NCBI GenBank assembly: GCA_029573015.1
Contig: JAKQHK010000101.1
Span: 1-43,487 of the forward strand
DNA length: 43,487 nt
Direction: 5' to 3'
Source: a bacterium
GTDB lineage: Bacteria > Patescibacteriota > CG2-30-54-11
In this document: in pieces, positions 1-43,487 of the stretch
Layout: each line of letters opens with the position of its first letter
Position numbering within the stretch: position 1 is the stretch's first letter
Notes under the pieces: model-generated
Told to the model about the DNA's origin: nothing
What the model saw: the letters and a program-made list of their open reading frames with translations, nothing else
The model's database searches: none
Program-made: the position numbers and the translations under genes

Positions 1-106
1 TTTTTTTCACATCAAAGGCGGGGTCGAAAAAATGAAAGGGTTTGAACCCTTGGAAAGTGGCGTCGTAGCAACAAAAAAGACGCCTTCAGCGTCTCTTTGT
101 ACCATC

Positions 107-184
107 TGGGGTGACTGATGGGACTCGAACCCACGGCCTCCAGGGCCACAACCTGGCGCTCTAACCAACTGAGCTACAGTCACC
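107..184 (-). tRNA. tRNA-His (GUG), with G-1 and encoded CCA
   Basis: Reverse complement GGTGACTGTAGCTCAGTTGGTTAGAGCGCCAGGTTGTGGCCCTGGAGGCCGTGGGTTCGAGTCCCATCAGTCACCCCA folds as a cloverleaf; anticodon GTG, C73 discriminator. Confidence 0.96.
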
Positions 185-252
185 ATATTGATTGAATCGA
201 ATAATAAATGTACAGGATGAACCTTGGCCAAAGGCCAACCGTCCTCTGGACG

Positions 253-377
253 CAACTGCCCACCTCCGCTTATTCCTCTTTCGCTAACGCTTCAGAGGAC
301 TTCGGCTTCGGTGGATAATTTCGTCATCCACTCTCCGCCTACGGCGGATCGCGGTGACTCTCTAAAGCTACAGTCAC
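253..377 (-). repeat. Interrupted 5' copy of tRNA-His: GTGACTGTAGCT, then a 107-nt hairpin insert, then CAGTTG
   Basis: 377-366 is identical to tRNA-His nt 1-12 and 258-253 resumes the tRNA (CAGTTG). Insert 365-313 matches the 27955 repeat unit at 44/53 positions, ungapped. Confidence 0.85.
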
Positions 378-513
378 TACAAAACAGCTGAATAAAAATA
401 GCATAACTGACCAAAAAAGCAAACTCCTCTGTACTTCCCCGTTTTCGCAGAGCCGTCTCAAGGATAAATCTACGGGGTGGAACACGTCTCTCTTAATTTA
501 AGTGATTGTCACA

Positions 514-760
514 CTATATTTTCAATAATCTTTTGTGCATAAATGCTCGACCTGAACAAGTTTTTAAATATCGTTCAAAAGATAAGGCAAGCTCCTTGTC
601 ATCAAACGCAAAATAAGTTCTCAGTCTCCAAGGACGATATTTGCTAGTATAAACAGAATCGCCTTTATTATGTGCAGATACTCTCTGTAAAACATCCGTT
701 GTATAGCCAGTATAAACTTGCTCTGGATTCGCTATACTTTGAATGATATACCCAATACAT
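514..760 (-). pseudogene. Small GIY-YIG nuclease, frameshifted near the start
   Basis: Manual translation: ATG at 760 gives MYWVY. A shifted frame reads YIIQSIANPEQVYTGYTTDVLQRVSAHNKGDSVYTSKYRPWRLRTYFAFDDKELALSFERYLKTCSGRAFMHKRLLKI-stop (514). It has the VY..YTG, R..H and E.YLK motifs. Restoring 2 nt in the TATAT run joins the frames. Confidence 0.88.
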
Positions 761-801
761 TTTCGAATCGGTTAATATAATGGCTTGAAGTTAATTTAAT
801 C

Positions 802-919
802 TGCCCGCCTTCGTTATTCAACTTCGTCGGGCAGCCTTCGCTTCCTTTTTTTTGCAGTGGCGTGCCAGCCGTAGCTCGACAGAGCCCCATCGAATGACGG
901 GGCGAAAAAGAGCGAAGGC
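802..919. repeat. Cluster of GC-rich CGAAG/CTTCG-containing palindromes upstream of the GIY-YIG pseudogene
   Basis: tgcccgccttcg...cttcgtcgggca, agccttcgct...agcgaaggct and gccccatcgaatgacggggc form nested inverted repeats. Confidence 0.65.
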
Positions 920-1028
920 TGGTGCCCCCTTCGGGGATTACACCCCCTTCGGGGACTTCGCCCCCAGCAGGACTTCCTTCCCCTTCGTCGCGTTGCTCCT
1001 CAGTGTCAGGATAAACTTCTCGTCCTGC
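920..1028 (-). repeat. Interrupted 3' copy of tRNA-Arg(UCU), with inserts in the T-loop and acceptor strand
   Basis: Minus strand reads GCAGGACGAG[aag..hairpin..gaag]TCCTGCTGGG[two ccccgaagggg hairpins]GCACCA, versus tRNA GCAGGTTCGAGTCCTGCTGGGCGCACCA. Confidence 0.85.
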
Positions 1029-1130
1029 TTGATACTACTACCCCGTTTTCTGATGGACCGCTCCGAGGAAAACGGTCCCCTTTCTTTTGGCGTCACCTTT
1101 TCTTTCTTAAAGAAAAGGTGAAGGTATCAC

Positions 1131-1207
1131 TGGTGCGCCCAGCAGGACTTCCTACACTCCCCTCCGCCTTACGGCTCCGGCTCGCTTCAGGACAGGCTTC
1201 TCGTCCT
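1131..1207 (-). repeat. Second interrupted 3' copy of tRNA-Arg(UCU), with a T-loop insert
   Basis: 1131-1149 is identical to the tRNA 3' end (tggtgcgcccagcaggact). On the minus strand it is preceded by AGGACGAG[aag..hairpin..gaag]. Confidence 0.85.
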
Positions 1208-1210
1208 TTA

Positions 1211-1245
1211 TCTCAACTCACGACTCACAACTAACGACTCACGAC
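1211..1245. repeat. Degenerate 7-mer tandem repeat x5
   Basis: tctcaac tcacgac tcacaac taacgac tcacgac. Confidence 0.85.
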
Positions 1246-1252
1246 TATCTTG

Positions 1253-1329
1253 TGGTGCGCCCAGCAGGACTCGAACCTGCAACCTACTGCTTAGAAGGCA
1301 GTTGCTCTATCCAATTAAGCTATGAGCGC
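1253..1329 (-). tRNA. tRNA-Arg (UCU)
   Basis: Reverse complement GCGCTCATAGCTTAATTGGATAGAGCAACTGCCTTCTAAGCAGTAGGTTGCAGGTTCGAGTCCTGCTGGGCGCACCA; anticodon TCT, A20, CCA. Confidence 0.96.
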
Positions 1330-1475
1330 AGAAAGGCACGTATATATGGTAATGTGCTGCAACCTCTTACTCTTAAACTATACCATCAGCCGCCGAAAAA
1401 CCGCAACCGCTTTGGATTTACAGGCTACTCCGAGTTTGTTATGCTTTCACTATACAACTTAATAGTGGCGCAGCC

Positions 1476-2486
1476 ATGAGCCAGAATAAAAAGCAGCAGC
1501 ATGTCGATATCTGCCTGAAGCATCCGGTAGAGACCGGAACGAATGGTTTTGAAGCATACTGGTTTGAACATACCGCCCTACCGGAAATCGACCTGGCGGA
1601 AATAGCCACCAGTACGGAATTCCTTGGCAAAGCCATCAGCGCTCCGCTCATCATCAGCGCCATCACGGGCGGATCTGACAAGCTCGGAGCTATAAACCGC
1701 CATCTGGCACTGGCGGCACAACAACTCAATTTACCTCTCTGCGTCGGCTCGCTGAAAACCGCGCTCGAGCATCCGGAAACAGCCTCATCCTTTCAGGTAC
1801 GCCAGTATGCCCCCTCCATTCCCCTGCTCGCCAATCTCGGACTGGTGCAGCTCAATTACGGCTACGGACTGGACGAATGCCGAAGAGCAGTTGAGCTCAT
1901 CGAAGCGGATGCACTCGTGTTTCATCTCAACCCCCTCCAGGAAGCGATCAGCGCCGAGGGAGACACGAATTTCAAGCATCTGCTCTCCAAGCTGGAAAAA
2001 ATCATCCCGCAGCTTGGTGTACCGGTAATCATCAAGGAAGTCGGTTTCGGCATCTCCCGCCCGGTTGCCCAGAAACTTGCCAACATCGGGGTAAAATACA
2101 TCGACGTCAATGGCCGTGGCGGCACCAACTGGGCGCTCGTCGAAGGCATCCGAACGAACAATCCGATTAGCACAGCTTTTGCCACATGGGGCATTCCCAC
2201 GGCTACCTGCCTGCGTGACTGCCGGGATATTCACGGATTAACACTTATTGCCGGCGGTGGCATTCGTACCGGAGTCGATATCGCCAAATCCCTTGCGCTT
2301 GGCGCAGACTATGCCTCTCTGGCATTGCCTGTCCTCGCTGCTGCCGCTACCTCAGAGGCTGCGGTTGTCGAAGTTTTAACGGCACGCATCACCGAACTGC
2401 GCTATGCCATGTTCTCTACGGGCGAAAAAAACATCCACGCCCTGCAGCAGTCAAAAAAAATTCATCACCCGTCTGACCGGTTATGA
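1476..2486 (+). CDS. fni: Type 2 isopentenyl-diphosphate delta-isomerase (FMN-dependent)
   Basis: N-terminal K..HV..C, then ITGGS, HLNPLQE, KEVGFG, GRGGTNW and GGGIRTGVD motifs; 336 aa. Confidence 0.95.
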   Translation: MSQNKKQQHVDICLKHPVETGTNGFEAYWFEHTALPEIDLAEIATSTEFLGKAISAPLIISAITGGSDKLGAINRHLALAAQQLNLPLCVGSLKTALEHPETASSFQVRQYAPSIPLLANLGLVQLNYGYGLDECRRAVELIEADALVFHLNPLQEAISAEGDTNFKHLLSKLEKIIPQLGVPVIIKEVGFGISRPVAQKLANIGVKYIDVNGRGGTNWALVEGIRTNNPISTAFATWGIPTATCLRDCRDIHGLTLIAGGGIRTGVDIAKSLALGADYASLALPVLAAAATSEAAVVEVLTARITELRYAMFSTGEKNIHALQQSKKIHHPSDRL

Positions 2487-3766
2487 CCGACATCCTGCCG
2501 CTTATCAAAATTTTTGTCATCCTCGCCGTTATCGGCTGGTTCATCAGATTGAAACTGAATATCGGTGTCAATCTCTTTCTTGCCAGCATCCCGCTGGCAT
2601 TCCTCTTCAATTTCGATGCTCGGGACTGGCTGCAGTCGGCTGCCGAAGCGCTCAGCTATATGCCCACCCTGACACTCGCTGCGGTCATCATCAGCATCTC
2701 TGTGTTCTGCCGCATCTGGAAAGCAACCGGCCGCATGGATGAACTAGTGCGTTCCTTCGCTGAACTCGTGAGCTCACGTCGCCTCAGCCTCATGTTCTTC
2801 CCGAGCATCGTCGGACTGCTTCCCATGCCGGGCGGAGCATTTTTCTCCGCGCCGCTCGTGCAGGCAGCTGCCCGGAAAACCAGTCTGACTGTCGATGACC
2901 AGGCAACGATCAACTACTGGTTCCGCCATGTCTGGGAATTCGTCTGGCCGCTCTATCCGGCCATGCTCTGGTTCAGCGAAACGTACAAAGTCCCTCTGGT
3001 CAGGATCATACCCTACAGCGGGGTGATCACCCTGAGCGCCATTATCGGAGGCAATGTCGTCCTGTTCCGCAGGCTGGGCTCCCTCGCTGATTTCAGTATC
3101 CATCTGAAAAAGCTGCCGGCTTTCCTGAAAACACTCTCGCCCCTGCTCATCCTCGCATTTATCGCCATAACCAGCGCAACAACGCTGCCGTTACTCCATA
3201 CCCTGCTGCCGGAATCCATCTATTCCTCACAAAACATCCCGCTTATGATCGGAGTTGTCTGCGCTACCCTGTTTCTCGTCATCCGCAACCATCTCTCTCT
3301 GAAAACCGTCAACCAGCACATCCGATCTGCTGACGTTCCCGGCCTCGCGGCTATTGTGCTCGGGGTGATGATTTTTAAAGAAATGTTAACCGACAGCGGC
3401 GCTGCCACGGATATTGGGGCAGCTTTTCAGGCAGTACACATCCCCGCCCCCCTCTTTGTCGTCGTTTTTCCCCTGTTCCTCGGTGCCCTGCTCAGTTACA
3501 CCATGAGTTCCCTGAGCATTGCCCTGCCGATTGTTATTGCGAGCGTCGGCATCAACCCGGCTGATATGCAGGCAATTCTTCCTTATTTTATCCTCGTATT
3601 TGCCTCCACCTTTTTCGGCGTCATGCTCACGCCCCTGCATGCCTGTTTTGCCCTCACCCGGGAATACTTCCAGGCAAGCTGGGGCGGTATGCTCAAGCGG
3701 GTTGCGCCGGCCTATCTATTTCCCATGACCGCTGCGATCATTATGTTCGTGCTCATGAAGCAATAA
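2483..3766 (+). CDS. DUF401-like multi-pass membrane protein (putative transporter)
   Basis: GLLPMPGGAFFSAP and INYWFRHVWE..WPLYP motifs; many TM segments; ATGA overlap with fni. Confidence 0.85.
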   Translation: MTDILPLIKIFVILAVIGWFIRLKLNIGVNLFLASIPLAFLFNFDARDWLQSAAEALSYMPTLTLAAVIISISVFCRIWKATGRMDELVRSFAELVSSRRLSLMFFPSIVGLLPMPGGAFFSAPLVQAAARKTSLTVDDQATINYWFRHVWEFVWPLYPAMLWFSETYKVPLVRIIPYSGVITLSAIIGGNVVLFRRLGSLADFSIHLKKLPAFLKTLSPLLILAFIAITSATTLPLLHTLLPESIYSSQNIPLMIGVVCATLFLVIRNHLSLKTVNQHIRSADVPGLAAIVLGVMIFKEMLTDSGAATDIGAAFQAVHIPAPLFVVVFPLFLGALLSYTMSSLSIALPIVIASVGINPADMQAILPYFILVFASTFFGVMLTPLHACFALTREYFQASWGGMLKRVAPAYLFPMTAAIIMFVLMKQ

Positions 3767-3795
3767 AAAAACCAGGAGATGACTCCTGGTCTTTT
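3765..3795. terminator. Bidirectional intrinsic terminator
   Basis: aaaaaa-accaggag-atga-ctcctggt-ctttt between convergent genes. Confidence 0.75.
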
Positions 3796-3825
3796 GCTCA
3801 CTAAGCAGATCAAGATTAAAAGAAG

Positions 3826-4107
3826 CTAGGCATCCTTTTCCACGGCAATCGAGCAGCCGGTTGCCAATCCCACGATCAACCCGAGCACGGCAAGATAGGG
3901 AGCCAGGATGGAAGCGATGACTGCAATCGTGAGTGGCAGCTGAATCACCTGTTTGCCATCATGTGAAATCACCACCCGGCGCTTATTGCCTTCCTGGACT
4001 GCTTCCTTGCCTTTGGCGAGGACTTTCTCTCCGGCACAACAGAGACGTTCTTTTGCCTCAGGCTTGGCAGTCTTGGCAGCGGGTTTTTTCTTGCTTTCTT
4101 CGACCAT
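3826..4107 (-). CDS. DUF4342-like small membrane-associated protein
   Basis: K..V.EGN.RRV.I...G......P motif followed by a hydrophobic hairpin and C.I.VEK. Confidence 0.8.
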   Translation of the reverse strand: MVEESKKKPAAKTAKPEAKERLCCAGEKVLAKGKEAVQEGNKRRVVISHDGKQVIQLPLTIAVIASILAPYLAVLGLIVGLATGCSIAVEKDA

Positions 4108-4270
4108 GGATGATTCCTTGGACTAATGATTAGAGAGGGTGGTCCGCTATATCAGACCGCGTCCAGTGTACCACGGATGCGACGCTGAGGGTAGTCTTTT
4201 TCAGGCCATTTTGAGAATAAAACGAAAAAGCGTACACTGACACCGATAACTCGTACCAACAGGTAACCAC

Positions 4271-4762
4271 ATGGCAGACACATCAGTAACCAGCAAACAC
4301 GCTGTGCAACTCCTCGAGCTTTGTGCATCGCAGAACCTCACCCTCGCTGCTGCCGAATCCTGCACCGGCGGGGGCCTGGCCGCCTGTATTACCGGTGTAC
4401 CCGGCAGCTCCCACGTCTTCCGGGGCAGCATCGTCGCCTACAGCAATGAGATTAAAACAAGCGTCCTGCGCGTATCCCCTGAAACGCTCGCAGCGCATGG
4501 CGCGGTCAGCGAAGCGACCGCGCGGGAGATGAGCGAACGCATCTGCAGTCTCATGCACAGCGACATCGGCATCGGCATTACCGGCATCGCCGGCCCGGAC
4601 GGCGGCATGCCGGAAAAGCCGGTTGGGCTGGTGTATATCGCCATAACTGTCCAAGGGTCAACCGATGTAACGCAGCTGCACCTGATCGGCGACCGGCAGT
4701 CTATCCGCGAACAGGCTGTCAATGCCTCGCTTGATCAGTGTCTGAGAAAAATCAAGGGGTAG
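4271..4762 (+). CDS. cinA: CinA C-terminal domain / NMN amidohydrolase (PncC family)
   Basis: AESCTGG, PGSS, YSNE.K, GAVSE, GITGIAGP.GG...KPVGLV motifs. Confidence 0.93.
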   Translation: MADTSVTSKHAVQLLELCASQNLTLAAAESCTGGGLAACITGVPGSSHVFRGSIVAYSNEIKTSVLRVSPETLAAHGAVSEATAREMSERICSLMHSDIGIGITGIAGPDGGMPEKPVGLVYIAITVQGSTDVTQLHLIGDRQSIREQAVNASLDQCLRKIKG

Positions 4763-4953
4763 AGGTCAGAATTTAGAGGTTAGGGACTAGGAATAACCAT
4801 TCATAACAAGTTCTAACCAGCAATAACAGTTGGTTTGGGTCACGAGTCCAAAGTCTCTAGTCAGGGAACAGGTGTGAGGTGTACCGATACTATAGCGCCT
4901 GTCGCCTTTCCCCTGTACTCTCTCCCCTGCTCCCTTTGTGTTCTTCGTGGTAA
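4760..4953. repeat. Intergenic composite of degenerate 7-mer tracts
   Basis: tagaggt cagaatt tagaggt tagggac taggaat (4760-4794); agtccaa agtctct agtcagg gaacagg tgtgagg; gcgcctg tcgcctt tcccctg tactctc tcccctg. The last two tracts are partly complementary. Confidence 0.6.
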
Positions 4954-4963
4954 AAAAAAGCTA

Positions 4964-5629
4964 CTAGTCCCGATGCCGCATCTGTGTTTCCAGCCAGACG
5001 ATCATCTCCTCCAGGCCAGTACCTTTGGTTGCCGAAACTTCGAACGTGATGGCATCGGTATTGCACATGAGAATATTGTCATAAATCTGCTTCAAGTCAG
5101 TCCCGAGTATTTCAGCAAGGTCAACCTTGTTGATGGCAACCGCCTGGGTCCGGGCAAACATGACCGGATATTTCAGGGGTTTATCCTCGCCCTCGGTGAT
5201 GCTCAGGACCACGAGTCGGGCATGCTCGCCAATGTCAAACTCAGCCGGGCAGACGAGATTGCCGACATTCTCGATGATGAGGACGTCCAGATTATCAAGG
5301 TCGAACTGTTTGAGGGCATTTTTGACCATGAGCGCATTCATATGACAGCTGCTTCCGTATTTCTGAGTGATGATCTGCACAGCCTGGATACCGAGCGCCG
5401 CGATCCGATCCCGGTCGCGGGTGGTGGCCATATCACCCTCGATCACCCCCATACGGTATTTGCCGGTTAGTCTGGTAATCAGCGCTTCCAGCAGGGTCGT
5501 TTTGCCGGCTCCCGGGCTGCCCATGACATTGAGGCAATAAACGTTCTTTTCCTGAAAAACCCGGCGGATTTCTGCAGCCAGCCGGTCATTGTCCTCGAGA
5601 ATTGCTTTATCAACCACGATTTCAGTCAT
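4964..5629 (-). CDS. hypB: Hydrogenase nickel incorporation GTPase HypB
   Basis: GSPGAGKTT P-loop, IEGD, CH, ENVGNLVCPAEFD, EGEDKPLKYP and NKVD motifs. Confidence 0.97.
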   Translation of the reverse strand: MTEIVVDKAILEDNDRLAAEIRRVFQEKNVYCLNVMGSPGAGKTTLLEALITRLTGKYRMGVIEGDMATTRDRDRIAALGIQAVQIITQKYGSSCHMNALMVKNALKQFDLDNLDVLIIENVGNLVCPAEFDIGEHARLVVLSITEGEDKPLKYPVMFARTQAVAINKVDLAEILGTDLKQIYDNILMCNTDAITFEVSATKGTGLEEMIVWLETQMRHRD

Positions 5630-5655
5630 GCTGTCTTCCTCCTGAATACAACAAA

Positions 5656-5683
5656 CGTGCCTGTCGTCATGCTGACAGGCACG
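5656..5683 (-). terminator. Hairpin, probable intrinsic terminator just upstream of hypB
   Basis: 10-bp stem cgtgcctgtc/gacaggcacg followed on the minus strand by TTTGTTGT. Confidence 0.55.
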
Positions 5684-5707
5684 CCTATTTTGCCATGAAC
5701 CGCAGGA

Positions 5708-6391
5708 TTACTGCAAGGGAGCGCTGAGCGGCGTATCTGCCGGCGCGGCAGGATCAGTCGGGGTTTCCGTGCTGCCCTGCTCCAGTTCCTCAAGATTCTT
5801 TATCGCGGTAAGTATTTCAGCATCCGGACGGATATCCTCGATAAACAGGATCGTATCCTTGCGGATACGCAGATTCTGGGTCGGCTGGTGCAGCTCGGTC
5901 TGACCAAGCTTGGTCAGATTCAGTTTCTGCTGGACATCACCCTTGTCATCCTCCTCTTCCTTGACTTTCAGATAGTACACATCCGCGCACCAGACATACT
6001 CGTCATTGAGCTCGGCAAGCTTGCAGAAATAAACTTGGTTGTTGTTCAGGAATACTGCCTGATACTGACCGTTGTACGGGGAAAGCTGTTCTTTTTCCTC
6101 CAGCTCGTAGAGGATGTTATCCGTGTTGTTATTAACTGCTTTAATGACCGATACCGAGGCGATCAGCACGCTGAAGGAGATGACAAACAAACCGACGATC
6201 GTCACAATCCGCAGGAGATAGTCTTTTTCCATATCCTCCTCGCAGCAACAGCAACTCTCCTCCTCGGCCGGCAGAAAGCTTGCCTGCTCTGGCGCTTTCA
6301 CCGCCACATGCGGTTTTTCTGTATGTTCGTGGCTAACTTCCGCTGTTGGTGCGTCCGGTTTTTTTTCTTTACTTGCTTTGGGCATAATCAT
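5708..6391 (-). CDS. Single-TM conserved hypothetical protein (start may be 6385)
   Basis: AGGAGG RBS, one TM helix, and a YQAVFL.N.QVYF.KL...DVYYL...L.KLG..ELH.P motif that I recall from CPR proteins; N-terminal CCCC run. Confidence 0.8.
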   Translation of the reverse strand: MIMPKASKEKKPDAPTAEVSHEHTEKPHVAVKAPEQASFLPAEEESCCCCEEDMEKDYLLRIVTIVGLFVISFSVLIASVSVIKAVNNNTDNILYELEEKEQLSPYNGQYQAVFLNNNQVYFCKLAELNDEYVWCADVYYLKVKEEEDDKGDVQQKLNLTKLGQTELHQPTQNLRIRKDTILFIEDIRPDAEILTAIKNLEELEQGSTETPTDPAAPADTPLSAPLQ

Positions 6392-6411
6392 GTCCTCCTG
6401 CTAGATGCATG

Positions 6412-6438
6412 AAGCGGCCCGCCGCTGGCGGGCCGCTT
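6412..6438 (-). terminator. GC-rich hairpin after the giant surface-protein gene
   Basis: Perfect 12-bp stem aagcggcccgcc/ggcgggccgctt. Confidence 0.65.
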
Positions 6439-6476
6439 GTCAGTATAGCTATTCGCGTGCGATCTCGCAACTGCTG

Positions 6477-9400
6477 TTATGGCTCGATCGCCATCCAGTA
6501 GAACGAACTGTTGACATCGCCAGAACAATACGCAGTAAACTGGCTGGCAGTTACTCCACTTACCGTAACACGTGTGTTAACCGTATTGATCGGGGTAGCG
6601 GTTATAATCGGGGCTACACCAAAGGCAGCAGGATAATTAACAACAACAGTACCCGCTGCGCAGGTACCCATGCCCCTCTGCAAGTCAGCATCTGTCAGGA
6701 CGGTCGATCCACCAACTGTAGCGCTACCTGCGCTAAGAGCTCCAGCAGTTGTAATCGAACCAGCTGTTAGCGCTCCGCCAGTTGTAATACTTGCTGCGGA
6801 AAGCGCACCAGAAGTAGTAATGCTCCCTGCACTAAGTGCACCAGCAGTCGTAAAGCTTCCAGCAGATACTGCCCCGCTAGCTGTAAGTGATACTGCACCG
6901 ATTGACCCAGCACCAATGATATTGCCTCCCGTGATGGACAAACCACCATTAATAAAGCTCGCAGCAGTAAACGTACCACCAGCAGCAGTGATCGAGCCAT
7001 TAGACTGATCAATCCTAAGGACTTCTGCGCCAGCAGGAGCAACATTCGATCTCACAACAACATCACCAACAAAGGTGTTGTCATTGCCGGTTGAAGTCGT
7101 GCTGACATATCCGAACTGCCCAAGCCCTGCAGCCTGGATGCTGGAAACGCTAATCGTGGCGCTGGTGGCGCTGATATTGTTGCCTGCAATGGTCACATTG
7201 CCGTCATCATCTACAGAGAACACCGCATTGGCTGTACCGGAATTTTCAATCTCAAACCCACCGCCAGCCTGAACCGTAACCGGCTGACCGGTCGAATTAA
7301 CGATTTTCCCCTGGATATCAATGCTTCTTACGGTGGTATTACCGTCGACATTGAGTTCATTATTCAGATCAACATTTCCGCTTACCGTAGCTCCACCGCT
7401 GACCGTCATGCCATCTTCGATTGTTGCTCCGTCCTTGAGAGTTGTCGCTCCATTCACCGTCATGCCGCCGGTGATGGTAACACCAGCATTGAGTGTGGCA
7501 ATGTCATCATCAACCGTCACGCCGTCAAGAGTCGTTGCGCCGTTGACATCGAGGTTGCCGGTTACATTCAAGTTAGCAAGACCAAGAGCACCGGTCAGCG
7601 TCATGTTATCAGCAGTTATATCTGTGGCATCCACATCCCCATTCTCATCAACCGTGAAAACCGGCACAGCCGCAACGGAATTTACTTGAATCGCTACCGC
7701 ATCGTCAGCCGGTGTGAGGATGATATCCGTCGGATCGATGGAACCGCTCACATAAAGGTCGCCTATTACTGCGACATGTTTGCCTGTGCTGGCAGCATTT
7801 CCGAGCGGATCGACTGCAAACACAGTCGTCTCGGTTGTGTAATCCTGAACCGCGATACCCTGGTCATCCCGCAGATACAGCGGATTGGCTTCACCGGATC
7901 CGATAGAACCGGTTACATGCAGCCGGTCATTAACACTCACATAATTAGTGTCACTCGCTGTGCCGTTCATGATCGTTGCTGCGTAGACCGTGTTCCAACC
8001 GTTTGATCCGGATCCCAGATTCCTACTTCCGGTCGGAATAATGTTGGTGTTGATACGTCCGTTGACCGAAATCGTGTCAGCAGCAGCATCCCCGAGATCA
8101 ACCGTACCATTAAGCGTGGTGGCGCCGTCAACTGTCAAATTACCGGTATTATCCAGATCGCCATTATTCGTCGTCGGCTGTCCCATGGGATAGAATTGTA
8201 CATCGCCATAGAGATAGACGCCTTTGCCGGCACTACCGATGTCGGCATCACCGTCATGGTCAATCGCACTGTCAACATCACCACGAAAGAAATTACTGCC
8301 ATGTAATGTCATATCGCCGTAGAAATCCGATGCCGCTTGCACCGTCAGGACATCATTCAGTGTGGTCGCCCCATCAACGTCAAGCGTGCCGGTGATGTAG
8401 GCATCATCACAATAGGTGGATCCCCCCACCGCAACACTCAAGCAACCGATGAAGTCGTCAGCATAGATTTCATCCCATTCCAACCCTGCTGCACCAAGAT
8501 CAAATGTTTGGTGTGCGTTGGGAACAACATCGCTGTTGATGCGGGCATTGTAGACGACTATGTCGCCCAATGCATCACCAAGGAGAGTATTGCCCGAGAC
8601 AGATAGTGTATTACCGACACTTACGTTGTTGCTGATTGTTGCATTGTTACCAACGGTCAAATTGACATCGGCGGTAACATTGTTTAAAGCTCTGACATTA
8701 TTGTCCGCTCGTACATCTACCGCGGACCGGATGGTGTTGGCAGCATACACATTGCCATCCTCTGTGACCAGGAAAACATCAGCGGTATCAAGTGAATCAC
8801 GCACCTCGATCACATCCTGGCCATCCCCGATCGGCTGGAAATAAATCGCCGTGGGATCAATAGTACCGGTTACCTCCAGGTCGCCATTGATACTCACTTC
8901 ATAGTGAGACGCCATAGGGCCCGCCTCTGGTACGCCATTACGCATGGTGACAAAAGTATTGCCATCACTGCGGAAATCAAACCCATGGCTATCGCCAAAG
9001 ATGAGGGGGTCAGCATCTCCGGAACCGATGGAATCAGTGACGAGCAGACGGTCATCAACCATGACATATCCGCTGTTAGCAGCAGGATTGCTGTTGTAGA
9101 TGGCTCCCTGGATATCGATTGTATCAGTAGCGTCAGTCCCCAGCACCGTATCTTCGTAAACATTCAAATAGTCGGTGTTGATTGTCGTCGCCGTAATGGT
9201 ATCAACAAACAGATTAGCCCACTCACGTGCTGCAGAACCGAGATTATAAGCAAGCGTCGTGCTTGGCAGAACGTCCGCTCTTATATCCACAATACCTGTC
9301 TGGGGCACGAGGAAAATATTTCCTCCGCCGGCTGTGGTACGAATGGTGAGTGCCCCGCCAACTTTCTGAATTGCATTATTAAGCACTCCTGTCTGGTTGC

Positions 9401-12047
9401 CCGGCATTCCTACCTGCACACTGTTCGAATAATACCCACTGTTCCACCGATCCATGCCAGTACCTAAATCCCAGCTACCTCCCTGTGGAACAACATGACC
9501 GTAGGAATACGTGTAATTGCTACTCGGCCATAATTCAACATCATATCCACCCATCGTACCAAGTATAATATCCATACCGATACTGCCAACAGCTCCGGGA
9601 ACGATACCACTGATTGTCCCGCTCCCATTAATATCACCAACTGCAACCCCCTGACTGAAAAATCCAGCCATCCAGCGATTATTCGGATCACCAAGTAAAT
9701 ACATATCGTCAACGCCAGGGAATAGGTTATCATCAATAATTACGTCGCCGATAGAATTATATATTCTATCCTGAGCATCTATGTCATCATAATAATGTTC
9801 TGGACTGCTGTGGAATGACTCTCCGTAAACATATAAGTCATTGTGCACAATAGTGTCACCAGCCGCATCAACCTCAAACCAATCTGTACCGCTGCCATAA
9901 TGCTCTACCAGGAAGCCATCATTGTCAGCCACGATGAGCTGCTGCCCGGGAGCGGTTGATCCGCTACCGATAGAGACCGGAACGAGCAGGCGGTCGTCAA
10001 CGAGCACGTGGCCGTTATTTGCCGTACCAAGATTAACAATCCGATCCTGCGCATCGATATCATCATAATAGTGCTCTGGTCCATAGTGTTCTGACTCAGC
10101 ATACACGGTTAGATACTCAGTATAGACATTACCGGTATACACATTGTTCCATCTGCTCCATGGCTTGCCAAGATCATAGGTTAAGTCCATGGTGGGAATA
10201 ATATCCGCGGCTGATCGTACTTTTTCATTGCCGGGCCGCAATACGACATTATGCTCTGGTGCCAGGACGATATTGTAATTTCCGCCGCCGTCTGTCACCA
10301 GTCGCATATCCTGCCCTACAGTCCTCAAACCATTGTCCCGAAGGACAGTTTGCAGTCCGGCTACTCCTACCCGAACGGTATCAGAGAAAAATCCGTCACT
10401 CCAGCGGTAGTTCGGCAAGCCGATGGAATACATGCCATTGGACTCAGGCACGAGGTCAGTGGCAAATCTGCCGTTGGCATAGAGCAGATCGCTCGTGTCA
10501 TCCCCGAGATAGACATATCCGTTCAGATAGGTATCACCGTCAACCGTTATGTCGCCTAGATTATAGTAATTCCCATAATTAGTGGTAACAACATCGGGAA
10601 AGAAATCAATAGCTCCCCAAAGTGCCACATCTTTGCCATAGTCACCAATATCTGCATCACCGTAGTGATCAATATAGCTGTATTCATTGCCATAAAACAA
10701 TGCTGTAAAAGTATCCGTCCCAATCAGATTGATGCTGTCATAGTAATACTCAGGCCCGTAGTGGTAGGACTCGCCATCAACTGCGAGATTACCATCGATC
10801 CAGACATCCCCGGTTACCTCCAGGTTGTCATCCACAACCACAATGTCAGTTATGGAATTAGTAATGGTTGTCTGGGCATCCAGACCGCCATGTACGATTG
10901 CATCCGCGGCGACCTCCAGGCTGTCATCCACGACGACCATACCGGTGTCTGAATTAACGATTGTACCCTGCGCATCAATGATGTCGTAAAAATGCTCCGG
11001 ACCGTTATGGAATGACTCGGTATTCACGGTCAGAGTGTCCACAGTCAGGTCAGTAGCAATGATGGTATCAACGTAAATATTAGCCCATTCATTACCGAGC
11101 GCACCAAGGTCATAGGTGCTGTCTGCGGTTGGCTGGATATTTGCTCCAAACAGATTGCCATTCTCATCCACGAGGAATGAGCTGGCGCCGCTCGTGTCGC
11201 GCACGTCAATAGCCGTATCGCCGTCAGCTACTGGTTCCAGTAACATGTCGGTAGCATTAACGCCTGCGGTTACATACAGCCCGCCGATCACTCCGACCGT
11301 CTCTCCATTGGGTCCGATACCGGTTTCGTCGACGTAGAGCGTGCCATCAGCCGCGAGCGTGCCGGTGGTGGTATCGTCTACGGTCAGATCAGTATAGGGA
11401 TTAATCTTATCGCCGGTGACCGAACCGTCCTGAATGGCAAAGGTGCCGACGGCATCCTCGGACAGCTGGTCACTCGTGATGGCATGCGGGGTGATGTACT
11501 CGGTTCCGACTGCCCAGATACGCATATCATGCCAGTTGACATCCCCTTCCTTGATCTGCAACGTGCCGATTGATTCAGGACCTGCACCGACAGTATTGGT
11601 AACGTAGGTTGTCGGATTCGTGACCACGGTTGTACCAGTGCCGGTTGTACCGGTGCCAGTGGTACCAGTGGTGTTACCCACCTCGCTGACCCGGGATTCC
11701 AGTTCATCCACCCTGTCGGTCAGGTCAGTAATGGTTGCCGAGCTTCCTGCATCCACGACGAGATTGGCACCCTCGGCTGTATCAGAAACACCGAGAACCT
11801 GCCCCCCCATCTTCTTACCTTCTTCACCGGGATACAGAACCGCCCCGAATACGGTATCATTTCCGCTAAACTTGATCCCTACTGCCAGTTCATCATCCAG
11901 CTGGTCAACCCCGACTGCCTGCGCTTCGATCTGGTCTCCCTTGATCGTCTGCGAACCGCTGTAGGCGACATAGCCGAGCACGCCTGACAGGATCGCGAGA
12001 ACCCCAAAGACTGCAACTGCGACCTTCAGTCCTTGTTGGTCTTTCAT
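6477..12047 (-). CDS. Giant (~1,856 aa) membrane-anchored, repetitive beta-rich surface/fibre-like protein
   Basis: Long uninterrupted ORF; AGGGAG RBS favours ATG at 12047. It has an N-terminal TM, recurring YDLG....W..(I/V)Y, ES.H.GPE.YYD.IDAQ and V.DRL.V..SIGSG modules, and a C-terminal domain (V.YP.AF...P.I.AT) resembling tail-fibre/H-lectin ends. Confidence 0.85.
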   Translation of the reverse strand: MKDQQGLKVAVAVFGVLAILSGVLGYVAYSGSQTIKGDQIEAQAVGVDQLDDELAVGIKFSGNDTVFGAVLYPGEEGKKMGGQVLGVSDTAEGANLVVDAGSSATITDLTDRVDELESRVSEVGNTTGTTGTGTTGTGTTVVTNPTTYVTNTVGAGPESIGTLQIKEGDVNWHDMRIWAVGTEYITPHAITSDQLSEDAVGTFAIQDGSVTGDKINPYTDLTVDDTTTGTLAADGTLYVDETGIGPNGETVGVIGGLYVTAGVNATDMLLEPVADGDTAIDVRDTSGASSFLVDENGNLFGANIQPTADSTYDLGALGNEWANIYVDTIIATDLTVDTLTVNTESFHNGPEHFYDIIDAQGTIVNSDTGMVVVDDSLEVAADAIVHGGLDAQTTITNSITDIVVVDDNLEVTGDVWIDGNLAVDGESYHYGPEYYYDSINLIGTDTFTALFYGNEYSYIDHYGDADIGDYGKDVALWGAIDFFPDVVTTNYGNYYNLGDITVDGDTYLNGYVYLGDDTSDLLYANGRFATDLVPESNGMYSIGLPNYRWSDGFFSDTVRVGVAGLQTVLRDNGLRTVGQDMRLVTDGGGNYNIVLAPEHNVVLRPGNEKVRSAADIIPTMDLTYDLGKPWSRWNNVYTGNVYTEYLTVYAESEHYGPEHYYDDIDAQDRIVNLGTANNGHVLVDDRLLVPVSIGSGSTAPGQQLIVADNDGFLVEHYGSGTDWFEVDAAGDTIVHNDLYVYGESFHSSPEHYYDDIDAQDRIYNSIGDVIIDDNLFPGVDDMYLLGDPNNRWMAGFFSQGVAVGDINGSGTISGIVPGAVGSIGMDIILGTMGGYDVELWPSSNYTYSYGHVVPQGGSWDLGTGMDRWNSGYYSNSVQVGMPGNQTGVLNNAIQKVGGALTIRTTAGGGNIFLVPQTGIVDIRADVLPSTTLAYNLGSAAREWANLFVDTITATTINTDYLNVYEDTVLGTDATDTIDIQGAIYNSNPAANSGYVMVDDRLLVTDSIGSGDADPLIFGDSHGFDFRSDGNTFVTMRNGVPEAGPMASHYEVSINGDLEVTGTIDPTAIYFQPIGDGQDVIEVRDSLDTADVFLVTEDGNVYAANTIRSAVDVRADNNVRALNNVTADVNLTVGNNATISNNVSVGNTLSVSGNTLLGDALGDIVVYNARINSDVVPNAHQTFDLGAAGLEWDEIYADDFIGCLSVAVGGSTYCDDAYITGTLDVDGATTLNDVLTVQAASDFYGDMTLHGSNFFRGDVDSAIDHDGDADIGSAGKGVYLYGDVQFYPMGQPTTNNGDLDNTGNLTVDGATTLNGTVDLGDAAADTISVNGRINTNIIPTGSRNLGSGSNGWNTVYAATIMNGTASDTNYVSVNDRLHVTGSIGSGEANPLYLRDDQGIAVQDYTTETTVFAVDPLGNAASTGKHVAVIGDLYVSGSIDPTDIILTPADDAVAIQVNSVAAVPVFTVDENGDVDATDITADNMTLTGALGLANLNVTGNLDVNGATTLDGVTVDDDIATLNAGVTITGGMTVNGATTLKDGATIEDGMTVSGGATVSGNVDLNNELNVDGNTTVRSIDIQGKIVNSTGQPVTVQAGGGFEIENSGTANAVFSVDDDGNVTIAGNNISATSATISVSSIQAAGLGQFGYVSTTSTGNDNTFVGDVVVRSNVAPAGAEVLRIDQSNGSITAAGGTFTAASFINGGLSITGGNIIGAGSIGAVSLTASGAVSAGSFTTAGALSAGSITTSGALSAASITTGGALTAGSITTAGALSAGSATVGGSTVLTDADLQRGMGTCAAGTVVVNYPAAFGVAPIITATPINTVNTRVTVSGVTASQFTAYCSGDVNSSFYWMAIEP
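6711..6875 (-). repeat. Five tandem 33-bp (11-aa) coding repeats
   Basis: GAVSAGSFTTA GALSAGSITTS GALSAASITTG GALTAGSITTA GALSAGSATVG. Confidence 0.9.
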
Positions 12048-12224
12048 AGACATTCTCCCTAAAAAAGGTAGATAAGGTATTTCGGATTTTATTTTATTTT
12101 GTACGAATATATATAGAAGGCGTAACACGCCATAAAAAAGCTCTCGACCTGATCATCAGTGAGCTCGTTTATTTCCAAACTGTATCTAAATAACTTCGTC
12201 AACCTGGAAATACCCAGCGAGAGT

Positions 12225-12254
12225 ATTCTACAGGCAAAAAAAAGGCAATGTCAA
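12225..12254 (-). promoter_or_regulatory. Sigma70-type promoter of the giant gene (TTGACA-N18-TAGAAT)
   Basis: Reverse complement of attcta(12225-12230)...tgtcaa(12249-12254); the spacer contains an 8-nt homopolymer. Confidence 0.7.
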
Positions 12255-12257
12255 GCA

Positions 12258-12392
12258 TTATCCACACAGCCTGTATGTTCGCTTTTTTTTTGTGTGCATA
12301 TCGTCATATACAAAAAACAGCCAAACTGGCTGTTTTTATACGCTCCAAGGCGCTAAATCGCTCAAAACAAAGCTAAAACCCACTTATCCACA
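12258..12392 (+). promoter_or_regulatory. Two perfect DnaA-box 9-mers (TTATCCACA at 12258-12266 and 12384-12392)
   Basis: Exact match to the DnaA R-box consensus; the second overlaps the CAP gene stop. Confidence 0.45.
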
Positions 12393-13334
12393 CAGGAGAG
12401 AAGCATGATTTTCAGACGTGGAGCTCATCTGTCTCCGGGATCGCACGATAAGCATGAGGCAGAGACCCGAAGCCAGACAGGCGCTGACGCTGCAGACAAA
12501 GAATGCGAAGCTTGCCTGCCCCTCCAACCTGCTGATCTCTTTTTCTCTTATCAGTATGTCTTCCTGATTTTTTCGATAGGCAAGCAGGACGGAATCGCTA
12601 TTGGCTGTCCTTTCAGATACCGTGTTTTGTTCTGGCAACGGCTGAGCAGTATCTAGACTCCCGGTAGCCGATTGCTCCCCTGCTACTGCTTCGCCTGTAG
12701 ACGTCGAAACAGTCTGCAAGTCTTCAGTTGTTGGCGAAGCATCTGTCTGACTAATTGATTCCTGACTGCCCTGTCCGACAGCTGCCGGTAGTCCATTCTC
12801 CGGCAAACCCATAAAAACTGCCACGAGTGTGGTTTCCCTTCCTTCAAACTCCCCTCTCGCTACCCCTACCCCTATCTCAGTATAAAATGTGTCCAGGATA
12901 TTGGCACGGTGGCTTCCGCTTGCCAGCCACGCTTCATGCATGGACAGGCAGTCATCGAAATCAATCGCCAGATTTTCCCCGGCTTTTACATATTCATACT
13001 GAGCCTCTGCAAAAAAAGACCAGGGAGTAGCACCGTCCGGAGCGGTATGCGCGAAATAGGCATGACGGAGCATATGGTCAGCCTTGGCCTGTGCTGCAGC
13101 ATCCAGCGTTGGGTTCTCGGTCAGAGGTGAAAGTCCGTTATCCCGCCGCGAGAGGTTGGTCAGGGAGATGATGTTTCCGCTGCTGATCGCCAGGGTTGAA
13201 CCGTCAGTCGACTCTGTAGCAGCATAGGTTTCGGGTGAATTGAACGACACCGCCCCGAGGGCGCTGCCCACAAGCATGATGCAGAGAAACAGGAGAACAG
13301 GATATCTATGAGTACGTTTTACCCAAATCGGCAT
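12384..13334 (-). CDS. CAP (SCP-like) domain membrane-anchored protein
   Basis: TN..R...GL.PL..N..L..AAQ.KA..M....YFAH, AGENLA, W..S..HRANIL...Y.EIGVG; signal peptide and C-terminal TM. Confidence 0.92.
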   Translation of the reverse strand: MPIWVKRTHRYPVLLFLCIMLVGSALGAVSFNSPETYAATESTDGSTLAISSGNIISLTNLSRRDNGLSPLTENPTLDAAAQAKADHMLRHAYFAHTAPDGATPWSFFAEAQYEYVKAGENLAIDFDDCLSMHEAWLASGSHRANILDTFYTEIGVGVARGEFEGRETTLVAVFMGLPENGLPAAVGQGSQESISQTDASPTTEDLQTVSTSTGEAVAGEQSATGSLDTAQPLPEQNTVSERTANSDSVLLAYRKNQEDILIREKEISRLEGQASFAFFVCSVSACLASGLCLMLIVRSRRQMSSTSENHASLLCG

Positions 13335-13490
13335 TTTTTGTTTTTGTTTTGTTAACTTCTAATTATTCTAGTATACCTGTTTTCAGCAATCCTGTGAAGG
13401 GTTTTATATCAAAAAAGCCATCCTGTACCACAAAATGGCTCATCTGTCCGATTCGATCCGGTTTAACACCGGAAAAAAGCTGTCGAACTG

Positions 13491-15530
13491 CTAAATGTTT
13501 GATTTATGCAAAGAATAGGCATCTCCCTGCCGGTCAATACGCAAGATCACCTCGCGATCGCTGGGCTGCACATACTCCTGCAGGACGACACCCAGGGATT
13601 CCTGCCTAACGGTCATATCTTCCAGCCATTCCGGCATAAGCGTCAGAATGCTCCCATCGGTAAGCAGCAAATCAAAACGCTCCTCCCCTGCATAGGGTAA
13701 AATAGCCCAGTTAGTCCGGTCGATGAACATCGACCGGCTGAAATCCCGGCGGTACCTGCCTGCCAGATGCGCCCCCAGCTCGAGGAGCCAATCGTTATGG
13801 TTGAGTTTGTGGGAAGACAAGGCAGTGTGCCAGCCGCGCCAGGACGAGGATATCTGACGGACATTCGGCGTGACCCGGATGAAAAACACCGCTGACTCAC
13901 CGGGCTGTAAATGTTCAATATTTTTCAGAATGCGAGCTGCATCTGTTGACTCTGCTGCATCAGCGATGCGCACATCATAAATTGCCTGATACTCATCCTG
14001 TACCGCCAGATCTATGCGGGCATCACGCAGGCTGGGCGCAAGCGATGACTCGGGAAAAAGCCCATATTCCGCCCGGTCCACCTGCCAGAACATCCCGTCG
14101 TACTTGTAATTACTGTAAAAAATCGCCCCGGTGGTCACATAGGTCGTGATCCCCTGCTCGTTAAGTTGCTTCATATTCGGAATACAGCTGAAACTAGTCG
14201 CCCAGCATGACTGTTCAAGCGTTGTCAGCTCGCCGTGATAGCCGTACCACCCCACGCTATAGGCATCCTGTATATGCATCAGATAATTCCCCTGTTTCAA
14301 AGCAGCTTCGCTGCGTTTCATAGTCTGGTGCGGGAATTCGTGCGCCTGCATATACAAAACCGGCCAGAGACCGTACTGCATCAGATATACTGCCAATCCC
14401 ATAGCAAAAAGCTTGAAAAGCACTTTGCGCTTCAAAAAAAGTTCAACGATCGCATAACCAATAAGCATCCAACACAAAAGCCCCCAGAGCGACAGGGTGC
14501 GCCCGTAGAAGCTTCCATAATTGTAGAGGATGGACGGATAAAACAGCGCGCAGATGCTGAATCCAAAGGTAATCCCCAACCACCTGTCTTTTTTAATAAG
14601 CAGGATAATCGAAATCGGCATGAGGGCTATACCAAGCGATGACAGCTGGGTCAGGACAAACCGCATCATGATGCCGATATTAAAAATCTCTCGAAAATCA
14701 CGAGCGTTATTAAAAAATAAGTACTGCAGTGCAGAAGCAACGGTAAAATCATACCCATTGGGCCAGCGGTCCTGAATCATGACCAAAACATAGGCAATAA
14801 TGCTCATGAGCGGACCGATACTGAATAGCGCCAAAGACCGCGCTGTTACAGACAAAACAGCGATTGGTTGGCGTAGTAACGACTCATAGCGCTTCCGGTC
14901 GCGCAGGAGCGCCAAAGCAATCAACGCCAGATACATGGGTGTCCAGAGCACTAGCTGGGTATGCCCCCAGAAACCATAGCCAAAAGCCAAGCCTGCCCAA
15001 AAAAAATCCCTCTGCCGGGGGTGCTGCGGTAGTTTTAACAGCGCCTGCTGGAAGAAAAAAAGCGACAGCACAAAGAAAAACGTATAATGCGTATCATTGG
15101 CAGCCGATATGTTCAGGATGAAAAAAGTCGGGTACCAAGAGGCTAGCAGGGCCATAAACCATGCTTGCGCCACTCCGACATACATGCTGAATATCCTGGC
15201 CAACAGCACGAACGTCATCCCGCCCAGCACCGCGTTGCTGAGCACGATCGTCATCGCATCGGAGATCGGATACGCCAGCTGAATGGTGTGCCTGAGTATG
15301 TAATTGGTAAAAATAAACGCCGGATGGAACGGGGCATGCCCGGATGACAGCGCCTTGCCTAATGGCTCGAATCCGACTCGGATAAGATACTGGCTGGTAT
15401 CATAAAAAATATCCTGCGGAATTACGAGCAGCAGCCGCGGGAGCGTAACCGCACAACCGAAAAATATGTACGGATGTCGGATTACTGCCCGTTTTACTCT
15501 TTCAAGCCATGTTTTGAAAAAAGCCGGCAT
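13491..15530 (-). CDS. Multi-pass membrane protein, probable GT-C (PMT/ArnT-like) glycosyltransferase
   Basis: About 11 TM segments; D..QY after TM1 and an H.P.HP loop; soluble C-terminal domain. Confidence 0.65.
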   Translation of the reverse strand: MPAFFKTWLERVKRAVIRHPYIFFGCAVTLPRLLLVIPQDIFYDTSQYLIRVGFEPLGKALSSGHAPFHPAFIFTNYILRHTIQLAYPISDAMTIVLSNAVLGGMTFVLLARIFSMYVGVAQAWFMALLASWYPTFFILNISAANDTHYTFFFVLSLFFFQQALLKLPQHPRQRDFFWAGLAFGYGFWGHTQLVLWTPMYLALIALALLRDRKRYESLLRQPIAVLSVTARSLALFSIGPLMSIIAYVLVMIQDRWPNGYDFTVASALQYLFFNNARDFREIFNIGIMMRFVLTQLSSLGIALMPISIILLIKKDRWLGITFGFSICALFYPSILYNYGSFYGRTLSLWGLLCWMLIGYAIVELFLKRKVLFKLFAMGLAVYLMQYGLWPVLYMQAHEFPHQTMKRSEAALKQGNYLMHIQDAYSVGWYGYHGELTTLEQSCWATSFSCIPNMKQLNEQGITTYVTTGAIFYSNYKYDGMFWQVDRAEYGLFPESSLAPSLRDARIDLAVQDEYQAIYDVRIADAAESTDAARILKNIEHLQPGESAVFFIRVTPNVRQISSSWRGWHTALSSHKLNHNDWLLELGAHLAGRYRRDFSRSMFIDRTNWAILPYAGEERFDLLLTDGSILTLMPEWLEDMTVRQESLGVVLQEYVQPSDREVILRIDRQGDAYSLHKSNI

Positions 15531-15560
15531 TATTCGTACCTGATACCTAAAAACTCGCGT

Positions 15561-15911
15561 TTAATCATCAGCAACTTCAAATGATTTGACCGCCAGTTCA
15601 AATCCCTTTTCGATTTTCAGCTTGCGTGACCCGCACTCCGGACAGATAAACGGCGGTTCGTTCACCACCGCCGCTGTCCCGCATCCCTCGCAGGTGCCGC
15701 TCAAAGAGATAGTGGTGATCTCAAACTGCGCTCCCTCGAGCTGACTGCCCTTCGTTATCCCGGCAAAACAAAACTCCAGTGCATCCGGTACCAGCTGACG
15801 CATCTCTCCGATGTCGAGCCGAATGAGAATGACACGCGTGGTAATGGCATTTTTTTCTAGTGCTTCTGTAACGATTTTTTGGATTTCCGCCGCGATGCCC
15901 AATTCATGCAT
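15561..15911 (-). CDS. hypA: Hydrogenase nickel metallochaperone HypA
   Basis: MHE N-terminus, L.FCF, two CxxC (CEGC, CPEC), G.EL.V.. Confidence 0.95.
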   Translation of the reverse strand: MHELGIAAEIQKIVTEALEKNAITTRVILIRLDIGEMRQLVPDALEFCFAGITKGSQLEGAQFEITTISLSGTCEGCGTAAVVNEPPFICPECGSRKLKIEKGFELAVKSFEVADD

Positions 15912-15997
15912 GACCATCCTTTTCTAACGATCCTGAACGCGAAATATCGTAACAGACCAATACGCCCGAAGCAAACACGCCTTTAATGATTCTGATA

Positions 15998-16026
15998 TTG
16001 AAACCCTGCTGGGTTTGTTGTATCTT
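15998..16026 (+). promoter_or_regulatory. Putative promoter of the hydrogenase operon (TTGAAA-N17-TATCTT)
   Basis: Near-consensus -35/-10 with 17-nt spacing, 51 nt upstream of ATG 16078. Confidence 0.55.
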
Positions 16027-16035
16027 AGAACCCGA

Positions 16036-16053
16036 TTGTTAAAACCATCACAA
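16036..16053. promoter_or_regulatory. Rex-like operator TTGTTAAAACCATCACAA
   Basis: 12/14 match to TTGTGAA-N4-TTCACAA, just downstream of the putative -10. Confidence 0.55.
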
Positions 16054-16077
16054 TTAATCAATTACTGCAAAACGCGC

Positions 16078-17100
16078 ATGCCCACCTATCATCTCAGCGA
16101 AACAGAACTGTCCTCTTGGGTTAATGCCATCATGGCGACGCAACCAGTCATCGGTCCGGTTGCCAAGAAATCACGCTTTGTCTTCGACCGACTCGAGGAC
16201 AGCGCCGATCTCCGGTTGGACTACGACACCACGATCCTGCCGCCCAAAAAAGCGTTCTTCCCTCCCAAACAGGATCTGCTCCATTTTGATGCAAGCGGCG
16301 TACGCGGCGCCATCAAACCTGAGTCCAAGGTTCTGTTCGGCGTGCACCCCTATGACATCAAAGCTATCCACATGCTCGACGTGCTGTTCGCCGAAGGCCA
16401 TCCTGATCATGCCTATCTTGCCAACCGGGAAGCAACAACGATTATCGGTTCCAGCGTCCAGAATCATTACCAACATGCCTTTTTCGGTACTGCCAGCCCG
16501 AGTGTCCCGGTGCAGGGGCATGATGCCTTCCTGACCAAAATTCCGGATGGCTACACCCTCGATATCCTTAGTGAAAAAGGACGGAAACTTATCGAGGGAC
16601 AAAATTTCAAGCCAGCCAGCGCCGAACAGACTGCTGCCAGCGAAAAAGTCAACGAAGACGCCAAAGCCAATTGCCCGGAAAAATTGACGTATACGTCTGA
16701 AGAAATCAAAGCCAAGCTCAAAGCCTCCTGGGACTCCCCCCTCTGGGAGGAAGCCAGCCAGGACTGCTTTTCCTGCGGCAGCTGCAATACCACCTGCTCG
16801 ACCTGCTACTGCTTCGATGTGCAGGACACCTGGAATATCGACCAGAAGTCAGGCAAACGCTACCGCCGCTGGGATGCCTGCATGACGACAGAATTCGCCG
16901 AGGTCTCAGTTCAGGGCGGCACAGAAAACTTCCGGGAGACCAAAGCAGCCCGCTACCGTCATCGTATGATGCGCAAGGCCGCCTATCTCAATGACAAGCT
17001 CGGCGGTCCTGCTTGCGTTGGCTGCGGACGCTGCTCCGGTGCCTGCACGGCTGACATCGCCAACCCGGTCAATTTCATCGACAAGCTTATGAAAAGCTAA
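16078..17100 (+). CDS. hydB: Group 3b hydrogenase/sulfhydrogenase beta subunit (4Fe-4S)
   Basis: PPKK.FFP, CFSCGSCNTTCSTCYCFD, R.WD.C and CVGCGRC..C motifs (AsrA/HydB family). Confidence 0.92.
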   Translation: MPTYHLSETELSSWVNAIMATQPVIGPVAKKSRFVFDRLEDSADLRLDYDTTILPPKKAFFPPKQDLLHFDASGVRGAIKPESKVLFGVHPYDIKAIHMLDVLFAEGHPDHAYLANREATTIIGSSVQNHYQHAFFGTASPSVPVQGHDAFLTKIPDGYTLDILSEKGRKLIEGQNFKPASAEQTAASEKVNEDAKANCPEKLTYTSEEIKAKLKASWDSPLWEEASQDCFSCGSCNTTCSTCYCFDVQDTWNIDQKSGKRYRRWDACMTTEFAEVSVQGGTENFRETKAARYRHRMMRKAAYLNDKLGGPACVGCGRCSGACTADIANPVNFIDKLMKS

Positions 17101-17159
17101 ATTCCAAATTCTGTATTCTAGATTCTATATTCTAAATTCTAGCCCCATTCTCTGTTCTA
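17100..17159. repeat. Degenerate 7-mer tandem repeat (nATTCTn x6, plus 2)
   Basis: aattcca aattctg tattcta gattcta tattcta aattcta ... cattctc tgttcta. Confidence 0.85.
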
Positions 17160-17169
17160 AGGAGCCCTC

Positions 17170-18018
17170 ATGACCTGTTCATGCGCCACCCATACTGAAA
17201 AAAAAGATGTCGGTATGCCCCAGGAAGCCTTAGTCCTGGAAGCGAAAATGATGACTGCCACGGAAAAACATTTCACCCTCAAGCTCCGTGACGGCTCGAA
17301 GTTCGAGTATGAACCAGGCCAGATCGTGGAAGCCGGCCTGTTCGGCTACGGCGAGATCCCTCTCGGTCTGTCCAGCTCGCCGACGCAGGAGGATTCGTTC
17401 GAACTGGTAGTACGCAAGGTCGGCAAGGTTTCTAGCGCCCTGCTCAAGCTGGAAAAGGGCGACAGCATGTACATTCGCGGCCCGCTCGGTCATGGGTTCC
17501 CCATGGAGGAGCTGCGTAACAGCGATGTGCTTATCGTAGCCGGAGGCATCGGACTCTGCCCGACCCGCAGCCTTATCCGCTATATCTGCGACCGCCGCGA
17601 GGAATTCAAGAAATTTACCCTGTTTTTCGGCGCCCGTTCTCCAAAAGAACAGCTCTTTACCGACGATCTCGCCAACTGGCGCTGCTCTATGGATGTTACC
17701 TATGATGAAACTGTTGATAAAGGAGATGACAGCTGGAAAGGCAATGTCGGCGTTATCACTACCCTGTTTGCCAAACACCCTGATCTGAGTCCGGAAACCA
17801 AAGTCATCGTTTGTGGACCGCCGATCATGTACAAATTTGTCATCCGTGAACTCGACAAGATCGGCATCCCGCACGAGAATGTCTTCGTCGACCTGGAGCG
17901 TCGCATGAAGTGCGGCATGGGTAAATGCGGTCACTGCCAGATTAATGACAAATACACCTGCAAGGACGGACCAGTCTTCAGATTCTCTGAGATTGAAAAC
18001 CTTCCGGAAGCTATCTAA
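17170..18018 (+). CDS. hydG: Group 3b hydrogenase gamma subunit (FAD/NAD(P)-binding, 2Fe-2S)
   Basis: PGQ, GE.P..SSP, RGP.G.GF, AGGIG, CGPPIM and ERRMKCG.GKCGHCQ.....C.DGPVF motifs. Confidence 0.93.
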   Translation: MTCSCATHTEKKDVGMPQEALVLEAKMMTATEKHFTLKLRDGSKFEYEPGQIVEAGLFGYGEIPLGLSSSPTQEDSFELVVRKVGKVSSALLKLEKGDSMYIRGPLGHGFPMEELRNSDVLIVAGGIGLCPTRSLIRYICDRREEFKKFTLFFGARSPKEQLFTDDLANWRCSMDVTYDETVDKGDDSWKGNVGVITTLFAKHPDLSPETKVIVCGPPIMYKFVIRELDKIGIPHENVFVDLERRMKCGMGKCGHCQINDKYTCKDGPVFRFSEIENLPEAI

Positions 18019-18021
18019 TAC

Positions 18022-18454
18022 AATTTCTAATTGATCTAATTTCTAATTGACCTAAACGAGCGGGATGAATAACAATGAGAAAAAATGGAATCTAGAAGAA
18101 AGAACCGCACGATTTGGGGAAGCAATAATTGAACTTTGTAGCAAAGTGCCAAGAAATGAAATCACCAGACCTATCATTACTCAGCTCGTTAAAGCCGGGA
18201 CAAGCGTTGGGGCAAATTACTGTGAAGCAGACGACGCAGAAAGTAAAAATGACTTCAGGCACAAAATTGGAATTTGTAAAAAAGAATCACGGGAATCCAA
18301 GCATTTTCTCAGAATGCTATTAAAAGCTACGTCCTCAATAGAAACAGATATTGCACCTCTCTCCCAAGAAGCCAAAGAATTGAACCTTATCTTCAACACT
18401 ATTTTTCGAAAAGTATCCGATTAGAAATTAGGCCAATTAGGTCAATTAGAATTT
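18022..18454. mobile_element. Candidate IVS-like insertion: four-helix-bundle gene bracketed by inverted AT-rich repeat arms
   Basis: Left arm (aatttctaattgaYct)x2 at 18022-18053. Right arm 18420-18454 is its reverse complement (17/18 and 19/21 local matches). AT-richer than the flanking genes. Confidence 0.6.
18065..18424 (+). CDS. Four helix bundle protein (23S rRNA intervening-sequence protein / bAvd-like family)
   Basis: L.ERT..F...II, QL..AGTSVGANY.EA..AES..DF.HK..I..KE..E motifs. Confidence 0.92.
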   Translation: MNNNEKKWNLEERTARFGEAIIELCSKVPRNEITRPIITQLVKAGTSVGANYCEADDAESKNDFRHKIGICKKESRESKHFLRMLLKATSSIETDIAPLSQEAKELNLIFNTIFRKVSD

Positions 18455-18488
18455 TTCTGTTTGTAAACTTAACGTCAAGAGACACCCC

Positions 18489-19250
18489 ATGGGAAAAGCA
18501 AAATGTGCCTGGTTCGATTTCACCTCCTGCGAAGGCTGCCAGATCGAGATGACCAATTTCGGCGAACCCTTCCTTGAACTGCTCGAACATGTCCAGCCCG
18601 TGGAATTCCGGGAAGCTATGAGCGAAAAAGCTGAAGAAATCGATGTCGCCTTCATCGAGGGTTCTTTCAGCCGCGAAGCAGACCGGGCCCGCCTCGAAGA
18701 CATTCGCAAGCGTGCCAAAATCGTCGTTGCTTATGGTGCCTGCGCCACCTCGGGCGGCATCAATGCCCTGAAAAATCATCAGGATCGGGAAGACTACAAG
18801 GAGTTTGTCTACGGCAAGGACAAGGACATGCCCCATCTCGATACACAGGAAGCCAAACCGATCAGCGCCGCCATCAAGGTTGACTATGAAATCCGTGGCT
18901 GTCCGATCAGCAGAGACGATTTTGTCAATGTTGTCTCCCAGCTCCTGCATGGTACAGAAAAAGTCTATATCCCCTCATATCCGGTTTGTGTGGAATGCAA
19001 GCTACGGGAAACCGTTTGCCAGTATGATCAGGGTGGCCATTGCCTCGGCCAGATTGCTCGGGCTGGCTGCGGCGCTCCCTGCCCGGCTGACGGCATCCCC
19101 TGCGAAGCTTGTCGCGGGCTTATCGACCATCCCAATCTGGAAGCCAGCGTCAAAGTTTTAAAAGAAAAAGGCAAACTGCCAGCCCGATGGGCGGAAAGCA
19201 AGGCACGCATGTTTACCGCTAATTTGCTGCCTGACGCAAAAGCAGATTAA
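18489..19250 (+). CDS. hydD: Group 3b NiFe hydrogenase small (delta) subunit
   Basis: SCEGC, EGS, GACA.SGG, GCP, VC.EC, CLG.....GC.A.CP..G.PC..CRG motifs. Confidence 0.93.
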
Positions 19251-19306
19251 ATTCATGTTATTTTCAAATCGACAATTTTCAATTTTCTAATCAAGGTAGT
19301 ACAGCC

Positions 19307-19882
19307 ATGACCTCCATCAAAGGCACCCAGACCGAACAAAATCTGCTTAAATCGTTTGCCGGCGAGTCTCAGGCCCGCATGCGCTACGACTACTTTGCCA
19401 AGCAGGCGCTCAAAGACGGCTACGTCCAGATCTCGAAATTTTTTGATGAAACAGCCCGCAATGAAAAAGAGCATGCCAAACGCTTTTTCAAGTTTCTTGA
19501 GGGCGGCATGCTGGAAATAACTGCCAGCTATCCGGCTGGCCGGATCGGAACGACTGCCGAGAACCTGCTCGCGTCCGCGGATGGTGAAAAAGAAGAATGG
19601 ACTGAGCTCTATCCGGAATTTGCGAAAATTGCGGACGAAGAAGGCTTCAAGGAAATCGCCGTGGTATTCCGGATGATCGCTCGGGCAGAAAAAGCGCACG
19701 AAACCCGCTATCGCAAGCTGTTAGACAATATTGAAAAAAATCACGTTTTTGCCCGCAGTGAGAAGATAGTCTGGAAATGCGACAACTGCGGCTATATACA
19801 TGAGGGTGACACCGCGCCGGATCAGTGCCCTGCCTGCGCGCATCCCCAGGCACACTTTGAACTGTTTGTCGAAAACTACTAA
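19307..19882 (+). CDS. rbr: Rubrerythrin
   Basis: [20 protein letters not shown]...LYP, E..H..RY and C-terminal WKC.NCGY...CP.C.HP motifs. Confidence 0.96.
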
Positions 19883-19970
19883 ACTTCCCCACCTGACACA
19901 ATCTGCTCTGTAGAGAACTCGCTTTATCAACCCGATTTAACACGTGCAGCGCACCTTACCATCATCATCC

Positions 19971-20933
19971 CTACCGGCGACTGGTTTGTATCGTCAAATG
20001 CTTTTCGACGAGCTGTAGCAATGAATCAATCAATTGCTTCTTGTCGATAGCAATTCCATACTCGCGCGCCCGCTGAACCATAGGTTGACTGAGATGCTCG
20101 GCAACGACTCGCTGTGCTGATTGTTGCTCTGCAACCAGCTCAAGCGAAACACGATATTGATCCGGACGAAGACCAAGGCTTCTCTGATATACCTGCCACA
20201 TCCGCTGCAGAGGCTCGCCGGTTAAATAACCAAGCAGCCATTTGCCCGGCTCAGAATTCTCCCGCGATAATGCATCCACGATTTGTTCACTACTCCGTCT
20301 CCTCCGACTGATACCTTCCAACCCTGTTCCCGGATCGTGATCCTGTTGTCGTTGCATCCAATAAGTATATTCCTGTAGTAACCGAATTTTTAACAACGGA
20401 TCGCTATCCCAGCCAGTAACAATAGTGCGGAAAAGCTCGATATCAGCATTATCATTCGATCCTGTTGATATAGCAGCTTCCGGCAATTGATTCAAGACTT
20501 GTAACAGATACTCATGAATTGTCTCTAAAACTGCACCCTCATCTACTGCCTGTGAATGCTCAACTGCCCGCTTGCGAGCAGGAACCCTCATCATCAGAGC
20601 TCCGTCTGCCGCAGCCTGGAGATTTTGCAATCTGACTTCTGTAGCATCAAAATTTCGGCGACTTCGTCTTCGAGCCAATGTGCTAGCCAATTTTTCAAGC
20701 CATTCCTGGTTACGATCTATCCATTCAGATATTCTGTTGTATGAACCTTGAGAGGCGATTTGCTTTTCAACTTGCGCTACCCCGCTGGCGACCATACATA
20801 ATCCATCTAAACTACTGCCTGATTGCTTTTTCAAAACTTGATCAATAGCAGCTATCAGCTGATCTCCATGATTTTCACCATTTTGTTCGTATTCTAATCC
20901 AGGCAGACCCGCGCGGAACTCGGAAAGTGACAT
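19971..20933 (-). CDS. Hypothetical helical protein
   Basis: 320-aa ATG ORF filling the gap between rbr and the large subunit; no recognised motif. Confidence 0.7.
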   Translation of the reverse strand: MSLSEFRAGLPGLEYEQNGENHGDQLIAAIDQVLKKQSGSSLDGLCMVASGVAQVEKQIASQGSYNRISEWIDRNQEWLEKLASTLARRRSRRNFDATEVRLQNLQAAADGALMMRVPARKRAVEHSQAVDEGAVLETIHEYLLQVLNQLPEAAISTGSNDNADIELFRTIVTGWDSDPLLKIRLLQEYTYWMQRQQDHDPGTGLEGISRRRRSSEQIVDALSRENSEPGKWLLGYLTGEPLQRMWQVYQRSLGLRPDQYRVSLELVAEQQSAQRVVAEHLSQPMVQRAREYGIAIDKKQLIDSLLQLVEKHLTIQTSRR

Positions 20934-21056
20934 TGTTAAGCTTTTTTAATATATCTTACCTTTTCTTTATATTGTACGAAATACCATCATAGGTGTCAAA
21001 ATACCTTCTATCAATAATTTAACCTGATACTTACCTAATTAACCGGGAACTAACGT

Positions 21057-22376
21057 ATGTCCAAGAATATCAGTATCGATGTCCACCACCTCACCCGGGT
21101 CGAGGGCCACGGCAATATCGTGGTCGATGTCAAAAACGGCACTGTTGAAAAATGCGAGTGGCAGGTACCCGAAGCGCCCCGCTTTTTTGAAGCCATGATC
21201 CGCGGCCGCCATTATACCGAGGTAGCCCGCATCACCAGCCGCATCTGCGGCATCTGCGCTGTCGGCCACACCCTCGCCTCGCTCAAGGCCACGGAAAACG
21301 CGCTCGGCATACAGATTACCAAGCAAACAGAGCTTTTGCGCCGCATCCTCAAGCATGGAGAAAATGCTGATTCGCACATTTTGCACGTCTACTTCCTGGT
21401 CGCGCCTGATCTGGTCGGCGCACCTTCGGTTTTTCCGCTTGCTGAATCGCATCCTGATGTAGTTAAACGCGCCTTGCGCATGAAAAAAATCACCTGCGAC
21501 TGGGCCAGCCTGATCGGCGGGCGCAGCACCCATCCCACCAAACCGGTGCCGGGAGGTTTTGCCTCAATACCGACGAAAAAAGAACTCGAAGAACTCAAGA
21601 ACAAACTGTTAAACACCTTTGTCCCCGATGCGGTTGAAACCTTCAAGCTCCTCCAGACGCTCGCGCCAAACATTCCTGCCTTCGAACGCCCCACCGAATA
21701 CATCGGTCTGGTAGATGAAGTTGAGTACGGCTTGTACGACGGCCAAATCGGCTCGCTCATGCCGGACGGGACGAAAACCATCTACGAGGTTTCAGAATAC
21801 CGTTCTGTAACCAATGAATGGGTTAGCCCACTATCAACCGCCAAATTTACGAAACACAACCTCGAAAGCTACATGGCTGGAGCCCTTGCACGCATCAATC
21901 TCAACTATAATCAACTGCACCCGGAAGCGAAAAAAATCGCTGAGGGGCTAGGATTCAAAACCCCTGTCTTTAATCCTTACTTCAATTCCGTTGCTCAGTT
22001 CATCGAAGCAGTCCATTCTGCCTATATGACCGTTGGCTTTATCGATGAACTGCTCGCTATAGGACTCAAGGATGAGGAACCAGTCAAGCCGACCAAATAT
22101 AGCAAGGGTGCGGGTGCAACCGAAGTCCCGCGCGGCATTCTCTTCCATGAATACGAGTACGATGACGAAGGTTTCTGCCTGGGTGGCAACTGCATCATCC
22201 CGACCAACCAGAATCATGCCAACATCCAGCAGGATTTCAACAAGCTTGTTCCGGAAATGCTCGCGGCTGACAAATCAGAAGCCGAGATGACCCTTGGTCT
22301 TGAGATGCTCGTCAGAGCCTATGATCCCTGTATCAGCTGCTCCACGCACTATCTGGACATTAAGTTTAAGAAGTAA
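21057..22376 (+). CDS. hydA: Group 3b NiFe hydrogenase large (alpha) subunit
   Basis: TRVEGHG, PRFFE, L1 RICGIC...H, EVPRG.L.H, PT.QN, L2 RAYDPCISCSTH, plus a short cleavable tail. Confidence 0.96.
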   Translation: MSKNISIDVHHLTRVEGHGNIVVDVKNGTVEKCEWQVPEAPRFFEAMIRGRHYTEVARITSRICGICAVGHTLASLKATENALGIQITKQTELLRRILKHGENADSHILHVYFLVAPDLVGAPSVFPLAESHPDVVKRALRMKKITCDWASLIGGRSTHPTKPVPGGFASIPTKKELEELKNKLLNTFVPDAVETFKLLQTLAPNIPAFERPTEYIGLVDEVEYGLYDGQIGSLMPDGTKTIYEVSEYRSVTNEWVSPLSTAKFTKHNLESYMAGALARINLNYNQLHPEAKKIAEGLGFKTPVFNPYFNSVAQFIEAVHSAYMTVGFIDELLAIGLKDEEPVKPTKYSKGAGATEVPRGILFHEYEYDDEGFCLGGNCIIPTNQNHANIQQDFNKLVPEMLAADKSEAEMTLGLEMLVRAYDPCISCSTHYLDIKFKK

Positions 22377-22465
22377 GACAGCTCAGTTAAAATGCGGCGT
22401 CAGTTTGCATGATAATTAGAAATGCCTTATCCCGAGTGTAACGAGAGATCGACAACTATATATTT

Positions 22466-22493
22466 AGCCAGCTCACGATGAGCTGGCTTTTTT
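22466..22493 (+). terminator. Intrinsic terminator
   Basis: agccagctc-acgat-gagctggct followed by a T-tract. Confidence 0.8.
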
Positions 22494-22602
22494 AGTTTAA
22501 TAATCATTGCTATGGTGGGTAAAAAAGAAGTATAATTAAATGATTAACGTCTGATCGAAATCATGCGTTAAGCTTTTTTCTGTAACACAAAGAGGATAAA
22601 AA

Positions 22603-23697
22603 ATGAAAATTAAAATCAAGGAATCAATTTATTCTGATTTTTTTCCATGGTTTAACGCGGCGCTTATTTCGATTGCCTGCATTATTTTTGGCATTTTTTA
22701 TACAACTATTGTCGTAAATACTACCAAGAATAATGTGAAAAAAGAGCTGTCTATCCAAGTCAATACTGCTGCAGCCGCACTCCATCCGGAATATATTGGT
22801 TCCGAAAAGCTACTCGACATGCACTCCCTCGAATACACCACCACCCTCGAACAACTCCGCCGGGTCACGGCAGCGAACCCCAATGTACACTGGTACTATA
22901 TGATGGCGAAACAAGGAGAAAACATCATTTGGACAGTTGATCCTGATACTACTTCTGAACAAACACCCGCGGGAGAAATCTGGGACAATCCCACGGAGGA
23001 TGTATGGGAGATATTTGAAACAGGCGAATCATCAGTAACTGGCCCTGTAACTGATGAATGGGGCACCTGGGTCAGCGCCATGGCTGCCATAAAAAATGCC
23101 CAAGGTGAAATTGTAGGTGTTCTCGGACTGGATGTCGAGGCAAAGGATTGGTACACGCAAATCAATGCTCAAATAAGACGTGCATGTTCTATTTCCTTCT
23201 TGGTCTGGGTCATACTCGAGCTCAGTCTGGTGGCATATTTTGTACGTCTTAAGTATATCAAGCATATCCGGGCGCTCAATGCTGATTTACAGAGAGAGCT
23301 TGAGGATCGAAAAGATATCGAAGAGATGCTCTGGGAAGCGGAAAATCGTTTCAAGGATATTACCCAAAGTTGTGGTGATTGGTGCTGGGAAATTGATAAC
23401 ACTGGCAAATACACCTATGTACTGGGCAATTGTCAGGAAGCGCTCGGTTACACAGCTAAAGAGATGGTTGGAAAAAACGTTACTGATTTCTTTCCTGCAG
23501 AACAGGCTGATCAATTAACCGCAGAACTCAAAGACGGCTTGGAACGACACGCTCCCATCAAGGACTGGAAGAATGCAAAGAAAACCAAGGATGGCCGCAC
23601 CATTACTGTAGTGAGCAATGGTGTCCCAATGATTGATCAAGATGGCTGCGTAGTCGGCTATCGTGGTGTGAGCCGAGTCATTTTAACCAAAAAATAA
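22603..23697 (+). CDS. Membrane sensor: TM, Cache-like domain, TM, PAS; no output domain
   Basis: Two TMs flank a domain with P.TDEWGTWVSA...I....G..VG.LGLD; then E.RF......DW.WE.D..G.YTYV and ..GYRG PAS/PAC motifs, followed by a stop. Confidence 0.85.
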   Translation: MKIKIKESIYSDFFPWFNAALISIACIIFGIFYTTIVVNTTKNNVKKELSIQVNTAAAALHPEYIGSEKLLDMHSLEYTTTLEQLRRVTAANPNVHWYYMMAKQGENIIWTVDPDTTSEQTPAGEIWDNPTEDVWEIFETGESSVTGPVTDEWGTWVSAMAAIKNAQGEIVGVLGLDVEAKDWYTQINAQIRRACSISFLVWVILELSLVAYFVRLKYIKHIRALNADLQRELEDRKDIEEMLWEAENRFKDITQSCGDWCWEIDNTGKYTYVLGNCQEALGYTAKEMVGKNVTDFFPAEQADQLTAELKDGLERHAPIKDWKNAKKTKDGRTITVVSNGVPMIDQDGCVVGYRGVSRVILTKK

Positions 23698-23725
23698 TTG
23701 AGTACTCGTTATGTTCACTCTGGTT

Positions 23726-23754
23726 AAAGCCAGCTCTTCGCGAGCTGGCTTTTT
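23726..23754 (+). terminator. Intrinsic terminator with the same stem as 22466
   Basis: agccagctc-ttcgc-gagctggct followed by a T-tract. Confidence 0.8.
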
Positions 23755-24097
23755 AGATATTTCAATCCGCAGGCACGGCGTTAAGTTGTTTGAGAATTAG
23801 TAATGTCTACCCCTAGCCTGACAAAGGATAAAAAAGGCACCAGACACAGCGGATCCTCCGCCGAGAAACCAGGAAATGAAAAATCAAGTAAACTTAACTA
23901 ATCAAACCAAGAATCCGAATGGCGGAGGATCCACTAGAAGTGTAACCTGTATTTTCAAATATAGCAATACAATTTGAAAAAGCCTCATCACGATGCACAT
24001 TAATGCAGAACGTTTGCCAGCGTAAAAAAAAGGAAGTGACTTCTGAGTAGGATTTGCTGTACGATACCGCTGAATTATCCATTACCCGAGGTCAACG

Positions 24098-24502
24098 ATG
24101 ATCGGTAAACTTCCCGAAAACATCCTGGAAGCGCTGCTGGAAACCATACCTTTGGAATTTTCAGTTGTAGATGCTAAAGATCAGGTTCTCGCCTGGAACA
24201 GGCACACCACCCGTATCTTTAAGCGTCCTGAGGGTGTAGTCGGCAAAAACGTTAAAAATTGCCATCCACCTAAAAGCTTGGACAAAGTCGAAAAAATCCT
24301 CCAGGAAATGAAAGCGGGCACGCGCGACAAGGCAGAATTCTGGATTGATCTGCCGATCGGTCCTGATGGCAGCAGGGAAAAAGTCCTCATCCAGTACTTC
24401 GCACTGCGTGATGCCAACGGTACCTATCTCGGCTGTCTGGAAGCCAGCCAGAACATAGCTACAATCCAGACCCTCCAGGGAGAAAAAAAATTGCTCGATT
24501 AA
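24098..24502 (+). CDS. Stand-alone PAS-domain protein (PAS_10-like)
   Basis: P.EFSVVD..D, RIF.R....G..V.NCHPPKS...V..I, I.YFA.RD..G.YLG.LE..Q motifs. Confidence 0.88.
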   Translation: MIGKLPENILEALLETIPLEFSVVDAKDQVLAWNRHTTRIFKRPEGVVGKNVKNCHPPKSLDKVEKILQEMKAGTRDKAEFWIDLPIGPDGSREKVLIQYFALRDANGTYLGCLEASQNIATIQTLQGEKKLLD

Positions 24503-24559
24503 ATTACCAGAGCAGCAACGTTCTTCGACTTACCCCGTTGAATTGCATCTCAGCTCAAA

Positions 24560-25105
24560 TCATCTTAGCGCACGATGCAGCAGCTTCGGCGGGATATCGT
24601 ATGTCAACCCGGCCTGTACGCGAGCTATCTGTACCCCATCAGGCACCTCCCGATCTACCTGCCAGAGATGAGTTCCGATTTGCGTAAGTGAAGGCTCATT
24701 TCTCCAATCCGTCAGGAGATCACCATTTTTCTCAATGACCGGACTGAGAACCGTCTTGCGGATGATGCGCACATCCGCAGGATGTACCGGCCAGGTCGGC
24801 GGTTCGCTCTGATGCTGCAGGTCAACCAGTAATTCATGCTTGTTTACCGCCAGCTGCAATCCTTCGGTCAGTATTCTTTCAAGTGCAAATGCATCGAATG
24901 GTCCTGTTAATACAATATCCACGTCCCAGGTCGGCCACTTCTGCTGGAGAAAACCGCCACATAGCCAGACATCATACCCATCCAACCCCGAAATAGCGAG
25001 AAAGTCGGTAAACCAGGCAGTAAAAGCCTTCCTGGACGGCCGTTTCCATGGTATGGCTGTCGTAACCGGACCGTTTTTATACCAAAACCCTGTTTTTACT
25101 GACAT
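24560..25105 (-). CDS. Putative Pol-beta-superfamily nucleotidyltransferase-like protein
   Basis: VWLCGGF......TWDVDIVL (hG[GS]..DxD) and a later LLVDL strand carrying a third Asp. Confidence 0.6.
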   Translation of the reverse strand: MSVKTGFWYKNGPVTTAIPWKRPSRKAFTAWFTDFLAISGLDGYDVWLCGGFLQQKWPTWDVDIVLTGPFDAFALERILTEGLQLAVNKHELLVDLQHQSEPPTWPVHPADVRIIRKTVLSPVIEKNGDLLTDWRNEPSLTQIGTHLWQVDREVPDGVQIARVQAGLTYDIPPKLLHRALR

Positions 25106-25539
25106 CAGCTCGCCTCACCGCCTCCGCCGCGTTCTTCAGTATTCTCCTCCTGAATGAGTATCCGCCCCGAACCGCTCGCCGCCCCTCCGCCTCCACGTTC
25201 TATAATAGTGTCCGAAGTATCGGACTTGGTTTCCAGCTGCTTAAACCCAAGCAGCATAAGCAGATAGGCAATGACTGCCACTGTAAAAGCAACATAGGCA
25301 TAGAGCGCGCTCTTTTTTGCTGCTTCTGACGTGTCGGTATCATCTTTAGCTGTTTTGAACTGGTAGAGCGCATAGCCAAGCATGATAAATATCGCTATGC
25401 CAATCGCAACCACGATCCCGAAGTGTAATTCTTTTATCAGCTCGTATGCGCGTGCATCCTGCACCGGTGAATCGATCAGCGGTTGCACGATAGGGCTGAT
25501 AATTGGTCCACTCATCGGACCGGAGAGAAGAGGATCCAT
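25105..25539 (-). CDS. Two-TM hypothetical protein coupled to the NTase-like gene
   Basis: Two hydrophobic helices; AGGAG RBS; the stop overlaps the next start (TGATG); ERGGGG occurs twice in the tail. Confidence 0.7.
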   Translation of the reverse strand: MDPLLSGPMSGPIISPIVQPLIDSPVQDARAYELIKELHFGIVVAIGIAIFIMLGYALYQFKTAKDDTDTSEAAKKSALYAYVAFTVAVIAYLLMLLGFKQLETKSDTSDTIIERGGGGAASGSGRILIQEENTEERGGGGEAS

Positions 25540-25766
25540 GGGAACTCCTGATAAAAAAACTAACAGCAGACTTCATCTCACTACCATACCATAACATAAC
25601 AGCTTTTTAAAGAAAATAACCATAGAAAACCCGCTAACAGCACCACTGCTTCTGTGTTATAGTCAGACTGTAATCTGCATCAGCCGGAGAACCATTTTGG
25701 GCTTACAATATAAGGTCAACTGAACTCCCAATATCTAATATCTTTGTATCGTTATATCGTTCCTCC

Positions 25767-26858
25767 ATGAAACCAAGTTCTTATTTCCGCATTGCCTTAC
25801 AGCAAGCCATGCTTGATCCGCTGGCACTCCCCTCCCTAGTAAACAGGGGAAAGATGCTGCGGCGCATAGTCAAGGCAGGCGAAACCCGACGGGAAGCAGC
25901 GCTGGCCTCGTGCACACATCCCATACCCCGGACCTGCATTTTTTCCATAACCTGGAAATGCAATCTCTCCTGCAAAGGCTGCTACGCCAAGAACTATCAA
26001 CAAGTGGAAGGCCTTGATCAGGAAACGATTACGCGTGTCATTAGGGAAGCAACCGGACTCGGCACCTATCTCTGGATTATTGCCGGAGGGGAACCGCTTA
26101 TGGTCGAAAAAATCATACCCGAACTAGCCAGTATAGAAAATGCTTTTTTCTTCCTGTTCACCAACGGCACCTTGCTCAACACATCCCATCTCGCTCTGCT
26201 CGCTGATACGCCTACGATTCTTCCTGTTATCTCTCTGGAGGGAGACGAGGAACAGACTGACCAGCGCCGTGGCAACACAGTTGGCCGCCAGATCAGACAA
26301 GCCATGGCACGCTTGAAAAAAGCCCGCATACCGTTTGGCTTCTCGGTCATGGTCACGCATGCCAATGTGAAATCAGTCACCTCGCGTGCCTGGTTCGATA
26401 CCATGTGGCATGCCGGCGCACGCTTCGGATTCTGTATTGACTATATACCCTTTGCCCATGACCTCAATCCGGAATATGTCCTGACTGATGCTGATCGCGC
26501 CTACAAAAATCGGGCGTTAGCAGAACGGAAAAGAGAAGCCCGACCCCTGATTTTCAACCTGCCACCCGATGAATACGCGCAGGGAGGCTGCGCCTCAGCC
26601 GGCAAGGGCTTCATGCATATCAATGCAGACGGCTATGTAGAGCCCTGTCCGTTTACCCACTACGCCCGGGACAATATCAGGGATAAAACTATCCAGGAAG
26701 TGCTCGATTCACCTTTTTTCCACGCTATCCGCCGCGACATGCACCATCTGCCCAACCCCAAAGACGAATGTCTGCTCTATGCCCATCTAGTGGAGGTGCA
26801 ACGCCTTGCCCGGGAAACCGGTGCCCGCTCCACAGAAACAAAACAGGATCAAAGCTGA
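25767..26858 (+). CDS. Radical SAM protein with SPASM/twitch domain
   Basis: CNLSCKGCYA, GGEP, FTNGT, ISLEG and GC.SAG.GF.HINA.G.VEPCPF motifs. Confidence 0.92.
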   Translation: MKPSSYFRIALQQAMLDPLALPSLVNRGKMLRRIVKAGETRREAALASCTHPIPRTCIFSITWKCNLSCKGCYAKNYQQVEGLDQETITRVIREATGLGTYLWIIAGGEPLMVEKIIPELASIENAFFFLFTNGTLLNTSHLALLADTPTILPVISLEGDEEQTDQRRGNTVGRQIRQAMARLKKARIPFGFSVMVTHANVKSVTSRAWFDTMWHAGARFGFCIDYIPFAHDLNPEYVLTDADRAYKNRALAERKREARPLIFNLPPDEYAQGGCASAGKGFMHINADGYVEPCPFTHYARDNIRDKTIQEVLDSPFFHAIRRDMHHLPNPKDECLLYAHLVEVQRLARETGARSTETKQDQS

Positions 26859-27250
26859 GGCCAGCCGGCGCGAAATCTGGCAATGCCCTCCTGCAAGGCC
26901 CGGGACAACCGTTCGCATTTTCTAATATCAAGATCTTCTGTCCGGGTGTTCATCAGTGTTATGATCTGGTCTGCAATGACTGACAGGTCAACCAATGTAT
27001 TCAGTCCTGACTCCAAAGCACGGTCATGCCTGCCGAGAATCTCAAGTTTGCTGCGTAGCCCCTGGATTATATCCTGGGCATGCAGGGCACAGGCTTTGAC
27101 CTGCTGGCGGAAAGCGCGTTCCCGGCGTCTGGGTTCCCCACTGAGATAACAGAATACTGCCAAACAGACAACAGCGAGCAGCAGCAAGATACCTCCTTCG
27201 GTCTGCCCGTAAGCACGGGAAGAGGAAGCAAACAACTTAACCGCATACAT
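26849..27250 (-). CDS. Hypothetical protein with N-terminal TM and helical region (start uncertain)
   Basis: ORF fills the intergenic gap; hydrophobic stretch ILLLLAVVCLAVFCYL. Confidence 0.45.
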   Translation of the reverse strand: MYAVKLFASSSRAYGQTEGGILLLLAVVCLAVFCYLSGEPRRRERAFRQQVKACALHAQDIIQGLRSKLEILGRHDRALESGLNTLVDLSVIADQIITLMNTRTEDLDIRKCERLSRALQEGIARFRAGWPQL

Positions 27251-27389
27251 CTGTACTGGCCATCCCAAAAGAATATCTGACACCCAAAACCCTTTTTGAT
27301 AGCTTAACCTCAAAACAATATGCAATAATTGCATATACCCTAGATAAATAGTATATTCCTAATATCTTATCATGGTCAATGAGTAATTT

Positions 27390-27851
27390 ATGGCAAAAAA
27401 ACGCTACGCAGTCGGACTCGGTACCTATGCCCAAAGCGATGATGGCATCGGGCTGCATATTATCGAGCATCTTAACGAAAAAGCACTCGCCCATGGCTTT
27501 GAAGCGATCGAGGTGGGCAATAACGGCCTGCAGCTCATCAACCTGTTTGCTGACCAGCCCGAGCGAATCGTGGTCGTTGATTGTGCGTATATAGGCAAAA
27601 AGCCCGGCGAGCTCCTTGTTTTCACTCCTGATGACGTCATGACCCAAAAAGTCACCGGAACGATATCAACGCATGAAGGTGATATCCTCAAGCTGATTGC
27701 TTTAGCCCGCCAGCTGAACTACGCCATCCCTCCGATCACCATCCTTGGCATCCAGCCACAAAGTACTGCTAACGGTATGGAGCTTTCCCCTGCCTTGCAG
27801 GACAATATACCGCTCTATGTTCAAGTAGTTATAGAAGAAATTTTTAAGTAG
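27390..27851 (+). CDS. Hydrogenase maturation protease
   Basis: GLG.....DDGIG, VVVDC....KPG, STH and I.ILGIQP......LSP motifs (HycI/HybD family). Confidence 0.93.
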   Translation: MAKKRYAVGLGTYAQSDDGIGLHIIEHLNEKALAHGFEAIEVGNNGLQLINLFADQPERIVVVDCAYIGKKPGELLVFTPDDVMTQKVTGTISTHEGDILKLIALARQLNYAIPPITILGIQPQSTANGMELSPALQDNIPLYVQVVIEEIFK

Positions 27852-27942
27852 CACAACGATGTAAAACGCCTTAATGATTGGAATCTACTGGACAAATGCT
27901 ACACTTATACTCCATACTAGCAAAGCATATCCCGTCTTTCGT

Positions 27943-28184
27943 GCCCCCTAAGTTTTAGTGAATCACCGCGAAGCGCCGCAGGCGGTGAGCGGATGATGAA
28001 CTTATCCTCGGAACGAAGAGAAGGTGGGTTAGTGAATCACCGCGAAGCGCCACAGGCGATGAGCGGATGATGAACTTATCCTCGGAACGAAGTTAAGACG
28101 GGTTAGTGAATTACCGCGAAGCGCCACAGGCGATGAGCGGATGATGAACTTATCCGCCGCAGCGAAGCGAAGGCGGACAACTGG
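27943..28184 (+). repeat. Interrupted 5' copy of tRNA-Arg(UCG) containing three tandem 74-75-nt hairpin units
   Basis: gccccctaagtt (27943-27954; tRNA has gcccccttagct), units starting at 27955, 28029 and 28103, then caactgg (28178-28184) resumes the tRNA D-loop. Confidence 0.88.
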
Positions 28185-28237
28185 GCAGATATACCTTAGT
28201 TCCTTACAATCTGTTTTAATAATACAATTACAAGCGT

Positions 28238-28314
28238 GCCCCCTTAGCTCAACTGGATAGAGTACCTGGCTTCGAACCAGATGGTTGGGGGTTCAAATCC
28301 TCCAGGGGGCACCA
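28238..28314 (+). tRNA. tRNA-Arg (UCG)
   Basis: GCCCCCTTAGCTCAACTGGATAGAGTACCTGGCTTCGAACCAGATGGTTGGGGGTTCAAATCCTCCAGGGGGCACCA; anticodon loop CTTCGAA, A20, CCA. Confidence 0.95.
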
Positions 28315-28337
28315 CCGACAATACAAACGATTGGGAT

Positions 28338-28479
28338 CAACCCAACCCGTCAGATCCCGTGAGCGCAGCGAAGCGGGATTCAAATCCTCCAGGGGGCACC
28401 AATGATAACATTTTCGAATAAGACCAACTCAACCCGTCAGATCCCGTGAACAGCGTGAAGCGGGATTCAAATCCTCCAG
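28338..28479 (+). repeat. Two 87-nt-period units: hairpin plus duplicated tRNA-Arg(UCG) 3' end
   Basis: caacccgtcag-atcccgtga..gaagcgggat-tcaaatcctccag(ggggcacca); 28379-28401 is identical to the last 23 nt of the tRNA. Confidence 0.88.
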
Positions 28480-28527
28480 TAGACCACCTGTGTTCCTATT
28501 TTTTCACTTAATCCGCAAGCATAATCC

Positions 28528-28824
28528 ATGGCAGCCATCAGACGTATCGTACTTGACACCCTCAAACCGCACGAACCCGGCATCATCGAACTGGCGGAAA
28601 AAATCAGCGACCAGCCCGGCGTCGACGCGGTCAATATCAGCATTTATGAAATGGACCGCAAAGTTGAAAATGCCAAGATCACCATCGAGGGGAATAATAT
28701 CCAAGTTGATGAAGTATTCAAGATTGTAAAAGATTATGGTGCCAGTATCCACTCCATCGATGAAGTCGTCGCCGGCAAAAAAATCATCGATGATTCCGAA
28801 ACTCCCCAGGACAGCTATAACTGA
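28528..28824 (+). CDS. DUF211 family protein
   Basis: IRR.VLD.LKPH.P.I.E.A, GV..VNI...E.D and G.SIHSIDEV..G motifs. Confidence 0.88.
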   Translation: MAAIRRIVLDTLKPHEPGIIELAEKISDQPGVDAVNISIYEMDRKVENAKITIEGNNIQVDEVFKIVKDYGASIHSIDEVVAGKKIIDDSETPQDSYN

Positions 28825-29408
28825 TGTTGCATCGACTCCGTACCGCCCTTACTGATCTTGATCGTATCACTGACGTTATCAGCATTGCCCGCCGCAATTT
28901 CGTCATGAATGCCTTTGATGGCGTTCTCACGATGACCGGAATCCTGGCTGGTTCCTACTTCGTCGGTATCGACGACCCCAAAATCGTGCTAGGAACCGGT
29001 TTCAGCACGGCGATAGCCATGGGCATATCCGGCATGTGGGGCGCCTTCCTGACTGAGCGTTCGGAGCGCCGACATGACATCAAGCAACTCGAACGGCACA
29101 CCCTTGCTGACCTGTCCGACTCTCATCTCGTTACCGCCTCGCATCAGGCTACCATAATCATAACCCTTGTGGGTCTTGCCCCGCTACTGGCAGCCCTGTC
29201 TGTGTTATCACCGTTTCTGTTCTCCTTCCTGTTCCCATCCATAACCATGATGTATTTCAGCTCACTGGCTCTCATCATACTTCTGCTGTTTAGCTTGGGG
29301 ACGTTCCTCGGAACCATTTCAAAAGAAAACATCCTGCTATCAGGCCTCCGTCTCTTGGCTGCTGGCATCATCTGTATCGGCATCCTGCTCATGATAGAAA
29401 CGTTATAG
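28824..29408 (+). CDS. VIT1/CCC1-like membrane protein
   Basis: RR.FV.N.FDG.LT..G, A.G.SG..GA.LTE..ER motifs; about 5 TMs; coupled to DUF211. Confidence 0.85.
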   Translation: MLHRLRTALTDLDRITDVISIARRNFVMNAFDGVLTMTGILAGSYFVGIDDPKIVLGTGFSTAIAMGISGMWGAFLTERSERRHDIKQLERHTLADLSDSHLVTASHQATIIITLVGLAPLLAALSVLSPFLFSFLFPSITMMYFSSLALIILLLFSLGTFLGTISKENILLSGLRLLAAGIICIGILLMIETL

Positions 29409-29441
29409 CGTTGACGCGTTATCAAATCTTATTCTTCCAAC

Positions 29442-29480
29442 AAAAAAAGAGCAGACTCGCAATATCGAGGCTGCTCTTTT
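29442..29480. terminator. Bidirectional terminator
   Basis: aaaaaaagagcag...ctgctctttt between convergent genes. Confidence 0.75.
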
Positions 29481-29505
29481 CATATGCTGAAATTTTGGGT
29501 ATGTC

Positions 29506-30690
29506 TTAAAAAACCGGCTTGGCGATAAAGATCAATTCGTGCGCGTAGTTACCCGAAGGCTGCAAATTATTCACCTCGAGCTGCAAGGTGATATTAGTAT
29601 AATCCTGGCCCTCGATATCACTTTGCGTTGCTTCATGATGATACAGAATTTCTTCTGATGTTGTGGTGAATCCGGCATATTTGGTAGCAGTAGCGAACCG
29701 ATTGGGACCATCCCCAACTGTATTCAATGTCGTATCGCTGGTGGTATAACCGAGAAACCCTGTATCAACCCCCAGCGTTGTTCCAGTCGGTGATGTCCAG
29801 TCTACCGGAGCATCATTAGTCCCAACCGCGACATTCTTGATTGGGTCAATATCAATTGTCGGGTCCACCGCATGCAGCATATTGGTATCCTGTTTGATGT
29901 AAACGGTGAAACCGTTCTGCGCATCAGTATTGACTTTGGCACGCATCACCGCGGTCTTGGCCACTCCCGGAGTGATTTCCCGCCATTCGATGAGGTTGGG
30001 GGCAATCACACCCCCATCCGGAGGGGTAATTCCGGATATCTCAAAGGTCATATGCGGTTTTTGTCCCGCATACTCCTCAACATGCTCAATCGTAGCAACG
30101 AGTAATTCAATCGTGTCGATTATCACACTGCTTCCGTCTGCAGAAGTTATATCCACAGACCATACATCTCCGGAGCCAATTGGATTTACTTTCGCCGGAT
30201 TGACGATCTGCTCTGCGCCCGTCACCCCGTACGTGGCTATAGTACCGATCTCTATGACAATCGCAGAATCTGCAGCCACAGTATCCGTATCGTTGTTTGT
30301 CAGAACTAGCGATCCGCTCGTGCCGCTCGTCACCGCCACGCCCCAGGCGCTTCCTGCTCCGCTGCCGGCTGAGGCAGCCAGAGGCACATCTGATCCGTTC
30401 AGCGAAAGATCACAATCTTCGTAATCCATAGCAACCGGGATCGTAAAATATGTCGCTTCCGGTTCGATCGTGATCGTCCCACCAGCTGGTATCGCCTGTT
30501 TGTTTGTCAGCGTGATTATCCAGTCGGATCCCGTAGCTGGTTTGGATTCAAGTAGTTCAACGCTCGCATCATAAAACTGCATTTGTACCGCATGCGCACC
30601 CCGGCTCGAGAGCAACACGACAGCAAAACAACCCATAACAGCCAAAGCAGATATTAGTGCCGTATGCAAACGGTATCGCGAATTCATCAT
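29506..30690 (-). CDS. Secreted beta-rich hypothetical protein
   Basis: Signal peptide (AHA cleavage site); T/S/G-rich; V.TDA..GF.VY motif and C-terminal Q.SG.Y...L.FIA.P.F typical of CPR surface proteins. Confidence 0.8.
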   Translation of the reverse strand: MMNSRYRLHTALISALAVMGCFAVVLLSSRGAHAVQMQFYDASVELLESKPATGSDWIITLTNKQAIPAGGTITIEPEATYFTIPVAMDYEDCDLSLNGSDVPLAASAGSGAGSAWGVAVTSGTSGSLVLTNNDTDTVAADSAIVIEIGTIATYGVTGAEQIVNPAKVNPIGSGDVWSVDITSADGSSVIIDTIELLVATIEHVEEYAGQKPHMTFEISGITPPDGGVIAPNLIEWREITPGVAKTAVMRAKVNTDAQNGFTVYIKQDTNMLHAVDPTIDIDPIKNVAVGTNDAPVDWTSPTGTTLGVDTGFLGYTTSDTTLNTVGDGPNRFATATKYAGFTTTSEEILYHHEATQSDIEGQDYTNITLQLEVNNLQPSGNYAHELIFIAKPVF

Positions 30691-30773
30691 GCGTTTATCC
30701 TGTATATACCTGTATAATCAGCCTTTCCCATAGTACCGCAAGTCAGAAGCGGTTGTCCAGCGCGCAAATACCC

Positions 30774-30802
30774 TTGCAGAGCCAGGACGGGATTGGTAAA
30801 AT
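30774..30802 (+). promoter_or_regulatory. Promoter of the tRNA-Lys locus (TTGCAG-N17-TAAAAT, with TG extension)
   Basis: ttgcag at 30774-30779 and taaaat at 30797-30802, 24 nt before the broken tRNA copy. Confidence 0.65.
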
Positions 30803-30826
30803 ACTGTTTGTCGCATAAATAGGCGC

Positions 30827-30942
30827 GGGTCGCTAGCTTCAGATCATTCGATCTGATAAACAATCGGTAGTTAGTTGCCTCTTAAGCAATTGGTTCAGGG
30901 TTTCCGGTCATCCGACCGGACCGGGTCGTATGACCCGGCGAG
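30827..30942 (+). pseudogene. Interrupted, 3'-truncated copy of tRNA-Lys with two hairpin inserts
   Basis: gggtcgctagct[tcagatcattcgatctgataaa]caatcggtagttagttgcctcttaagcaattggttcagggtt[tccggtcatccgaccgga ccgggtcgtatgacccgg]cgag. Confidence 0.9.
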
Positions 30943-30972
30943 TTATGTTTAATAACCCACTATGCTGTCTCA

Positions 30973-31254
30973 ATGTATTACGTCTATTTTCTACTCCTCG
31001 CCAATGGCGACATATACAAAGGTTCGTGTTCTGATGTGCAACAACGTCTGATTGATCATCAAAACGGTCGTGTCAAATCCACCCAGCATTATCTGCCATT
31101 TCATCTTATCGGATACGAATGTTATTATTTAAAAAGTGATGCGCTGAGAAGAGAAAAATTCCTGAAAACAACAGAGGGGCGTCGTTTACTCAAACAGCAA
31201 TATAAGGATATAATTAATCATCTGACCGAAAATATTTCCCAAACGGGTCGCTAG
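30973..31254 (+). CDS. Small GIY-YIG nuclease (UPF0213/SLX1-like)
   Basis: MYYVYFL....G.IYKG...D...RL..H..G...ST..Y.P..L..YE......A..RE.FLKT..GR; its last codons and stop lie within the tRNA-Lys 5' end. Confidence 0.93.
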   Translation: MYYVYFLLLANGDIYKGSCSDVQQRLIDHQNGRVKSTQHYLPFHLIGYECYYLKSDALRREKFLKTTEGRRLLKQQYKDIINHLTENISQTGR

Positions 31255-31319
31255 CTCAATGGTAGAGCAGTTGCCTCTTAAGCAATTGGTTCAGGGTTCG
31301 AGCCCCTGGCGACCCACCA
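31245..31319 (+). tRNA. tRNA-Lys (CUU)
   Basis: GGGTCGCTAGCTCAATGGTAGAGCAGTTGCCTCTTAAGCAATTGGTTCAGGGTTCGAGCCCCTGGCGACCCACCA; anticodon CTT. Confidence 0.96.
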
Positions 31320-31344
31320 TATAGTCATTTTTTCCTGTTTGACA

Positions 31345-31779
31345 TCAGGGGCGAGAAGTAAGATCCCCTGCAATCCCGAAGCTCTGGGATGGAAGGGGAA
31401 GCCCCTGGTTTACCCGCCGAACCCTGAACGAAGTGAAGGGGAAGGCGGGCGACCCACCACAGATCTTAACGAATCGGCCAACGGACGATGAGTTTAGAAA
31501 TGTGGTGTACCGGATGATGTCAGATCAGCATCCGGTACAGAGCAAGAAAACGTTAGTATGCAAAGCGTTTCCACAGGATGGAAAATTTTTTTATCAGGGG
31601 CGAGACGTACAGCCCTGAGTATAGAGAAGAACAAGGTCCGCTGTAGTCAGCCAAAGGCTGACGGAAGCGGAAGCCCCTGGTTTACCCGCCGAACCCTGAA
31701 CGAAGTGAAGGGGAAGGCGGGCGACCCACCACAGATCTTAACGAATCGGCCAACGGACGATGAGTTTAGAGATGTGGTG
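31345..31779 (+). repeat. Two interrupted 3' copies of tRNA-Lys, including a 111-bp direct repeat (31397-31507 and 31669-31779, 1 mismatch)
   Basis: tcaggggcgag[variable hairpin..gaag]cccctgg[tttacccgcc..ggcggg]cgacccacca at 31345-31459 and 31594-31731. Confidence 0.9.
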
Positions 31780-31835
31780 AATTGATTGACGCACCAGCGA
31801 CAACTAAAACTATATAAAACATCGGTTGTAAGCAG

Positions 31836-31863
31836 GCTCTTCCTCGTAGGAAGAGCTTTTTTT
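31836..31863 (+). terminator. Intrinsic terminator closing the tRNA-Lys locus
   Basis: gctcttcct-cgt-aggaagagc-ttttttt. Confidence 0.8.
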
Positions 31864-32041
31864 GACTTGCGATAATCGCCCCCAGTACTGATAGACTAGG
31901 TATGCAATATGACGGCACAAACTGCTAAAACATTATATTGCCTCGAACATCTGATCAGCGCACACTGCTAACGCTTAACTATATACCGCTAGCACCAGCA
32001 ACACTAGGTCGAATAATAATCTTTCATATAAAGGCATCTTG

Positions 32042-32317
32042 ATGTCGGATTTAACCGAAGACAAAACAGAGTTAGCTATACAAGCGGTGAGACTTGTAAA
32101 TGAGATTCGAGAAAAAATGAACGAACCCGGAGCTGATAAACTTGCATTATGCCAAGATATTATCAACGCTATGAAAAGATTACACCTGACCTTAGAGGAA
32201 CCGCTTGATCCGGCTTTTACAGAAGCATACAATGATTTACAAAACTTGAAATCATCATTGAAATGCGATGGATCTGACTGGCTTGCTTCATTAACGCAGG
32301 AAGCTTCTCGTGCATAA
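32042..32317 (+). CDS. Small hypothetical helical protein
   Basis: ATG ORF overlapping the start of the next gene by 8 nt. Confidence 0.55.
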   Translation: MSDLTEDKTELAIQAVRLVNEIREKMNEPGADKLALCQDIINAMKRLHLTLEEPLDPAFTEAYNDLQNLKSSLKCDGSDWLASLTQEASRA

Positions 32318-32840
32318 ATTAACCTGCTCCCTATTGATTATCTCCTTGATCTCCCTGCTGTCTGGCTGTACCTTTTTTGAAAAAAAGAGCAAAAAACCGG
32401 TTTATATCCGTATCAAAGCATCCGAGCACTACACAGAGGACATTAAGCTCGAGACCGGCGATGTCACCATAGAAGGCAATGCAGTAGTCACTGGCAGGAT
32501 CAGCATCGCCAACGGAAGTCTGACGATTGGCAATTCAGTCACCATGGAAGCGCCCGTCTCTATGGGCAATGGCACGGTCAATATCGGCAGCAATGGACAA
32601 TTCCTGCAAGCGGTCAGTGTTGATCGCGGCGACCTGCAGGCCAGCAATTCCAACTCTTTTCATGACATTACCGCGAGCCAAGGCAATGTGCGCCTTGGCA
32701 GCAACAACTCGGTATTTGGTGATATTGGCGCTCCGCAGGGCGAGGTCAGCATCGTTAACTCTAACTCGATCGAAGGGGACATCACCGCTTCCCGCTTCAC
32801 CCAGGGTGGCAATAACACGATCACCGGATCCCATCCGTAA
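32310..32840 (+). CDS. Lipoprotein with beta-solenoid (bactofilin/adhesin-like) repeats
   Basis: Lipobox LSGC; ~17-aa repeats of the form G.I....G.V.IG.N. Confidence 0.8.
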   Translation: MHKLTCSLLIISLISLLSGCTFFEKKSKKPVYIRIKASEHYTEDIKLETGDVTIEGNAVVTGRISIANGSLTIGNSVTMEAPVSMGNGTVNIGSNGQFLQAVSVDRGDLQASNSNSFHDITASQGNVRLGSNNSVFGDIGAPQGEVSIVNSNSIEGDITASRFTQGGNNTITGSHP

Positions 32841-32859
32841 GCGAACAACGTACAAAATA

Positions 32860-32887
32860 AAAAAAGCTGCCTGCAGGCAGCTTTTTT
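32860..32887. terminator. Bidirectional terminator (perfect 28-bp palindrome)
   Basis: aaaaaagctgcctgcaggcagctttttt. Confidence 0.8.
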
Positions 32888-32928
32888 GGTATAACCCAAG
32901 AAGTCACTGTTAACAGCACTCACACGCT

Positions 32929-33729
32929 CTATTCGACTATGCCATATCTCAGATTAACCGCTGTCTTCACCTCGACCTGTCCGGCACTAATGGCATCGGA
33001 GAGGCCGGCACTCGCCTCGTCAAAGGAAACCGCCTGATTGGCAAAACTGCTGTAGTAGTACGGCTGGTAGTCATAATGCACTGCTTCCGCTTCGAGTAGT
33101 TGACCAAGAGTAACATCAAGTTCCTTGGCTAAATATCCAGCCCGCTCCGTGGCCATATCCGCTGCCAGGCTGTAGGCTTTCTGGCGCGCGGCCTCGAAGT
33201 CCTTGAGGGTAAACTCCAGCGAACCGATCGAATTAGCTCCGGCACCGACTGCAGCATTGATGACTTCCCCGACTTTGTCCAGCTGTTCCAGACGGATGTA
33301 AAGATTACTCGAAACGATAAAAAAATCTATCTTTTTTTCGTCACCCCAGACTGAGCTGTCCTCATAGTAGGGTTGCACAGAATAATTCGATGTCTGGAGA
33401 TTCTTGTCCTCTACCCCAAGGTTCTTGATCGCAGTGATCACGTTACCCATGGTCTGCGTGGCGGCGCTTTGCGCTTCCTCAACGGTCTCCTTACGGACCT
33501 CCACGCCCACGCTCAACTTCACCAGATCAGGAGCCACATACGCTGTGCCTGATCCGCTGACTGAAAGACCTCCGGTCTGTTCCTCGATAGTTGCCCCTGT
33601 TCCGGCCAAGCTCACTTTCAACGACTTGGCTGGCAGCAGGGCAGCGGTAACCAGAGCGCTGATCCCAGCGACCAGCAGAACTGCCCCAACCGCAACACCG
33701 ACAGTAATGACTTGACGCTGCTTTTCCAT
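32929..33729 (-). CDS. SIMPL (DUF541) domain protein
   Basis: SVSGSG.....PD.....GV, ..LQT..YSV.P.Y, ...AGAN.I....F motifs; AAAGGAG RBS before ATG 33729. Confidence 0.92.
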   Translation of the reverse strand: MEKQRQVITVGVAVGAVLLVAGISALVTAALLPAKSLKVSLAGTGATIEEQTGGLSVSGSGTAYVAPDLVKLSVGVEVRKETVEEAQSAATQTMGNVITAIKNLGVEDKNLQTSNYSVQPYYEDSSVWGDEKKIDFFIVSSNLYIRLEQLDKVGEVINAAVGAGANSIGSLEFTLKDFEAARQKAYSLAADMATERAGYLAKELDVTLGQLLEAEAVHYDYQPYYYSSFANQAVSFDEASAGLSDAISAGQVEVKTAVNLRYGIVE

Positions 33730-33867
33730 GTTTCTCCTTTGTGTAATCAAGATAAACTAATACGGATAGTAACACGAATAATCAAGGAACGTAACAGCAC
33801 ATGAGAATGTTAAAGTTACAGGCATTATGCTAAAATGCGTCTGTCATATTTTTAAACACACCAGAGC

Positions 33868-35514
33868 ATGTACCGATACTTCTGGCGCCTGATGCTCTCT
33901 TTTTTGATATGGGCGGTTATCGCACCTATAAGTCAGACTTGTGCTGCGACATCGAACACCAAGACCATGACGCTCAAGGCAAAAGATGATACATACGTAA
34001 CGCAGGCAGCTCCCCAGAAAAACTATGGTTCAGAAAAAGACCTGCAGGTAAGCTACAGCGATGAGGAAGAAACCGCGGTGGAAGAAACGTATCTGTTCTT
34101 TGACCTGACTGCACTGCCGGAAAAAGCCACCATCACCAATGCTACACTCTCTCTCTATCTAAAATCAGGGACTATTACTGGAGCGCGCACCTTTGAGCTT
34201 AAACCAGTCAGTGCGCCCTGGACCCAGTCGACGCTCAACTGGAGCAATAAGCCAGAAACAGGTGACGGCATCGAGACCAAATCACTCAAACAGGATGCAG
34301 TCGGAGATTTTGTTATCTGGGGCGCTGCATCAACGCATGACACTCCCTCGGATGACGAGCTCACCAGTACCATCAAGCAGTGGCACGCAGCACCGACCAG
34401 TCAGTATGGCTTTGCCCTGCTTGGTCCAGAGGCTGCACCGGCGTATTCCTGCGTTTTCGCCAGCTCTGAGTCAGCCAGCAATGTTCCTGAACTGAAAATT
34501 ACCTACACACTCCCGGGACCAGTGATTTCTGGGGTTACCGCCAGTGACCTGACCAATACCTCGGCCCGGATCACCTGGAGCACGACTGACCAGGCAAATT
34601 CCTATGTCGAATACGGCACATCGACAAATCTCGGCACCACCATCGGAACAGATGAATATGTTTTCAGCCATGCGGTCACTCTCCAGAATCTGCAGCCCGC
34701 GACAACCTACCAGTACCAGGTACAATCAACTGACAAGGAAGGTCTGATCTCCACGTCTGACATCCTGTCTTTTGTAACACTGGCGGTCGCCGCGACCGAC
34801 ACCAGCGCTAATGAACCGGAAGTAACCGCCACAGGCGAAGAGGAAATCGTGGAGGAGCAGCTTGATCAGGCTGCAGCTCTTGCAGACAAACAGGCTGAGG
34901 AGCAAGCACGTTCCCAGGCTCTAGACCAGAATGCCAATGCCTACACACCGAGCACGCAGGAACAGGAAGCAGCCGCAGATGCTACTGCCCTGTCACTGAC
35001 AGCAAGCGATCAGATGAGCAGCGGTACGCGCAATTCCCTGGAGAAGTCGAAAGATTTTTTCCTGAAAATCGCACCGTTTGTTCTGTTGACGTTATTTCTG
35101 TTTCTGGTGTTTAAAAATTCATTAAGCGGCTACATGCATGAGACAATCCAGAAACACCCTGATTCTCCACCGGTTTCCCCACCTTCTGGCCCTGAAATTC
35201 GACCTACAGCTGGCACGACGCCATCATATTCTTCCGAATTCCCAAAAAATTATAAGCAAAACAGCACTGCTGCACCGGCTTATCCTGCACCAAGTGTAAC
35301 CACGACCAACCAACACATCTATGTGCAGGAAATGCCTGACCAGACACCAGCACCTGCTGAAAAAAATACTCCCAGCCCAGGACACGTCGTCAACCTAAGT
35401 TCAGCCATGCCCCGCCCGCCACTTGTCAGCAGGCTGCCTGCGCTGAAGCTCTCGCAACCGCAGGCAGCGAGATCGAACACACTCGACTTAAGCATAAAAA
35501 ATAAAGGGGGCTGA
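33868..35514 (+). CDS. Surface protein: signal peptide, DNRLRE/CBM96-like domain, FN3-like domain, TM, Pro-rich tail
   Basis: DDTYV...P..NYG, YL.FDL..LP..A.I..A.L.LY, W......W...P, F.SSE....P.L.ITY; then A.ITW.T.....S.VEYG..H.V.L..L.P.T.Y.Y.V.S. Confidence 0.85.
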   Translation: MYRYFWRLMLSFLIWAVIAPISQTCAATSNTKTMTLKAKDDTYVTQAAPQKNYGSEKDLQVSYSDEEETAVEETYLFFDLTALPEKATITNATLSLYLKSGTITGARTFELKPVSAPWTQSTLNWSNKPETGDGIETKSLKQDAVGDFVIWGAASTHDTPSDDELTSTIKQWHAAPTSQYGFALLGPEAAPAYSCVFASSESASNVPELKITYTLPGPVISGVTASDLTNTSARITWSTTDQANSYVEYGTSTNLGTTIGTDEYVFSHAVTLQNLQPATTYQYQVQSTDKEGLISTSDILSFVTLAVAATDTSANEPEVTATGEEEIVEEQLDQAAALADKQAEEQARSQALDQNANAYTPSTQEQEAAADATALSLTASDQMSSGTRNSLEKSKDFFLKIAPFVLLTLFLFLVFKNSLSGYMHETIQKHPDSPPVSPPSGPEIRPTAGTTPSYSSEFPKNYKQNSTAAPAYPAPSVTTTNQHIYVQEMPDQTPAPAEKNTPSPGHVVNLSSAMPRPPLVSRLPALKLSQPQAARSNTLDLSIKNKGG

Positions 35515-35523
35515 TAACTCCCT

Positions 35524-35751
35524 TTATTTTTTATCTGTGGTGCCGGACGACTGACTTGCTGCTGACCCGGTTTTTTTCCGGCTGTCGTTCTTGTAAAATC
35601 CACTTCCTTTGAAAACAACCCCCGGTGCATGCATCACCTTGAAAACCCGTCCTGGACACTGCGGACAGCTTGTATCCGGTGGATCGTTGAATGCCTGCCA
35701 TTTTTCATAGGTAAATCCACAAATTCTGCATTGATACTCATAAATCGGCAT
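35524..35751 (-). CDS. FmdB-family zinc-ribbon protein
   Basis: MPIYEY.C..CG, CP.C and FKGSGFY..D motifs. Confidence 0.92.
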   Translation of the reverse strand: MPIYEYQCRICGFTYEKWQAFNDPPDTSCPQCPGRVFKVMHAPGVVFKGSGFYKNDSRKKTGSAASQSSGTTDKK

Positions 35752-35837
35752 AGACCCTACCGCACTCTTTATAGAAAATAATAAAGCAATCACCCATTTG
35801 AAAAGTATAATCAGAAACAGGTGTGCTGTCCACTACC

Positions 35838-37313
35838 CTACTGATATAAACGCTCCAGAGCCTGATCAGCCAGCGGAGCGATATCTCCCTCGAAATCAAA
35901 ATCAAGTGCCAGCTGATACTCTGCTTTCGCTTGATCTATCAGACCTTTCTGCTCATAGAGCATGGCCAGATTCAAATGCGCTGAAGCAATAGTCGGATCC
36001 AGCTCAAGAGCTTTCCGCAATTCCTGCTCGGCCTGTTCCAGTTCACCGGACTCCACGAGCGCCCAGCCGAGAATGCTGTGGCTGAGCGCAGTATCCGGCT
36101 GCCGCTCGACTGCCTGCCGGGCTACCTCCAACGCACTCGCCATGTCTTTCAACGTACTCGTATACAGATAAACCAGCGACCGATATACGCCGAGCTCATC
36201 CGGTTGCACCTCCCGGGCTAGTTTATATGCTTTCACTGCTTTGGAATACTCTCCTGTCTGACGCAGGACATGTCCCAAATTGATATATACATCATAGCTC
36301 GTCTCTCCTCCGTCTACCGCGCGTTCAAACGCTTCGGCCGCTTTACTCCATTCCTGCTCATACGCATAGAGCTTGCCCAGATAATAGTAATTAAGCGCAG
36401 CCGGTTTTCCGCCGATATCAAGCGCACCCTCCAGTTCATCCTGGGCTCGGGCTACATCACCTGCGAGGAAGTATGCGTATCCCAGGTAATAATGGGCACT
36501 CTGATAATCAGGCTGGCGCTGAATGACCTGGGTAAAATACTCTGTAGCCAGGGTCGGCATGAGATGCTCGAGGTATACCACCCCGGTTTTCAGTATACGT
36601 AGTGTTTCGTCGGCTGTGGCATCAATATCATCAAGGCTTACAATGGCTTTCTGGGCTTTCGACGCGATATCCGTGTCAGGGTATTGCGCGACGAGAGAAC
36701 CAAGTATCGCCTTGGCTTGGGCCCTGTCCCGCCTGCTCACGAGCAATCCCCAGTAATACTTCGCCTGCTGGGTGTTATCTGATTCCACCTCGGCTGCAAG
36801 CTGAAAATGCGCTTCGGCCGCATCATACTCAGAAAGCCAGAGGCTGGCCAGTCCGAGCGGATAGCGGACTTTTTCCTTCTCCATCGGCGTGTCTCTGACT
36901 TCCGCAAGGGTTCTTTCCAGATATTCCCGCGCCTCATCCCAGTATTTCAATTCGATATAAATACAACCAAGCCGGTACCAGATTTCCGGATTGGTACCAT
37001 CCAGCTGCTCAGCAAAACGGAATTCCTGTTCTGCTTCCATGAAACGGTTTTTTATCTGGTAGAGCTGCCCGATACGCATGCGGACTGAAGCGTCCTGAGG
37101 ACTCTTCTGGGCTGCCTGCTCGTAATACGTCAGCGCCTCGCTGTATCGCTGTTCCTCATACAGGCGGTCCCCCTCGCTGATGAAATCATAAACCGACATG
37201 CCGTCCGCCCAATGGGAAGACGACGGAATCCAGGCCCGTACAAACCAGGCAAGACTCACGCCGGCGATAAGCACGAGAACGGCAATCCCCACGGTATTGG
37301 CTGTTTTTTTCAT
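35838..37313 (-). CDS. Membrane-anchored TPR protein
   Basis: N-terminal TM; many TPR motifs (A...LG..Y...G....A......AL..DP). Confidence 0.9.
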   Translation of the reverse strand: MKKTANTVGIAVLVLIAGVSLAWFVRAWIPSSSHWADGMSVYDFISEGDRLYEEQRYSEALTYYEQAAQKSPQDASVRMRIGQLYQIKNRFMEAEQEFRFAEQLDGTNPEIWYRLGCIYIELKYWDEAREYLERTLAEVRDTPMEKEKVRYPLGLASLWLSEYDAAEAHFQLAAEVESDNTQQAKYYWGLLVSRRDRAQAKAILGSLVAQYPDTDIASKAQKAIVSLDDIDATADETLRILKTGVVYLEHLMPTLATEYFTQVIQRQPDYQSAHYYLGYAYFLAGDVARAQDELEGALDIGGKPAALNYYYLGKLYAYEQEWSKAAEAFERAVDGGETSYDVYINLGHVLRQTGEYSKAVKAYKLAREVQPDELGVYRSLVYLYTSTLKDMASALEVARQAVERQPDTALSHSILGWALVESGELEQAEQELRKALELDPTIASAHLNLAMLYEQKGLIDQAKAEYQLALDFDFEGDIAPLADQALERLYQ

Positions 37314-37328
37314 AATCAGACGCTCTCT

Positions 37329-40070
37329 CTAAGACTTGATCCGCTCAATCTGCTTTTCAATAACATCCTTCTGATGCAGCAGCTCCTCCATCTTCTTCCG
37401 TTCCCGCCCTACGACTTCTGCGGGCGCATTCTGGACAAATTGTTCATTGGCCAGCAGCGCAGCAAGCCGCCCCAGGCGAACTTCCAGATCATCAAGCTCT
37501 GCATGCAGGCGCAGCATTTCCTTGCCCCGGTCAATCTGCTTGTCAAACACGACGAATACCCGTATCTGACTGATAACAAATTCGATAGCTGCATCATCCT
37601 TCTGAGGAATCTCCCTGCTGATGGCAACCTGTTTTAAAGGAGTCAGTCGGATCATCTGTTCCTCCAGCTCCTTGAACGTATCATACCGGGCATCATCGCC
37701 CGTGAAAACAATCGTGACGATCGGCTTCGCCGAAGGCGGCAGATCAGCTTCACTGCGGATATTGCGGATTTTCTGGATACTATCCCGCCAGACCTGGAAA
37801 ACAGTCTCAAGACCATCATTGATCAACGCCTTGTTTGCCTTGGGCCAGGAAGCAGTAATCAGGTCGCGCTCTGATTTTTCATAATCAGCAAGCATATGCA
37901 GCTTCGATCCGATGCGCTGCCAGATTTCCTCGGTAATGAACGGAATATACGGATGCAGCATCTTGAGCACAGCCTGCAGTACCCGAAGAATCGTTTCCTG
38001 CGTCACGCTGCGGCGATCCCAGTCCTCTGAATCAAGCAGGGATTTGCTCATTTCCAGATACCAGTCGCAAAAGTCGTTCCAGACAAACTCGTACAGCAGC
38101 GTGCCTGCCTCGCCGAACCGATAGCCATCCAGCAATCTAGTCGCTTGAGCGATCACCTGATTGAGGCGGCTGAGGATCCAGCGGTCAGGAAGCGAAAGCT
38201 TGCTTTCGTCAAAATACAAAAGGTGCAATTCTTCATAAAACGCATTTTTCTTCGAGAATAATGCGAATCGGGTTGCGTTCCAAAGCTTGTTACAGAAATT
38301 GCGATAACCGACGGTTTTATCCTGCGAAAACTTGATATCATTCCCCGGAGTAACATTTAGCAGAAACGATAACCGCAGGGCATCAGCGCCAAATTCTTCG
38401 ATGATTTCCAGCGGATCGACCACATTACCCTTAGATTTGCTCATTTTTTCGCCATGCGCATCACGTACCAATCCATGCAAATAGACTTTTTTGAAAGGGA
38501 TATCATCCATCAAACCCAGGGACAGCAACACCATCCGTGCTACCCAGAAAAAAATGATGTCATATCCGGTCTCCATCATCTGGGTCGGGAAGAACCGTTT
38601 GAGATCCGGAGTCTCCTCCGGCCAGCCGAGAGTGCTGAACGGCCAGAGACCGGAACTGAACCAGGTATCAAGCGTGTCCGGATCACGTTCCAGACGTGTC
38701 CCTCCGCACTGCGGGCATGATGCCGGCTCTTGATCGGATACTATCGTGAATACCCGGTAATCAAGTTCAGCAGCATCCCTGGCTTTTTCCTTTTCCAGGC
38801 AATCCTGACAGTACCACGCCGGTATCTGGTGTCCCCACCAGAGCTGACGGCTGATACACCAGTCATGCAGGTTTCCCATCCAGTGGTTAAAAATTTTGGT
38901 CATACGCTGGGGAATAAAATGAATTTTCCCGTCCGCAACCACCTGTAATGCCCGGGCGGCGAGCGCCTCGGTATGCACAAACCATTGCGTTGAGATATAG
39001 GGTTCAATGGTCGTATCACAGCGGTAGCAGTGTCCCACACTATGGGAGTAATTAACTTCCTTGCTGAGATAGCCGCCGCTCCGTAAAGTTTTGATGATCT
39101 TTCGACGTGCCTGGACAACATCAAGACCTGCACCGAACATGCCTTCCCGGATACGACCTTCTTCTGTGAGGATATTAATAAGTGGCAGATTGTGATGCCG
39201 GGCTATTTCATAATCATTAAAATCATGCGCCGGAGTAATTTTTACCGCTCCGGTGCCGAATTCCATATCCACCCGTTTGTCTGCGATGATCGGTATCTCC
39301 CGTTCCGCCACAGGTAAAAATGCCATTTTCCCGACCAAATCCTGATAGCGGGGGTCGTCCGGATGAACAGCCACTGCTGTATCACCGATCATGGTTTCAG
39401 GACGAACGGTAGCCACGGATATGGATGCTTCACCTGGCTTGCCATTCTCCATGATCGGATAACTCAGTGTATAAAGCTTTGCTTCTGATTCCGCATGTTC
39501 GACTTCATCATCCGCTAGCACAGTCTGGCAGCGGGGACACCAGTTGATCAGATACTTCCCTTTGTAGATCAACTTCTGACGGTATAATTCCGTAAAAGCA
39601 TGGTTAACCGCCTTATTTGCCCGGTCATCCATAGTGAACCGCTCCCGGGACCAGTCGCAGGAAGCACCGAGCTTGCGTATCTGTGTGGTGATGATCTTCC
39701 CGTATTCATCCACCCAAGCCCATACGCGTTCCAGAAACTTTTCCCTACCAAGATCGTGACGGGTAAGATTCTCCTTCTTGATTTCTTTTTCCACGACATT
39801 CTGAGTAGCAATGCTCGCATGGTCAGTACCCGGCAGCCAGAGAACTGCCTCGCCCTTCATGCGATGATAGCGGATAAAAAGGTCCTGGATGGCCACGAAC
39901 ATGGCATGACCCATATGCAATTTGCCGGTTATATTCGGCGGCGGCATGATGATGCAATACGGCTTGCCTTTGGGATGCACTTCTGGCTTAAAAAAACCGC
40001 TACTCTCCCATTTCTGATAGATTTTGTCCTCAATTTCATGAAAATCATATACCTTACTGAATTCTGTCAT
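37329..40070 (-). CDS. valS: Valine--tRNA ligase
   Basis: PPPNITG.LHMGH, DHASIATQ, WCISRQLWWGH, DTWFSS and KMSKS motifs; C-terminal coiled coil (F..NAP.EVV). Confidence 0.98.
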   Translation of the reverse strand: MTEFSKVYDFHEIEDKIYQKWESSGFFKPEVHPKGKPYCIIMPPPNITGKLHMGHAMFVAIQDLFIRYHRMKGEAVLWLPGTDHASIATQNVVEKEIKKENLTRHDLGREKFLERVWAWVDEYGKIITTQIRKLGASCDWSRERFTMDDRANKAVNHAFTELYRQKLIYKGKYLINWCPRCQTVLADDEVEHAESEAKLYTLSYPIMENGKPGEASISVATVRPETMIGDTAVAVHPDDPRYQDLVGKMAFLPVAEREIPIIADKRVDMEFGTGAVKITPAHDFNDYEIARHHNLPLINILTEEGRIREGMFGAGLDVVQARRKIIKTLRSGGYLSKEVNYSHSVGHCYRCDTTIEPYISTQWFVHTEALAARALQVVADGKIHFIPQRMTKIFNHWMGNLHDWCISRQLWWGHQIPAWYCQDCLEKEKARDAAELDYRVFTIVSDQEPASCPQCGGTRLERDPDTLDTWFSSGLWPFSTLGWPEETPDLKRFFPTQMMETGYDIIFFWVARMVLLSLGLMDDIPFKKVYLHGLVRDAHGEKMSKSKGNVVDPLEIIEEFGADALRLSFLLNVTPGNDIKFSQDKTVGYRNFCNKLWNATRFALFSKKNAFYEELHLLYFDESKLSLPDRWILSRLNQVIAQATRLLDGYRFGEAGTLLYEFVWNDFCDWYLEMSKSLLDSEDWDRRSVTQETILRVLQAVLKMLHPYIPFITEEIWQRIGSKLHMLADYEKSERDLITASWPKANKALINDGLETVFQVWRDSIQKIRNIRSEADLPPSAKPIVTIVFTGDDARYDTFKELEEQMIRLTPLKQVAISREIPQKDDAAIEFVISQIRVFVVFDKQIDRGKEMLRLHAELDDLEVRLGRLAALLANEQFVQNAPAEVVGRERKKMEELLHQKDVIEKQIERIKS

Positions 40071-40091
40071 GCCATTCCCTCAAAAAAAGTG

Positions 40092-41000
40092 TTAACCGGT
40101 AACTTCCAGAATGCCATGCATAGCAACGGCGAGTGCTATCTGAATAAACGGGAAAAAACCTAATAGCAGGTATCCCGCCAGACGTTCATATCTGCTGAGC
40201 ACTTTGGAGATAATCGTAGCAACAATGAAAAGAACCCAACCAATAACCGCAAACAATAATAAGAACTGTTTGGGACCGTCGAGTTCTATCCCTCCCAAAA
40301 CCGTGTAATGCAATACCGCATAGCGCGGGATGATGCCTATGCCCCAGAATACATACCCGCTTAAAATGAATAGCAAGAAAAAATTCAAAAGGATATAGCC
40401 TGCATACTGCCTGTCCGGCAACCAGCTTTGCAGGTTGTCCAGAAATTTCGAACGGGAAAAGGTTACTTGTTTTTCGTCGGCAGGTTTCTCTGTATCGAGC
40501 ACCCGCAGTTTATCAATCCGGTAGAAAGCCGCCAGGAACACTATCTGCTGTCTGGGATTGATGATAAATTCCATGTCACGGTACTGCAGGGACAGTGTCC
40601 CGCGCAGCAGCGGGAAACAGGAAGTCAGATACTGTACCTTATGGCCGGATCTGGTCCAACGATTCTCCCAAAAATCCCACAGTCCCTGCTTGCTGTGCTT
40701 TTTTACCTGAATATCACCGAGCGGGATTGCATAACGGGTCAATCCTGATTTGATCATCAGATAGTCCTGGGTGAGGACATAAGTCAGCGTGAAATAACAA
40801 AATAGATAATAAAGAATCACACATCCGAGCACAGCAAGGCCCAAACCAAGACACGTTACCAAATAATAGGTCAGCGATAGCGGATGCGCTGTCAGCCAGC
40901 CGAATACAGCAAACAGACCCCAGCCAGTACCAAAAGCCGGTATACTCAGTAATAGAAACGTAACCAGTTCTCTCTGGCTTCGAAAGGTATAGTTGATCAT
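40092..41000 (-). CDS. Membrane protein with bacterial PH-like domain
   Basis: TMs followed by Y.L....L.I..G.....IPL..I; C-terminal TMs around LHY...G.....G. Confidence 0.65.
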   Translation of the reverse strand: MINYTFRSQRELVTFLLLSIPAFGTGWGLFAVFGWLTAHPLSLTYYLVTCLGLGLAVLGCVILYYLFCYFTLTYVLTQDYLMIKSGLTRYAIPLGDIQVKKHSKQGLWDFWENRWTRSGHKVQYLTSCFPLLRGTLSLQYRDMEFIINPRQQIVFLAAFYRIDKLRVLDTEKPADEKQVTFSRSKFLDNLQSWLPDRQYAGYILLNFFLLFILSGYVFWGIGIIPRYAVLHYTVLGGIELDGPKQFLLLFAVIGWVLFIVATIISKVLSRYERLAGYLLLGFFPFIQIALAVAMHGILEVTG

Positions 41001-42685
41001 ACCCCTTTTTCTGTAACCTTGTAATCAAGATTTTTACCGAGCAGCATCCTGGTCTGCGCATCCAGCGCCGGCAACGCCCCGAACAGCACGCCGACAACCG
41101 GCATCATCAGCCATTGTACATATACCTGGGCACGCTGAAGCGGTGTCCAGTCTGCCGGTTTTTTCGGGCTCAGAATCGCGTCAAATGTAACAAAGACTAC
41201 AGTTACCACGCTGGTAAAGGTGAGCAGCCGCGAAGTAAAGACCGGTAAATTGTATCCCATTACCGTCTGGGCAAAATGGGGGCTCAAGTAGAGCGGTAAA
41301 AAAGTTCCAATACCCAGGATAATCGGCATGGTTGCCCAGTTGAAATAATTCGTCAAGACATCCACACAGGCCACCAGCCGCGACCGCAATGGAATTTCCC
41401 TATGGCGTATTGATTGGACGAGGACATAGGGCACATCAGTCGCCCCCCAAGCCCAACGCCTGATCTGTTCATACAAATTCCGCAATGCTTTGCCATACGA
41501 AGCCGCACTGACTGCATCCCCATAAACCGGCAAAAACAGGGGCTGGACCCGCACTTTTTCCCCAAGCGCAAAATAAATTTTCCAGTAAAGCCGCGAATCC
41601 TCCTGCAGCACATCCACATCCCAGTAGCCGGCTTGCTTGATAGTGGCGAAGGATGCAGCATAGCTAGACCAGCTGCGGTTTTCCCGCCTGTCAAACTGGC
41701 GGGCCATCTGGATCTGGGTCCCCAGGGCTGCCTGGATGCGGGAAAACATGTTTACCCGCCAGATATTGTTGAAAAACATGGGGATCGGCTGATAGATATG
41801 ATAGTCTCGCCGCCAGTCAGAAACATACGAATAGGTTAGATGCGCGAAGTACTGGGGATGCATCCGGTAATCCGCGTCCAGACTGGTGACGAGTAAATGA
41901 CGGGCATCGATGGGCTGCTGCTGCAAGACTGTTTGCTCAAACCACTGTATGGCATATGCCTGGTTGGCTGATTTGCCAGCAACCTCACCTGGCATGAGCA
42001 CGTGACGGCTGAAATACAGATGCGGCAAACTGTGAGCATAGGTCTGCGTGATCCACTGCTGCATGGCATCGGCATTGGAATCAGCTGCCTCCTGCGCGAT
42101 GAGCACATGCACCCGCTCATGGGGAAAATCGACCCCGGCCAGATGATCAAGCGTCGGACCGAGGACAGCTTCACTTTCCTTGTATACTGGAACAATTACC
42201 AAATGTTCGATCCTCTCGCAGGCAGGACGCCGGCTGTCAAGATCGTATATGACCAAGGCGCGGTATTCCTCTCGCAAATTGACATACTGCCGGAAAGCAG
42301 TCTGATCCCTGATAAAACAGAAAATGAGCGACACCGCTTTACGAATGCCGGTAAACAAATCCTGACCAAACGGATTGATGCCGCGGCTCTCCCACCAGTC
42401 TGCCAGCTCGGTCTTGACCTCGCGTTTGCGCTCAGGCAAACGGGTCATCAGCATCTCGCAGCGCTGCCACCAGTCCACCTGCATGGCTTTGGTCACATAA
42501 AAAAAACCGAGGCAGAGGCGTACGAGATGGATACAGGTACGGAACACCCAGTACAGGGCATACAGCAGGAGAACGTAGGCGACAATATCAGGGCTGACCA
42601 CAGAAATAACTGCCAGACCTCCGAGCATGCACCAGGCAAGCAATCCGGGCAAACCCCGCAACCAGCGTTCTGATCGTCGTGTCAT
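40997..42685 (-). CDS. GT2-family membrane glycosyltransferase
   Basis: P.YKE, GE..GK.AN, DAD, YQP, ED and Q.RRWAWG motifs; flanking TMs. Confidence 0.9.
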   Translation of the reverse strand: MTRRSERWLRGLPGLLAWCMLGGLAVISVVSPDIVAYVLLLYALYWVFRTCIHLVRLCLGFFYVTKAMQVDWWQRCEMLMTRLPERKREVKTELADWWESRGINPFGQDLFTGIRKAVSLIFCFIRDQTAFRQYVNLREEYRALVIYDLDSRRPACERIEHLVIVPVYKESEAVLGPTLDHLAGVDFPHERVHVLIAQEAADSNADAMQQWITQTYAHSLPHLYFSRHVLMPGEVAGKSANQAYAIQWFEQTVLQQQPIDARHLLVTSLDADYRMHPQYFAHLTYSYVSDWRRDYHIYQPIPMFFNNIWRVNMFSRIQAALGTQIQMARQFDRRENRSWSSYAASFATIKQAGYWDVDVLQEDSRLYWKIYFALGEKVRVQPLFLPVYGDAVSAASYGKALRNLYEQIRRWAWGATDVPYVLVQSIRHREIPLRSRLVACVDVLTNYFNWATMPIILGIGTFLPLYLSPHFAQTVMGYNLPVFTSRLLTFTSVVTVVFVTFDAILSPKKPADWTPLQRAQVYVQWLMMPVVGVLFGALPALDAQTRMLLGKNLDYKVTEKGV

Positions 42686-42829
42686 CTGGCTTTCATGGCT
42701 AAAACAGTATAGAAAAAGGGTAGCATATTTATGTATGCTTGAAAAGCAGCCCTTTGTTTTATCCCGGCTTTATGCTATGGTAGCCACCGCTCCTATCAGC
42801 AGCACAATCGTTAGACCAGCAAGGGTGAC

Positions 42830-43487
42830 ATGTCATATCTTCAGGCAATAGTGCTCGGAACAGTCCAGGGGCTGAGCGAATTCCTACCTATCAGCAGTTC
42901 CGCGCATCTTGTGCTCATCCCCCGCCTGTTCGGCTGGCCGGACCAGGGATTGCTTTTCGACGTCTTCATGCATGCCGGATCATTATTGGCGCTCTGCTTT
43001 TATTTCCGGAAGGATCTCGTCCTTCTACTTCGCGCTTGGCTGCCGCACCGCCCTGCTGAAACAGCATTACGGCAGCAGGGTAGCATGATGATCCTGGCAA
43101 CCATTCCTGTGCTCATCGCCGGTTTATTATTCAATGACGCGATCGGGACGATATTCCGGGATATCTCCTGGATTGGCGTCTGGTTCATCATCGTCGCAAC
43201 CCTGCTGCTGATTACAGAATTCCGCATACGCAAGAGAAAATCAAACCCTCTATCGGCTTTAACTGCCAAAAACGCACTTATCATAGGGCTGGCACAGGCC
43301 GCCGCTCTCCTGCCCGGCGTTTCCCGTTCCGGGATGACGATCTGGGCTGGGGTGACCCAGGGCTTCTCCCACGCAGCAGCGGCACGCTTTGCCTTTCTAT
43401 TGAGCATACCCGCGGTCATGGCTGCCACCGGCAAAGCCGTGCTTGACCTCGCCACCGGTCATGCCGGTCTGCAATTCGAATGGTCTT
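42830..43487 (+). CDS. uppP: Undecaprenyl-diphosphate phosphatase (runs off window end; not in the ORF track)
   Basis: Manual translation MSYLQAIVLGTVQGLSEFLPISSSAHL...FDV..H.G...IGLAQAAALLPGVSRSGMTI...AARFAFLLSIP. Confidence 0.95.
   Translation, partial: MSYLQAIVLGTVQGLSEFLPISSSAHLVLIPRLFGWPDQGLLFDVFMHAGSLLALCFYFRKDLVLLLRAWLPHRPAETALRQQGSMMILATIPVLIAGLLFNDAIGTIFRDISWIGVWFIIVATLLLITEFRIRKRKSNPLSALTAKNALIIGLAQAAALLPGVSRSGMTIWAGVTQGFSHAAAARFAFLLSIPAVMAATGKAVLDLATGHAGLQFEWS

Follow-up and report, generated by a model that had tools for sequence, protein, structure and literature searches.

The window, meaning the whole 43,487-nt stretch analysed (contig JAKQHK010000101.1 of a Patescibacteriota bacterium, assembly GCA_029573015.1), contains exactly four tRNA genes, on which ARAGORN and Rfam agree, and two GIY-YIG genes on the tRNA strand. 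The features form three clusters:

107-183, minus strand: intact tRNA-His(GUG) (ARAGORN; Rfam, 70.6 bits)
224-253, minus strand: D-loop-type double hairpin (two short triloop-class hairpins, read from the sequence) within the displaced 5' copy of tRNA-His, flanked by CAGTT (254-258, tRNA positions 13-17) and GGTT (220-223)
259-365, minus strand: 'family A' insert of 107 nt, interrupting the displaced His copy between tRNA positions 12 and 13
366-377, minus strand: displaced 5' copy, tRNA-His positions 1-12, identity beginning exactly at +1
514-760, minus strand: GIY-YIG gene of subfamily 3 (PF01541, E 4.2e-13); ATG at 758-760, 2-nt frame shift after codon 5, stop at 514-516, open domain frame 517-750 (85 aa)
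802-919, minus strand: 'family C' structured module, beginning right after the CCA of an Arg 3' copy and preceding the subfamily-3 ORF; its 4-nt-loop hairpin (885-902) resembles the first T-loop hairpin in kind
920-974, minus strand: 3' copy 2 of tRNA-Arg(UCU), with positions 59-70 (963-974), a 37-nt hairpin insert (926-962) and positions 72-77 (920-925)
1131-1149, minus strand: 3' copy 1 of tRNA-Arg(UCU), positions 59-77, ending exactly at CCA
1253-1329, minus strand: intact tRNA-Arg(UCU) (ARAGORN, Rfam)
27941-27954, plus strand: degenerate 5' copy of tRNA-Arg(UCG), read by eye, 12 of 14 nt identical (below the exact-match threshold of 11 nt), broken after AGTT
27955-28155, plus strand: three tandem family A units following that copy (blastn identity 100, 97 and 94%)
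28238-28314, plus strand: intact tRNA-Arg(UCG) (ARAGORN, Rfam)
28354-28401, plus strand: hairpin (28354-28379) abutting 3' copy 1, positions 55-77 (28379-28401)
28441-28479, plus strand: hairpin (28441-28466) abutting 3' copy 2, positions 55-68 (28466-28479)
30827-30942, plus strand: displaced 5' part of tRNA-Lys, aligning with 34 double hairpins of other genomes; positions 1-12 (30827-30838), single 4-nt-loop hairpin at 12/13 (30839-30856), positions 25-54 (30873-30902), T-loop double hairpin (30903-30920 and 30921-30938), T-loop CGAG (30939-30942)
30973-31254, plus strand: intact GIY-YIG gene P0001, 93 aa, catalytic domain only (PF01541, E 1.5e-10); its TAG stop is T8-A9-G10 of tRNA-Lys
31245-31319, plus strand: intact tRNA-Lys(CUU) (ARAGORN, Rfam)
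31345-31459, plus strand: tRNA-Lys 3' relic 1, with positions 47-52, a 49-nt hairpin insert, positions 57-65, a 39-nt insert (31409-31447) containing an inverted copy of tRNA-Lys positions 45-56, and positions 64-75
31460-31550, plus strand: first copy of a 'family B' module, directly after the CCA of relic 1
31594-31731, plus strand: tRNA-Lys 3' relic 2, built as relic 1, with an identical 39-nt insert (31681-31719); covered by an independent contig
31732-31779, plus strand: second copy of the family B module (98% identity)
31834-31858, plus strand: terminator-like hairpin and T run closing the Lys cluster, a pattern match of a kind whose count is not above that in shuffles

Same-strand partial self-copies accompany all four tRNA genes, as the first-pass annotation had proposed, and were confirmed in the window by exact matches of at least 11 nt. 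That annotation had also located the four genes rightly, except that the end of the His gene was 1 nt off and that His and Arg-UCU lie on the minus strand. Both GIY-YIG genes that it had placed on the tRNA strand in two of the three clusters were found, the one at 514-760 being frame-shifted by 2 nt and, from its reading frame, probably a pseudogene or 5'-truncated. Its remark that the window lacks integrases and transposases holds for the three domains searched on this contig, tyrosine integrase, Y1 transposase and TnpB, none of which gave a match. The Lys cluster is not an assembly artefact: an independent Logan contig matches 30700-31672 without a single difference, a run of another study covers 30771-31117 and 31601-31774 identically, and the arrangement is thus reproduced by independent contigs from two studies.

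The pattern extends over the genome, in which 18 of 31 tRNAs carry same-strand partial self-copies. With 12-mers and flanks of +/-600 bp around the 31 tRNAs, 31 same-strand matches were obtained versus 2 on the opposite strand, the controls giving 37 matches in 898 mismatched tRNA/flank pairs and 49 in 3100 random windows; the excess of partial copies is far above chance. Upstream copies came from the 5' half in 8 of 9 cases and downstream copies from the 3' half in 22 of 22, as had been claimed from the window, and the genome-wide tabulation bears out inserts at recurring tRNA positions, with 5' copies broken after position 12 (7/9) or 17 (2/9) and 3' copies starting at about Sprinzl 54-60, in the T-loop (16/22), or at 64-66 (6/22).

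T-loop and acceptor-3' crossover sublocations are reportedly classical for tyrosine integrases, as Williams is said to have described in 2002. The resemblance of the break sites to these sublocations, together with one integrase gene adjoining tRNA-Thr on contig C2, could suggest att-site duplications left by decayed integrase-driven islands or phages in tRNA genes. This origin is nevertheless very unlikely, given the lack of an integrase match on this contig, the regularity of the 5' copies, which equals that of the 3' copies, the distance of just 60-420 bp between copies and genes, and a cargo consisting, at 74 of 80 loci, of a GIY-YIG gene; five relatives have 1-2 integrase matches each (best 145-148 bits), perhaps Xer-like housekeeping genes, and by coordinates none lies beside the elements. 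The outer copies mostly start exactly at +1 (8/9) or end exactly at CCA (15/19), and the genome holds one reverse-transcriptase gene, which would be in keeping with retro-copies of mature tRNA fragments. However, tRNA-Asn encodes no CCA and its copies share the genomic trailer, a relative's repeat extends 32 nt past CCA, and the repeat in one filled allele takes in 5 nt that precede +1, so that retro-copying, like assembly artefacts in view of the contigs from two studies, is hardly credible and already largely refuted.

Short GIY-YIG genes had been expected to be enriched near tRNAs, and the enrichment proved strand-specific and phylum-wide. The relatives of P0001 (43-71% identity) come mostly from many lineages of Patescibacteria, a few being labelled Kiritimatiellae, Verrucomicrobiota, Omnitrophota, Cloacimonadota or Victivallales. 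Counting best matches per genome, whose kin are not independent, a tRNA lies within 300 bp in 74 of 80 P0001-type loci, beside 26 of 30 loci of a second subfamily (C60-type, named after a contig) and beside 15 of 29 loci of the third type, that of the 514-760 gene, always on the same strand. For P0001 relatives, the tRNA is just downstream in 58 and just upstream in 16, and four of the other six loci are interrupted by contig ends. In three near-complete genomes, 14 of 26 GIY-YIG matches have a tRNA no more than 300 bp away, in every case on their own strand. This genome, in which all three subfamilies are represented, places 4 of its 7 small GIY-YIG genes beside tRNAs, the share of the genome within 600 bp of a tRNA being 2.4%. 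C60-type genes occur, often in several copies, in 152 of 301 genomes (an even sample of the phylum), and relatives of the 514-760 gene in 79 of 301.

The usual layout runs from a displaced tRNA piece through a conserved double hairpin and the ORF to the intact tRNA, the displaced piece being a 5' piece where the ORF precedes the intact tRNA and a 3' piece where it follows. Where the tRNA is downstream, a self-copy of at least 10 nt precedes the ORF in 43 of 55 loci, seven cleanly preserved loci retaining an error-free copy that runs from +1 as far as the T-loop and measures up to 72 nt; where it is upstream, a 3' copy starting CGA(A/G)TCC is present in 8 of 14. In relatives of subfamily 3, as in the window, the order is tRNA (or 3' fragment), module and ORF, and the module, of about 100 nt, begins right after CCA. 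The P0001-type module consists of a double hairpin, 2 x 18 nt, located at TTCG^AA of the T-loop; a CG separates its two hairpins and another flanks it on each side (a CG duplication). It also occurs in anticodon loops reading YTCG^AA. The C60-type module pairs two triloop hairpins at the D-loop motif AGTT^GG, frequently accompanied by one more hairpin at AGCT^C (12/13), and is the type seen at 224-253. The T-loop type accompanies 35 of 80 P0001-type versus 0 of 30 C60-type loci, and the triloop type 3 of 80 versus 9 of 30.

The double hairpin is present in 38 copies at 37 of 80 P0001-type loci with a 20-nt period, its loop letters A..C then G..T being invariant in 35 of 35 aligned copies. Standard pairs fill 99.8% of cells, a score partly due to construction because perfect inner stems were the criterion for selecting the double hairpins, and 98.8% in the outer four pairs, those left free by that selection. 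All 14 of 14 pairs change on both sides, with G-U in just 2 of 489 cells.

Such nearly complete Watson-Crick pairing would also be expected of DNA-level palindromes, raising the possibility that the hairpins form an independent class of REP/MITE-like elements, which Y1 (IS200/RAYT-type) transposases or host recombination mobilise and which prefer single-stranded tRNA-gene loops, while the GIY-YIG genes only borrow tRNA promoters and make no structures. The genome does contain one RAYT-like gene and two IS200-like Y1 genes flanked by hairpins, 10 of its 17 hairpin pattern matches, of the same core, lie away from tRNAs, and one hairpin module recurs in multiple dispersed copies in genus g12 (genomes G012 and G086). 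These three observations count against a cassette, indicating that the hairpins might move alone or by another enzyme, and so does the finding that families A and B in the window show no ORF link; family A is low-copy and was found always beside tRNAs, on their strand, and nowhere else. We nevertheless regard independent hairpin elements as improbable, in both their mobility and their proposed relation to the GIY-YIG genes. Y1_Tnp was not found in G012 (100% complete) or G026 (99% complete), and G012 still has hairpin-split tRNA copies beside GIY-YIG genes; both hairpin type and tRNA position go with the GIY-YIG subfamily, the place of the module relative to the ORF is fixed, and the doubled CG at the palindromic TTCGAA agrees with the 2-nt stagger known for GIY-YIG enzymes.

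Orthologous loci of the congeners G012 and G039, a comparison that the first-pass annotation had called for, differed at 3 of 3 loci, one genome having the filled site and the other a plain tRNA. The cassette unit thus appears to come and go, although filled/empty pairs from one genus cannot by themselves tell gain from loss. For tRNA-Trp, 36 nt of the displaced piece agree without exception with the sister species' tRNA, from which the intact tRNA differs at 9 of the same 36 positions (counted from alignment rows) and, taken whole after the ORF, at about 17 of 71 positions, including both acceptor strands; in this one case the intact tRNA is, by sequence comparison, foreign. The proposal that repair duplicates tRNA segments therefore fits less well than a resident tRNA displaced by a cassette with its own tRNA, and the double hairpin, which repair had been conjectured to deposit, is a conserved, subfamily-specific module.

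The strict same-strand rule and tight spacing, ORFs terminating within the tRNA, a promoter-like site upstream that is common to filled and empty alleles (by eye) and persistence in half of the phylum could instead point to domesticated tRNA-operon parts, in which the nuclease and the tRNA-like leaders or trailers would benefit the host by, for instance, repairing tRNA genes or correcting their copies, providing RNA processing signals, or acting as decoys against tRNA-targeting phages or integrases. Both such service and these roles seem unlikely in view of the patchy, multi-copy distribution, the many different tRNAs occupied, presence/absence between congeners, the pseudogenes and ORF-less relics, and identity of up to 71% across deeply separated lineages.

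The three clusters are probably live and decayed small selfish cassettes dwelling in tRNA genes, and it is likely that such cassettes inhabit the tRNA genes of ultra-small bacteria and give back a working tRNA. The selfish reading, a part of the earlier, partly supported interpretation that stands, is the best one because of the tRNA association, the fixed insert motifs, the pairing of subfamily with module, and the filled and empty sites. A cassette would consist of a minimal GIY-YIG gene, a short conserved hairpin module and tRNA sequence that leaves the host with an intact tRNA gene, either kept or restored. It would lie on the tRNA strand, with the intact tRNA to one side and, to the other, a displaced remnant of the tRNA that formerly resided there; the module would split this remnant at a conserved tRNA motif. 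The nuclease could cut element-free tRNA genes with a 2-nt stagger at palindromic TTCGAA or other motifs, and an element-bearing copy could then serve as repair template, with homology arms supplied by the tRNA sequence (homing). The ORF is presumably transcribed from the tRNA promoter. Repeated invasion and ORF loss may then have produced nested, hairpin-interrupted tRNA fragments with the oldest remains outermost. We infer here the nuclease activity, cleavage and target of the GIY-YIG proteins and the role of the hairpins. TTCGA is retained by the intact tRNA neighbouring the element at 64 of 74 loci, compared with 24 of 31 in the background, so that no immunity change is seen; this counts against the cassette, as does self-cleavage, for which it gives no account.

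The architecture had been thought undescribed, but SegB of phage T4 is a published precedent. Reports on it (PMC2330249, PMC13096335) describe it as a free-standing GIY-YIG nuclease in a tRNA cluster that recognises the T-loop motif GGTTCRANTCC and leaves 2-nt 3' overhangs, its breaks driving segmental amplification of tRNA genes. T4 segB lies between tRNA genes, on their strand, and is the closest known system in being a free-standing GIY-YIG nuclease among tRNA genes with a T-loop motif. The small proteins of this class differ in being about 80-95 aa with the catalytic domain only, whereas SegB has 221 aa; their membership in the SegB family was considered and rejected.

The small GIY-YIG proteins are UPF0213-like (P0001 versus UPF0213 structure 1zg2, E 6e-5), and the catalytic residues Y, Y, G, R, H and E are invariant in 14 of 14 sequences; they have no DNA-binding domain, a further point against the cassette. 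A symmetric homodimer was predicted with ipSAE 0.81 (best of 3 controls, 0.00). Proteins of solved structure reached that mark in 20 of 30 cases when the structure was a pair and in 1 of 23 when it was a single chain, counts that hold roughly because our own alignment was used. Three runs agreed in 100% of contacts with partner pLDDT of at least 90, and the model suggests that the nuclease is probably a symmetric dimer.

We consider it probable that the tRNA clusters of the window are live or decayed selfish GIY-YIG cassettes residing in tRNA genes. All four tRNA genes, called by ARAGORN and Rfam, are accompanied by partial copies of themselves on the same strand, and these are placed as the first-pass annotation had described, with 5′ copies upstream and 3′ copies downstream:

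107-183, minus strand, tRNA-His
1253-1329, minus strand, tRNA-Arg-UCU
28238-28314, plus strand, tRNA-Arg-UCG
31245-31319, plus strand, tRNA-Lys-CUU

The pattern could be followed through the whole draft genome G000 (1.35 Mb, 140 contigs, 50% G+C, 68.6% complete), to which the window belongs. Comparison of its 31 tRNAs with their own ±600-bp flanks by exact 12-mers yielded 31 same-strand versus 2 opposite-strand matches, with at least one match in 18 of the 31 tRNAs; the controls gave 37 matches in 898 mismatched tRNA/flank pairs and 49 in 3100 random windows. The direction rule was near-absolute, upstream matches coming from the 5′ half of the tRNA in 8/9 cases and downstream matches from the 3′ half in 22/22. 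Insert positions, claimed to recur within the window, are recurrent rather than random across the other tRNAs of the genome: with ^ marking the insertion point, 5′ copies break after position 12 (..AGCT^ or ..AGTT^) in 7/9 and after position 17 (..CAGTT^) in 2/9, and 3′ copies start at about Sprinzl positions 54-60, in the T-loop, in 16/22 and at 64-66 in 6/22. The outer copies have an exact +1 start in 8/9 and an exact CCA end in 15/19, the exceptions being tandem units, and the tRNA-Ala of the rRNA spacer shows the same copy pattern. Concerning assembly artefacts, the Lys cluster was reproduced by independent contigs from two studies: one Logan contig spans 30700-31672 with zero differences, and contigs from a run of a second study cover 30771-31117 and 31601-31774. 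Since the statistics are above chance and independent contigs reproduce the Lys cluster, the observation is regarded as confirmed.

The exact +1 starts and CCA ends prompted the idea of tRNA retro-copies, which was rejected, given that tRNA-Asn is without CCA, that the repeat of one relative extends 32 nt beyond the CCA, and that one filled allele shares 5 nt of the upstream flank.

Minimal single-domain GIY-YIG genes are usually annotated merely as 'GIY-YIG nuclease family protein'. Eight PF01541 matches were found in G000, seven of them small genes, and four of these seven adjoin tRNAs on the tRNA strand, as judged by coordinates; the zones up to 600 bp from a tRNA make up only 2.4% of the genome. 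The seven small genes are as follows:

30973-31254, plus strand, gene of P0001 (the 93-aa GIY-YIG protein of the window), its stop overlapping tRNA-Lys
517-750, minus strand, gene of the third type, between tRNA-Arg-UCU and tRNA-His
C60:4488-4700, tRNA strand, 45 nt before tRNA-Pro
C3:12580-12783, tRNA strand, 277 nt after tRNA-Ser
C44:16730-16951, tRNA-distant, other type with N-terminus YY.YIL.., ~100 aa
C94:8220-8435, tRNA-distant, the same other type
C96:28319-28537, tRNA-distant, the same other type

The three tRNA-distant genes are each bracketed by direct repeats of ~45-100 bp holding hairpins, and may represent the same kind of cassette residing in other repeats. The suggestion that short GIY-YIG genes are enriched near tRNAs in this and related genomes proved right for all three subfamilies. 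In three near-complete relatives, 14/26 GIY-YIG matches lie at most 300 bp from a tRNA, 14/14 on its strand. For the P0001-type subfamily, 80 loci encoding relatives with 43-71% identity were collected (best matches per genome, with kin being non-independent), and a tRNA was present within 300 bp in 74/80, on the same strand in 74/74, following the ORF in 58 (mostly within ~40 nt) and preceding it in 16; contig ends cut four of the six loci without a tRNA nearby. The tRNA species was Ser in 40/74 loci, with Lys, Arg, Gln, Asn, Met, Tyr and others also represented. The relatives of G000 are genomes of 0.5-2 Mb, and the relatives of the P0001 gene that bear names are mostly 'Patescibacteria group' MAGs, which suggests that G000 itself is probably a member of Patescibacteria/CPR. 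The second subfamily, named C60-type after its contig, has matches (E ≤ 1e-8) in 152/301 evenly drawn genomes of the phylum, and a same-strand tRNA within 300 bp in 26/30 loci. The third type has matches (E ≤ 1e-10) in 79/301 phylum genomes and a same-strand tRNA within 350 bp in 15/29 loci, 13 of them with the tRNA upstream of the ORF. P0001 belongs to the GIY-YIG superfamily and is UPF0213-like (PF01541, E 1.5e-10; PDB 1zg2, UPF0213 BH0048, E 6e-5; 1ywl, E 0.0022), and the GIY-YIG residues Y5, Y15, G17, R25, H29 and E61 are invariant in 14/14 sequences.

Two layouts were recognized among P0001-type loci. In layout A, tRNA positions 1-57 are followed by a double hairpin, positions 58-~62, a 10-25-nt spacer, the ORF, 3-40 nt and the intact tRNA; a self-copy of at least 10 nt lies upstream of the ORF in 43/55 loci with enough upstream DNA, and seven well-preserved loci show it as a perfect copy, running from the exact +1 to the T-loop over up to 72 nt. 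The Lys cluster of the window follows this layout: positions 1-12 and, at 12/13, one hairpin of the same kind come first, then positions 25-54 and the double hairpin (30903-30938), and finally CGAG, the ORF and tRNA-Lys. In layout B, the intact tRNA comes first, followed by 0-20 nt, the ORF and CGA(A/G)TCC to the tRNA 3′ end, and the final codons of the ORF traverse GGTTCG and the double hairpin to a stop codon within the loop of the second hairpin; the 3′ copy was seen in 8/14 loci. Two loci from other genomes have more than one unit: in L010 (in G007) the ORF is flanked on both sides by identical hairpin-split 5′ copies, and L024 (in G031) has two tandem GIY-YIG ORFs, each behind a split 5′ piece of tRNA-Asn. 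Both look like serial invasions caught mid-process.

The double hairpin is a ~40-nt unit of two 18-nt hairpins, CC-NN-GTC-(4-nt loop)-GAC-NN-GG, which CG precedes, separates and follows, and 38 copies occur in 37/80 P0001-type loci. Its loop letters, A..C in the first hairpin and G..T in the second, are invariant in 35/35 aligned copies, which makes the unit dyad-symmetric. The NN letters differ among copies, with standard pairs in 99.8% of cells, 14/14 pairs changed on both sides and G-U in 2/489 cells; the copies having been selected by perfect inner stems, this pairing score is partly by construction, and the outer four pairs, which were left unfixed, reach 98.8%. The near-absence of G-U points to a pairing that would be relevant at the level of DNA, not of RNA. 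Insertion is at TTCG^AA, mostly in the T-loop, and in six loci in an anticodon loop reading YTCG^AA or CCG^AA. Inserts at TTCG^AA have CG on both flanks, the outcome expected if the palindrome TTCGAA were cut at its CG with a 2-nt stagger.

The double hairpin was also considered as an intron-like element, which would be removed from an otherwise functional tRNA, but excision of each hairpin or pair in silico followed by a new ARAGORN run gave few 'restored' tRNAs, and these were false completions because identity ends ~5 nt past the insert. A group I intron-encoded endonuclease was likewise rejected, with no intron family match in the window and an intact tRNA gene always adjoining the ORF.

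The C60-type module consists of two ~15-nt triloop hairpins at the D-loop site AGTT^GG, often with an extra hairpin at AGCT^C (12/13), and without an ORF it occurs in displaced 5′ copies, that is, partial copies beside an intact gene, of the window tRNA-His (224-253) and of the tRNA-Ala on contig C112. The T-loop double hairpin was found in 35/80 P0001-type versus 0/30 C60-type loci, and the triloop module in 3/80 versus 9/30. In the third type, an upstream tRNA or 3′ fragment ending in CCA is followed straight after the CCA by a ~100-nt structured module and then by the ORF; the window instance comprises the module at 802-919 and then a frameshifted gene at 514-760 on the minus strand, and modules without an ORF trail several other G000 tRNAs or 3′ copies. 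Since each subfamily has its own module and position, the break classes are largely the home positions of three nuclease lineages, with 64-66 and, by eye, 70-72 as the break sites without an ORF link. Two ORF-less families of inserts in the window, family A in the displaced His copy and after the degenerate Arg-UCG 5′ copy and family B after the Lys relics, returned by blastn only a few diverged copies, all adjoining tRNAs.

Comparison of the window tRNA flanks with 30 tRNA loci of family relatives by tblastn gave no synteny match, so that filled and empty alleles were compared in another genus. Between the congeneric genomes G012 and G039, 3/3 compared element loci were filled in one and had a plain tRNA in the other; the proposed polymorphism of orthologous loci thus exists at three loci of one genus, a presence/absence at a conserved site as in homing endonuclease genes. 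The tRNA-Ser-GGA locus is filled in G012 and empty in G039, with a promoter-like TTGGCT-17-TANAAT upstream in both; in its D-loop, as read by eye like the promoter, the displaced copy equals the empty allele, from which the intact tRNA behind the ORF departs at two positions. At tRNA-Asn the filled allele is that of G039 and the empty one that of G012; the former runs from the flank through positions 1-20, a 46-nt hairpin and positions 22-36 to the ORF and the tRNA, and 5 nt of its upstream flank are repeated. This hairpin (positions 1479-1524 of the G039 locus L209) is a dispersed repeat with more than 10 copies in the sister genomes G012 and G086, and other multi-copy short stretches of the same locus lie at about 988-1022, 1410-1450 and 1875-1900.

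The tRNA-Trp locus is again filled in G039 and empty in G012. Its displaced 5′ piece, 14 + 22 nt long and carrying hairpins at 14/15 and behind the anticodon, matches the G012 tRNA without a difference, whereas the intact G039 tRNA-Trp differs from it at ~17/71 positions, both acceptor strands included (a count from alignment rows), and at 9/36 over the span of the displaced piece. At least here, the cassette therefore brought its own whole tRNA and pushed the resident aside. On this view, the 'duplications' would be displaced resident parts, and serial invasions would leave nested relics, in keeping with the series of two or three copies seen at Lys, Arg-UCG, Arg-UCU, Asn and Ala. For the identical 96-103-bp units repeated in tandem at Asn and Ala, plain tandem duplication may be the explanation instead. 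The earlier idea of a selfish stand-alone nuclease is largely upheld, with three amendments: a precedent exists in phage SegB, the tRNA pieces appear to be displaced rather than made by repair, and 'deposition' of the hairpins is at most a conjecture.

Displaced tRNA parts also recall integrase attachment sites. Tyrosine-integrase elements, according to work ascribed to Williams in 2002, reportedly target tRNA genes at T-loop and acceptor sublocations, and such integrative elements are said to carry part of the tRNA, restoring it and leaving the displaced part as a direct repeat, much as here. Unlike them, the cassettes have no integrase, their cargo is below 400 bp, and the displaced part may be 5′ or 3′. 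Attachment-site relics were rejected after a search for tyrosine recombinases (PF00589) in G000 and five relatives, with no match on the contig, and with one to two integrase matches per genome in the five relatives, none adjoining elements.

A minor rival is that Y1/RAYT transposases drive the hairpins. REP/RAYT systems pair short GC-rich palindromes with a dedicated small nuclease-type gene, a likeness to the cassettes, but the RAYT fold is HUH Y1 rather than GIY-YIG, and REPs spread intergenically and are not known to be inserted at fixed tRNA positions. G000 does encode Y1 transposases, namely two IS200-like genes with flanking hairpins and one RAYT-like gene of 249 aa, and a reverse transcriptase:

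C14:2952-3311, IS200-like Y1 gene
C73:104-466, IS200-like Y1 gene
C132:556-807, RAYT-like gene
C127:344-982, reverse-transcriptase gene

Hairpins of the same kind occur away from tRNAs in 10/17 pattern matches in G000, and one hairpin module recurs as many dispersed copies in G012 and G086, as would suit such an enzyme. Y1_Tnp is present in G000, G007, G039 and G001. Nevertheless, it was not found in G012 or G026 (100% and 99% complete), and G012 still carries hairpin-split copies, so that Y1 does not accompany the palindromes wherever they are, as it would in a REP/RAYT or IS200/IS605 system. No TnpB was found in G000 at its 68.6% completeness.

Returning to the cassette reading, analogy with SegB suggests that the nuclease would cut an element-free tRNA gene at a conserved motif and that a copy carrying the element would serve as template for repair of the break. 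Since tRNA sequence lies on either side of the cassette, the tRNA can act as homology arms, and transfer would hence need no conserved flanks, which would explain 71% protein identity across deeply separated lineages. A counterpoint is that it is not obvious how a protein of 85 aa would read a long site. That the nuclease is a dimer is suggested by the palindromic target together with the dyad symmetry of the double hairpin, and a two-copy fold supports a symmetric homodimer: this predicted assembly scored 0.81 versus 0.00 for the best of three controls, with contacts agreeing 100% among runs and a partner pLDDT of at least 90. The dimer mark was reached by 20/30 proteins solved as pairs and 1/23 solved as single chains, benchmark counts that hold only roughly for a fold made with a custom alignment.

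The same-strand rule, the ORFs ending inside the tRNA and the promoter-like site shared upstream suggest transcription of the ORF from the tRNA promoter; promoter and terminator scans gave counts not above shuffles, and their sites are pattern matches only. No RNA dataset was listed as holding the sequence. In P0001 and L024 the TAG stop is the tRNA's own T8-A9-G10. The hairpin module may shield the displaced copy from cutting, serve as a binding or working site of the enzyme, or be a tiny mobile unit. No immunity change was seen in the T-loop of the intact tRNA beside the element, which keeps TTCGA in 64/74 loci versus a background of 24/31, so that self-cleavage must be avoided otherwise.

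Fungal mitochondria reportedly offer a parallel: Paquin, Laforest and Lang are said to have described there, in 1994 and 2000, free-standing GIY-YIG ORFs with duplicated gene ends, and mobile double-hairpin/GC-cluster elements. As in our cassettes, the endonuclease ORF is said to bring a replacement gene end and leave the old end as a fragment, with paired GC-rich hairpins as tiny mobile units; unlike here, the hosts are reportedly organelle protein genes rather than bacterial tRNA genes. A fixed link between hairpin module and nuclease subfamily is not known to have been described for these mitochondria.

The available portions of the SegB literature (PMC2330249, PMC13096335) describe a free-standing GIY-YIG homing endonuclease of the phage T4/T6 tRNA gene cluster, which has the T-loop motif GGTTCRANTCC as its recognition site and generates 2-nt 3′ overhangs, the cut often falling directly behind CCAR; it co-spreads with adjacent tRNA genes, phage genomes show an enrichment of its homologues near tRNAs, and SegB-dependent breaks with recombination amplify or duplicate tRNA segments. 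The T4 gene stands between tRNA-Ile, 41 nt upstream, and tRNA-Arg, 5 nt downstream, on the tRNA strand, and the cassette genes likewise lie by tRNA genes on the same strand (74/80, 26/30 and 15/29 loci). Unlike SegB, with 221 aa including a DNA-binding part, the proteins here have 80-95 aa and only the catalytic domain, and P0001 is not a member of the SegB family (BLASTP E 1.5; hhalign probability 14%, catalytic domain only; 93 versus 221 aa). The elements here are also chromosomal, in cellular genomes, unlike phage SegB, and P0001 had no tblastn match among 50,697 phage records. The conserved hairpin module and displaced hairpin-split tRNA piece occur here, with no mention of either for SegB in those portions of its literature (PMC2330249, PMC13096335). 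By this analogy the cassettes would work like SegB yet add a hairpin module and a displaced split tRNA piece.

In CPR rRNA genes, GIY-YIG ORFs lie within non-intron insertions, as the accessible part of one study reports (Tsurumaki et al. 2024, PMC11270868); that case resembles ours in the bacterial group and in small GIY-YIG ORFs within structured-RNA genes without an intron fold, and differs in that the same part of its text never mentions tRNA. Our literature search, covering sources outside subscription journals, returned no account of small GIY-YIG genes at bacterial tRNA genes, and in main texts none of hairpin-split tRNA copies; supplements, such as the SegB-homologue tables (PMC13096335), lay outside its scope and could hold prophage or bacterial cases.

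A local oddity would thus become a general class, that of tRNA-gene-resident mobile cassettes of ultra-small bacteria, each with its own hairpin module at a fixed tRNA position, and a cellular counterpart to phage SegB. It would provide a natural system for asking how an 85-aa nuclease without a DNA-binding domain finds its target, with a dimer on a palindrome or DNA-hairpin recognition as candidates, and the short defined target (TTCG^AA) with a tiny protein could be of interest to enzyme engineers. It would also explain many of the 'tRNA gene fragments' that complicate the annotation of tRNAs in metagenome-assembled genomes, and suggests that tRNA genes of these reduced genomes are replaced horizontally. 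A bolder joint reading, which we hold to be rather unlikely, is that the double hairpin stems from dimeric GIY-YIG cut-and-join at TTCG^AA and that the cassette is an 'addictive' tRNA-replacement element. If so, self-complementary CG overhangs would be used, with the double hairpin as footprint or working site, and the GIY-YIG protein would be transposase-like for a ~40-nt unit, as RAYT is for REPs. The cassette would break the resident tRNA gene and supply its own, hence could not be lost. Such cassettes, present in about half of Patescibacteria, would then be a major class of mobile DNA not described so far, shaping tRNA gene repertoires.

Several further features were observed. The GIY-YIG ORFs of the window (30973-31254) and of loci L024, L013, L069 and L075 extend into the downstream tRNA, with the stop codon inside it. 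In the 16S-23S spacer at C112:4587-5070 (locus L142), tRNA-Ala is directly preceded by a 5′ relic with a D-loop double hairpin and followed by two tandem 3′ relics with T-loop double hairpins, so that even the rRNA spacer has been invaded. The acceptor-strand inserts of the Lys 3′ relics, at 31409-31447 and 31681-31719, contain an inverted 12-nt copy of tRNA-Lys positions 45-56, which hints at template switching in repair. After tRNA-Arg-CCG on C22, tRNA-Leu on C34 and tRNA-Arg-ACG on C113, short hairpins are followed by the final 6-7 nt of the tRNA (..GCACCA or ..GCGCCA), sometimes serially, resembling mini-helices ending in CCA; they may be an extra break class at about position 70-72. A 1883-aa ORF at 6477-12128 on the minus strand of the window has as its sole family match a phage endosialidase catalytic domain, weak and below the cut-off (E 1.2e-4). 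Imperfect heptamer repeat runs adjoin tRNA genes and occur within the rRNA spacer at 1203-1250 of the window and at ~4700-4770 and 5070-5110 of C112.

What the first reader, a model, noticed from the sequence alone, without database searches (positions are those of the whole stretch)
253..377. The same 53-nt hairpin element sits at the same D-stem position in two different tRNA copies 27 kb apart
Seen: after tRNA-His nt 1-12 (GTGACTGTAGCT) comes TTAGAGAGTCACCGCGATCCGCCGTAGGCGGAGAGTGGATGACGAAATTATCC. This is 44/53 identical, ungapped, to the unit following the tRNA-Arg(UCG) 5' copy at 27955. Both continue with a further hairpin and then resume their own tRNA (CAGTTG and CAACTGG respectively). 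Inference: a non-autonomous element with specificity for tRNA position 12/13, since local duplication cannot explain sharing between tRNA species.
Basis: seen in the sequence. Interest (0 to 1): 0.82.

Follow-up and report, generated by a model that had tools for sequence, protein, structure and literature searches.

The report
Hairpin repeats inside tRNA-gene end copies
A small hairpin-forming repeat sits inside short leftover copies of tRNA gene ends that lie next to most intact tRNA genes of this uncultured bacterium, which points to a recurrent and apparently undescribed insertion or break-and-repair process aimed at tRNA genes.

Summary
On the minus strand, tRNA-His positions 1-12 (377-366) are followed by a 53-nt unit (365-313) that is 44/53 identical, ungapped, to the unit at 27955. 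Shuffled queries reach at most 33/53 genome-wide.

These are 12-nt gene-end fragments, not tRNA copies. They lie 194 and about 295 nt upstream of intact tRNA-His and tRNA-Arg(UCG).

The unit belongs to a hairpin repeat family with strong pair covariation (96.6% paired, 8 of 13 pairs changed on both sides, 0/500 shuffles). Twelve of 13 loci lie inside partial tRNA or tmRNA end copies.

Position 12/13 is not the only site:
- In class II tRNA-Leu the unit sits in the D-loop.
- Downstream of four genes it sits, inverted, in the T-loop of 3' fragments.

The unit always points toward the intact gene.

The pattern is genome-wide and specific to this lineage. Terminal fragments flank 18 of 31 tRNAs here, 12 of 47 in a sister genus and 1 of 41 in the neighbouring family. 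Other hairpins occupy the same break points, and small GIY-YIG nuclease genes lie beside several loci.

Best reading: a non-autonomous hairpin element inserted into duplicated tRNA-gene ends. The mechanism is unproven.

The parts
366..377 (-). 5' fragment of tRNA-His, positions 1-12 (GTGACTGTAGCT), 194 nt upstream of the intact gene
   Evidence: Exact 12-mer match to the tRNA found upstream
313..365 (-). 53-nt hairpin unit ('E'), His copy
   Evidence: 44/53 identical to 27955; R1 73.5 bits; minimum-energy fold -23.3 kcal/mol, z -5.35
259..312 (-). Second hairpin ('P2'), closing stem CCACC/GGTGG with a nested hairpin
   Evidence: Fold of 259-365: -47.9 kcal/mol, z -6.98. The closing stem covaries between loci (CCACC/GGTGG, CCTCC/GGAGG, CCGCC/GGCGG, CCAGC/GCTGG), read
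254..258 (-). Resumed tRNA-His positions 13-17 (CAGTT)
   Evidence: Read from the sequence
224..253 (-). Unrelated double hairpin (GCGTCCAGAGGACGG + TTGGCCTTTGGCCAA) at tRNA position 17/18
   Evidence: The same pair of hairpins sits at 17/18 of the Pro-UGG and Ala-UGC fragments and at non-tRNA sites
220..223 (-). Resumed tRNA-His positions 18-21 (GGTT)
   Evidence: Read from the sequence
184..219 (-). Spacer between the fragment and the intact gene, with a promoter-like site (TGGCCA-18-TATTAT, 230 to 201)
   Evidence: Consensus scan; a pattern match only
107..183 (-). Intact tRNA-His(GUG)
   Evidence: ARAGORN; Rfam tRNA 70.6 bits
517..771 (-). Small GIY-YIG nuclease reading frame (85 codons, no ATG/GTG/TTG start), 140 nt upstream of the His fragment
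   Evidence: Pfam PF01541, 50.8 bits; frame
27943..27954 (+). 5' fragment of tRNA-Arg(UCG), positions 1-12, 10 of 12 identical
   Evidence: Read from the sequence
27955..28176 (+). Three tandem 74-nt repeats. Each starts with a 53-nt E unit (27955-28007, 28029-28081, 28103-28155). The last ends in the P2 hairpin (about 28154-28176)
   Evidence: the repeat finder family D1; R1 80-82.5 bits; folds
28178..28184 (+). Resumed tRNA-Arg(UCG) positions 13-19 (CAACTGG)
   Evidence: Read from the sequence
28185..28237 (+). AT-rich spacer before the intact gene
   Evidence: Read from the sequence
28238..28314 (+). Intact tRNA-Arg(UCG)
   Evidence: ARAGORN and Rfam
28315..28479 (+). Two tandem 87-nt units downstream. 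Each is spacer + hairpin (ATCCCG..CGGGAT) + 3' fragment of the tRNA (28379-28401 = positions 55-77; 28466-28479 = positions 55-68)
   Evidence: the repeat finder family D4; fragment census
30827..30938 (+). Partial tRNA-Lys(CUU) copy, positions 1-58. It is interrupted by a 22-nt hairpin at 12/13 (30839-30860) and by a double hairpin in the T-loop (30903-30938)
30973..31254 (+). GIY-YIG gene (93 aa) between the partial copy and intact tRNA-Lys; its end overlaps the tRNA start
   Evidence: ORF list; Pfam PF01541, 41.6 bits
31245..31319 (+). Intact tRNA-Lys(CUU), followed by two 3' fragments (GGCGACCCACCA at +129 and +401)
963..1149 (-). Two 3' fragments of tRNA-Arg(UCU) (1149-1131 and 974-963) downstream of the intact gene (1329-1253)

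Best explanation
The 53-nt unit is one copy of a family of small, non-coding hairpin repeats whose fold is specific to one strand. Each unit is a long irregular hairpin. Its ends are conserved (TAATGAG/TTAGTGA ... CGAATTATCC/GAANTTATCC). It has two 4-bp helices that covary, each followed by a tandem G.A pair, and an inner variable hairpin. One or several units are followed by a second covarying hairpin. In this bacterium and its family the ends of tRNA and tmRNA genes have been partly duplicated again and again, leaving an intact gene flanked by short terminal copies. The hairpin units, and several unrelated small hairpins, sit inside these dispensable copies at D-arm and T-loop positions. I read the unit as a non-autonomous insertion element of the REP/MITE kind. 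It has colonised duplicated gene ends, and it survives there because insertion into the intact gene would be lethal. The interruption also shortens the direct repeat that would otherwise let the duplication collapse. The duplications themselves are most likely by-products of breaks in or beside tRNA genes. The small GIY-YIG nuclease genes found between partial and intact copies are the candidate cause. Shown: the family, its fold, its near-exclusive link to tRNA-end fragments here, the genome-wide fragment pattern, and one later hairpin insertion into an existing fragment. Inferred: mobility of this unit, the enzyme that moves it, the nuclease origin of the duplications, and why no uninterrupted fragment is seen.
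For: Family and fold. nhmmer, R1 and R2 find the unit at 11 loci of this organism (G000 and contigs of its population) and 2 loci of G003. On 23 distinct copies 96.6% of cells pair, 8 of 13 pairs change on both sides (48 cells), and the covariation score is 0.414 against 0.179 shuffled (0/500), at most 0.054 when partners are slid. On the MAFFT alignment of 10 copies the figures are 96.0%, 7 of 13 pairs and 0/500. ViennaRNA returns the same helices by itself, z -3.3 to -7.0. The given strand is more stable than its complement: -23.3 and -21.8 against -17.8 and -16.5 kcal/mol.

Link to tRNA ends. 12 of 13 loci lie in a terminal fragment next to the intact gene, in the order outer fragment, unit(s), hairpin, next 5-15 nt of the gene, spacer, intact gene.

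Genome-wide pattern. Terminal fragments flank 18 of 31 tRNAs here, 12 of 47 in G002 and 1 of 41 in G004. 5' fragments end at position 12 in 6 of 9 cases here and 4 of 8 in G002.

Fragments are interrupted longer copies. In 22 of 42 fragments the adjoining 6 nt of the tRNA reappear within 160 nt beyond the break, against 2 of 42 for a reversed decoy.

Hairpins insert later and independently. G001 has a 39-nt hairpin at position 65/66 of the Arg-ACG 3' fragment, while the same fragment in congeneric G003 is uninterrupted.

Turnover at one site. tRNA-His carries a TTAG-type unit here, a TAATGAG-type unit in G003 and an unrelated hairpin in G002, all at 12/13.

Nuclease link. GIY-YIG ORFs (Pfam) lie between partial and intact copies at Lys and Pro-UGG here and at Gly-UCC in G002. 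The same layout occurs in a Phycisphaerales chromosome and a Chitinophagaceae MAG. The phage GIY-YIG enzyme SegB is reported to cut in tRNA regions and to drive tandem amplification of a tRNA-segB unit (PMC13096335, passages read).
Against: No filled/empty pair was found for the 53-nt unit itself among close relatives. G001 lacks both fragment and unit at tRNA-Leu(CAG), but the flanks are too diverged to define the event. No target-site duplication and no fixed target sequence are visible at the unit's borders. No enzyme is tied to it. The ends of the IS200-like element examined (C14; C73 was not examined) do not resemble the unit by eye. The GIY-YIG genes are absent from most unit loci. G004 has small GIY-YIG genes (3 reading frames under 200 aa) but almost no fragments. 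The unit points toward the intact gene at all 12 linked loci and at the G104 locus, in sense upstream and antisense downstream. Simple transposition does not predict this; it fits addition to a 3' end during repair. No uninterrupted fragment was seen, which also suggests that break, duplication and insertion may be one event. The His fragment matches its own tRNA at positions that differ between G000 and G003 (positions 4 and 15), which needs re-creation or some coupling. Elsewhere in the phylum 5 of 6 unit-like loci examined are not near tRNAs.
Confidence: 0.5

Rival explanations
1. One-step repair scar. A break or a stalled polymerase at the first structured part of a tRNA gene (the D-arm when entering from the 5' side, the T-arm from the 3' side) is repaired by template switching. 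The outer 3' end copies a hairpin unit from another locus, returns to the gene for a few bases, then restarts upstream. One event thus yields fragment + unit + resumed bases + filler + a regenerated intact gene. In this reading the units are passengers of repair, not transposons.
For: The unit always points from the outer fragment toward the gene on whichever strand, at 13 of 13 linked loci including G104. That is the polarity of extension of the outer 3' end. Breaks sit 12-21 nt inside either gene end. Spacers between the resumed bases and the intact gene are unrelated filler ending in a short copy of the native flank, for example ATATG in G003, TTTATG in G002 and 51 nt at Ala-CGC. In G002 Arg-UCG the resumed bases read CAGTT although its own tRNA has CAACT, as if copied from a donor locus. 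No uninterrupted fragment was seen (one search lists all 42).
Against: G001 against G003 shows a hairpin entering an existing fragment on its own. Several fragments carry two or three separate insertions (His, Lys, Thr-UGU), which would need several events. Unit-like copies away from tRNAs exist in other genomes. Covariation within the unit is not explained by passive copying.
Confidence: 0.22
2. A functional RNA or DNA structure. The fragment plus hairpins forms a selected leader (and, downstream, a trailer) that acts in pre-tRNA processing, stability or regulation. It might work, for example, by competing for the acceptor strand or by binding a protein at the tandem G.A motif.
For: In G003 only 14 nt separate the resumed bases from intact tRNA-His, so the gene is most likely transcribed through the unit. 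In G002 a TATAAT box lies upstream of the outer fragment (read by eye). The His units of G000 and G003 differ by a compensatory change (GTCA/TGAC against GTCC/GGAC), and the fragment follows its own tRNA's sequence in both genomes. G.U pairs and tandem G.A pairs occur on the tRNA-sense strand only.
Against: Downstream copies are antisense to the tRNA. Copy number varies within the population: one more unit at Thr-CGU in contigs L094 and L099. G001 lacks the arrangement at Leu-CAG and Leu-GAG. Different hairpins substitute at the same site. There is no Rfam match and no RNA data.
Confidence: 0.12
3. Ordinary remnants of integrase-mediated integration (att sites of decayed islands or phages), later invaded by hairpins.
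For: 3' fragments running from the T-loop to CCA just downstream of tRNA genes are what tyrosine integrases leave behind (recalled knowledge; PMC9897764 abstract). Tandem arrays resemble repeated integration.
Against: The intervals are 60-400 nt, with no integrase gene seen in the window's flanks that were read and no island. 5' fragments ending at position 12 or 17 are not the usual product. 18 of 31 tRNAs are affected, against 1 of 41 in the neighbouring family. Many fragments extend past the insertion. The integrase family was not searched for genome-wide.
Confidence: 0.06
4. An intron or a split or permuted tRNA gene.
For: The insert lies at a defined tRNA position and the tRNA sequence resumes after it.
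Against: After the insert only 5-15 nt of tRNA follow (46 in the Lys copy), and an intact uninterrupted gene lies next to every case. ARAGORN and Rfam see no second tRNA. No group I or II intron model matches.
Confidence: 0.02
5. An assembly artefact of a metagenome bin.
For: Repeats break this assembly: contigs C105, C41 and C3 end inside unit arrays.
Against: The same junctions occur in metagenome contigs and in contigs of public runs without differences. The same layout occurs with different sequences in G002, G003 and G104. The copies covary.
Confidence: 0.02

Closest known systems
REP/BIME elements with RAYT transposases, and hairpin-ended non-autonomous derivatives of IS200/IS605 (recalled knowledge, not tested against a database)
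   Same: Short, non-coding and multi-copy. The hairpins are imperfect, with conserved mismatches that make sense only on one strand. They occur singly or in tandem clusters. Y1 transposase genes are present in this genome (PF01797: C14 149 bits, C73 117 bits).
   Different: No conserved tetranucleotide at the border. The ends of the resident IS200-like element examined (C14) do not resemble the unit. Copies here sit almost only inside tRNA-end fragments and have a fixed orientation relative to the gene.
Phage T4/T6 SegB, a free-standing GIY-YIG homing endonuclease in tRNA gene clusters (PMC2330249, search listing and start of abstract only; PMC13096335, passages read)
   Same: A GIY-YIG nuclease gene beside tRNA genes. 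The papers report cleavage in tRNA-containing DNA and tandem amplification of a tRNA-nuclease unit with a microhomology junction.
   Different: The proteins here are 79-93 aa, the catalytic domain only. They are bacterial and untested. Most hairpin-unit loci have no such gene. SegB amplifies whole tRNA genes, not 12-20-nt ends carrying hairpins.
tRNA 3' fragments left at attachment sites of integrated elements (PMC9897764, abstract; sublocation classes recalled)
   Same: Partial tRNA copies next to an intact gene, often starting in the T-loop and including CCA.
   Different: No island and no integrase gene seen in the window's flanks that were read (the integrase family was not searched for). 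5' fragments also occur. There are insertions inside the fragments, and the majority of tRNAs in one lineage are affected.
Mobile ORFs of fungal mitochondria that carry a replacement gene end and displace the old one, and double-hairpin or GC-cluster elements (recalled; one search found no open text)
   Same: An endonuclease gene inserted with duplication of the host gene's end, leaving a pseudo-fragment. Small mobile hairpins populate non-essential DNA.
   Different: A different compartment and different genes; here the targets are tRNA genes of a bacterium.
Very small dispersed repeats of cyanobacteria, Rickettsia palindromic elements and Correia elements (recalled)
   Same: Tiny structured repeats that nest in one another and tolerate insertion into RNA genes or other repeats.
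   Different: Not reported, to my knowledge, as confined to duplicated tRNA gene ends. No sequence relation was tested.

Membership tests
MITE / REP-like non-autonomous element | Short, non-coding, many diverged copies at separate loci | tested here: met
   43-53-nt units at 11 loci of this organism and 2 of G003; 23 distinct copies. The only ORFs across the His copy are short ones of 40-55 codons on both strands, taken as spurious.
MITE / REP-like non-autonomous element | Conserved ends able to pair, or a conserved hairpin | tested here: met
   Covarying helices and conserved AATGAG...CGAATTA ends; folds.
MITE / REP-like non-autonomous element | Presence/absence polymorphism with defined borders or a target-site duplication | tested here: inconclusive
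   Copy-number difference at Thr-CGU between C103 and contigs L094/L099. Leu-CAG and Leu-GAG are empty in G001, but the flanks are diverged. No duplication is evident. A clean insertion was seen only for another hairpin (G001 against G003).
MITE / REP-like non-autonomous element | A transposase in the genome whose ends match the element | tested here: not met
   Y1 transposases are present, but the ends of the C14 element show no likeness by eye. The C73 element and other transposase families were not examined.
tRNA intron (group I, or archaeal bulge-helix-bulge) | Interrupts a complete tRNA gene whose exons together make a tRNA | tested here: not met
   Only positions 1-21 (His) or 1-19 (Arg) are present; the intact gene lies beside them.
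tRNA intron (group I, or archaeal bulge-helix-bulge) | Matches an intron RNA family | tested here: not met
   Rfam scans at E up to 10 over both loci list only tRNA and weak chance hits.
Integrase attachment-site remnant | Direct repeat of a tRNA part flanking an element that carries an integrase | tested here: not met
   Intervals are 60-400 nt and hold only hairpins or a GIY-YIG ORF. The integrase family was not searched for genome-wide.
Free-standing GIY-YIG homing endonuclease cassette | GIY-YIG catalytic domain encoded at the locus | tested here: inconclusive
   Present 140 nt upstream of the His fragment (without a start codon) and at the Lys locus. Absent at the Arg-UCG locus within 27.3-28.5 kb.
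Free-standing GIY-YIG homing endonuclease cassette | Site-specific cleavage of the allele lacking the insert | not testable with these tools
   Needs enzyme assays.
Any Rfam RNA family | Score at or above the gathering threshold | tested here: not met
   Only the four tRNAs pass in the window.

The most novel reading that the evidence does not exclude
A lineage-specific process recognises tRNA and tmRNA genes from either end. It breaks them at the first structured arm, joins a structured hairpin unit to the outer 3' end and regenerates the gene next to it. tRNA genes thus accumulate ordered, inward-pointing 'end copy + hairpin' modules. This would be a new kind of tRNA-gene-directed mobile or repair system, possibly driven by the minimal GIY-YIG nucleases that sit beside tRNA genes in several phyla.
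Probability: 0.2. Interest if true: 0.85.

Novelty: new variant of a known kind. Interest (0 to 1): 0.62.

Why it matters
tRNA genes are among the most conserved and most often targeted sites in bacterial genomes. The known traces there are integrase scars and a few introns. Here more than half of the tRNA genes of one uncultured lineage carry ordered partial end copies, each interrupted at D-arm or T-loop positions by small hairpins that evolve with compensatory changes. If these arise by insertion, this is a family of tiny elements with an unusual safe haven. If they arise in one step, it is a repair or mobility mechanism not yet described. The cross-phylum layout 'partial tRNA copy, small GIY-YIG gene, intact tRNA' suggests that a very common and unstudied class of minimal nucleases are tRNA-gene-directed selfish genes, which can be tested directly. 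In practice such fragments break assemblies and can mislead tRNA annotation.

Tried and rejected
Rfam: the gathering scan of the window and E-value scans of both loci gave only tRNAs. The weak C/D-box snoRNA hits on GGATGATGAAC (E 0.8-8) were taken as chance.

Intron, split-gene and CRISPR-like readings were rejected because the rest of the tRNA is missing and the tandem units have no spacers.

A retro-element origin (fragments as copies of tRNA pieces) was rejected for two reasons. The repeats include bases upstream of position 1 (ATATG in G003, TTTATG in G002, CGT at Arg). And G002 (97% complete) has no RVT_1 match.

IS200/IS605 as mobiliser: the genes are present, but the ends of the element examined (C14) are unlike the unit. 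C73 was not examined. This remains open.

Phage and plasmid collections: no blastn match to 27943-28184.

Viral contigs: my pattern was too loose and slightly out of register. Of the 80 loci fetched, 1 gave a weak model hit (E 0.058), taken as chance.

Metagenome pattern scan: it returned only contigs of this same organism.

Sequencing runs: no RNA holder is listed. Laying contigs of four DNA runs showed no joints or alternative alleles, only pieces that stop at the repeats.

Literature: searches found no description of tRNA end fragments carrying hairpins, or of small GIY-YIG genes beside partial tRNA copies. This holds for that library only, and supplements were not open.

No structure prediction, complex prediction or large protein search was run, because the question is about non-coding DNA.
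Full report
WHAT IS THERE. ARAGORN finds four tRNA genes in the window: His 107-183 (-), Arg-UCU 1253-1329 (-), Arg-UCG 28238-28314 (+) and Lys-CUU 31245-31319 (+) (Rfam agrees). Read on the minus strand, 377-366 is GTGACTGTAGCT, identical to positions 1-12 of the intact tRNA-His 194 nt further on. It is followed by five parts:
- the 53-nt unit (365-313);
- a 54-nt hairpin (312-259);
- CAGTT (258-254, positions 13-17);
- a different double hairpin (253-224);
- GGTT (223-220, positions 18-21).
After that the tRNA sequence is lost. At the other site, 27943-27954 matches positions 1-12 of tRNA-Arg(UCG) at 10 of 12. It is followed by three tandem 74-nt repeats, each starting with the unit (27955, 28029, 28103), then a closing hairpin, CAACTGG (positions 13-19), a 53-nt spacer and the intact gene. 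The His unit is 44/53, 42/53 and 41/53 identical to the three Arg units. The next best place in the 1.35-Mb assembly is a further copy (37/53), and shuffled queries reach 29-33/53. However, the 'tRNA copies' are 12-nt end fragments beside intact genes.

THE UNIT IS A STRUCTURED REPEAT FAMILY. nhmmer and two covariance models find more copies. R1 was built from six TTAG-type copies and R2 from ten TAATGAG-type copies. All share one architecture: a 4-5-bp outer helix (TAAT/ATTA), a tandem G.A pair, a 4-bp helix, a second 4-bp helix, another tandem G.A pair and a variable inner hairpin. One or more units are followed by a second hairpin whose closing stem differs between loci in a compensatory way (CCACC/GGTGG, CCTCC/GGAGG, CCGCC/GGCGG, CCAGC/GCTGG).

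On a MAFFT alignment of ten copies, 96.0% of cells pair and 7 of 13 pairs change on both sides. On 23 distinct copies aligned to R2, 96.6% pair and 8 of 13 pairs (48 cells) change on both sides. The covariation score there is 0.414, against 0.179 for shuffles (0 of 500 reach it) and at most 0.054 with slid partners. Two caveats apply: I derived the structure from these sequences, and the second alignment is fitted to the model. ViennaRNA recovers the same helices without that knowledge (z -3.3 to -7.0). It also finds the given strand more stable than its complement, as RNA and as DNA. G.U and G.A pairs exist only on that strand.

No Rfam family matches. There is no match in the phage or plasmid collections.

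WHERE THE COPIES LIE. There are eleven loci in this organism.
- Six have the unit upstream of an intact gene, in sense, after a 5' fragment: His, Arg-UCG, Val-GAC (two modules), Val-CAC (two modules), Leu-CAG and Leu-GAG. The last two were resolved with contig L096, which extends C105.
- Four have it downstream, on the opposite strand, directly after the reverse complement of the last 13-21 nt of the gene: tmRNA, Pro-CGG, Thr-CGU and Leu-UAA.
- One (contig C44) shows no tRNA.
G003, another genus of the family, has it at tRNA-His 12/13 and in the D-loop of a Leu-like tRNA.

Thus 12 of 13 loci are tRNA-linked. Only five of them sit at 12/13; class II tRNAs carry the unit in the D-loop, and the downstream cases carry it at T-loop positions. 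Read from outside toward the gene, the order is always the same: terminal fragment, unit(s), hairpin, the next 5-15 nt of the gene, a spacer, the intact gene. The unit therefore always points at the gene.

THE WIDER PATTERN. An exact 10-mer census within 600 nt gives these counts:
- here, 18 of 31 tRNAs have terminal fragments (7 with 5' fragments, 15 with 3' fragments; the diverged Arg-UCG 5' fragment is missed);
- in G002 (97% complete, sister genus), 12 of 47;
- in G004 (same class, other family), 1 of 41, which serves as a control.
5' fragments end at position 12 (six), 17 (two) or 10 (one) here. In G002 they end at 12 (four), 14, 15, 32 and 54. 3' fragments mostly start at 55-66.

In 22 of 42 fragments the next 6 nt of the tRNA reappear within 160 nt past the break, against 2 of 42 for reversed decoys. 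Many fragments are therefore longer copies interrupted by an insertion.

The inserts are diverse. They include this unit, a double hairpin (CGTCC-ARA-GGACG plus a second stem) at 17/18 of Pro, Ala and His that also occurs at non-tRNA sites, GTC-NNNN-GAC hairpins in T-loops that also serve as terminator-like stems elsewhere, and TCC...GGA hairpins in G002.

At tRNA-His the 12/13 site holds three different inserts in three genera. In G001 the Arg-ACG 3' fragment has an extra 39-nt hairpin at 65/66 that congeneric G003 lacks, so hairpins do enter existing fragments. Contigs of the same population carry one more module at Thr-CGU, and a variant unit with a compensatory stem change at Pro-CGG.

NUCLEASE GENES. 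Three small ORFs near these loci are GIY-YIG domains:
- window 30973-31251, between a partial tRNA-Lys copy (positions 1-58, with hairpins at 12/13 and in the T-loop) and intact tRNA-Lys;
- contig C60, between a tRNA-Pro(UGG) fragment and the gene;
- window 517-771, without a start codon, 140 nt upstream of the His fragment.
Of seven small GIY-YIG frames in this assembly, four lie within 300 nt of a tRNA. G002 has the same layout at tRNA-Gly(UCC).

Relatives of the C60 protein were found in 12 loci of other phyla. By my reading of the coordinates, four of them have a tRNA within about 150 nt on the same strand. A Phycisphaerales chromosome and a Chitinophagaceae MAG show partial copy, GIY-YIG gene, intact tRNA.

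A 2026 paper reports that the phage GIY-YIG enzyme SegB drives tandem amplification of a tRNA-segB unit (PMC13096335, passages read). That is an analogy, not homology beyond the domain. Y1 transposases are also present. A reverse transcriptase domain is found here but not in G002.

DISTRIBUTION. The class holds only five genomes in the collection. In a sample of 151 genomes of the phylum, R2 matches 7 at E of 0.01 or less, including this genome and G003. Of six loci examined in the other five genomes, one (G104, tRNA-Ser-GCU) repeats the fragment-unit-resumption-gene layout and five are intergenic without a tRNA. The unit type is therefore older and wider than its tRNA association.

The organism is probably a member of the candidate phyla radiation. 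This is an inference from the 0.5-1.2-Mb genomes of its phylum relatives and from the record title of the closest GIY-YIG relative. Two public activated-sludge DNA runs hold the locus.

INTERPRETATION. I commit, at about even odds, to this reading. The unit is a non-autonomous hairpin element living in duplicated tRNA gene ends. The duplications come from breaks at tRNA genes, with the GIY-YIG genes as candidates. Interrupted copies persist because the interruption shortens the repeat that would delete them.

The main rival, about one in five, is that fragment, unit and spacer arise together by template switching during repair. That rival best explains the inward orientation, the filler-like spacers, the donor-like resumed bases at G002 Arg-UCG and the lack of uninterrupted fragments. 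A selected role of the leader RNA remains possible. Intron, integrase-scar and artefact readings are unlikely.

I found no description of this pattern in six literature searches.

Noticed in passing
L086 (Phycisphaerales CP070806.1) 1387-1941; L091 (Chitinophagaceae MAG) 107-780; L082 (Microgenomates MAG) 1389-1856; L085 1128-1831: Small GIY-YIG genes related to the C60 protein lie directly beside tRNA genes in other phyla. In L086 and L091 there are partial copies of the same tRNA on the far side, giving partial copy, GIY-YIG gene, intact tRNA. Searches found no paper on this.
   Followed up: partly
window 30827-31780: The tRNA-Lys(CUU) locus has a near-complete pseudo-copy with hairpins at 12/13 and in the T-loop. 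It also has a GIY-YIG gene whose last codons overlap the intact tRNA, and two 120-nt repeats downstream (31388-31507 and 31660-31779, 98% identical), each ending in the tRNA's last 12 nt.
   Followed up: partly
window 31320-31480; G000 contigs C60, C113, C22, C52, C34, C96, C85 just after CCA: Another repeat family abuts the CCA end of intact genes or of the outermost 3' fragments (..ATCTTAGCGA..hairpin..GATGAGCTTTAGAG..). It shares the TTAG-GA...GA-CTTA motif with the 53-nt unit. It is followed by TGGTG, the complement of the tRNA's CACCA end.
   Followed up: no
window 780-860 (-); G000 C2, C20, C103, C133 just after CCA: A further trailer family (GCCTTCGCAGAAGGCTGCCCGACGAAGC...) follows CCA of several tRNAs or fragments.
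   Followed up: no
G000 C31:9842, C75:11570-11614, C85:9513-9541, C64:4-18: The double hairpin seen at tRNA position 17/18 (CGTCCAAAGGACGA + TGGACCTCTGGTCCA) also sits inside AACCCG-type repeats away from tRNAs. This module is therefore not tRNA-specific.
   Followed up: no
window 517-771 (-): The GIY-YIG frame next to the His locus has no ATG, GTG or TTG start before residue 76 of 85. It is either decayed or uses another start.
   Followed up: no
L180 and L185 (genome G131): Unit-like elements lie immediately beside what look like start codons on the other strand (..TCAT|TTAATGAGG..). The complement of the unit would then form the 5' untranslated region, including a GGAG.
   Followed up: no
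G000 C91:2497-2573: A second tRNA-His gene with a different acceptor stem and no flanking fragments. It may be a paralogue or a contig from another organism in the bin (contamination is given as 2%).
   Followed up: no
window 7290-11170: Several diverged direct repeats of 30-76 nt (families D2, D6, D8, D16 and D17) suggest a large repetitive protein-coding region.
   Followed up: no
G002 contig ends (C7:6-74, C46:128966-129034, C50:116051-116119, C51:4-72, C35:43742-43816): Y1 transposase fragments sit at many contig ends of G002, which suggests a multi-copy IS200/IS605-type element. One lies about 300 nt downstream of tRNA-Arg(CCG) and its 3' fragment.
   Followed up: no

Follow-up and report, generated by a model that had tools for sequence, protein, structure and literature searches.

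The analysed stretch of DNA, in the following called the window, comprises 43,487 nt and is one (C81) of the 140 contigs of a patescibacterial genome of 1.35 Mb. By IF-2 (68% identity), its nearest named relative is a Candidatus Wirthbacteria MAG, and the genome sizes of further members of its phylum (0.5-1.5 Mb) agree with Patescibacteria/CPR. ARAGORN and cmscan call only four intact tRNA genes in it. The gene for tRNA-Arg(UCU) is located at positions 1253-1329 on the minus strand (ARAGORN; 73.4 bits with the Rfam tRNA model), the gene for tRNA-Lys(CUU) at 31245-31319 on the plus strand and the gene for tRNA-His(GUG) at 107-183 on the minus strand, 3' of an ORF for a small GIY-YIG protein (the latter two called by ARAGORN and Rfam). 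The tRNA-Arg(UCU) and tRNA-Lys(CUU) genes are each followed by two partial copies on their own strand. The original prediction had described four such copies with a common grammar; all four are present at the positions given below and share one architecture.

The order of parts is the same in the four copies: a 5' arm, GAGAAG with 4-5 further nt, a P2 hairpin region, one or two A, and then the tRNA sequence from position 59 to the CCA end. In place of the tRNA sequence GGTTCGAG, the copies contain GG(A/G)CGAG(A/C), and the inserted sequence ends with GGAAG right before the T-stem 3' strand. Thus, the predicted replacement of the T-loop by GG(A/G)CGAG and the predicted GAAG end of the insert were borne out in 4/4 cases. 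We refer to the insert as the pseudo-T-arm cassette. The copies have no 5' acceptor strand, and no complement of the acceptor 3' strand was seen upstream by eye. Judged by the cloverleaf and by the Rfam model RF00005 the copies fail as tRNAs, with no call by ARAGORN or the Rfam tRNA model. The cassette itself had no match in Rfam 15: cmscan of the whole window at gathering thresholds and of both loci at E ≤10 returned only tRNAs and noise.

Arg copy 1 (1131-1209, minus strand; 52.6 bits with the covariance model R1, see below; RNAfold) consists of the cassette (1141-1209) and of a copy of tRNA positions 59-77 (1131-1149), the 19 nt of which are 100% identical to the gene (blastn-short). The spacer between the two Arg copies contains a palindrome (1093-1121, no strand assigned; sequence and self-matches), and similar copies of it are present on the contigs C133, C52, C41 and C3. 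Arg copy 2 (920-1028, minus strand; 54.5 bits with R1; fold and sequence) contains a cassette (966-1028) and a diverged tail. In this tail the T-stem 3' strand is the same as in copy 1; its acceptor strand contains one or more substitutions and, ahead of GCACCA, an inserted hairpin. Directly after the CCA of copy 2, sequence comparison revealed a hairpin-rich module (800-919, minus strand) of a type that was also seen behind the CCA at several further tRNAs or copies of this genome.

In Lys copy 1 (31345-31459, plus strand; 53.4 bits with R1; fold), a hairpin within the acceptor strand follows the cassette (31346-31408), and the copy closes with the final 11 nt of the tRNA. In Lys copy 2 (31594-31731, plus strand; 39.4 bits with R1; fold) a cassette with another interior (31595-31680) is followed by the acceptor-strand hairpin and the tail of copy 1. 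The two acceptor-strand hairpins are identical, both copies end with the last 11 nt of the tRNA, and their flanks are near-identical, whereas the interiors are unrelated. A post-CCA hairpin follows Lys copy 1 (31460-31507, plus strand) and, as a second copy, Lys copy 2 (31732-31779, plus strand; sequence). At the base of the first one the CCA is paired with a downstream TGG, and the stem contains tandem G-A/A-G oppositions (sequence; pairing by eye); modules of this type were also found after other tRNA ends in the genome. Additionally, a decayed older copy of tRNA-Lys is located at 30826-30965 on the plus strand (sequence; blastn-short). It retains a 5' end, a D-loop hairpin, two T-loop hairpins and a degraded 3' end, and its anticodon arm (30873-30902) is 100% identical to that of the intact gene.

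A promoter-like site predicted before tRNA-Lys (31185-31214) and the first strong terminator-like hairpin predicted 3' of the Lys array (at about 31834-31866, plus strand) bracket the gene and both its copies. Between tRNA-Arg and its copies, no terminator-like site was found in the window. As the first terminator-like site after the tRNA is reached only beyond the array in both cases, the copies in the window are probably transcribed. When two DNA metagenome contig sets were compared with positions 1-8000 of the window, no indel or joint informative for the arrays and no polymorphism was detected; the joints listed from these contigs are cross-matches between tRNAs.

Tail copies behind other tRNA genes of the genome

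A copy of the own tail (the last 11 nt, up to 520 nt downstream, same strand) is present behind 16 of the 32 tRNA/tmRNA genes of the genome. The own tail was found upstream of 0/32 tRNA/tmRNA genes and as a reverse complement at 0/32. Tails of other genes were present in the flanks in only 5 of 982 comparisons, and four of these five are neighbouring real tRNA genes. Together, these numbers argue for tail copies beyond chance. According to blastn-short, exact 3' fragments start at tRNA positions 54-60, reach the gene end and have a length of 16-23 nt (17 copies of 13 genes). The same search revealed three 5' tRNA fragments (Ala 1-17, Pro(UGG) 1-17 and Lys 25-54).

The T-loop is interrupted by several types of modules in this genome. 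The GAGAAG cassette is present behind Arg(UCU), Lys and Ser(GCU) and at a Ser tail on contig C22, and a truncated one behind Arg(ACG). A second module, consisting of one or two GC hairpins with TCATYCGA-type loops, interrupts Ala, Asn and Val exactly at the 57/58 junction, and a third type is located ahead of an intact T-loop (Arg(UCG), Glu). The family of hairpins with a GC stem and a TCATYCGA loop has 18 copies, part of which lie in T- and D-loops of tRNA fragments, the remainder being found at other places.

Two properties of the copies bear on their origin. First, they continue into a copy of the trailer of the gene and are without CCA where the tRNA gene encodes none, which argues that they derive from the gene and not from the mature tRNA. 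Second, proximal copies are exact and distal ones decayed, as observed by eye for Arg(UCU), Arg(UCG) and Ser(GCU) in this genome and for arrays of Aquimarina and Winogradskyella. This gradient suggests that new units are added beside the live gene.

Fold, covariation and distribution of the cassette

RNAfold predicted a single architecture in 4/4 copies. The 5' arm of the cassette pairs with tRNA positions 59-65 in a T-stem-like helix of 5-7 bp (P1), which is followed by a 5' bulge of 10-11 nt with the constant GAGAAG (GAGACG in Lys copy 2) and by the helix P2, within which there are internal loops rich in purines and, at the tip, a variable hairpin. The original prediction had asked whether the T-stem is retained upon folding and had described a second palindrome in the acceptor strand of three copies. 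In line with this, the P1 helix was obtained in all four copies, and in three of the four RNAfold placed a second hairpin within the acceptor strand. Readings of the cassette as a K-turn, a hammerhead or a bulge-helix-bulge motif were dropped after inspection by eye.

The helices were evaluated in alignments fitted to a covariance model, in which related rows are not independent. In 28 distinct rows from the phylum of the window, 86.7% of the cells are paired. The two innermost P1 pairs alternate (A-U/C-G, A-U/U-A, G-C/C-G) in step with tRNA positions 59-60, and in 26 of the 28 rows the two nucleotides before GAGAAG pair with these positions at both places. For the pattern loci (86 distinct rows), pairing reaches 91.5% of the cells, and 74 cells are changed on both sides; the observed score was reached by 0 of 500 shuffles, and in slid registers only 33-65% of the cells are paired. 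Thus, P1 and P2 covary. At one P2 pair in the 86 rows, U-G was the commonest combination (37, as compared to 25 U-A and 21 C-G). Furthermore, the sense strand folded better than the antisense strand in 21 of 26 cases. The predicted fold is therefore strand-specific, which fits an RNA and a single DNA strand alike.

The covariance model R1, built from 10 cassettes, matches 10 of 61 related genomes; among them are all four members of the family and, with 7 matches, a genome from a different family that is 100% complete. Outside the seed loci there are 17 R1 matches, of which 15 have an ARAGORN tRNA about 200 nt or less upstream and two have no tRNA; in most of those with an upstream tRNA, the tail belongs to that tRNA (by eye). 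We also searched a collection of 185,579 species for the exact 19-nt core GGAYGAGAAGTTTAYCCTG and found at least 120 stretches, compared with about 17 expected according to our own estimate, which assumes equal base frequencies. Among the matches listed, the records, with phyla as labelled there (Proteobacteria-labelled MAGs, for example), belong to Flavobacteriaceae, other Bacteroidota, Gammaproteobacteria or Pseudomonadota MAGs and many CPR lineages. Strains of Aquimarina rubra, Winogradskyella algicola, Maribacter algicola and Salinimicrobium sediminis are among the cultured bacteria with arrays.

Eighty loci with 95 core matches were analysed. A cognate tRNA, defined by at most one mismatch over a tail of 11-14 nt, is located upstream of 51 matches; 14 isotypes are represented, Thr(UGU) 25 times. 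Further 16 matches close P1 without a matching tRNA in the locus, mostly at the locus edge, and 28 fail the strict closing rule due to single P1 mismatches, truncations and about eight chance matches in coding-like DNA. Among the core occurrences with a tRNA nearby, 40 of 48 are located downstream on the same strand and have GAGAAG. With R1, 101 cassettes were detected in the 80 loci, in arrays of up to eight units with a spacing of about 114 nt. In Aquimarina, Winogradskyella and Lutibacter, a unit of 110-137 nt consists of tail, trailer with terminator hairpin, and cassette. In Flavobacteria and in the genomes G001 and G003, a T-run terminator hairpin separates the tRNA from the cassette, and in Maribacter the hairpin core was found inverted within 5' tRNA fragments upstream of the gene. 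Flavobacterial arrays lie in a core genome context beside ORFs of tuf-like size (judged by size alone). Nested hairpin insertions enlarge cassettes, as can be seen when Gln(UUG) is compared with Gln(CUG) in G006 and Arg(ACG) in G003 with that in G001. At tRNA-Lys, the comparison of G001 with G003 gave neither clean insertion boundaries nor a filled/empty site pair. No match to the cassette unit was found in phage, plasmid and E. coli collections, and in none of the 80 loci does the cassette hairpin hold a long insert or an ORF.

The same anatomy, with its covarying helices, hence recurs throughout the genome and across phyla. The junction motif, on whose conservation at additional loci the original prediction had made itself dependent, is kept both at R1 matches and at the 19-nt core loci. 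The proposal of a repeated process with constant junctions and variable cargo is also supported, with at least 14 isotypes, several phyla and differing interiors. The proposal that this process is templated was not substantiated: in loci such as L166 an AT faces a TT. On the basis of such sequences, the dinucleotide before GAGAAG looks element-borne or selected and not copied from the target.

Small GIY-YIG genes beside tRNAs

Both arrays have a small GIY-YIG ORF in their neighbourhood. Between the Arg array and tRNA-His, an ORF at 517-750 on the minus strand matches PF01541 (553-750, E 4.2e-13). It is preceded by the hairpin-rich module at 800-919, has no in-frame ATG, GTG or TTG start and is absent from the ORF list; it aligns with the cassette-adjacent GIY-YIG ORFs of the loci L161, L166 and L230. 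At the Lys locus, an ORF for a single-domain GIY-YIG protein of 93 aa (30973-31254, plus strand; PF01541, E 1.5e-10; translation) overlaps with its end the start of tRNA-Lys and is preceded by the decayed, hairpin-interrupted older tRNA-Lys. The nearest solved structures of this protein are the UPF0213 proteins 1zg2 and 1ywl.

The genome harbours seven small single-domain GIY-YIG ORFs in addition to one protein of UvrC size. The open frames of the small PF01541 ORFs comprise 85-106 aa, with one frame of 252 aa, and a search of NCBIfam and PHROGs assigned the small proteins to no named family above cut-off. Four of the seven adjoin tRNAs. On contig C60, a 5' fragment of tRNA-Pro, made up of positions 1-26 with two hairpins at 17/18, lies on one side of the ORF and the intact gene on the other. 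At this locus and at the Lys locus, the GIY-YIG ORF thus separates a 5' tRNA fragment interrupted by hairpins from the intact tRNA gene. On contig C3, the ORF follows tRNA-Ser(UGA) in an islet of 1.65 kb bounded by tail-plus-trailer repeats.

A similar organization was found in other genomes. Locus L166 contains, in this order, tRNA-Arg(UCU), a cassette with tail, the post-CCA module, the GIY-YIG ORF and again a cassette with tail, which corresponds to the Arg locus of the window as far as the ORF; similar arrangements were found in L161 and L230. Two tail copies enclose the ORF in L166 and L161, with the post-CCA module ahead of it as in the window. The ORF of L166 is flanked by two GAGAAG cassettes, whereas those of the window are flanked by other hairpin types. 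When 80 loci with relatives of this GIY-YIG type were analysed, the ORF was preceded on its strand by a tRNA or tmRNA gene at a distance of less than 600 nt in 59 cases and followed by one in four. These loci come from many phyla. This GIY-YIG family is thus closely linked to tRNA and tmRNA genes. Only three of the 59 tRNA-linked loci contain a second tail behind the ORF. Conversely, a GIY-YIG ORF within 1 kb was found at only three of the 80 cassette loci and within none of the Bacteroidota-labelled ones, with an HMM from seven sequences that may miss distant relatives. Genomes with an R1 match have on average 7.2 GIY-YIG matches compared to 3.3 in those without (hand sums; the relatives are not independent).

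Possible origin of the arrays and comparison with known systems

Based on these data, we give an about even chance to the explanation that small selfish DNA cassettes, which nest at tRNA genes and act at the level of DNA, have left the four copies behind as scars or as ends without a gene. New DNA would enter the T-loop with a junction at tRNA position 58/59. The tRNA would be left intact, since everything from position 59 up to and including the trailer would then exist in duplicate, and the older 3' end would be displaced downstream, capped by the end of the element. This end would be an oriented, conserved hairpin module composed of GGRY, GAGAAG, 4-5 nt, a variable hairpin and A, and the first nucleotides of the element would pair with tRNA positions 59-65, rebuilding a T-arm-like helix. 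Complete elements would encode the single-domain GIY-YIG nuclease of about 90 aa, with most copies being without the gene, and tandem arrays could result from repeated events at the live tRNA and from unequal recombination. We infer that the nuclease may break the T-loop box as SegB does, or bind a folded hairpin in ssDNA as the Ssn nucleases do, and that the breaks would be repaired by recombination. An interrupted T-loop or a cassette would then mark cleavage-resistant copies, which are targets no longer.

Nesting at tRNA genes is in line with the junctions at positions 54-60 and the extension of the fragments to the gene end, with own tails found downstream only, and with the DNA origin indicated by copied trailers and by CCA occurring as in the gene. 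The polarity from exact proximal to decayed distal copies and the GIY-YIG ORFs beside tRNAs, here and in relatives, also argue for it. The inverted cores of Maribacter show the symmetry expected of DNA ends, and by analogy the SegB and Ssn precedents could supply the missing steps. Against it we count the rarity of ORFs near cassettes (3/80 loci) and of second tails at ORFs (3/59 loci), the lack of a filled/empty site pair in G001 and G003 and of polymorphism in the two metagenome contig sets, and the probable transcription of the arrays in the window. The cross-phylum core, the strict downstream co-orientation, the frequent U-G pairs and the sense-strand fold also count against it, as they would fit an RNA as well.

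Only tentatively do we go one step further and propose that the GAGAAG pseudo-T-arm could be an undescribed structured module shared across phyla, in which an ssDNA or RNA fold mimics a T-arm. It could represent the working end of a new miniature mobile element that homes to tRNA T-loops and is driven in trans by single-domain GIY-YIG nucleases, also in the form of the satellite arrays of about 110 nt in cultured Flavobacteria.

The main rival explanation, which we consider unlikely but by no means negligible, is a structured RNA: a pseudo-T-arm in the 3' trailer of the tRNA precursor, or a small RNA gene that arose from the tRNA gene. It would act on tRNA 3' processing, on stability or on a factor reading the T-arm together with the 3' end, and the need of this RNA would keep the tail copies. 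A function at the level of RNA would agree with a core conserved from phylum to phylum despite diverging trailers and interiors, with the covariation of both helices (74 two-sided cells, 0/500 shuffles) and with the frequent U-G in P2. The lower energy of the sense fold in 21/26 cases, the orientation as the tRNA in 40/48 core occurrences near a tRNA, and the window tRNAs not being separated from their copies by terminator-like sites point in the same direction. We also count here the YGAGA start of the cassette, which we take to resemble the T-loop pentanucleotide motif. However, a terminator hairpin lies between tRNA and cassette in Flavobacteria and in G001 and G003, and the copies are without an acceptor-strand partner. 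In addition, the fast turnover between genera of one family, the decay of distal copies, the inverted hairpin core in the Maribacter 5' fragments and the absence of such a family from Rfam speak against an RNA.

Improbable, in our opinion, is that the cassettes are REP-like palindromes moved by a Y1 transposase (IS200/RAYT type) or by another enzyme acting on ssDNA hairpins into the loops of existing hairpins such as the T-arm, with the tRNA fragments arising from separate local duplication. Three Y1 transposase genes are present in the genome, several other hairpin families exist (for example the TCATYCGA type with its 18 copies), and cassettes grow by nested hairpin insertions (G006; G003 compared to G001), all of which would suit such a mechanism. 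However, the terminal hairpins of the IS200-like copies (flanks of the three Y1 genes, by eye) are unlike the cassette. Furthermore, bar a few chance matches in coding DNA, the cassette occurs only with a tRNA tail, and the constant 58/59 junction with an exact tail would be left unexplained.

We have very little confidence in ordinary attL/attR remnants of integrase-type islands in tRNA genes, later deleted to about 100 nt. Displaced partial tRNA genes from integrated elements are described as common in the accessible part of the respective study (PMC9897764). The 1.65-kb islet after tRNA-Ser(UGA) has tail-plus-trailer repeats at its borders, and exact direct repeats of 16-23 nt of the tRNA 3' segment, as used to recognize such islands, are present. 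However, the genome encodes only two PF00589 tyrosine recombinases (C2 and C50), none of them inside an array, and the one examined, on C2, scores as XerC/XerD-like. The units measure only 80-280 nt, the flavobacterial arrays are in a core context beside ORFs of tuf-like size (by size alone), and the conserved cassette at the junction is foreign to att sites. An origin from integrase islands was rejected, since no tyrosine or serine integrase is associated with the arrays. Finally, retro-copies, in which cDNA synthesis from the tRNA 3' end stopped at the modified A58, could account for the 58/59 boundary, which corresponds to the classical primer-binding-site length of 18 nt, and one reverse transcriptase gene exists in the genome, but copies running on into the trailer and lacking CCA where the gene lacks it contradict this explanation, which has virtually no chance of being correct and was rejected.

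If nesting of GIY-YIG cassettes at tRNA genes is correct, a large group of tiny GIY-YIG proteins without assigned function would be placed in a biological context, living off tRNA and tmRNA genes as parasites or accompanying them, and a conserved module of 45-90 nt from several phyla, which is not in Rfam, would gain an explanation. In annotation, the module could serve as a marker of pseudo-tRNA pieces, by which tRNA predictors are confused. Small strand-specific nucleases, for which the accessible text on Ssn states a biotechnological interest (PMC11893778), might use it as a recognition site. The arrays in cultured marine Flavobacteria make the readings at the RNA and the DNA level directly testable.

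Several known systems resemble the arrays in part. Displaced tRNA fragments share with them the direct repeat of the tRNA 3' segment and the functional gene restored upstream, according to the accessible part of the source (PMC9897764). They differ by the integrase, which is not found here, and by the absence of the tandem units of about 100 nt and of the structured cassette at the junction. In E. coli, the 3' repeats of tyrT (RtT RNA) are tandem units that each end in the last ~19 nt of the tRNA and are co-transcribed with it. The likeness is in tandem units behind a tRNA gene ending with the tRNA 3' end; to our knowledge, RtT has no pseudo-T-arm module. At both loci cmscan gave no match to RtT at E ≤10, and the cassette unit had no match in E. 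coli.

SegB is a free-standing GIY-YIG homing endonuclease from the tRNA gene cluster of T-even phages. The accessible text describes cleavage by SegB within tRNA genes at RAWTSGAAC, to which the T-loop box is complementary; as a consequence of the breaks, segments with tRNAs are amplified in tandem in a recombination-dependent manner (PMC13096335). It is a phage protein, its amplified units are whole genes and unstable, and a conserved hairpin cassette or partial tRNA ends are not described in this part of the paper (PMC13096335). The common feature is a GIY-YIG gene among tRNA genes, as for four of the seven small ORFs here and for 59 of the 80 loci in relatives. SegB carries a DNA-binding part, whereas the ORFs described here encode about 90 aa, are chromosomal and are mostly absent from the arrays.

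The Ssn nucleases (clade cd10448) are single-domain GIY-YIG proteins of 94 aa. They bind only to ssDNA, at oriented hairpin repeats, and cleave it a few nucleotides upstream of these; SRM/NTS repeats, in which a conserved 5' flank is combined with a tolerant loop, often flank the genes (PMC11893778, accessible text). A single GIY-YIG domain of about 94-100 aa and oriented hairpin repeats are common to both systems, and a strand-specific action as that of Ssn would account for the strict orientation of the cassette without any RNA. There are also differences. The NTS consensus, as printed in the accessible text (PMC11893778), is not in this genome, where the best match has 5/28 mismatches and lies away from tRNAs, and dRS3 cores were found 0 times in the genome. 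In the accessible text of the Ssn paper tRNA is mentioned 0 times (PMC11893778), and the nearest solved structures of the proteins encoded here are UPF0213 proteins. In the open literature searched, no description was found of the cassette or of chromosomal small GIY-YIG genes nested at tRNAs. By analogy, the locus would work most like SegB combined with Ssn and its SRM repeats.

Partial and decayed tRNA copies in the window

Two copies of the 3' part of tRNA-Arg(UCG) are located downstream of the gene, at 28238-28500 of the window on the plus strand. Their design differs from that of the other copies, with the order hairpin, intact T-loop, 3' strand of the T-stem and acceptor. The hairpin abutting the intact T-loop reads CAGATCCCG...CGGGA. 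Of the two copies, the first matches the gene exactly across 23 nt and the second has decayed. A hairpin of this type was also found before a tRNA-Glu(UUC) copy on contig C20 of this genome and before an Arg(ACG) copy in the related genome G002.

Upstream of the GIY-YIG ORF at 30973-31254, a full-length decayed tRNA-Lys is present on the plus strand (30826-30965). Its D-loop holds one hairpin, a double hairpin follows position 55, and in the anticodon arm identity to the live gene remains at 100%.

Hairpin modules behind the CCA

A hairpin of about 48 nt, which begins immediately 3' of the CCA, was found throughout the genome, for example at 31460-31507 and 31732-31779 in the window and behind tmRNA (contig C85), Pro(UGG) and Arg(ACG). 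Reading by eye shows that the CCA is paired with a downstream TGG, that tandem G-A/A-G oppositions are present, and that compensatory changes exist among the copies.

A second module, CCA-GCC...GGCTGG, is located at 800-919 of the window on the minus strand, with further sites on contigs C2, C20, C103 and C133 and at the relatives' loci L010 and L014; the relative G001 harbours the variant CCATCC/GGATGG. This module precedes a GIY-YIG ORF in the window and at L166 and L161, two relatives' loci with such an ORF between two tRNA tail copies, and is found without the ORF elsewhere.

Other ORFs

The 1.65-kb islet behind tRNA-Ser(UGA) on contig C3 (locus L109) contains a GIY-YIG ORF and, at 2075-2900, a second ORF of about 275 aa, which by eye looks like a putative nuclease. 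A single reverse transcriptase (354 aa, group-II/DGR-like type) is encoded on the 1.9-kb contig C127 (137-1201) and, as far as tested, has no relation to the tRNA copies.

5' fragments and the tmRNA gene

Fragments comprising positions 1-26 were detected upstream of the intact genes of Pro(UGG) (contig C60, locus L108, 4443-4770, minus strand) and Ala(UGC) (contig C112, locus L110, about 4732-4796, plus strand), the latter in the rRNA operon spacer. Both harbour a double hairpin of the same kind between positions 17 and 18. In Maribacter (L152, 5223-5450), three tandem tRNA-Met 5' fragments precede the gene, each followed by an inverted cassette hairpin core without GAGAAG.

The last 16 nt of the tmRNA gene are copied about 160 nt downstream of it (contig C85, 903-918, minus strand). 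In other phyla, tmRNA genes were found upstream of 11 of the 59 tRNA-linked GIY-YIG ORFs.

What the first reader, a model, noticed from the sequence alone, without database searches (positions are those of the whole stretch)
30774..31863. Complete exemplar locus: promoter, broken tRNA-Lys, GIY-YIG, intact tRNA-Lys, two broken 3' copies, terminator
Seen: the promoter precedes the doubly interrupted copy (inserts at AGCT^CA and GTT^CGAG; anticodon arm intact). The copy ends at the T-loop, 30 nt before the nuclease ATG. The nuclease ORF takes its last codons and TAG stop from the first 10 nt of the intact tRNA. One terminator closes the unit. Inference: the nuclease entered by duplicating the 5' three-quarters of the tRNA and rides the tRNA promoter. 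RNase P cleavage at 31245 would remove its stop codon, coupling nuclease expression to tRNA maturation.
Basis: partly seen in the sequence, partly recalled or inferred. Interest (0 to 1): 0.85.

Follow-up and report, generated by a model that had tools for sequence, protein, structure and literature searches.

The report
Tiny nuclease gene invading a tRNA gene
A 93-residue GIY-YIG nuclease gene has inserted into the tRNA-Lys gene of an uncultured small-genome bacterium, leaving a broken tRNA copy marked by a characteristic pair of DNA hairpins, and the same layout recurs next to many tRNA genes in many other bacteria.

Summary
The order is: promoter, hairpin-interrupted 5' copy of tRNA-Lys(CTT), intact 93-aa GIY-YIG ORF whose last codons and TAG lie in the first 10 nt of the intact tRNA-Lys, two interrupted 3' copies, one terminator.

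The insertion reading is supported. Two same-family genomes carry the same TTGCAG-N17-TAnAAT promoter directly before a single tRNA-Lys(CTT) and have no nuclease gene.

The locus is one member of a widespread class. Of 80 homologous loci (43-71% identity; mostly Patescibacteria, some from other phyla), 74 have a same-strand tRNA within 200 nt. All six exceptions are loci shortened by a contig end. Two layouts recur:
- psi-tRNA(1..GGTTCG) + double hairpin + AATCC + ORF + intact tRNA.
- Intact tRNA + ORF ending in GGTTCG + double hairpin + AATCC..CCA.

The closest known analogue is phage T4 SegB, a GIY-YIG homing endonuclease that recognises the tRNA T-loop motif. The protein here is instead a minimal stand-alone domain nearest to UPF0213 structures.

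The RNase P/stop-codon coupling is untested and not conserved: the stop lies inside the tRNA in 16 of 59 loci. A second promoter-like site lies inside the ORF's 3' end.

I found no paper describing this class.

The parts
30774..30802 (+). Resident tRNA-Lys promoter: TTGCAG, 17 nt, TAAAAT
   Evidence: Read. It matches the consensus at 8 of 12 positions and was not listed by the scan. The same TTGCAG-N17-TACAAT lies 18-34 nt before tRNA-Lys(CTT) in same-family genomes G001 and G003.
30827..30942 (+). Displaced 5' copy of tRNA-Lys (positions 1-58), interrupted by three hairpins
   Evidence: Exact matches to tRNA 1-12 and 25-54. ARAGORN and Rfam do not call it a tRNA.
30839..30856 (+). Single 18-nt hairpin unit (TCAGATC ATTC GATCTGA) at the D-arm position
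   Evidence: It belongs to the hairpin family with loops ATYC/GRAT. That family has 22 copies in the genome against 0-3 in 10 shuffles.
30903..30938 (+). Double hairpin in the T-loop (cores GTCATCCGAC and GTCGTATGAC), between GGGTT and CGAG
   Evidence: It matches the family motif found in the T-loop of displaced copies in at least 38 of 80 homologous loci. Stem covariation was counted.
30943..30972 (+). 30-nt spacer before the ATG, with no obvious Shine-Dalgarno sequence
   Evidence: Read. Homologous loci have 10-25 nt here.
30973..31254 (+). GIY-YIG nuclease ORF, 93 aa, overlapping the tRNA by 10 nt (stop TAG at tRNA positions 8-10)
   Evidence: Pfam PF01541 at E 1.5e-10. Y5, Y15, G17, R25, H29, E61 and K65 are invariant in 27 homologues. 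The nearest solved structures are 1zg2 and 1ywl, both UPF0213 proteins.
31185..31214 (+). Candidate internal promoter TTTACT-N18-TATAAT inside the ORF's 3' end, 30 nt before the intact tRNA
   Evidence: The scan scored it 10 of 12. It is only a consensus match. Enrichment of such sites in homologous loci was measured.
31245..31319 (+). Intact tRNA-Lys(CTT) with encoded CCA
   Evidence: It is 93-99% identical to tRNA-Lys(CTT) of the same-family genomes G001-G003.
31320..31399 (+). Spacer element 'X' carrying the hairpin CAGGGGCGAGAAGTAAGATCCCCTG
   Evidence: Related spacers precede 3' fragments of tRNA-Arg(TCT), tRNA-Ser(GCT) and others, and of tRNA-Lys in G001.
31400..31459 (+). First 3' copy (tRNA 57-65 + 39-nt hairpin insert + tRNA 64-75)
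31460..31507 (+). Conserved trailer hairpin ('module A') that pairs the ACCA end with a downstream TGTGGTG
   Evidence: Ten copies follow tRNA 3' ends or 3' copies in this genome and share a common fold.
31593..31671 (+). Second spacer element X'
   Evidence: 17-nt repeat D4.
31672..31779 (+). Second 3' copy plus second trailer hairpin
   Evidence: A 120-nt direct repeat, 98% identical to 31388-31507.
31834..31865 (+). Intrinsic terminator (11-bp stem, then a T run)
   Evidence: It is the only terminator-like site found in 30600-32100.

Best explanation
The locus is a selfish, homing-type cassette. A minimal stand-alone GIY-YIG endonuclease gene has entered the tRNA-Lys(CTT) gene at the DNA that encodes the T-loop.

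**Shown**
- The resident promoter now drives a dead 5' copy (positions 1-58).
- The T-loop of that copy is split by the family's double hairpin.
- The ORF follows, and a complete tRNA-Lys is rebuilt directly after it, so the essential tRNA is not lost.
- The nuclease gene is absent from the same tRNA gene in relatives.
- The architecture is widespread and occurs at many different tRNA genes.

**Inferred**
- By analogy with phage T4 SegB, the nuclease acts as a homodimer and recognises the near-palindromic T-loop DNA (GGTTCGAnTCC).
- It makes a 2-nt staggered cut at the central CG.
- Repair from a cassette-bearing copy, or segmental duplication as SegB causes, spreads ORF + tRNA.
- The displaced copy serves as the homology arm.
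- The double hairpin destroys the recognition motif in the displaced copy, or is itself the nuclease's binding site.
- Nuclease mRNA is probably made from the old tRNA promoter and ends where the tRNA is processed. In this locus that would remove the stop codon.

The downstream X + 3'-copy modules are separate, ORF-less duplications of the same general kind.
For: **Nuclease**
- Intact ORF with the catalytic set conserved.

**Empty alleles with the promoter directly before the tRNA**
- G003 and G001.
- G002 has a 14-nt 5' fragment plus a hairpin but no ORF.

**Multi-copy and patchy**
- 7 matches in this genome.
- 28 of 41 related genomes have a match, with 1-10 matches each.

**tRNA linkage in 80 homologous loci from other genomes**
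- 59 have a same-strand tRNA starting -47 to +188 nt from the stop (median about +7).
- 17 have a same-strand tRNA ending within 200 nt before the start. Two loci have both.
- 6 have none, and all 6 are loci shortened by a contig end.
- These loci hold 100 same-strand and 6 opposite-strand tRNAs.
- In the first set of 29 loci from relatives, 14 have an adjacent same-strand tRNA.

**Partial copies of the neighbouring tRNA**
- They lie upstream of the ORF (5' layout) or 6-21 nt after its stop (3' layout).

**Double hairpin GGTTCG-[hp1][hp2]-AATCC**
- 43 strict instances in 38 of 80 loci.
- 98.1% of 688 cells are paired, and 11 of 16 pairs show compensatory change.
- 0 of 500 shuffles reach this, and slid controls reach at most 43.5% paired.
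- The flanking CG..CG reads as a 2-nt duplication.

**Mobility between tRNAs and between hosts**
- The closest homologues (66-71% identity) sit at tRNA-Ser(GCT), Ser(TGA) and Lys(CTT), and one further locus is cut by a contig end, in different lineages.
- Other phyla are present in the same clade.

**Precedent**
- SegB recognises GGTTCRANTCC in tRNA genes and leaves 2-nt 3' overhangs (PMC2330249, abstract and section 16).
- SegB drives tandem amplification of a tRNA-Tyr + C-truncated segB unit, with microhomology between the tRNA 5' end and the segB 3' end (PMC13096335, abstract and passages).

**Homodimer model**
- Score 0.81, best of 3 controls 0.00.
- The mark was reached by 20 of 30 proteins solved as pairs of one chain and by 1 of 23 solved as single chains.
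- The runs agree in 100% of contacts, and the partner's pLDDT is at least 90.
- This supports dimer formation but does not show it.
Against: - No cleavage data exist for this clade. Target, cut site and even DNA (rather than RNA) as substrate are inferred.
- If the T-loop is the target, the rebuilt tRNA and every other tRNA gene in the cell remain cleavable. The model does not explain self-immunity.
- The protein has no DNA-binding domain and is not a SegB/I-TevI-type enzyme. TIGR01453 scores only E 0.0057, far below its cut-off.
- No empty allele or joint was seen in the two metagenome runs that hold the locus.
- Here the 5' copy is identical to the intact tRNA over its two exact matching stretches, 12 and 30 nt. 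Both resemble the family's native tRNA-Lys, so nothing shows that foreign tRNA sequence came in with the ORF.
- Many tRNAs in this genome have 3' copies without any ORF. Fragment formation therefore does not need a nuclease gene in cis.
- MAG contigs could in principle mis-join repeats, although an independent contig agrees.
Confidence: 0.78

Rival explanations
1. One reading: nuclease output is deliberately coupled to tRNA maturation. One transcript from the upstream promoter carries ORF and tRNA. RNase P cleavage at 31245 removes the last codons and the stop. Processed transcripts then give stalled ribosomes and tmRNA-tagged, degraded protein, and only unprocessed precursor yields nuclease.
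For: - The geometry is as stated: the ACG codon spans 31243-31245 and the TAG is tRNA positions 8-10.
- The genome encodes a tmRNA.
- The same TAG-at-8-10 overlap recurs in 5 of 59 homologous 5'-type loci, and other in-tRNA stops in 11 more. It also recurs in 5 of the 12 5'-type loci of the first set (L001, L008, L009, L019, L030).
- In nearly all 5'-type loci the ORF ends within 30 nt of the tRNA 5' end, so tRNA processing must define the mRNA 3' end if the two are co-transcribed.
Against: - In 43 of 59 loci the stop lies 2-188 nt before the tRNA, so stop removal is not a conserved feature.
- The in-tRNA stops occur at various positions (-10 to -47). They look like the first in-frame stop after a variable recombination joint. 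The SegB-deltaC/tRNA-Tyr junction is comparable (PMC13096335).
- A stronger promoter-like site lies inside the ORF's 3' end, and such sites are enriched there in homologues.
- No RNA data are available.
Confidence: 0.2
2. The small GIY-YIG protein is a cellular enzyme of tRNA or RNA metabolism, or of DNA repair, that is simply co-transcribed with tRNA genes. The tRNA fragments come from unrelated recombination at tRNA genes.
For: - Strict same-strand linkage to tRNAs.
- Conserved catalytic residues.
- Bacterial Slx1-like stand-alone GIY-YIG proteins have no assigned function. A fusion to a TrmH-like tRNA methyltransferase was noted (PMC1564403, passages).
- Fragments also occur without ORFs.
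Against: - The ORF is absent from the same tRNA gene in same-family genomes.
- The distribution is patchy, with 1-10 copies per genome.
- Paralogues within one genome are only 33-42% identical, while 70% homologues sit in distant lineages and at other tRNAs.
- One copy in this window is frameshifted.
- The ORF is always bracketed by one intact and one broken copy of the same tRNA.
Confidence: 0.07
3. The fragments are attL/attR-type scars of integrase-driven islands that target tRNA genes, and the nuclease gene is passive cargo.
For: - Integration of mobile elements into tRNA genes is the textbook source of partial tRNA copies (PMC9897764, passages).
- On contig C3 a 1.65-kb segment holding a GIY-YIG gene and a second ORF lies between tRNA-Ser(TGA) and a repeat of its 3' end plus about 70 nt of flank.
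Against: - The Pfam hits for the neighbouring ORFs include no integrase family.
- The inserted segments are only about 80-450 bp.
- Both 5' and 3' copies occur.
- The ORF abuts the tRNA by 0-30 nt in 80 independent loci, which cargo of large islands would not do.
Confidence: 0.04

Closest known systems
Phage T4/T6 SegB, a free-standing GIY-YIG homing endonuclease in the tRNA gene cluster
   Same: - It is a GIY-YIG nuclease gene sitting among tRNA genes.
- Its recognition sequence starts with the T-loop motif GGTTCRANTCC, it cuts many tRNA genes, and it leaves 2-nt 3' overhangs.
- It is absent from related genomes and is inherited preferentially (PMC2330249, abstract and section 16).
- It produces tandem tRNA + truncated-ORF units with a tRNA-5'-end/ORF-3'-end joint, and it co-localises with tRNAs across phages (PMC13096335, abstract, section 10 and passages).
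   Different: - SegB is a phage protein of the I-TevI type. That SegB also has a DNA-binding part is recalled, not taken from a call. The protein here has 93 aa, a single domain, and lies nearest to UPF0213 structures.
- This protein has no match in 50,697 phage records.
- Here the ORF lies inside a cellular tRNA gene, with a compensating partial duplication and a conserved double hairpin. Neither feature appears in the SegB text that I read.
Bacterial stand-alone Slx1-like GIY-YIG proteins (UPF0213: BH0048 1zg2, EF2693 1ywl)
   Same: - A single minimal GIY-YIG domain of 80-107 aa with the same catalytic residues.
- The best PDB sequence matches are E 6e-5 and E 0.0022.
- They are described as the minimal variant with unknown function (PMC1564403, passages).
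   Different: - In the quick tree the relatives that carry the G-x-G-A-K-Y-T stretch form a separate clade of 7 rows with no tRNA neighbour. The tRNA-linked proteins form their own clade of 72 rows.
- The text I read reports no link to tRNA genes or to mobility for UPF0213 proteins.
Integrative elements that target tRNA genes and carry a replacement tRNA segment
   Same: [quoted passage not shown]
   Different: - No integrase is present.
- The inserts are 0.1-0.45 kb rather than 9-23 kb.
- The breakpoints lie in the T-loop.
- 5' duplications are as common as 3' ones.
Mitochondrial double-hairpin elements, and endonuclease ORFs that carry a duplicated gene end (Allomyces)
   Same: Short mobile two-hairpin elements, and a GIY-YIG ORF linked to a duplicated piece of the invaded gene. 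This is recalled from memory. Only search listings that cite the term were seen.
   Different: - Those are in fungal mitochondria, in protein and rRNA genes, and with different hairpin sequences.
- I did not read the original papers.

Membership tests
GIY-YIG nuclease superfamily (Pfam PF01541) | Profile match above the curated cut-off | tested here: met
   41.6 bits against a cut-off of 22.6, E 1.5e-10, residues 1-70.
GIY-YIG nuclease superfamily (Pfam PF01541) | Catalytic set: Tyr of GIY, Tyr-x-Gly of YIG, Arg, His/Tyr, Glu | tested here: met
   Y5, Y15, G17, R25, H29 and E61 are invariant in 27 aligned homologues. The assignment of catalytic roles to these residues is recalled.
Bacterial stand-alone Slx1-like / UPF0213 proteins | Single minimal domain of about 80-110 aa without auxiliary domains | tested here: met
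   93 aa with one Pfam domain. Homologues have 73-131 aa.
Bacterial stand-alone Slx1-like / UPF0213 proteins | Closest to UPF0213 members by sequence | tested here: inconclusive
   The best PDB hits are 1zg2 (E 6e-5) and 1ywl (E 0.0022). In the quick tree, however, the UPF0213-like relatives form a separate clade, and there is no NCBIfam equivalog hit.
SegB / I-TevI-type homing endonucleases | GIY-YIG domain joined to a C-terminal DNA-binding domain, about 200-250 aa (architecture recalled) | tested here: not met
   93 aa with no second domain. TIGR01453 scores 16.7 bits against a cut-off of 56.
SegB / I-TevI-type homing endonucleases | Gene present or absent at the same site in related genomes | tested here: met
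   Absent at tRNA-Lys(CTT) in G001, G002 and G003.
SegB / I-TevI-type homing endonucleases | Site-specific cleavage of the ORF-less allele, and ORF-dependent preferential inheritance | not testable with these tools
   This needs enzyme and crossing assays.
Integrase-mediated tRNA-targeting islands | Tyrosine or serine recombinase gene within the element | tested here: not met
   The Pfam hits for the flanking ORFs 29509-30690, 32039-32314 and 32310-32837 include no integrase family. The element holds a single ORF.
Group I intron with an encoded homing endonuclease | Intron ribozyme around the ORF | tested here: not met
   Rfam at E up to 5 finds only the tRNA and two chance-level matches on the tRNA itself in 30700-31900. 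Five homologous loci gave only tRNA matches and low-scoring hits well below each family's gathering score.

The most novel reading that the evidence does not exclude
A previously undescribed and widespread class of mobile element in cellular genomes, above all in Patescibacteria.
- Minimal 80-95-aa GIY-YIG dimers home into the T-loop-coding DNA of any tRNA gene.
- They keep the tRNA alive by a built-in partial duplication, in either of two permuted layouts.
- They leave a dyad-symmetric double hairpin of two 18-nt palindromic units, each with a CG duplication, at the cut site.
- These hairpin units would be the smallest known mobile or nuclease-made DNA insertions. They would also be the first assigned role for the stand-alone Slx1-like GIY-YIG proteins.
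Probability: 0.4. Interest if true: 0.85.

Novelty: new variant of a known kind. Interest (0 to 1): 0.74.

Why it matters
- **A role for an unassigned protein group.** Stand-alone minimal GIY-YIG proteins are common in bacterial genomes and have no assigned function. This gives a concrete, testable role for one large clade of them.
- **Annotation of small genomes.** It would explain why small-genome bacteria of this phylum carry many tRNA fragments and hairpins around their tRNA genes. That matters for tRNA annotation and for judging assemblies.
- **Homing beyond phages.** SegB-type tRNA-gene homing, known from T-even phages, would extend to cellular chromosomes across phyla.
- **A possible tool.** It offers a very small nuclease with a possibly defined target, TTCGAA-like T-loop DNA or a four-arm hairpin structure.
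- **A case to test.** The tight ORF-tRNA junctions allow a test of whether tRNA processing limits expression of a selfish gene.

Tried and rejected
- **RNA evidence.** The look-up of sequencing runs listed no RNA holder. Nothing can be said on expression.
- **Population evidence.** Read laying on two activated-sludge DNA runs (Logan contigs) showed exact cover of parts of the locus. No joint and no empty allele appeared. Contigs drop rare variants, so this says nothing against mobility.
- **Known RNA families.** Rfam at a loose threshold found only the tRNA and two chance-level hits on it at the locus. In five homologous loci it found only tRNA matches and low-scoring hits well below each family's gathering score, none a ribozyme family. 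I had considered a ribozyme, a split or permuted tRNA, and a group I intron, and I dropped all three.
- **GAGAAG motif.** The hairpin motif of the X spacers is not enriched genome-wide (34 hits against about 21 expected). Only about 9 copies, all next to tRNAs, form a family. Its role is unresolved.
- **nhmmer** on the trailer hairpin reached only 4 confident copies. A structure-aware look was needed.
A single-protein query then worked.
- **Phage collection.** No protein match.
- **Tree.** treekit's careful tree did not finish in 300 s, so the quick tree was used. It has 89 columns, and 62 of 97 inner branches are unresolved. Only the two starred clades are cited. Left out of the tree were 7 of the 80 loci (ORF under 70 aa or with an internal stop) and 8 of the first 36 (L004, L005, L006, L007, L015, L017, L027, L031).
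- **'Two halves of one old tRNA'.** I considered that the 5' copy and the 3' copies are the two halves of one split tRNA. I dropped this as the sole reading, because G001 has the X + 3' copy without any ORF.
- **Literature.** Nine searches (and the SegB follow-up) found no paper on minimal GIY-YIG genes with partial tRNA duplication and a double hairpin. The library lacks most subscription journals, and supplements were closed. Supplementary Data 2-3 of PMC13096335 and Table S3 of PMC9897764 might list related cases.
Full report
**What is in the window**

The window is contig C81 of a 1.35-Mb, 140-contig, 68.6%-complete genome bin with 50% G+C. Its phylum holds genomes of 0.5-2 Mb. One of those genomes carries a GIY-YIG protein identical to one encoded in a record titled Candidatus Doudnabacteria (L008 = L119), so the phylum is Patescibacteria. 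The DNA occurs in activated-sludge metagenomes.

The order is as follows:
- TTGCAG-N17-TAAAAT at 30774-30802.
- A 5' copy of tRNA-Lys(CTT) at 30827-30942. It has exact matches to tRNA positions 1-12 and 25-54. One 18-nt hairpin sits after AGCT, and two 18-nt hairpins sit between GGGTT and CGAG.
- A 30-nt spacer.
- A 93-aa GIY-YIG ORF at 30973-31254 (Pfam E 1.5e-10).
- The intact tRNA at 31245-31319, whose first 10 nt supply the ORF's last codons and its TAG.
- Two copies of AGCCCCTGG + 39 nt + GGCGACCCACCA, within a 120-nt repeat that is 98% identical.
- One terminator at 31834-31858 plus a T run.

An independently assembled contig of run X1 covers 29400-31672 without a difference.

tRNA-Lys(CTT) was located in the three same-family genomes and read.
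- G003 has CTTGCAG-N17-TACAAT, 34 nt, a single tRNA-Lys, and then a terminator. It has no ORF and no fragments.
- G001 has the same promoter 18 nt before the tRNA. It has no ORF, but it has one spacer + 3' copy that also repeats 32 nt of downstream flank.
- G002 has a 14-nt 5' fragment with a hairpin 74 nt before the tRNA, and no ORF.

So the promoter at 30774-30802 is the family's tRNA-Lys promoter, now separated from the tRNA by the dead copy and the ORF. The 3' copies are a separate kind of event that does not need the ORF in cis.

**The locus is one case of a general pattern**

Within this genome:
- The 31 tRNAs have 52 same-strand and 6 opposite-strand self-fragments of 10 nt or more within 2.5 kb.
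- Most tRNAs are followed 60-400 nt downstream by a copy of their own 3' end. Several are preceded by a 5' copy.
- There are 7 GIY-YIG matches.
- On contig C60 the layout is the same as here: tRNA-Pro(TGG) 5' copy with two hairpins in the D-loop, then the ORF, then the intact tRNA. There the stop TAA lies 8 nt before the tRNA.

In 40 related genomes plus this genome, 28 of 41 have 1-10 matches. Of the 29 loci fetched from relatives, 14 have an adjacent same-strand tRNA, often with partial copies.

A scan of one genome per species returned 80 loci with 43-71% identity. Most are from many Patescibacteria lineages. Others are from bins labelled Kiritimatiellae, Verrucomicrobiota, Omnitrophota, Cloacimonadota, Victivallales and Pseudomonadota. 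Among these 80 loci:
- 59 have a same-strand tRNA starting -47 to +188 nt from the stop codon.
- 17 have a same-strand tRNA ending within 200 nt before the start codon. Two loci have both.
- 6 have neither, and all 6 are loci shortened by a contig end.
- The loci hold 100 same-strand and 6 opposite-strand tRNAs.
- The tRNAs are mostly Ser. Lys, Arg, Gln, Tyr, Met, Pro, Gly, Leu, Cys, Thr, Asn, Glu, Ile and Asp also occur.

**Two permuted layouts and a conserved double hairpin**

5' layout:
- A copy of the neighbouring tRNA from position 1 to GGTTCG.
- About 40 nt forming two hairpins. The first has the core GTCATYCGAC. The second has GTCGRATGAC, the reverse complement of the first core. Each unit ends in CG.
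- AATCC(C), then 10-25 nt.
- The ORF, then 2-30 nt, then the intact tRNA.

3' layout:
- The intact tRNA, then -1 to 22 nt, then the ORF.
- The ORF's last codons read through GGTTCG and the two hairpins, giving the tail ...GSPRHPTGRPVE. The stop TGA lies inside the second hairpin.
- CG AATCC...CCA follows, which is the 3' copy.

In both layouts the unit GGTTCG-hairpins-AATCC is a T-loop split at TTCG^AA.

Evidence on the hairpins:
- A strict pattern finds 43 instances in 38 of 80 loci. Variants with other spacing occur in more loci.
- On their alignment (A2), 98.1% of 688 cells are paired.
- 11 of 16 pairs show changes on both sides, in 108 cells. No shuffle of 500 reaches any measure.
- Slid registers pair at most 43.5%.
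- My pattern fixed only the inner three pairs of each stem. The outer pairs carry most of the covariation.
- G-U pairs are very rare. This points to a constraint on DNA, where both strands are palindromic, rather than on RNA. That is an inference.

The window's hairpins at 30903-30938 fit this motif with a shorter linker. The hairpin at 30839-30856 is a single unit of the same family. The family has 22 copies in this genome against 0-3 in 10 shuffles. Several copies elsewhere sit exactly at the central CG of other palindromes such as terminator stems. Single units also occupy the D-loop and anticodon loop of dead copies in other genomes. Rfam holds no family for any of this.

Locus L049 encodes a protein 70% identical to the window's. 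It repeats the window's layout at tRNA-Lys(CTT), including the TAG overlap. There the dead copy and the live tRNA differ in sequence, so they have different origins.

**The protein**

- Y5, Y15, G17, R25, H29, A57, E61 and K65 are invariant in 27 homologues.
- The nearest solved structures are the UPF0213 proteins BH0048 (1zg2, E 6e-5) and EF2693 (1ywl).
- These belong to the bacterial stand-alone Slx1-like group, described as the minimal GIY-YIG variant without known function (PMC1564403, passages).
- A quick, poorly resolved tree of 101 proteins puts the window's protein in a clade of 72 rows (SH-aLRT 96): 52 of the 5' layout, 13 of the 3' layout and 7 with no tRNA.
- A separate clade of 7 rows (SH-aLRT 99) has no tRNA neighbour.
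- The two layouts, the tRNA identities and the host phyla are interspersed within the large clade.
- A two-copy model scored 0.81, with the best of 3 controls at 0.00. The mark was reached by 20 of 30 proteins solved as pairs of one chain and by 1 of 23 solved as single chains. The runs agree in 100% of contacts, and the partner's pLDDT is at least 90. This supports a homodimer but does not show one.

**How it most likely works**

Shown:
- An intact nuclease gene that is mobile on an evolutionary scale.
- It is always bracketed by one live and one dead copy of the same tRNA.
- The breakpoints lie at the T-loop, and the dead T-loop carries the double hairpin.

Inferred:
- A dimer recognises the near-palindromic T-loop DNA and cuts at the central CG with a 2-nt stagger. 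The CG..CG around each hairpin unit would be the filled-in overhang.
- Repair from a cassette-bearing copy, or segmental duplication, yields tRNA-ORF-tRNA.
- One tRNA copy is then free to be hit and is kept as a dead homology arm whose recognition motif is destroyed by the hairpins.

The precedent is SegB of phage T4:
- Its recognition site begins with GGTTCRANTCC, it cuts many tRNA genes, and it leaves 2-nt 3' overhangs (PMC2330249, abstract and section 16).
- In T6 it drives tandem amplification of a 718-bp tRNA-Tyr + C-truncated segB unit, joined by microhomology between the tRNA 5' end and the segB 3' end. segB co-localises with tRNAs across phages (PMC13096335, abstract, section 10 and passages).

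Open problems:
- How the rebuilt tRNA and all other tRNA genes escape cutting.
- Whether the hairpins are products, binding sites or independent elements.
- What the X spacers and the ORF-less 3' copies are.

**Expression**

Only one terminator closes the region, so read-through from the old promoter into ORF and tRNA is plausible. RNase P cleavage at 31245 would then remove the stop codon, and a tmRNA gene is present.

Against a designed coupling:
- The stop lies inside the tRNA in only 16 of 59 homologous 5'-type loci, 5 of them at TAG 8-10. In the rest it lies 2-188 nt upstream.
- TTTACT-N18-TATAAT (10 of 12) sits at 31185-31214, inside the ORF.
- In 50 homologous loci the 67 nt before the live tRNA reach a promoter score of 8 or more in 30 cases. 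Control windows in the ORF's 5' part do so in 9. A+T-rich codons may contribute to this.

I rate the strong form of the coupling at about 0.2. A weak form, in which the mRNA 3' end is set by tRNA processing, would apply to most loci if the genes are co-transcribed.

**Novelty**

tRNA-linked GIY-YIG homing genes are known in phages. Partial tRNA copies made by integrative elements are also known (PMC9897764, passages).

I found nothing on the following in nine literature searches (and the SegB follow-up), and there was no phage match:
- A minimal stand-alone GIY-YIG clade that sits inside cellular tRNA genes.
- A compensating duplication in two permuted layouts.
- A conserved double hairpin in the T-loop.

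The library is incomplete and supplements were closed. I file the finding as a new variant of a known kind.

Noticed in passing
window 517-760 (- strand): A second GIY-YIG gene lies between the tRNA-Arg(TCT) array and tRNA-His. It is frameshifted: MYWVYHSK is in one frame and the rest of the domain is in another. A 12-nt 5' copy of tRNA-His lies between it and tRNA-His.
   Followed up: partly
window 960-1150 (- strand); whole genome G000: tRNA-Arg(TCT) at 1253-1329 is followed by two copies of its own 3' end, the second interrupted by CCCCGAAGGGGG-type hairpins. Genome-wide, most of the 31 tRNAs have such 3' copies 60-400 nt downstream. tRNA-Asn has three in a 103-nt tandem, and tRNA-Ala has two at 96 nt.
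   Followed up: partly
window 31460-31507 and 31732-31779; 8 further copies on other contigs of G000: A conserved hairpin of about 48 nt follows the CCA of tRNAs or of their 3' copies. Its outer stem pairs the ACCA end with a downstream TGGTG. The internal loops CGAA/UGAG and the motif UUAGA are conserved. It could be a processing or trailer element. No Rfam match lies at either window copy.
   Followed up: partly
window 31344-31368, 31593-31616, 1025-1206 (-); G000 contigs C22, C113, C91: There is a small family of spacers that begin with the hairpin GGGRYGAGAAGnnnnTCCY and end in GGA just before a tRNA 3' copy. About 9 copies exist, all next to tRNAs, and one lies after tRNA-Lys in G001. Their function and origin are unknown.
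   Followed up: partly
G000 contigs C52:12437, C75:11376, C77:3435, C94:19685 and others: Single 18-nt hairpin units of the same family (loops ATYC/GRAT) are inserted exactly at the central CG of other palindromes, with CG on both sides. This suggests a general preference for palindrome centres.
   Followed up: no
G000 contig C3:12214-13968 (locus L003): tRNA-Ser(TGA) is followed by a 1.65-kb segment holding a GIY-YIG gene and a second ORF of about 275 aa. Then comes a repeat of the tRNA's last 17 nt plus about 70 nt of its downstream flank.
   Followed up: no
loci L072, L079, L097, L062, L096, L105 (3' layout): The ORFs end by translating GGTTCG and the double hairpin. This gives a conserved C-terminal tail, G-S-P-R-H-P-T-G-R-P-V-E, with the stop TGA inside the second hairpin. 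The DNA structure and the coding sequence overlap.
   Followed up: partly
locus L098: An intact tRNA-Arg(TCG) lies 6 nt before the ORF. After the ORF comes a full-length second copy carrying single hairpins in the D-loop and the anticodon loop. The ORF's TAG lies at positions 8-10 of that dead copy.
   Followed up: no
window 28238-28470: tRNA-Arg(TCG) is followed by two copies of its 3' end, at +64 and +151, before a DUF211 gene.
   Followed up: no
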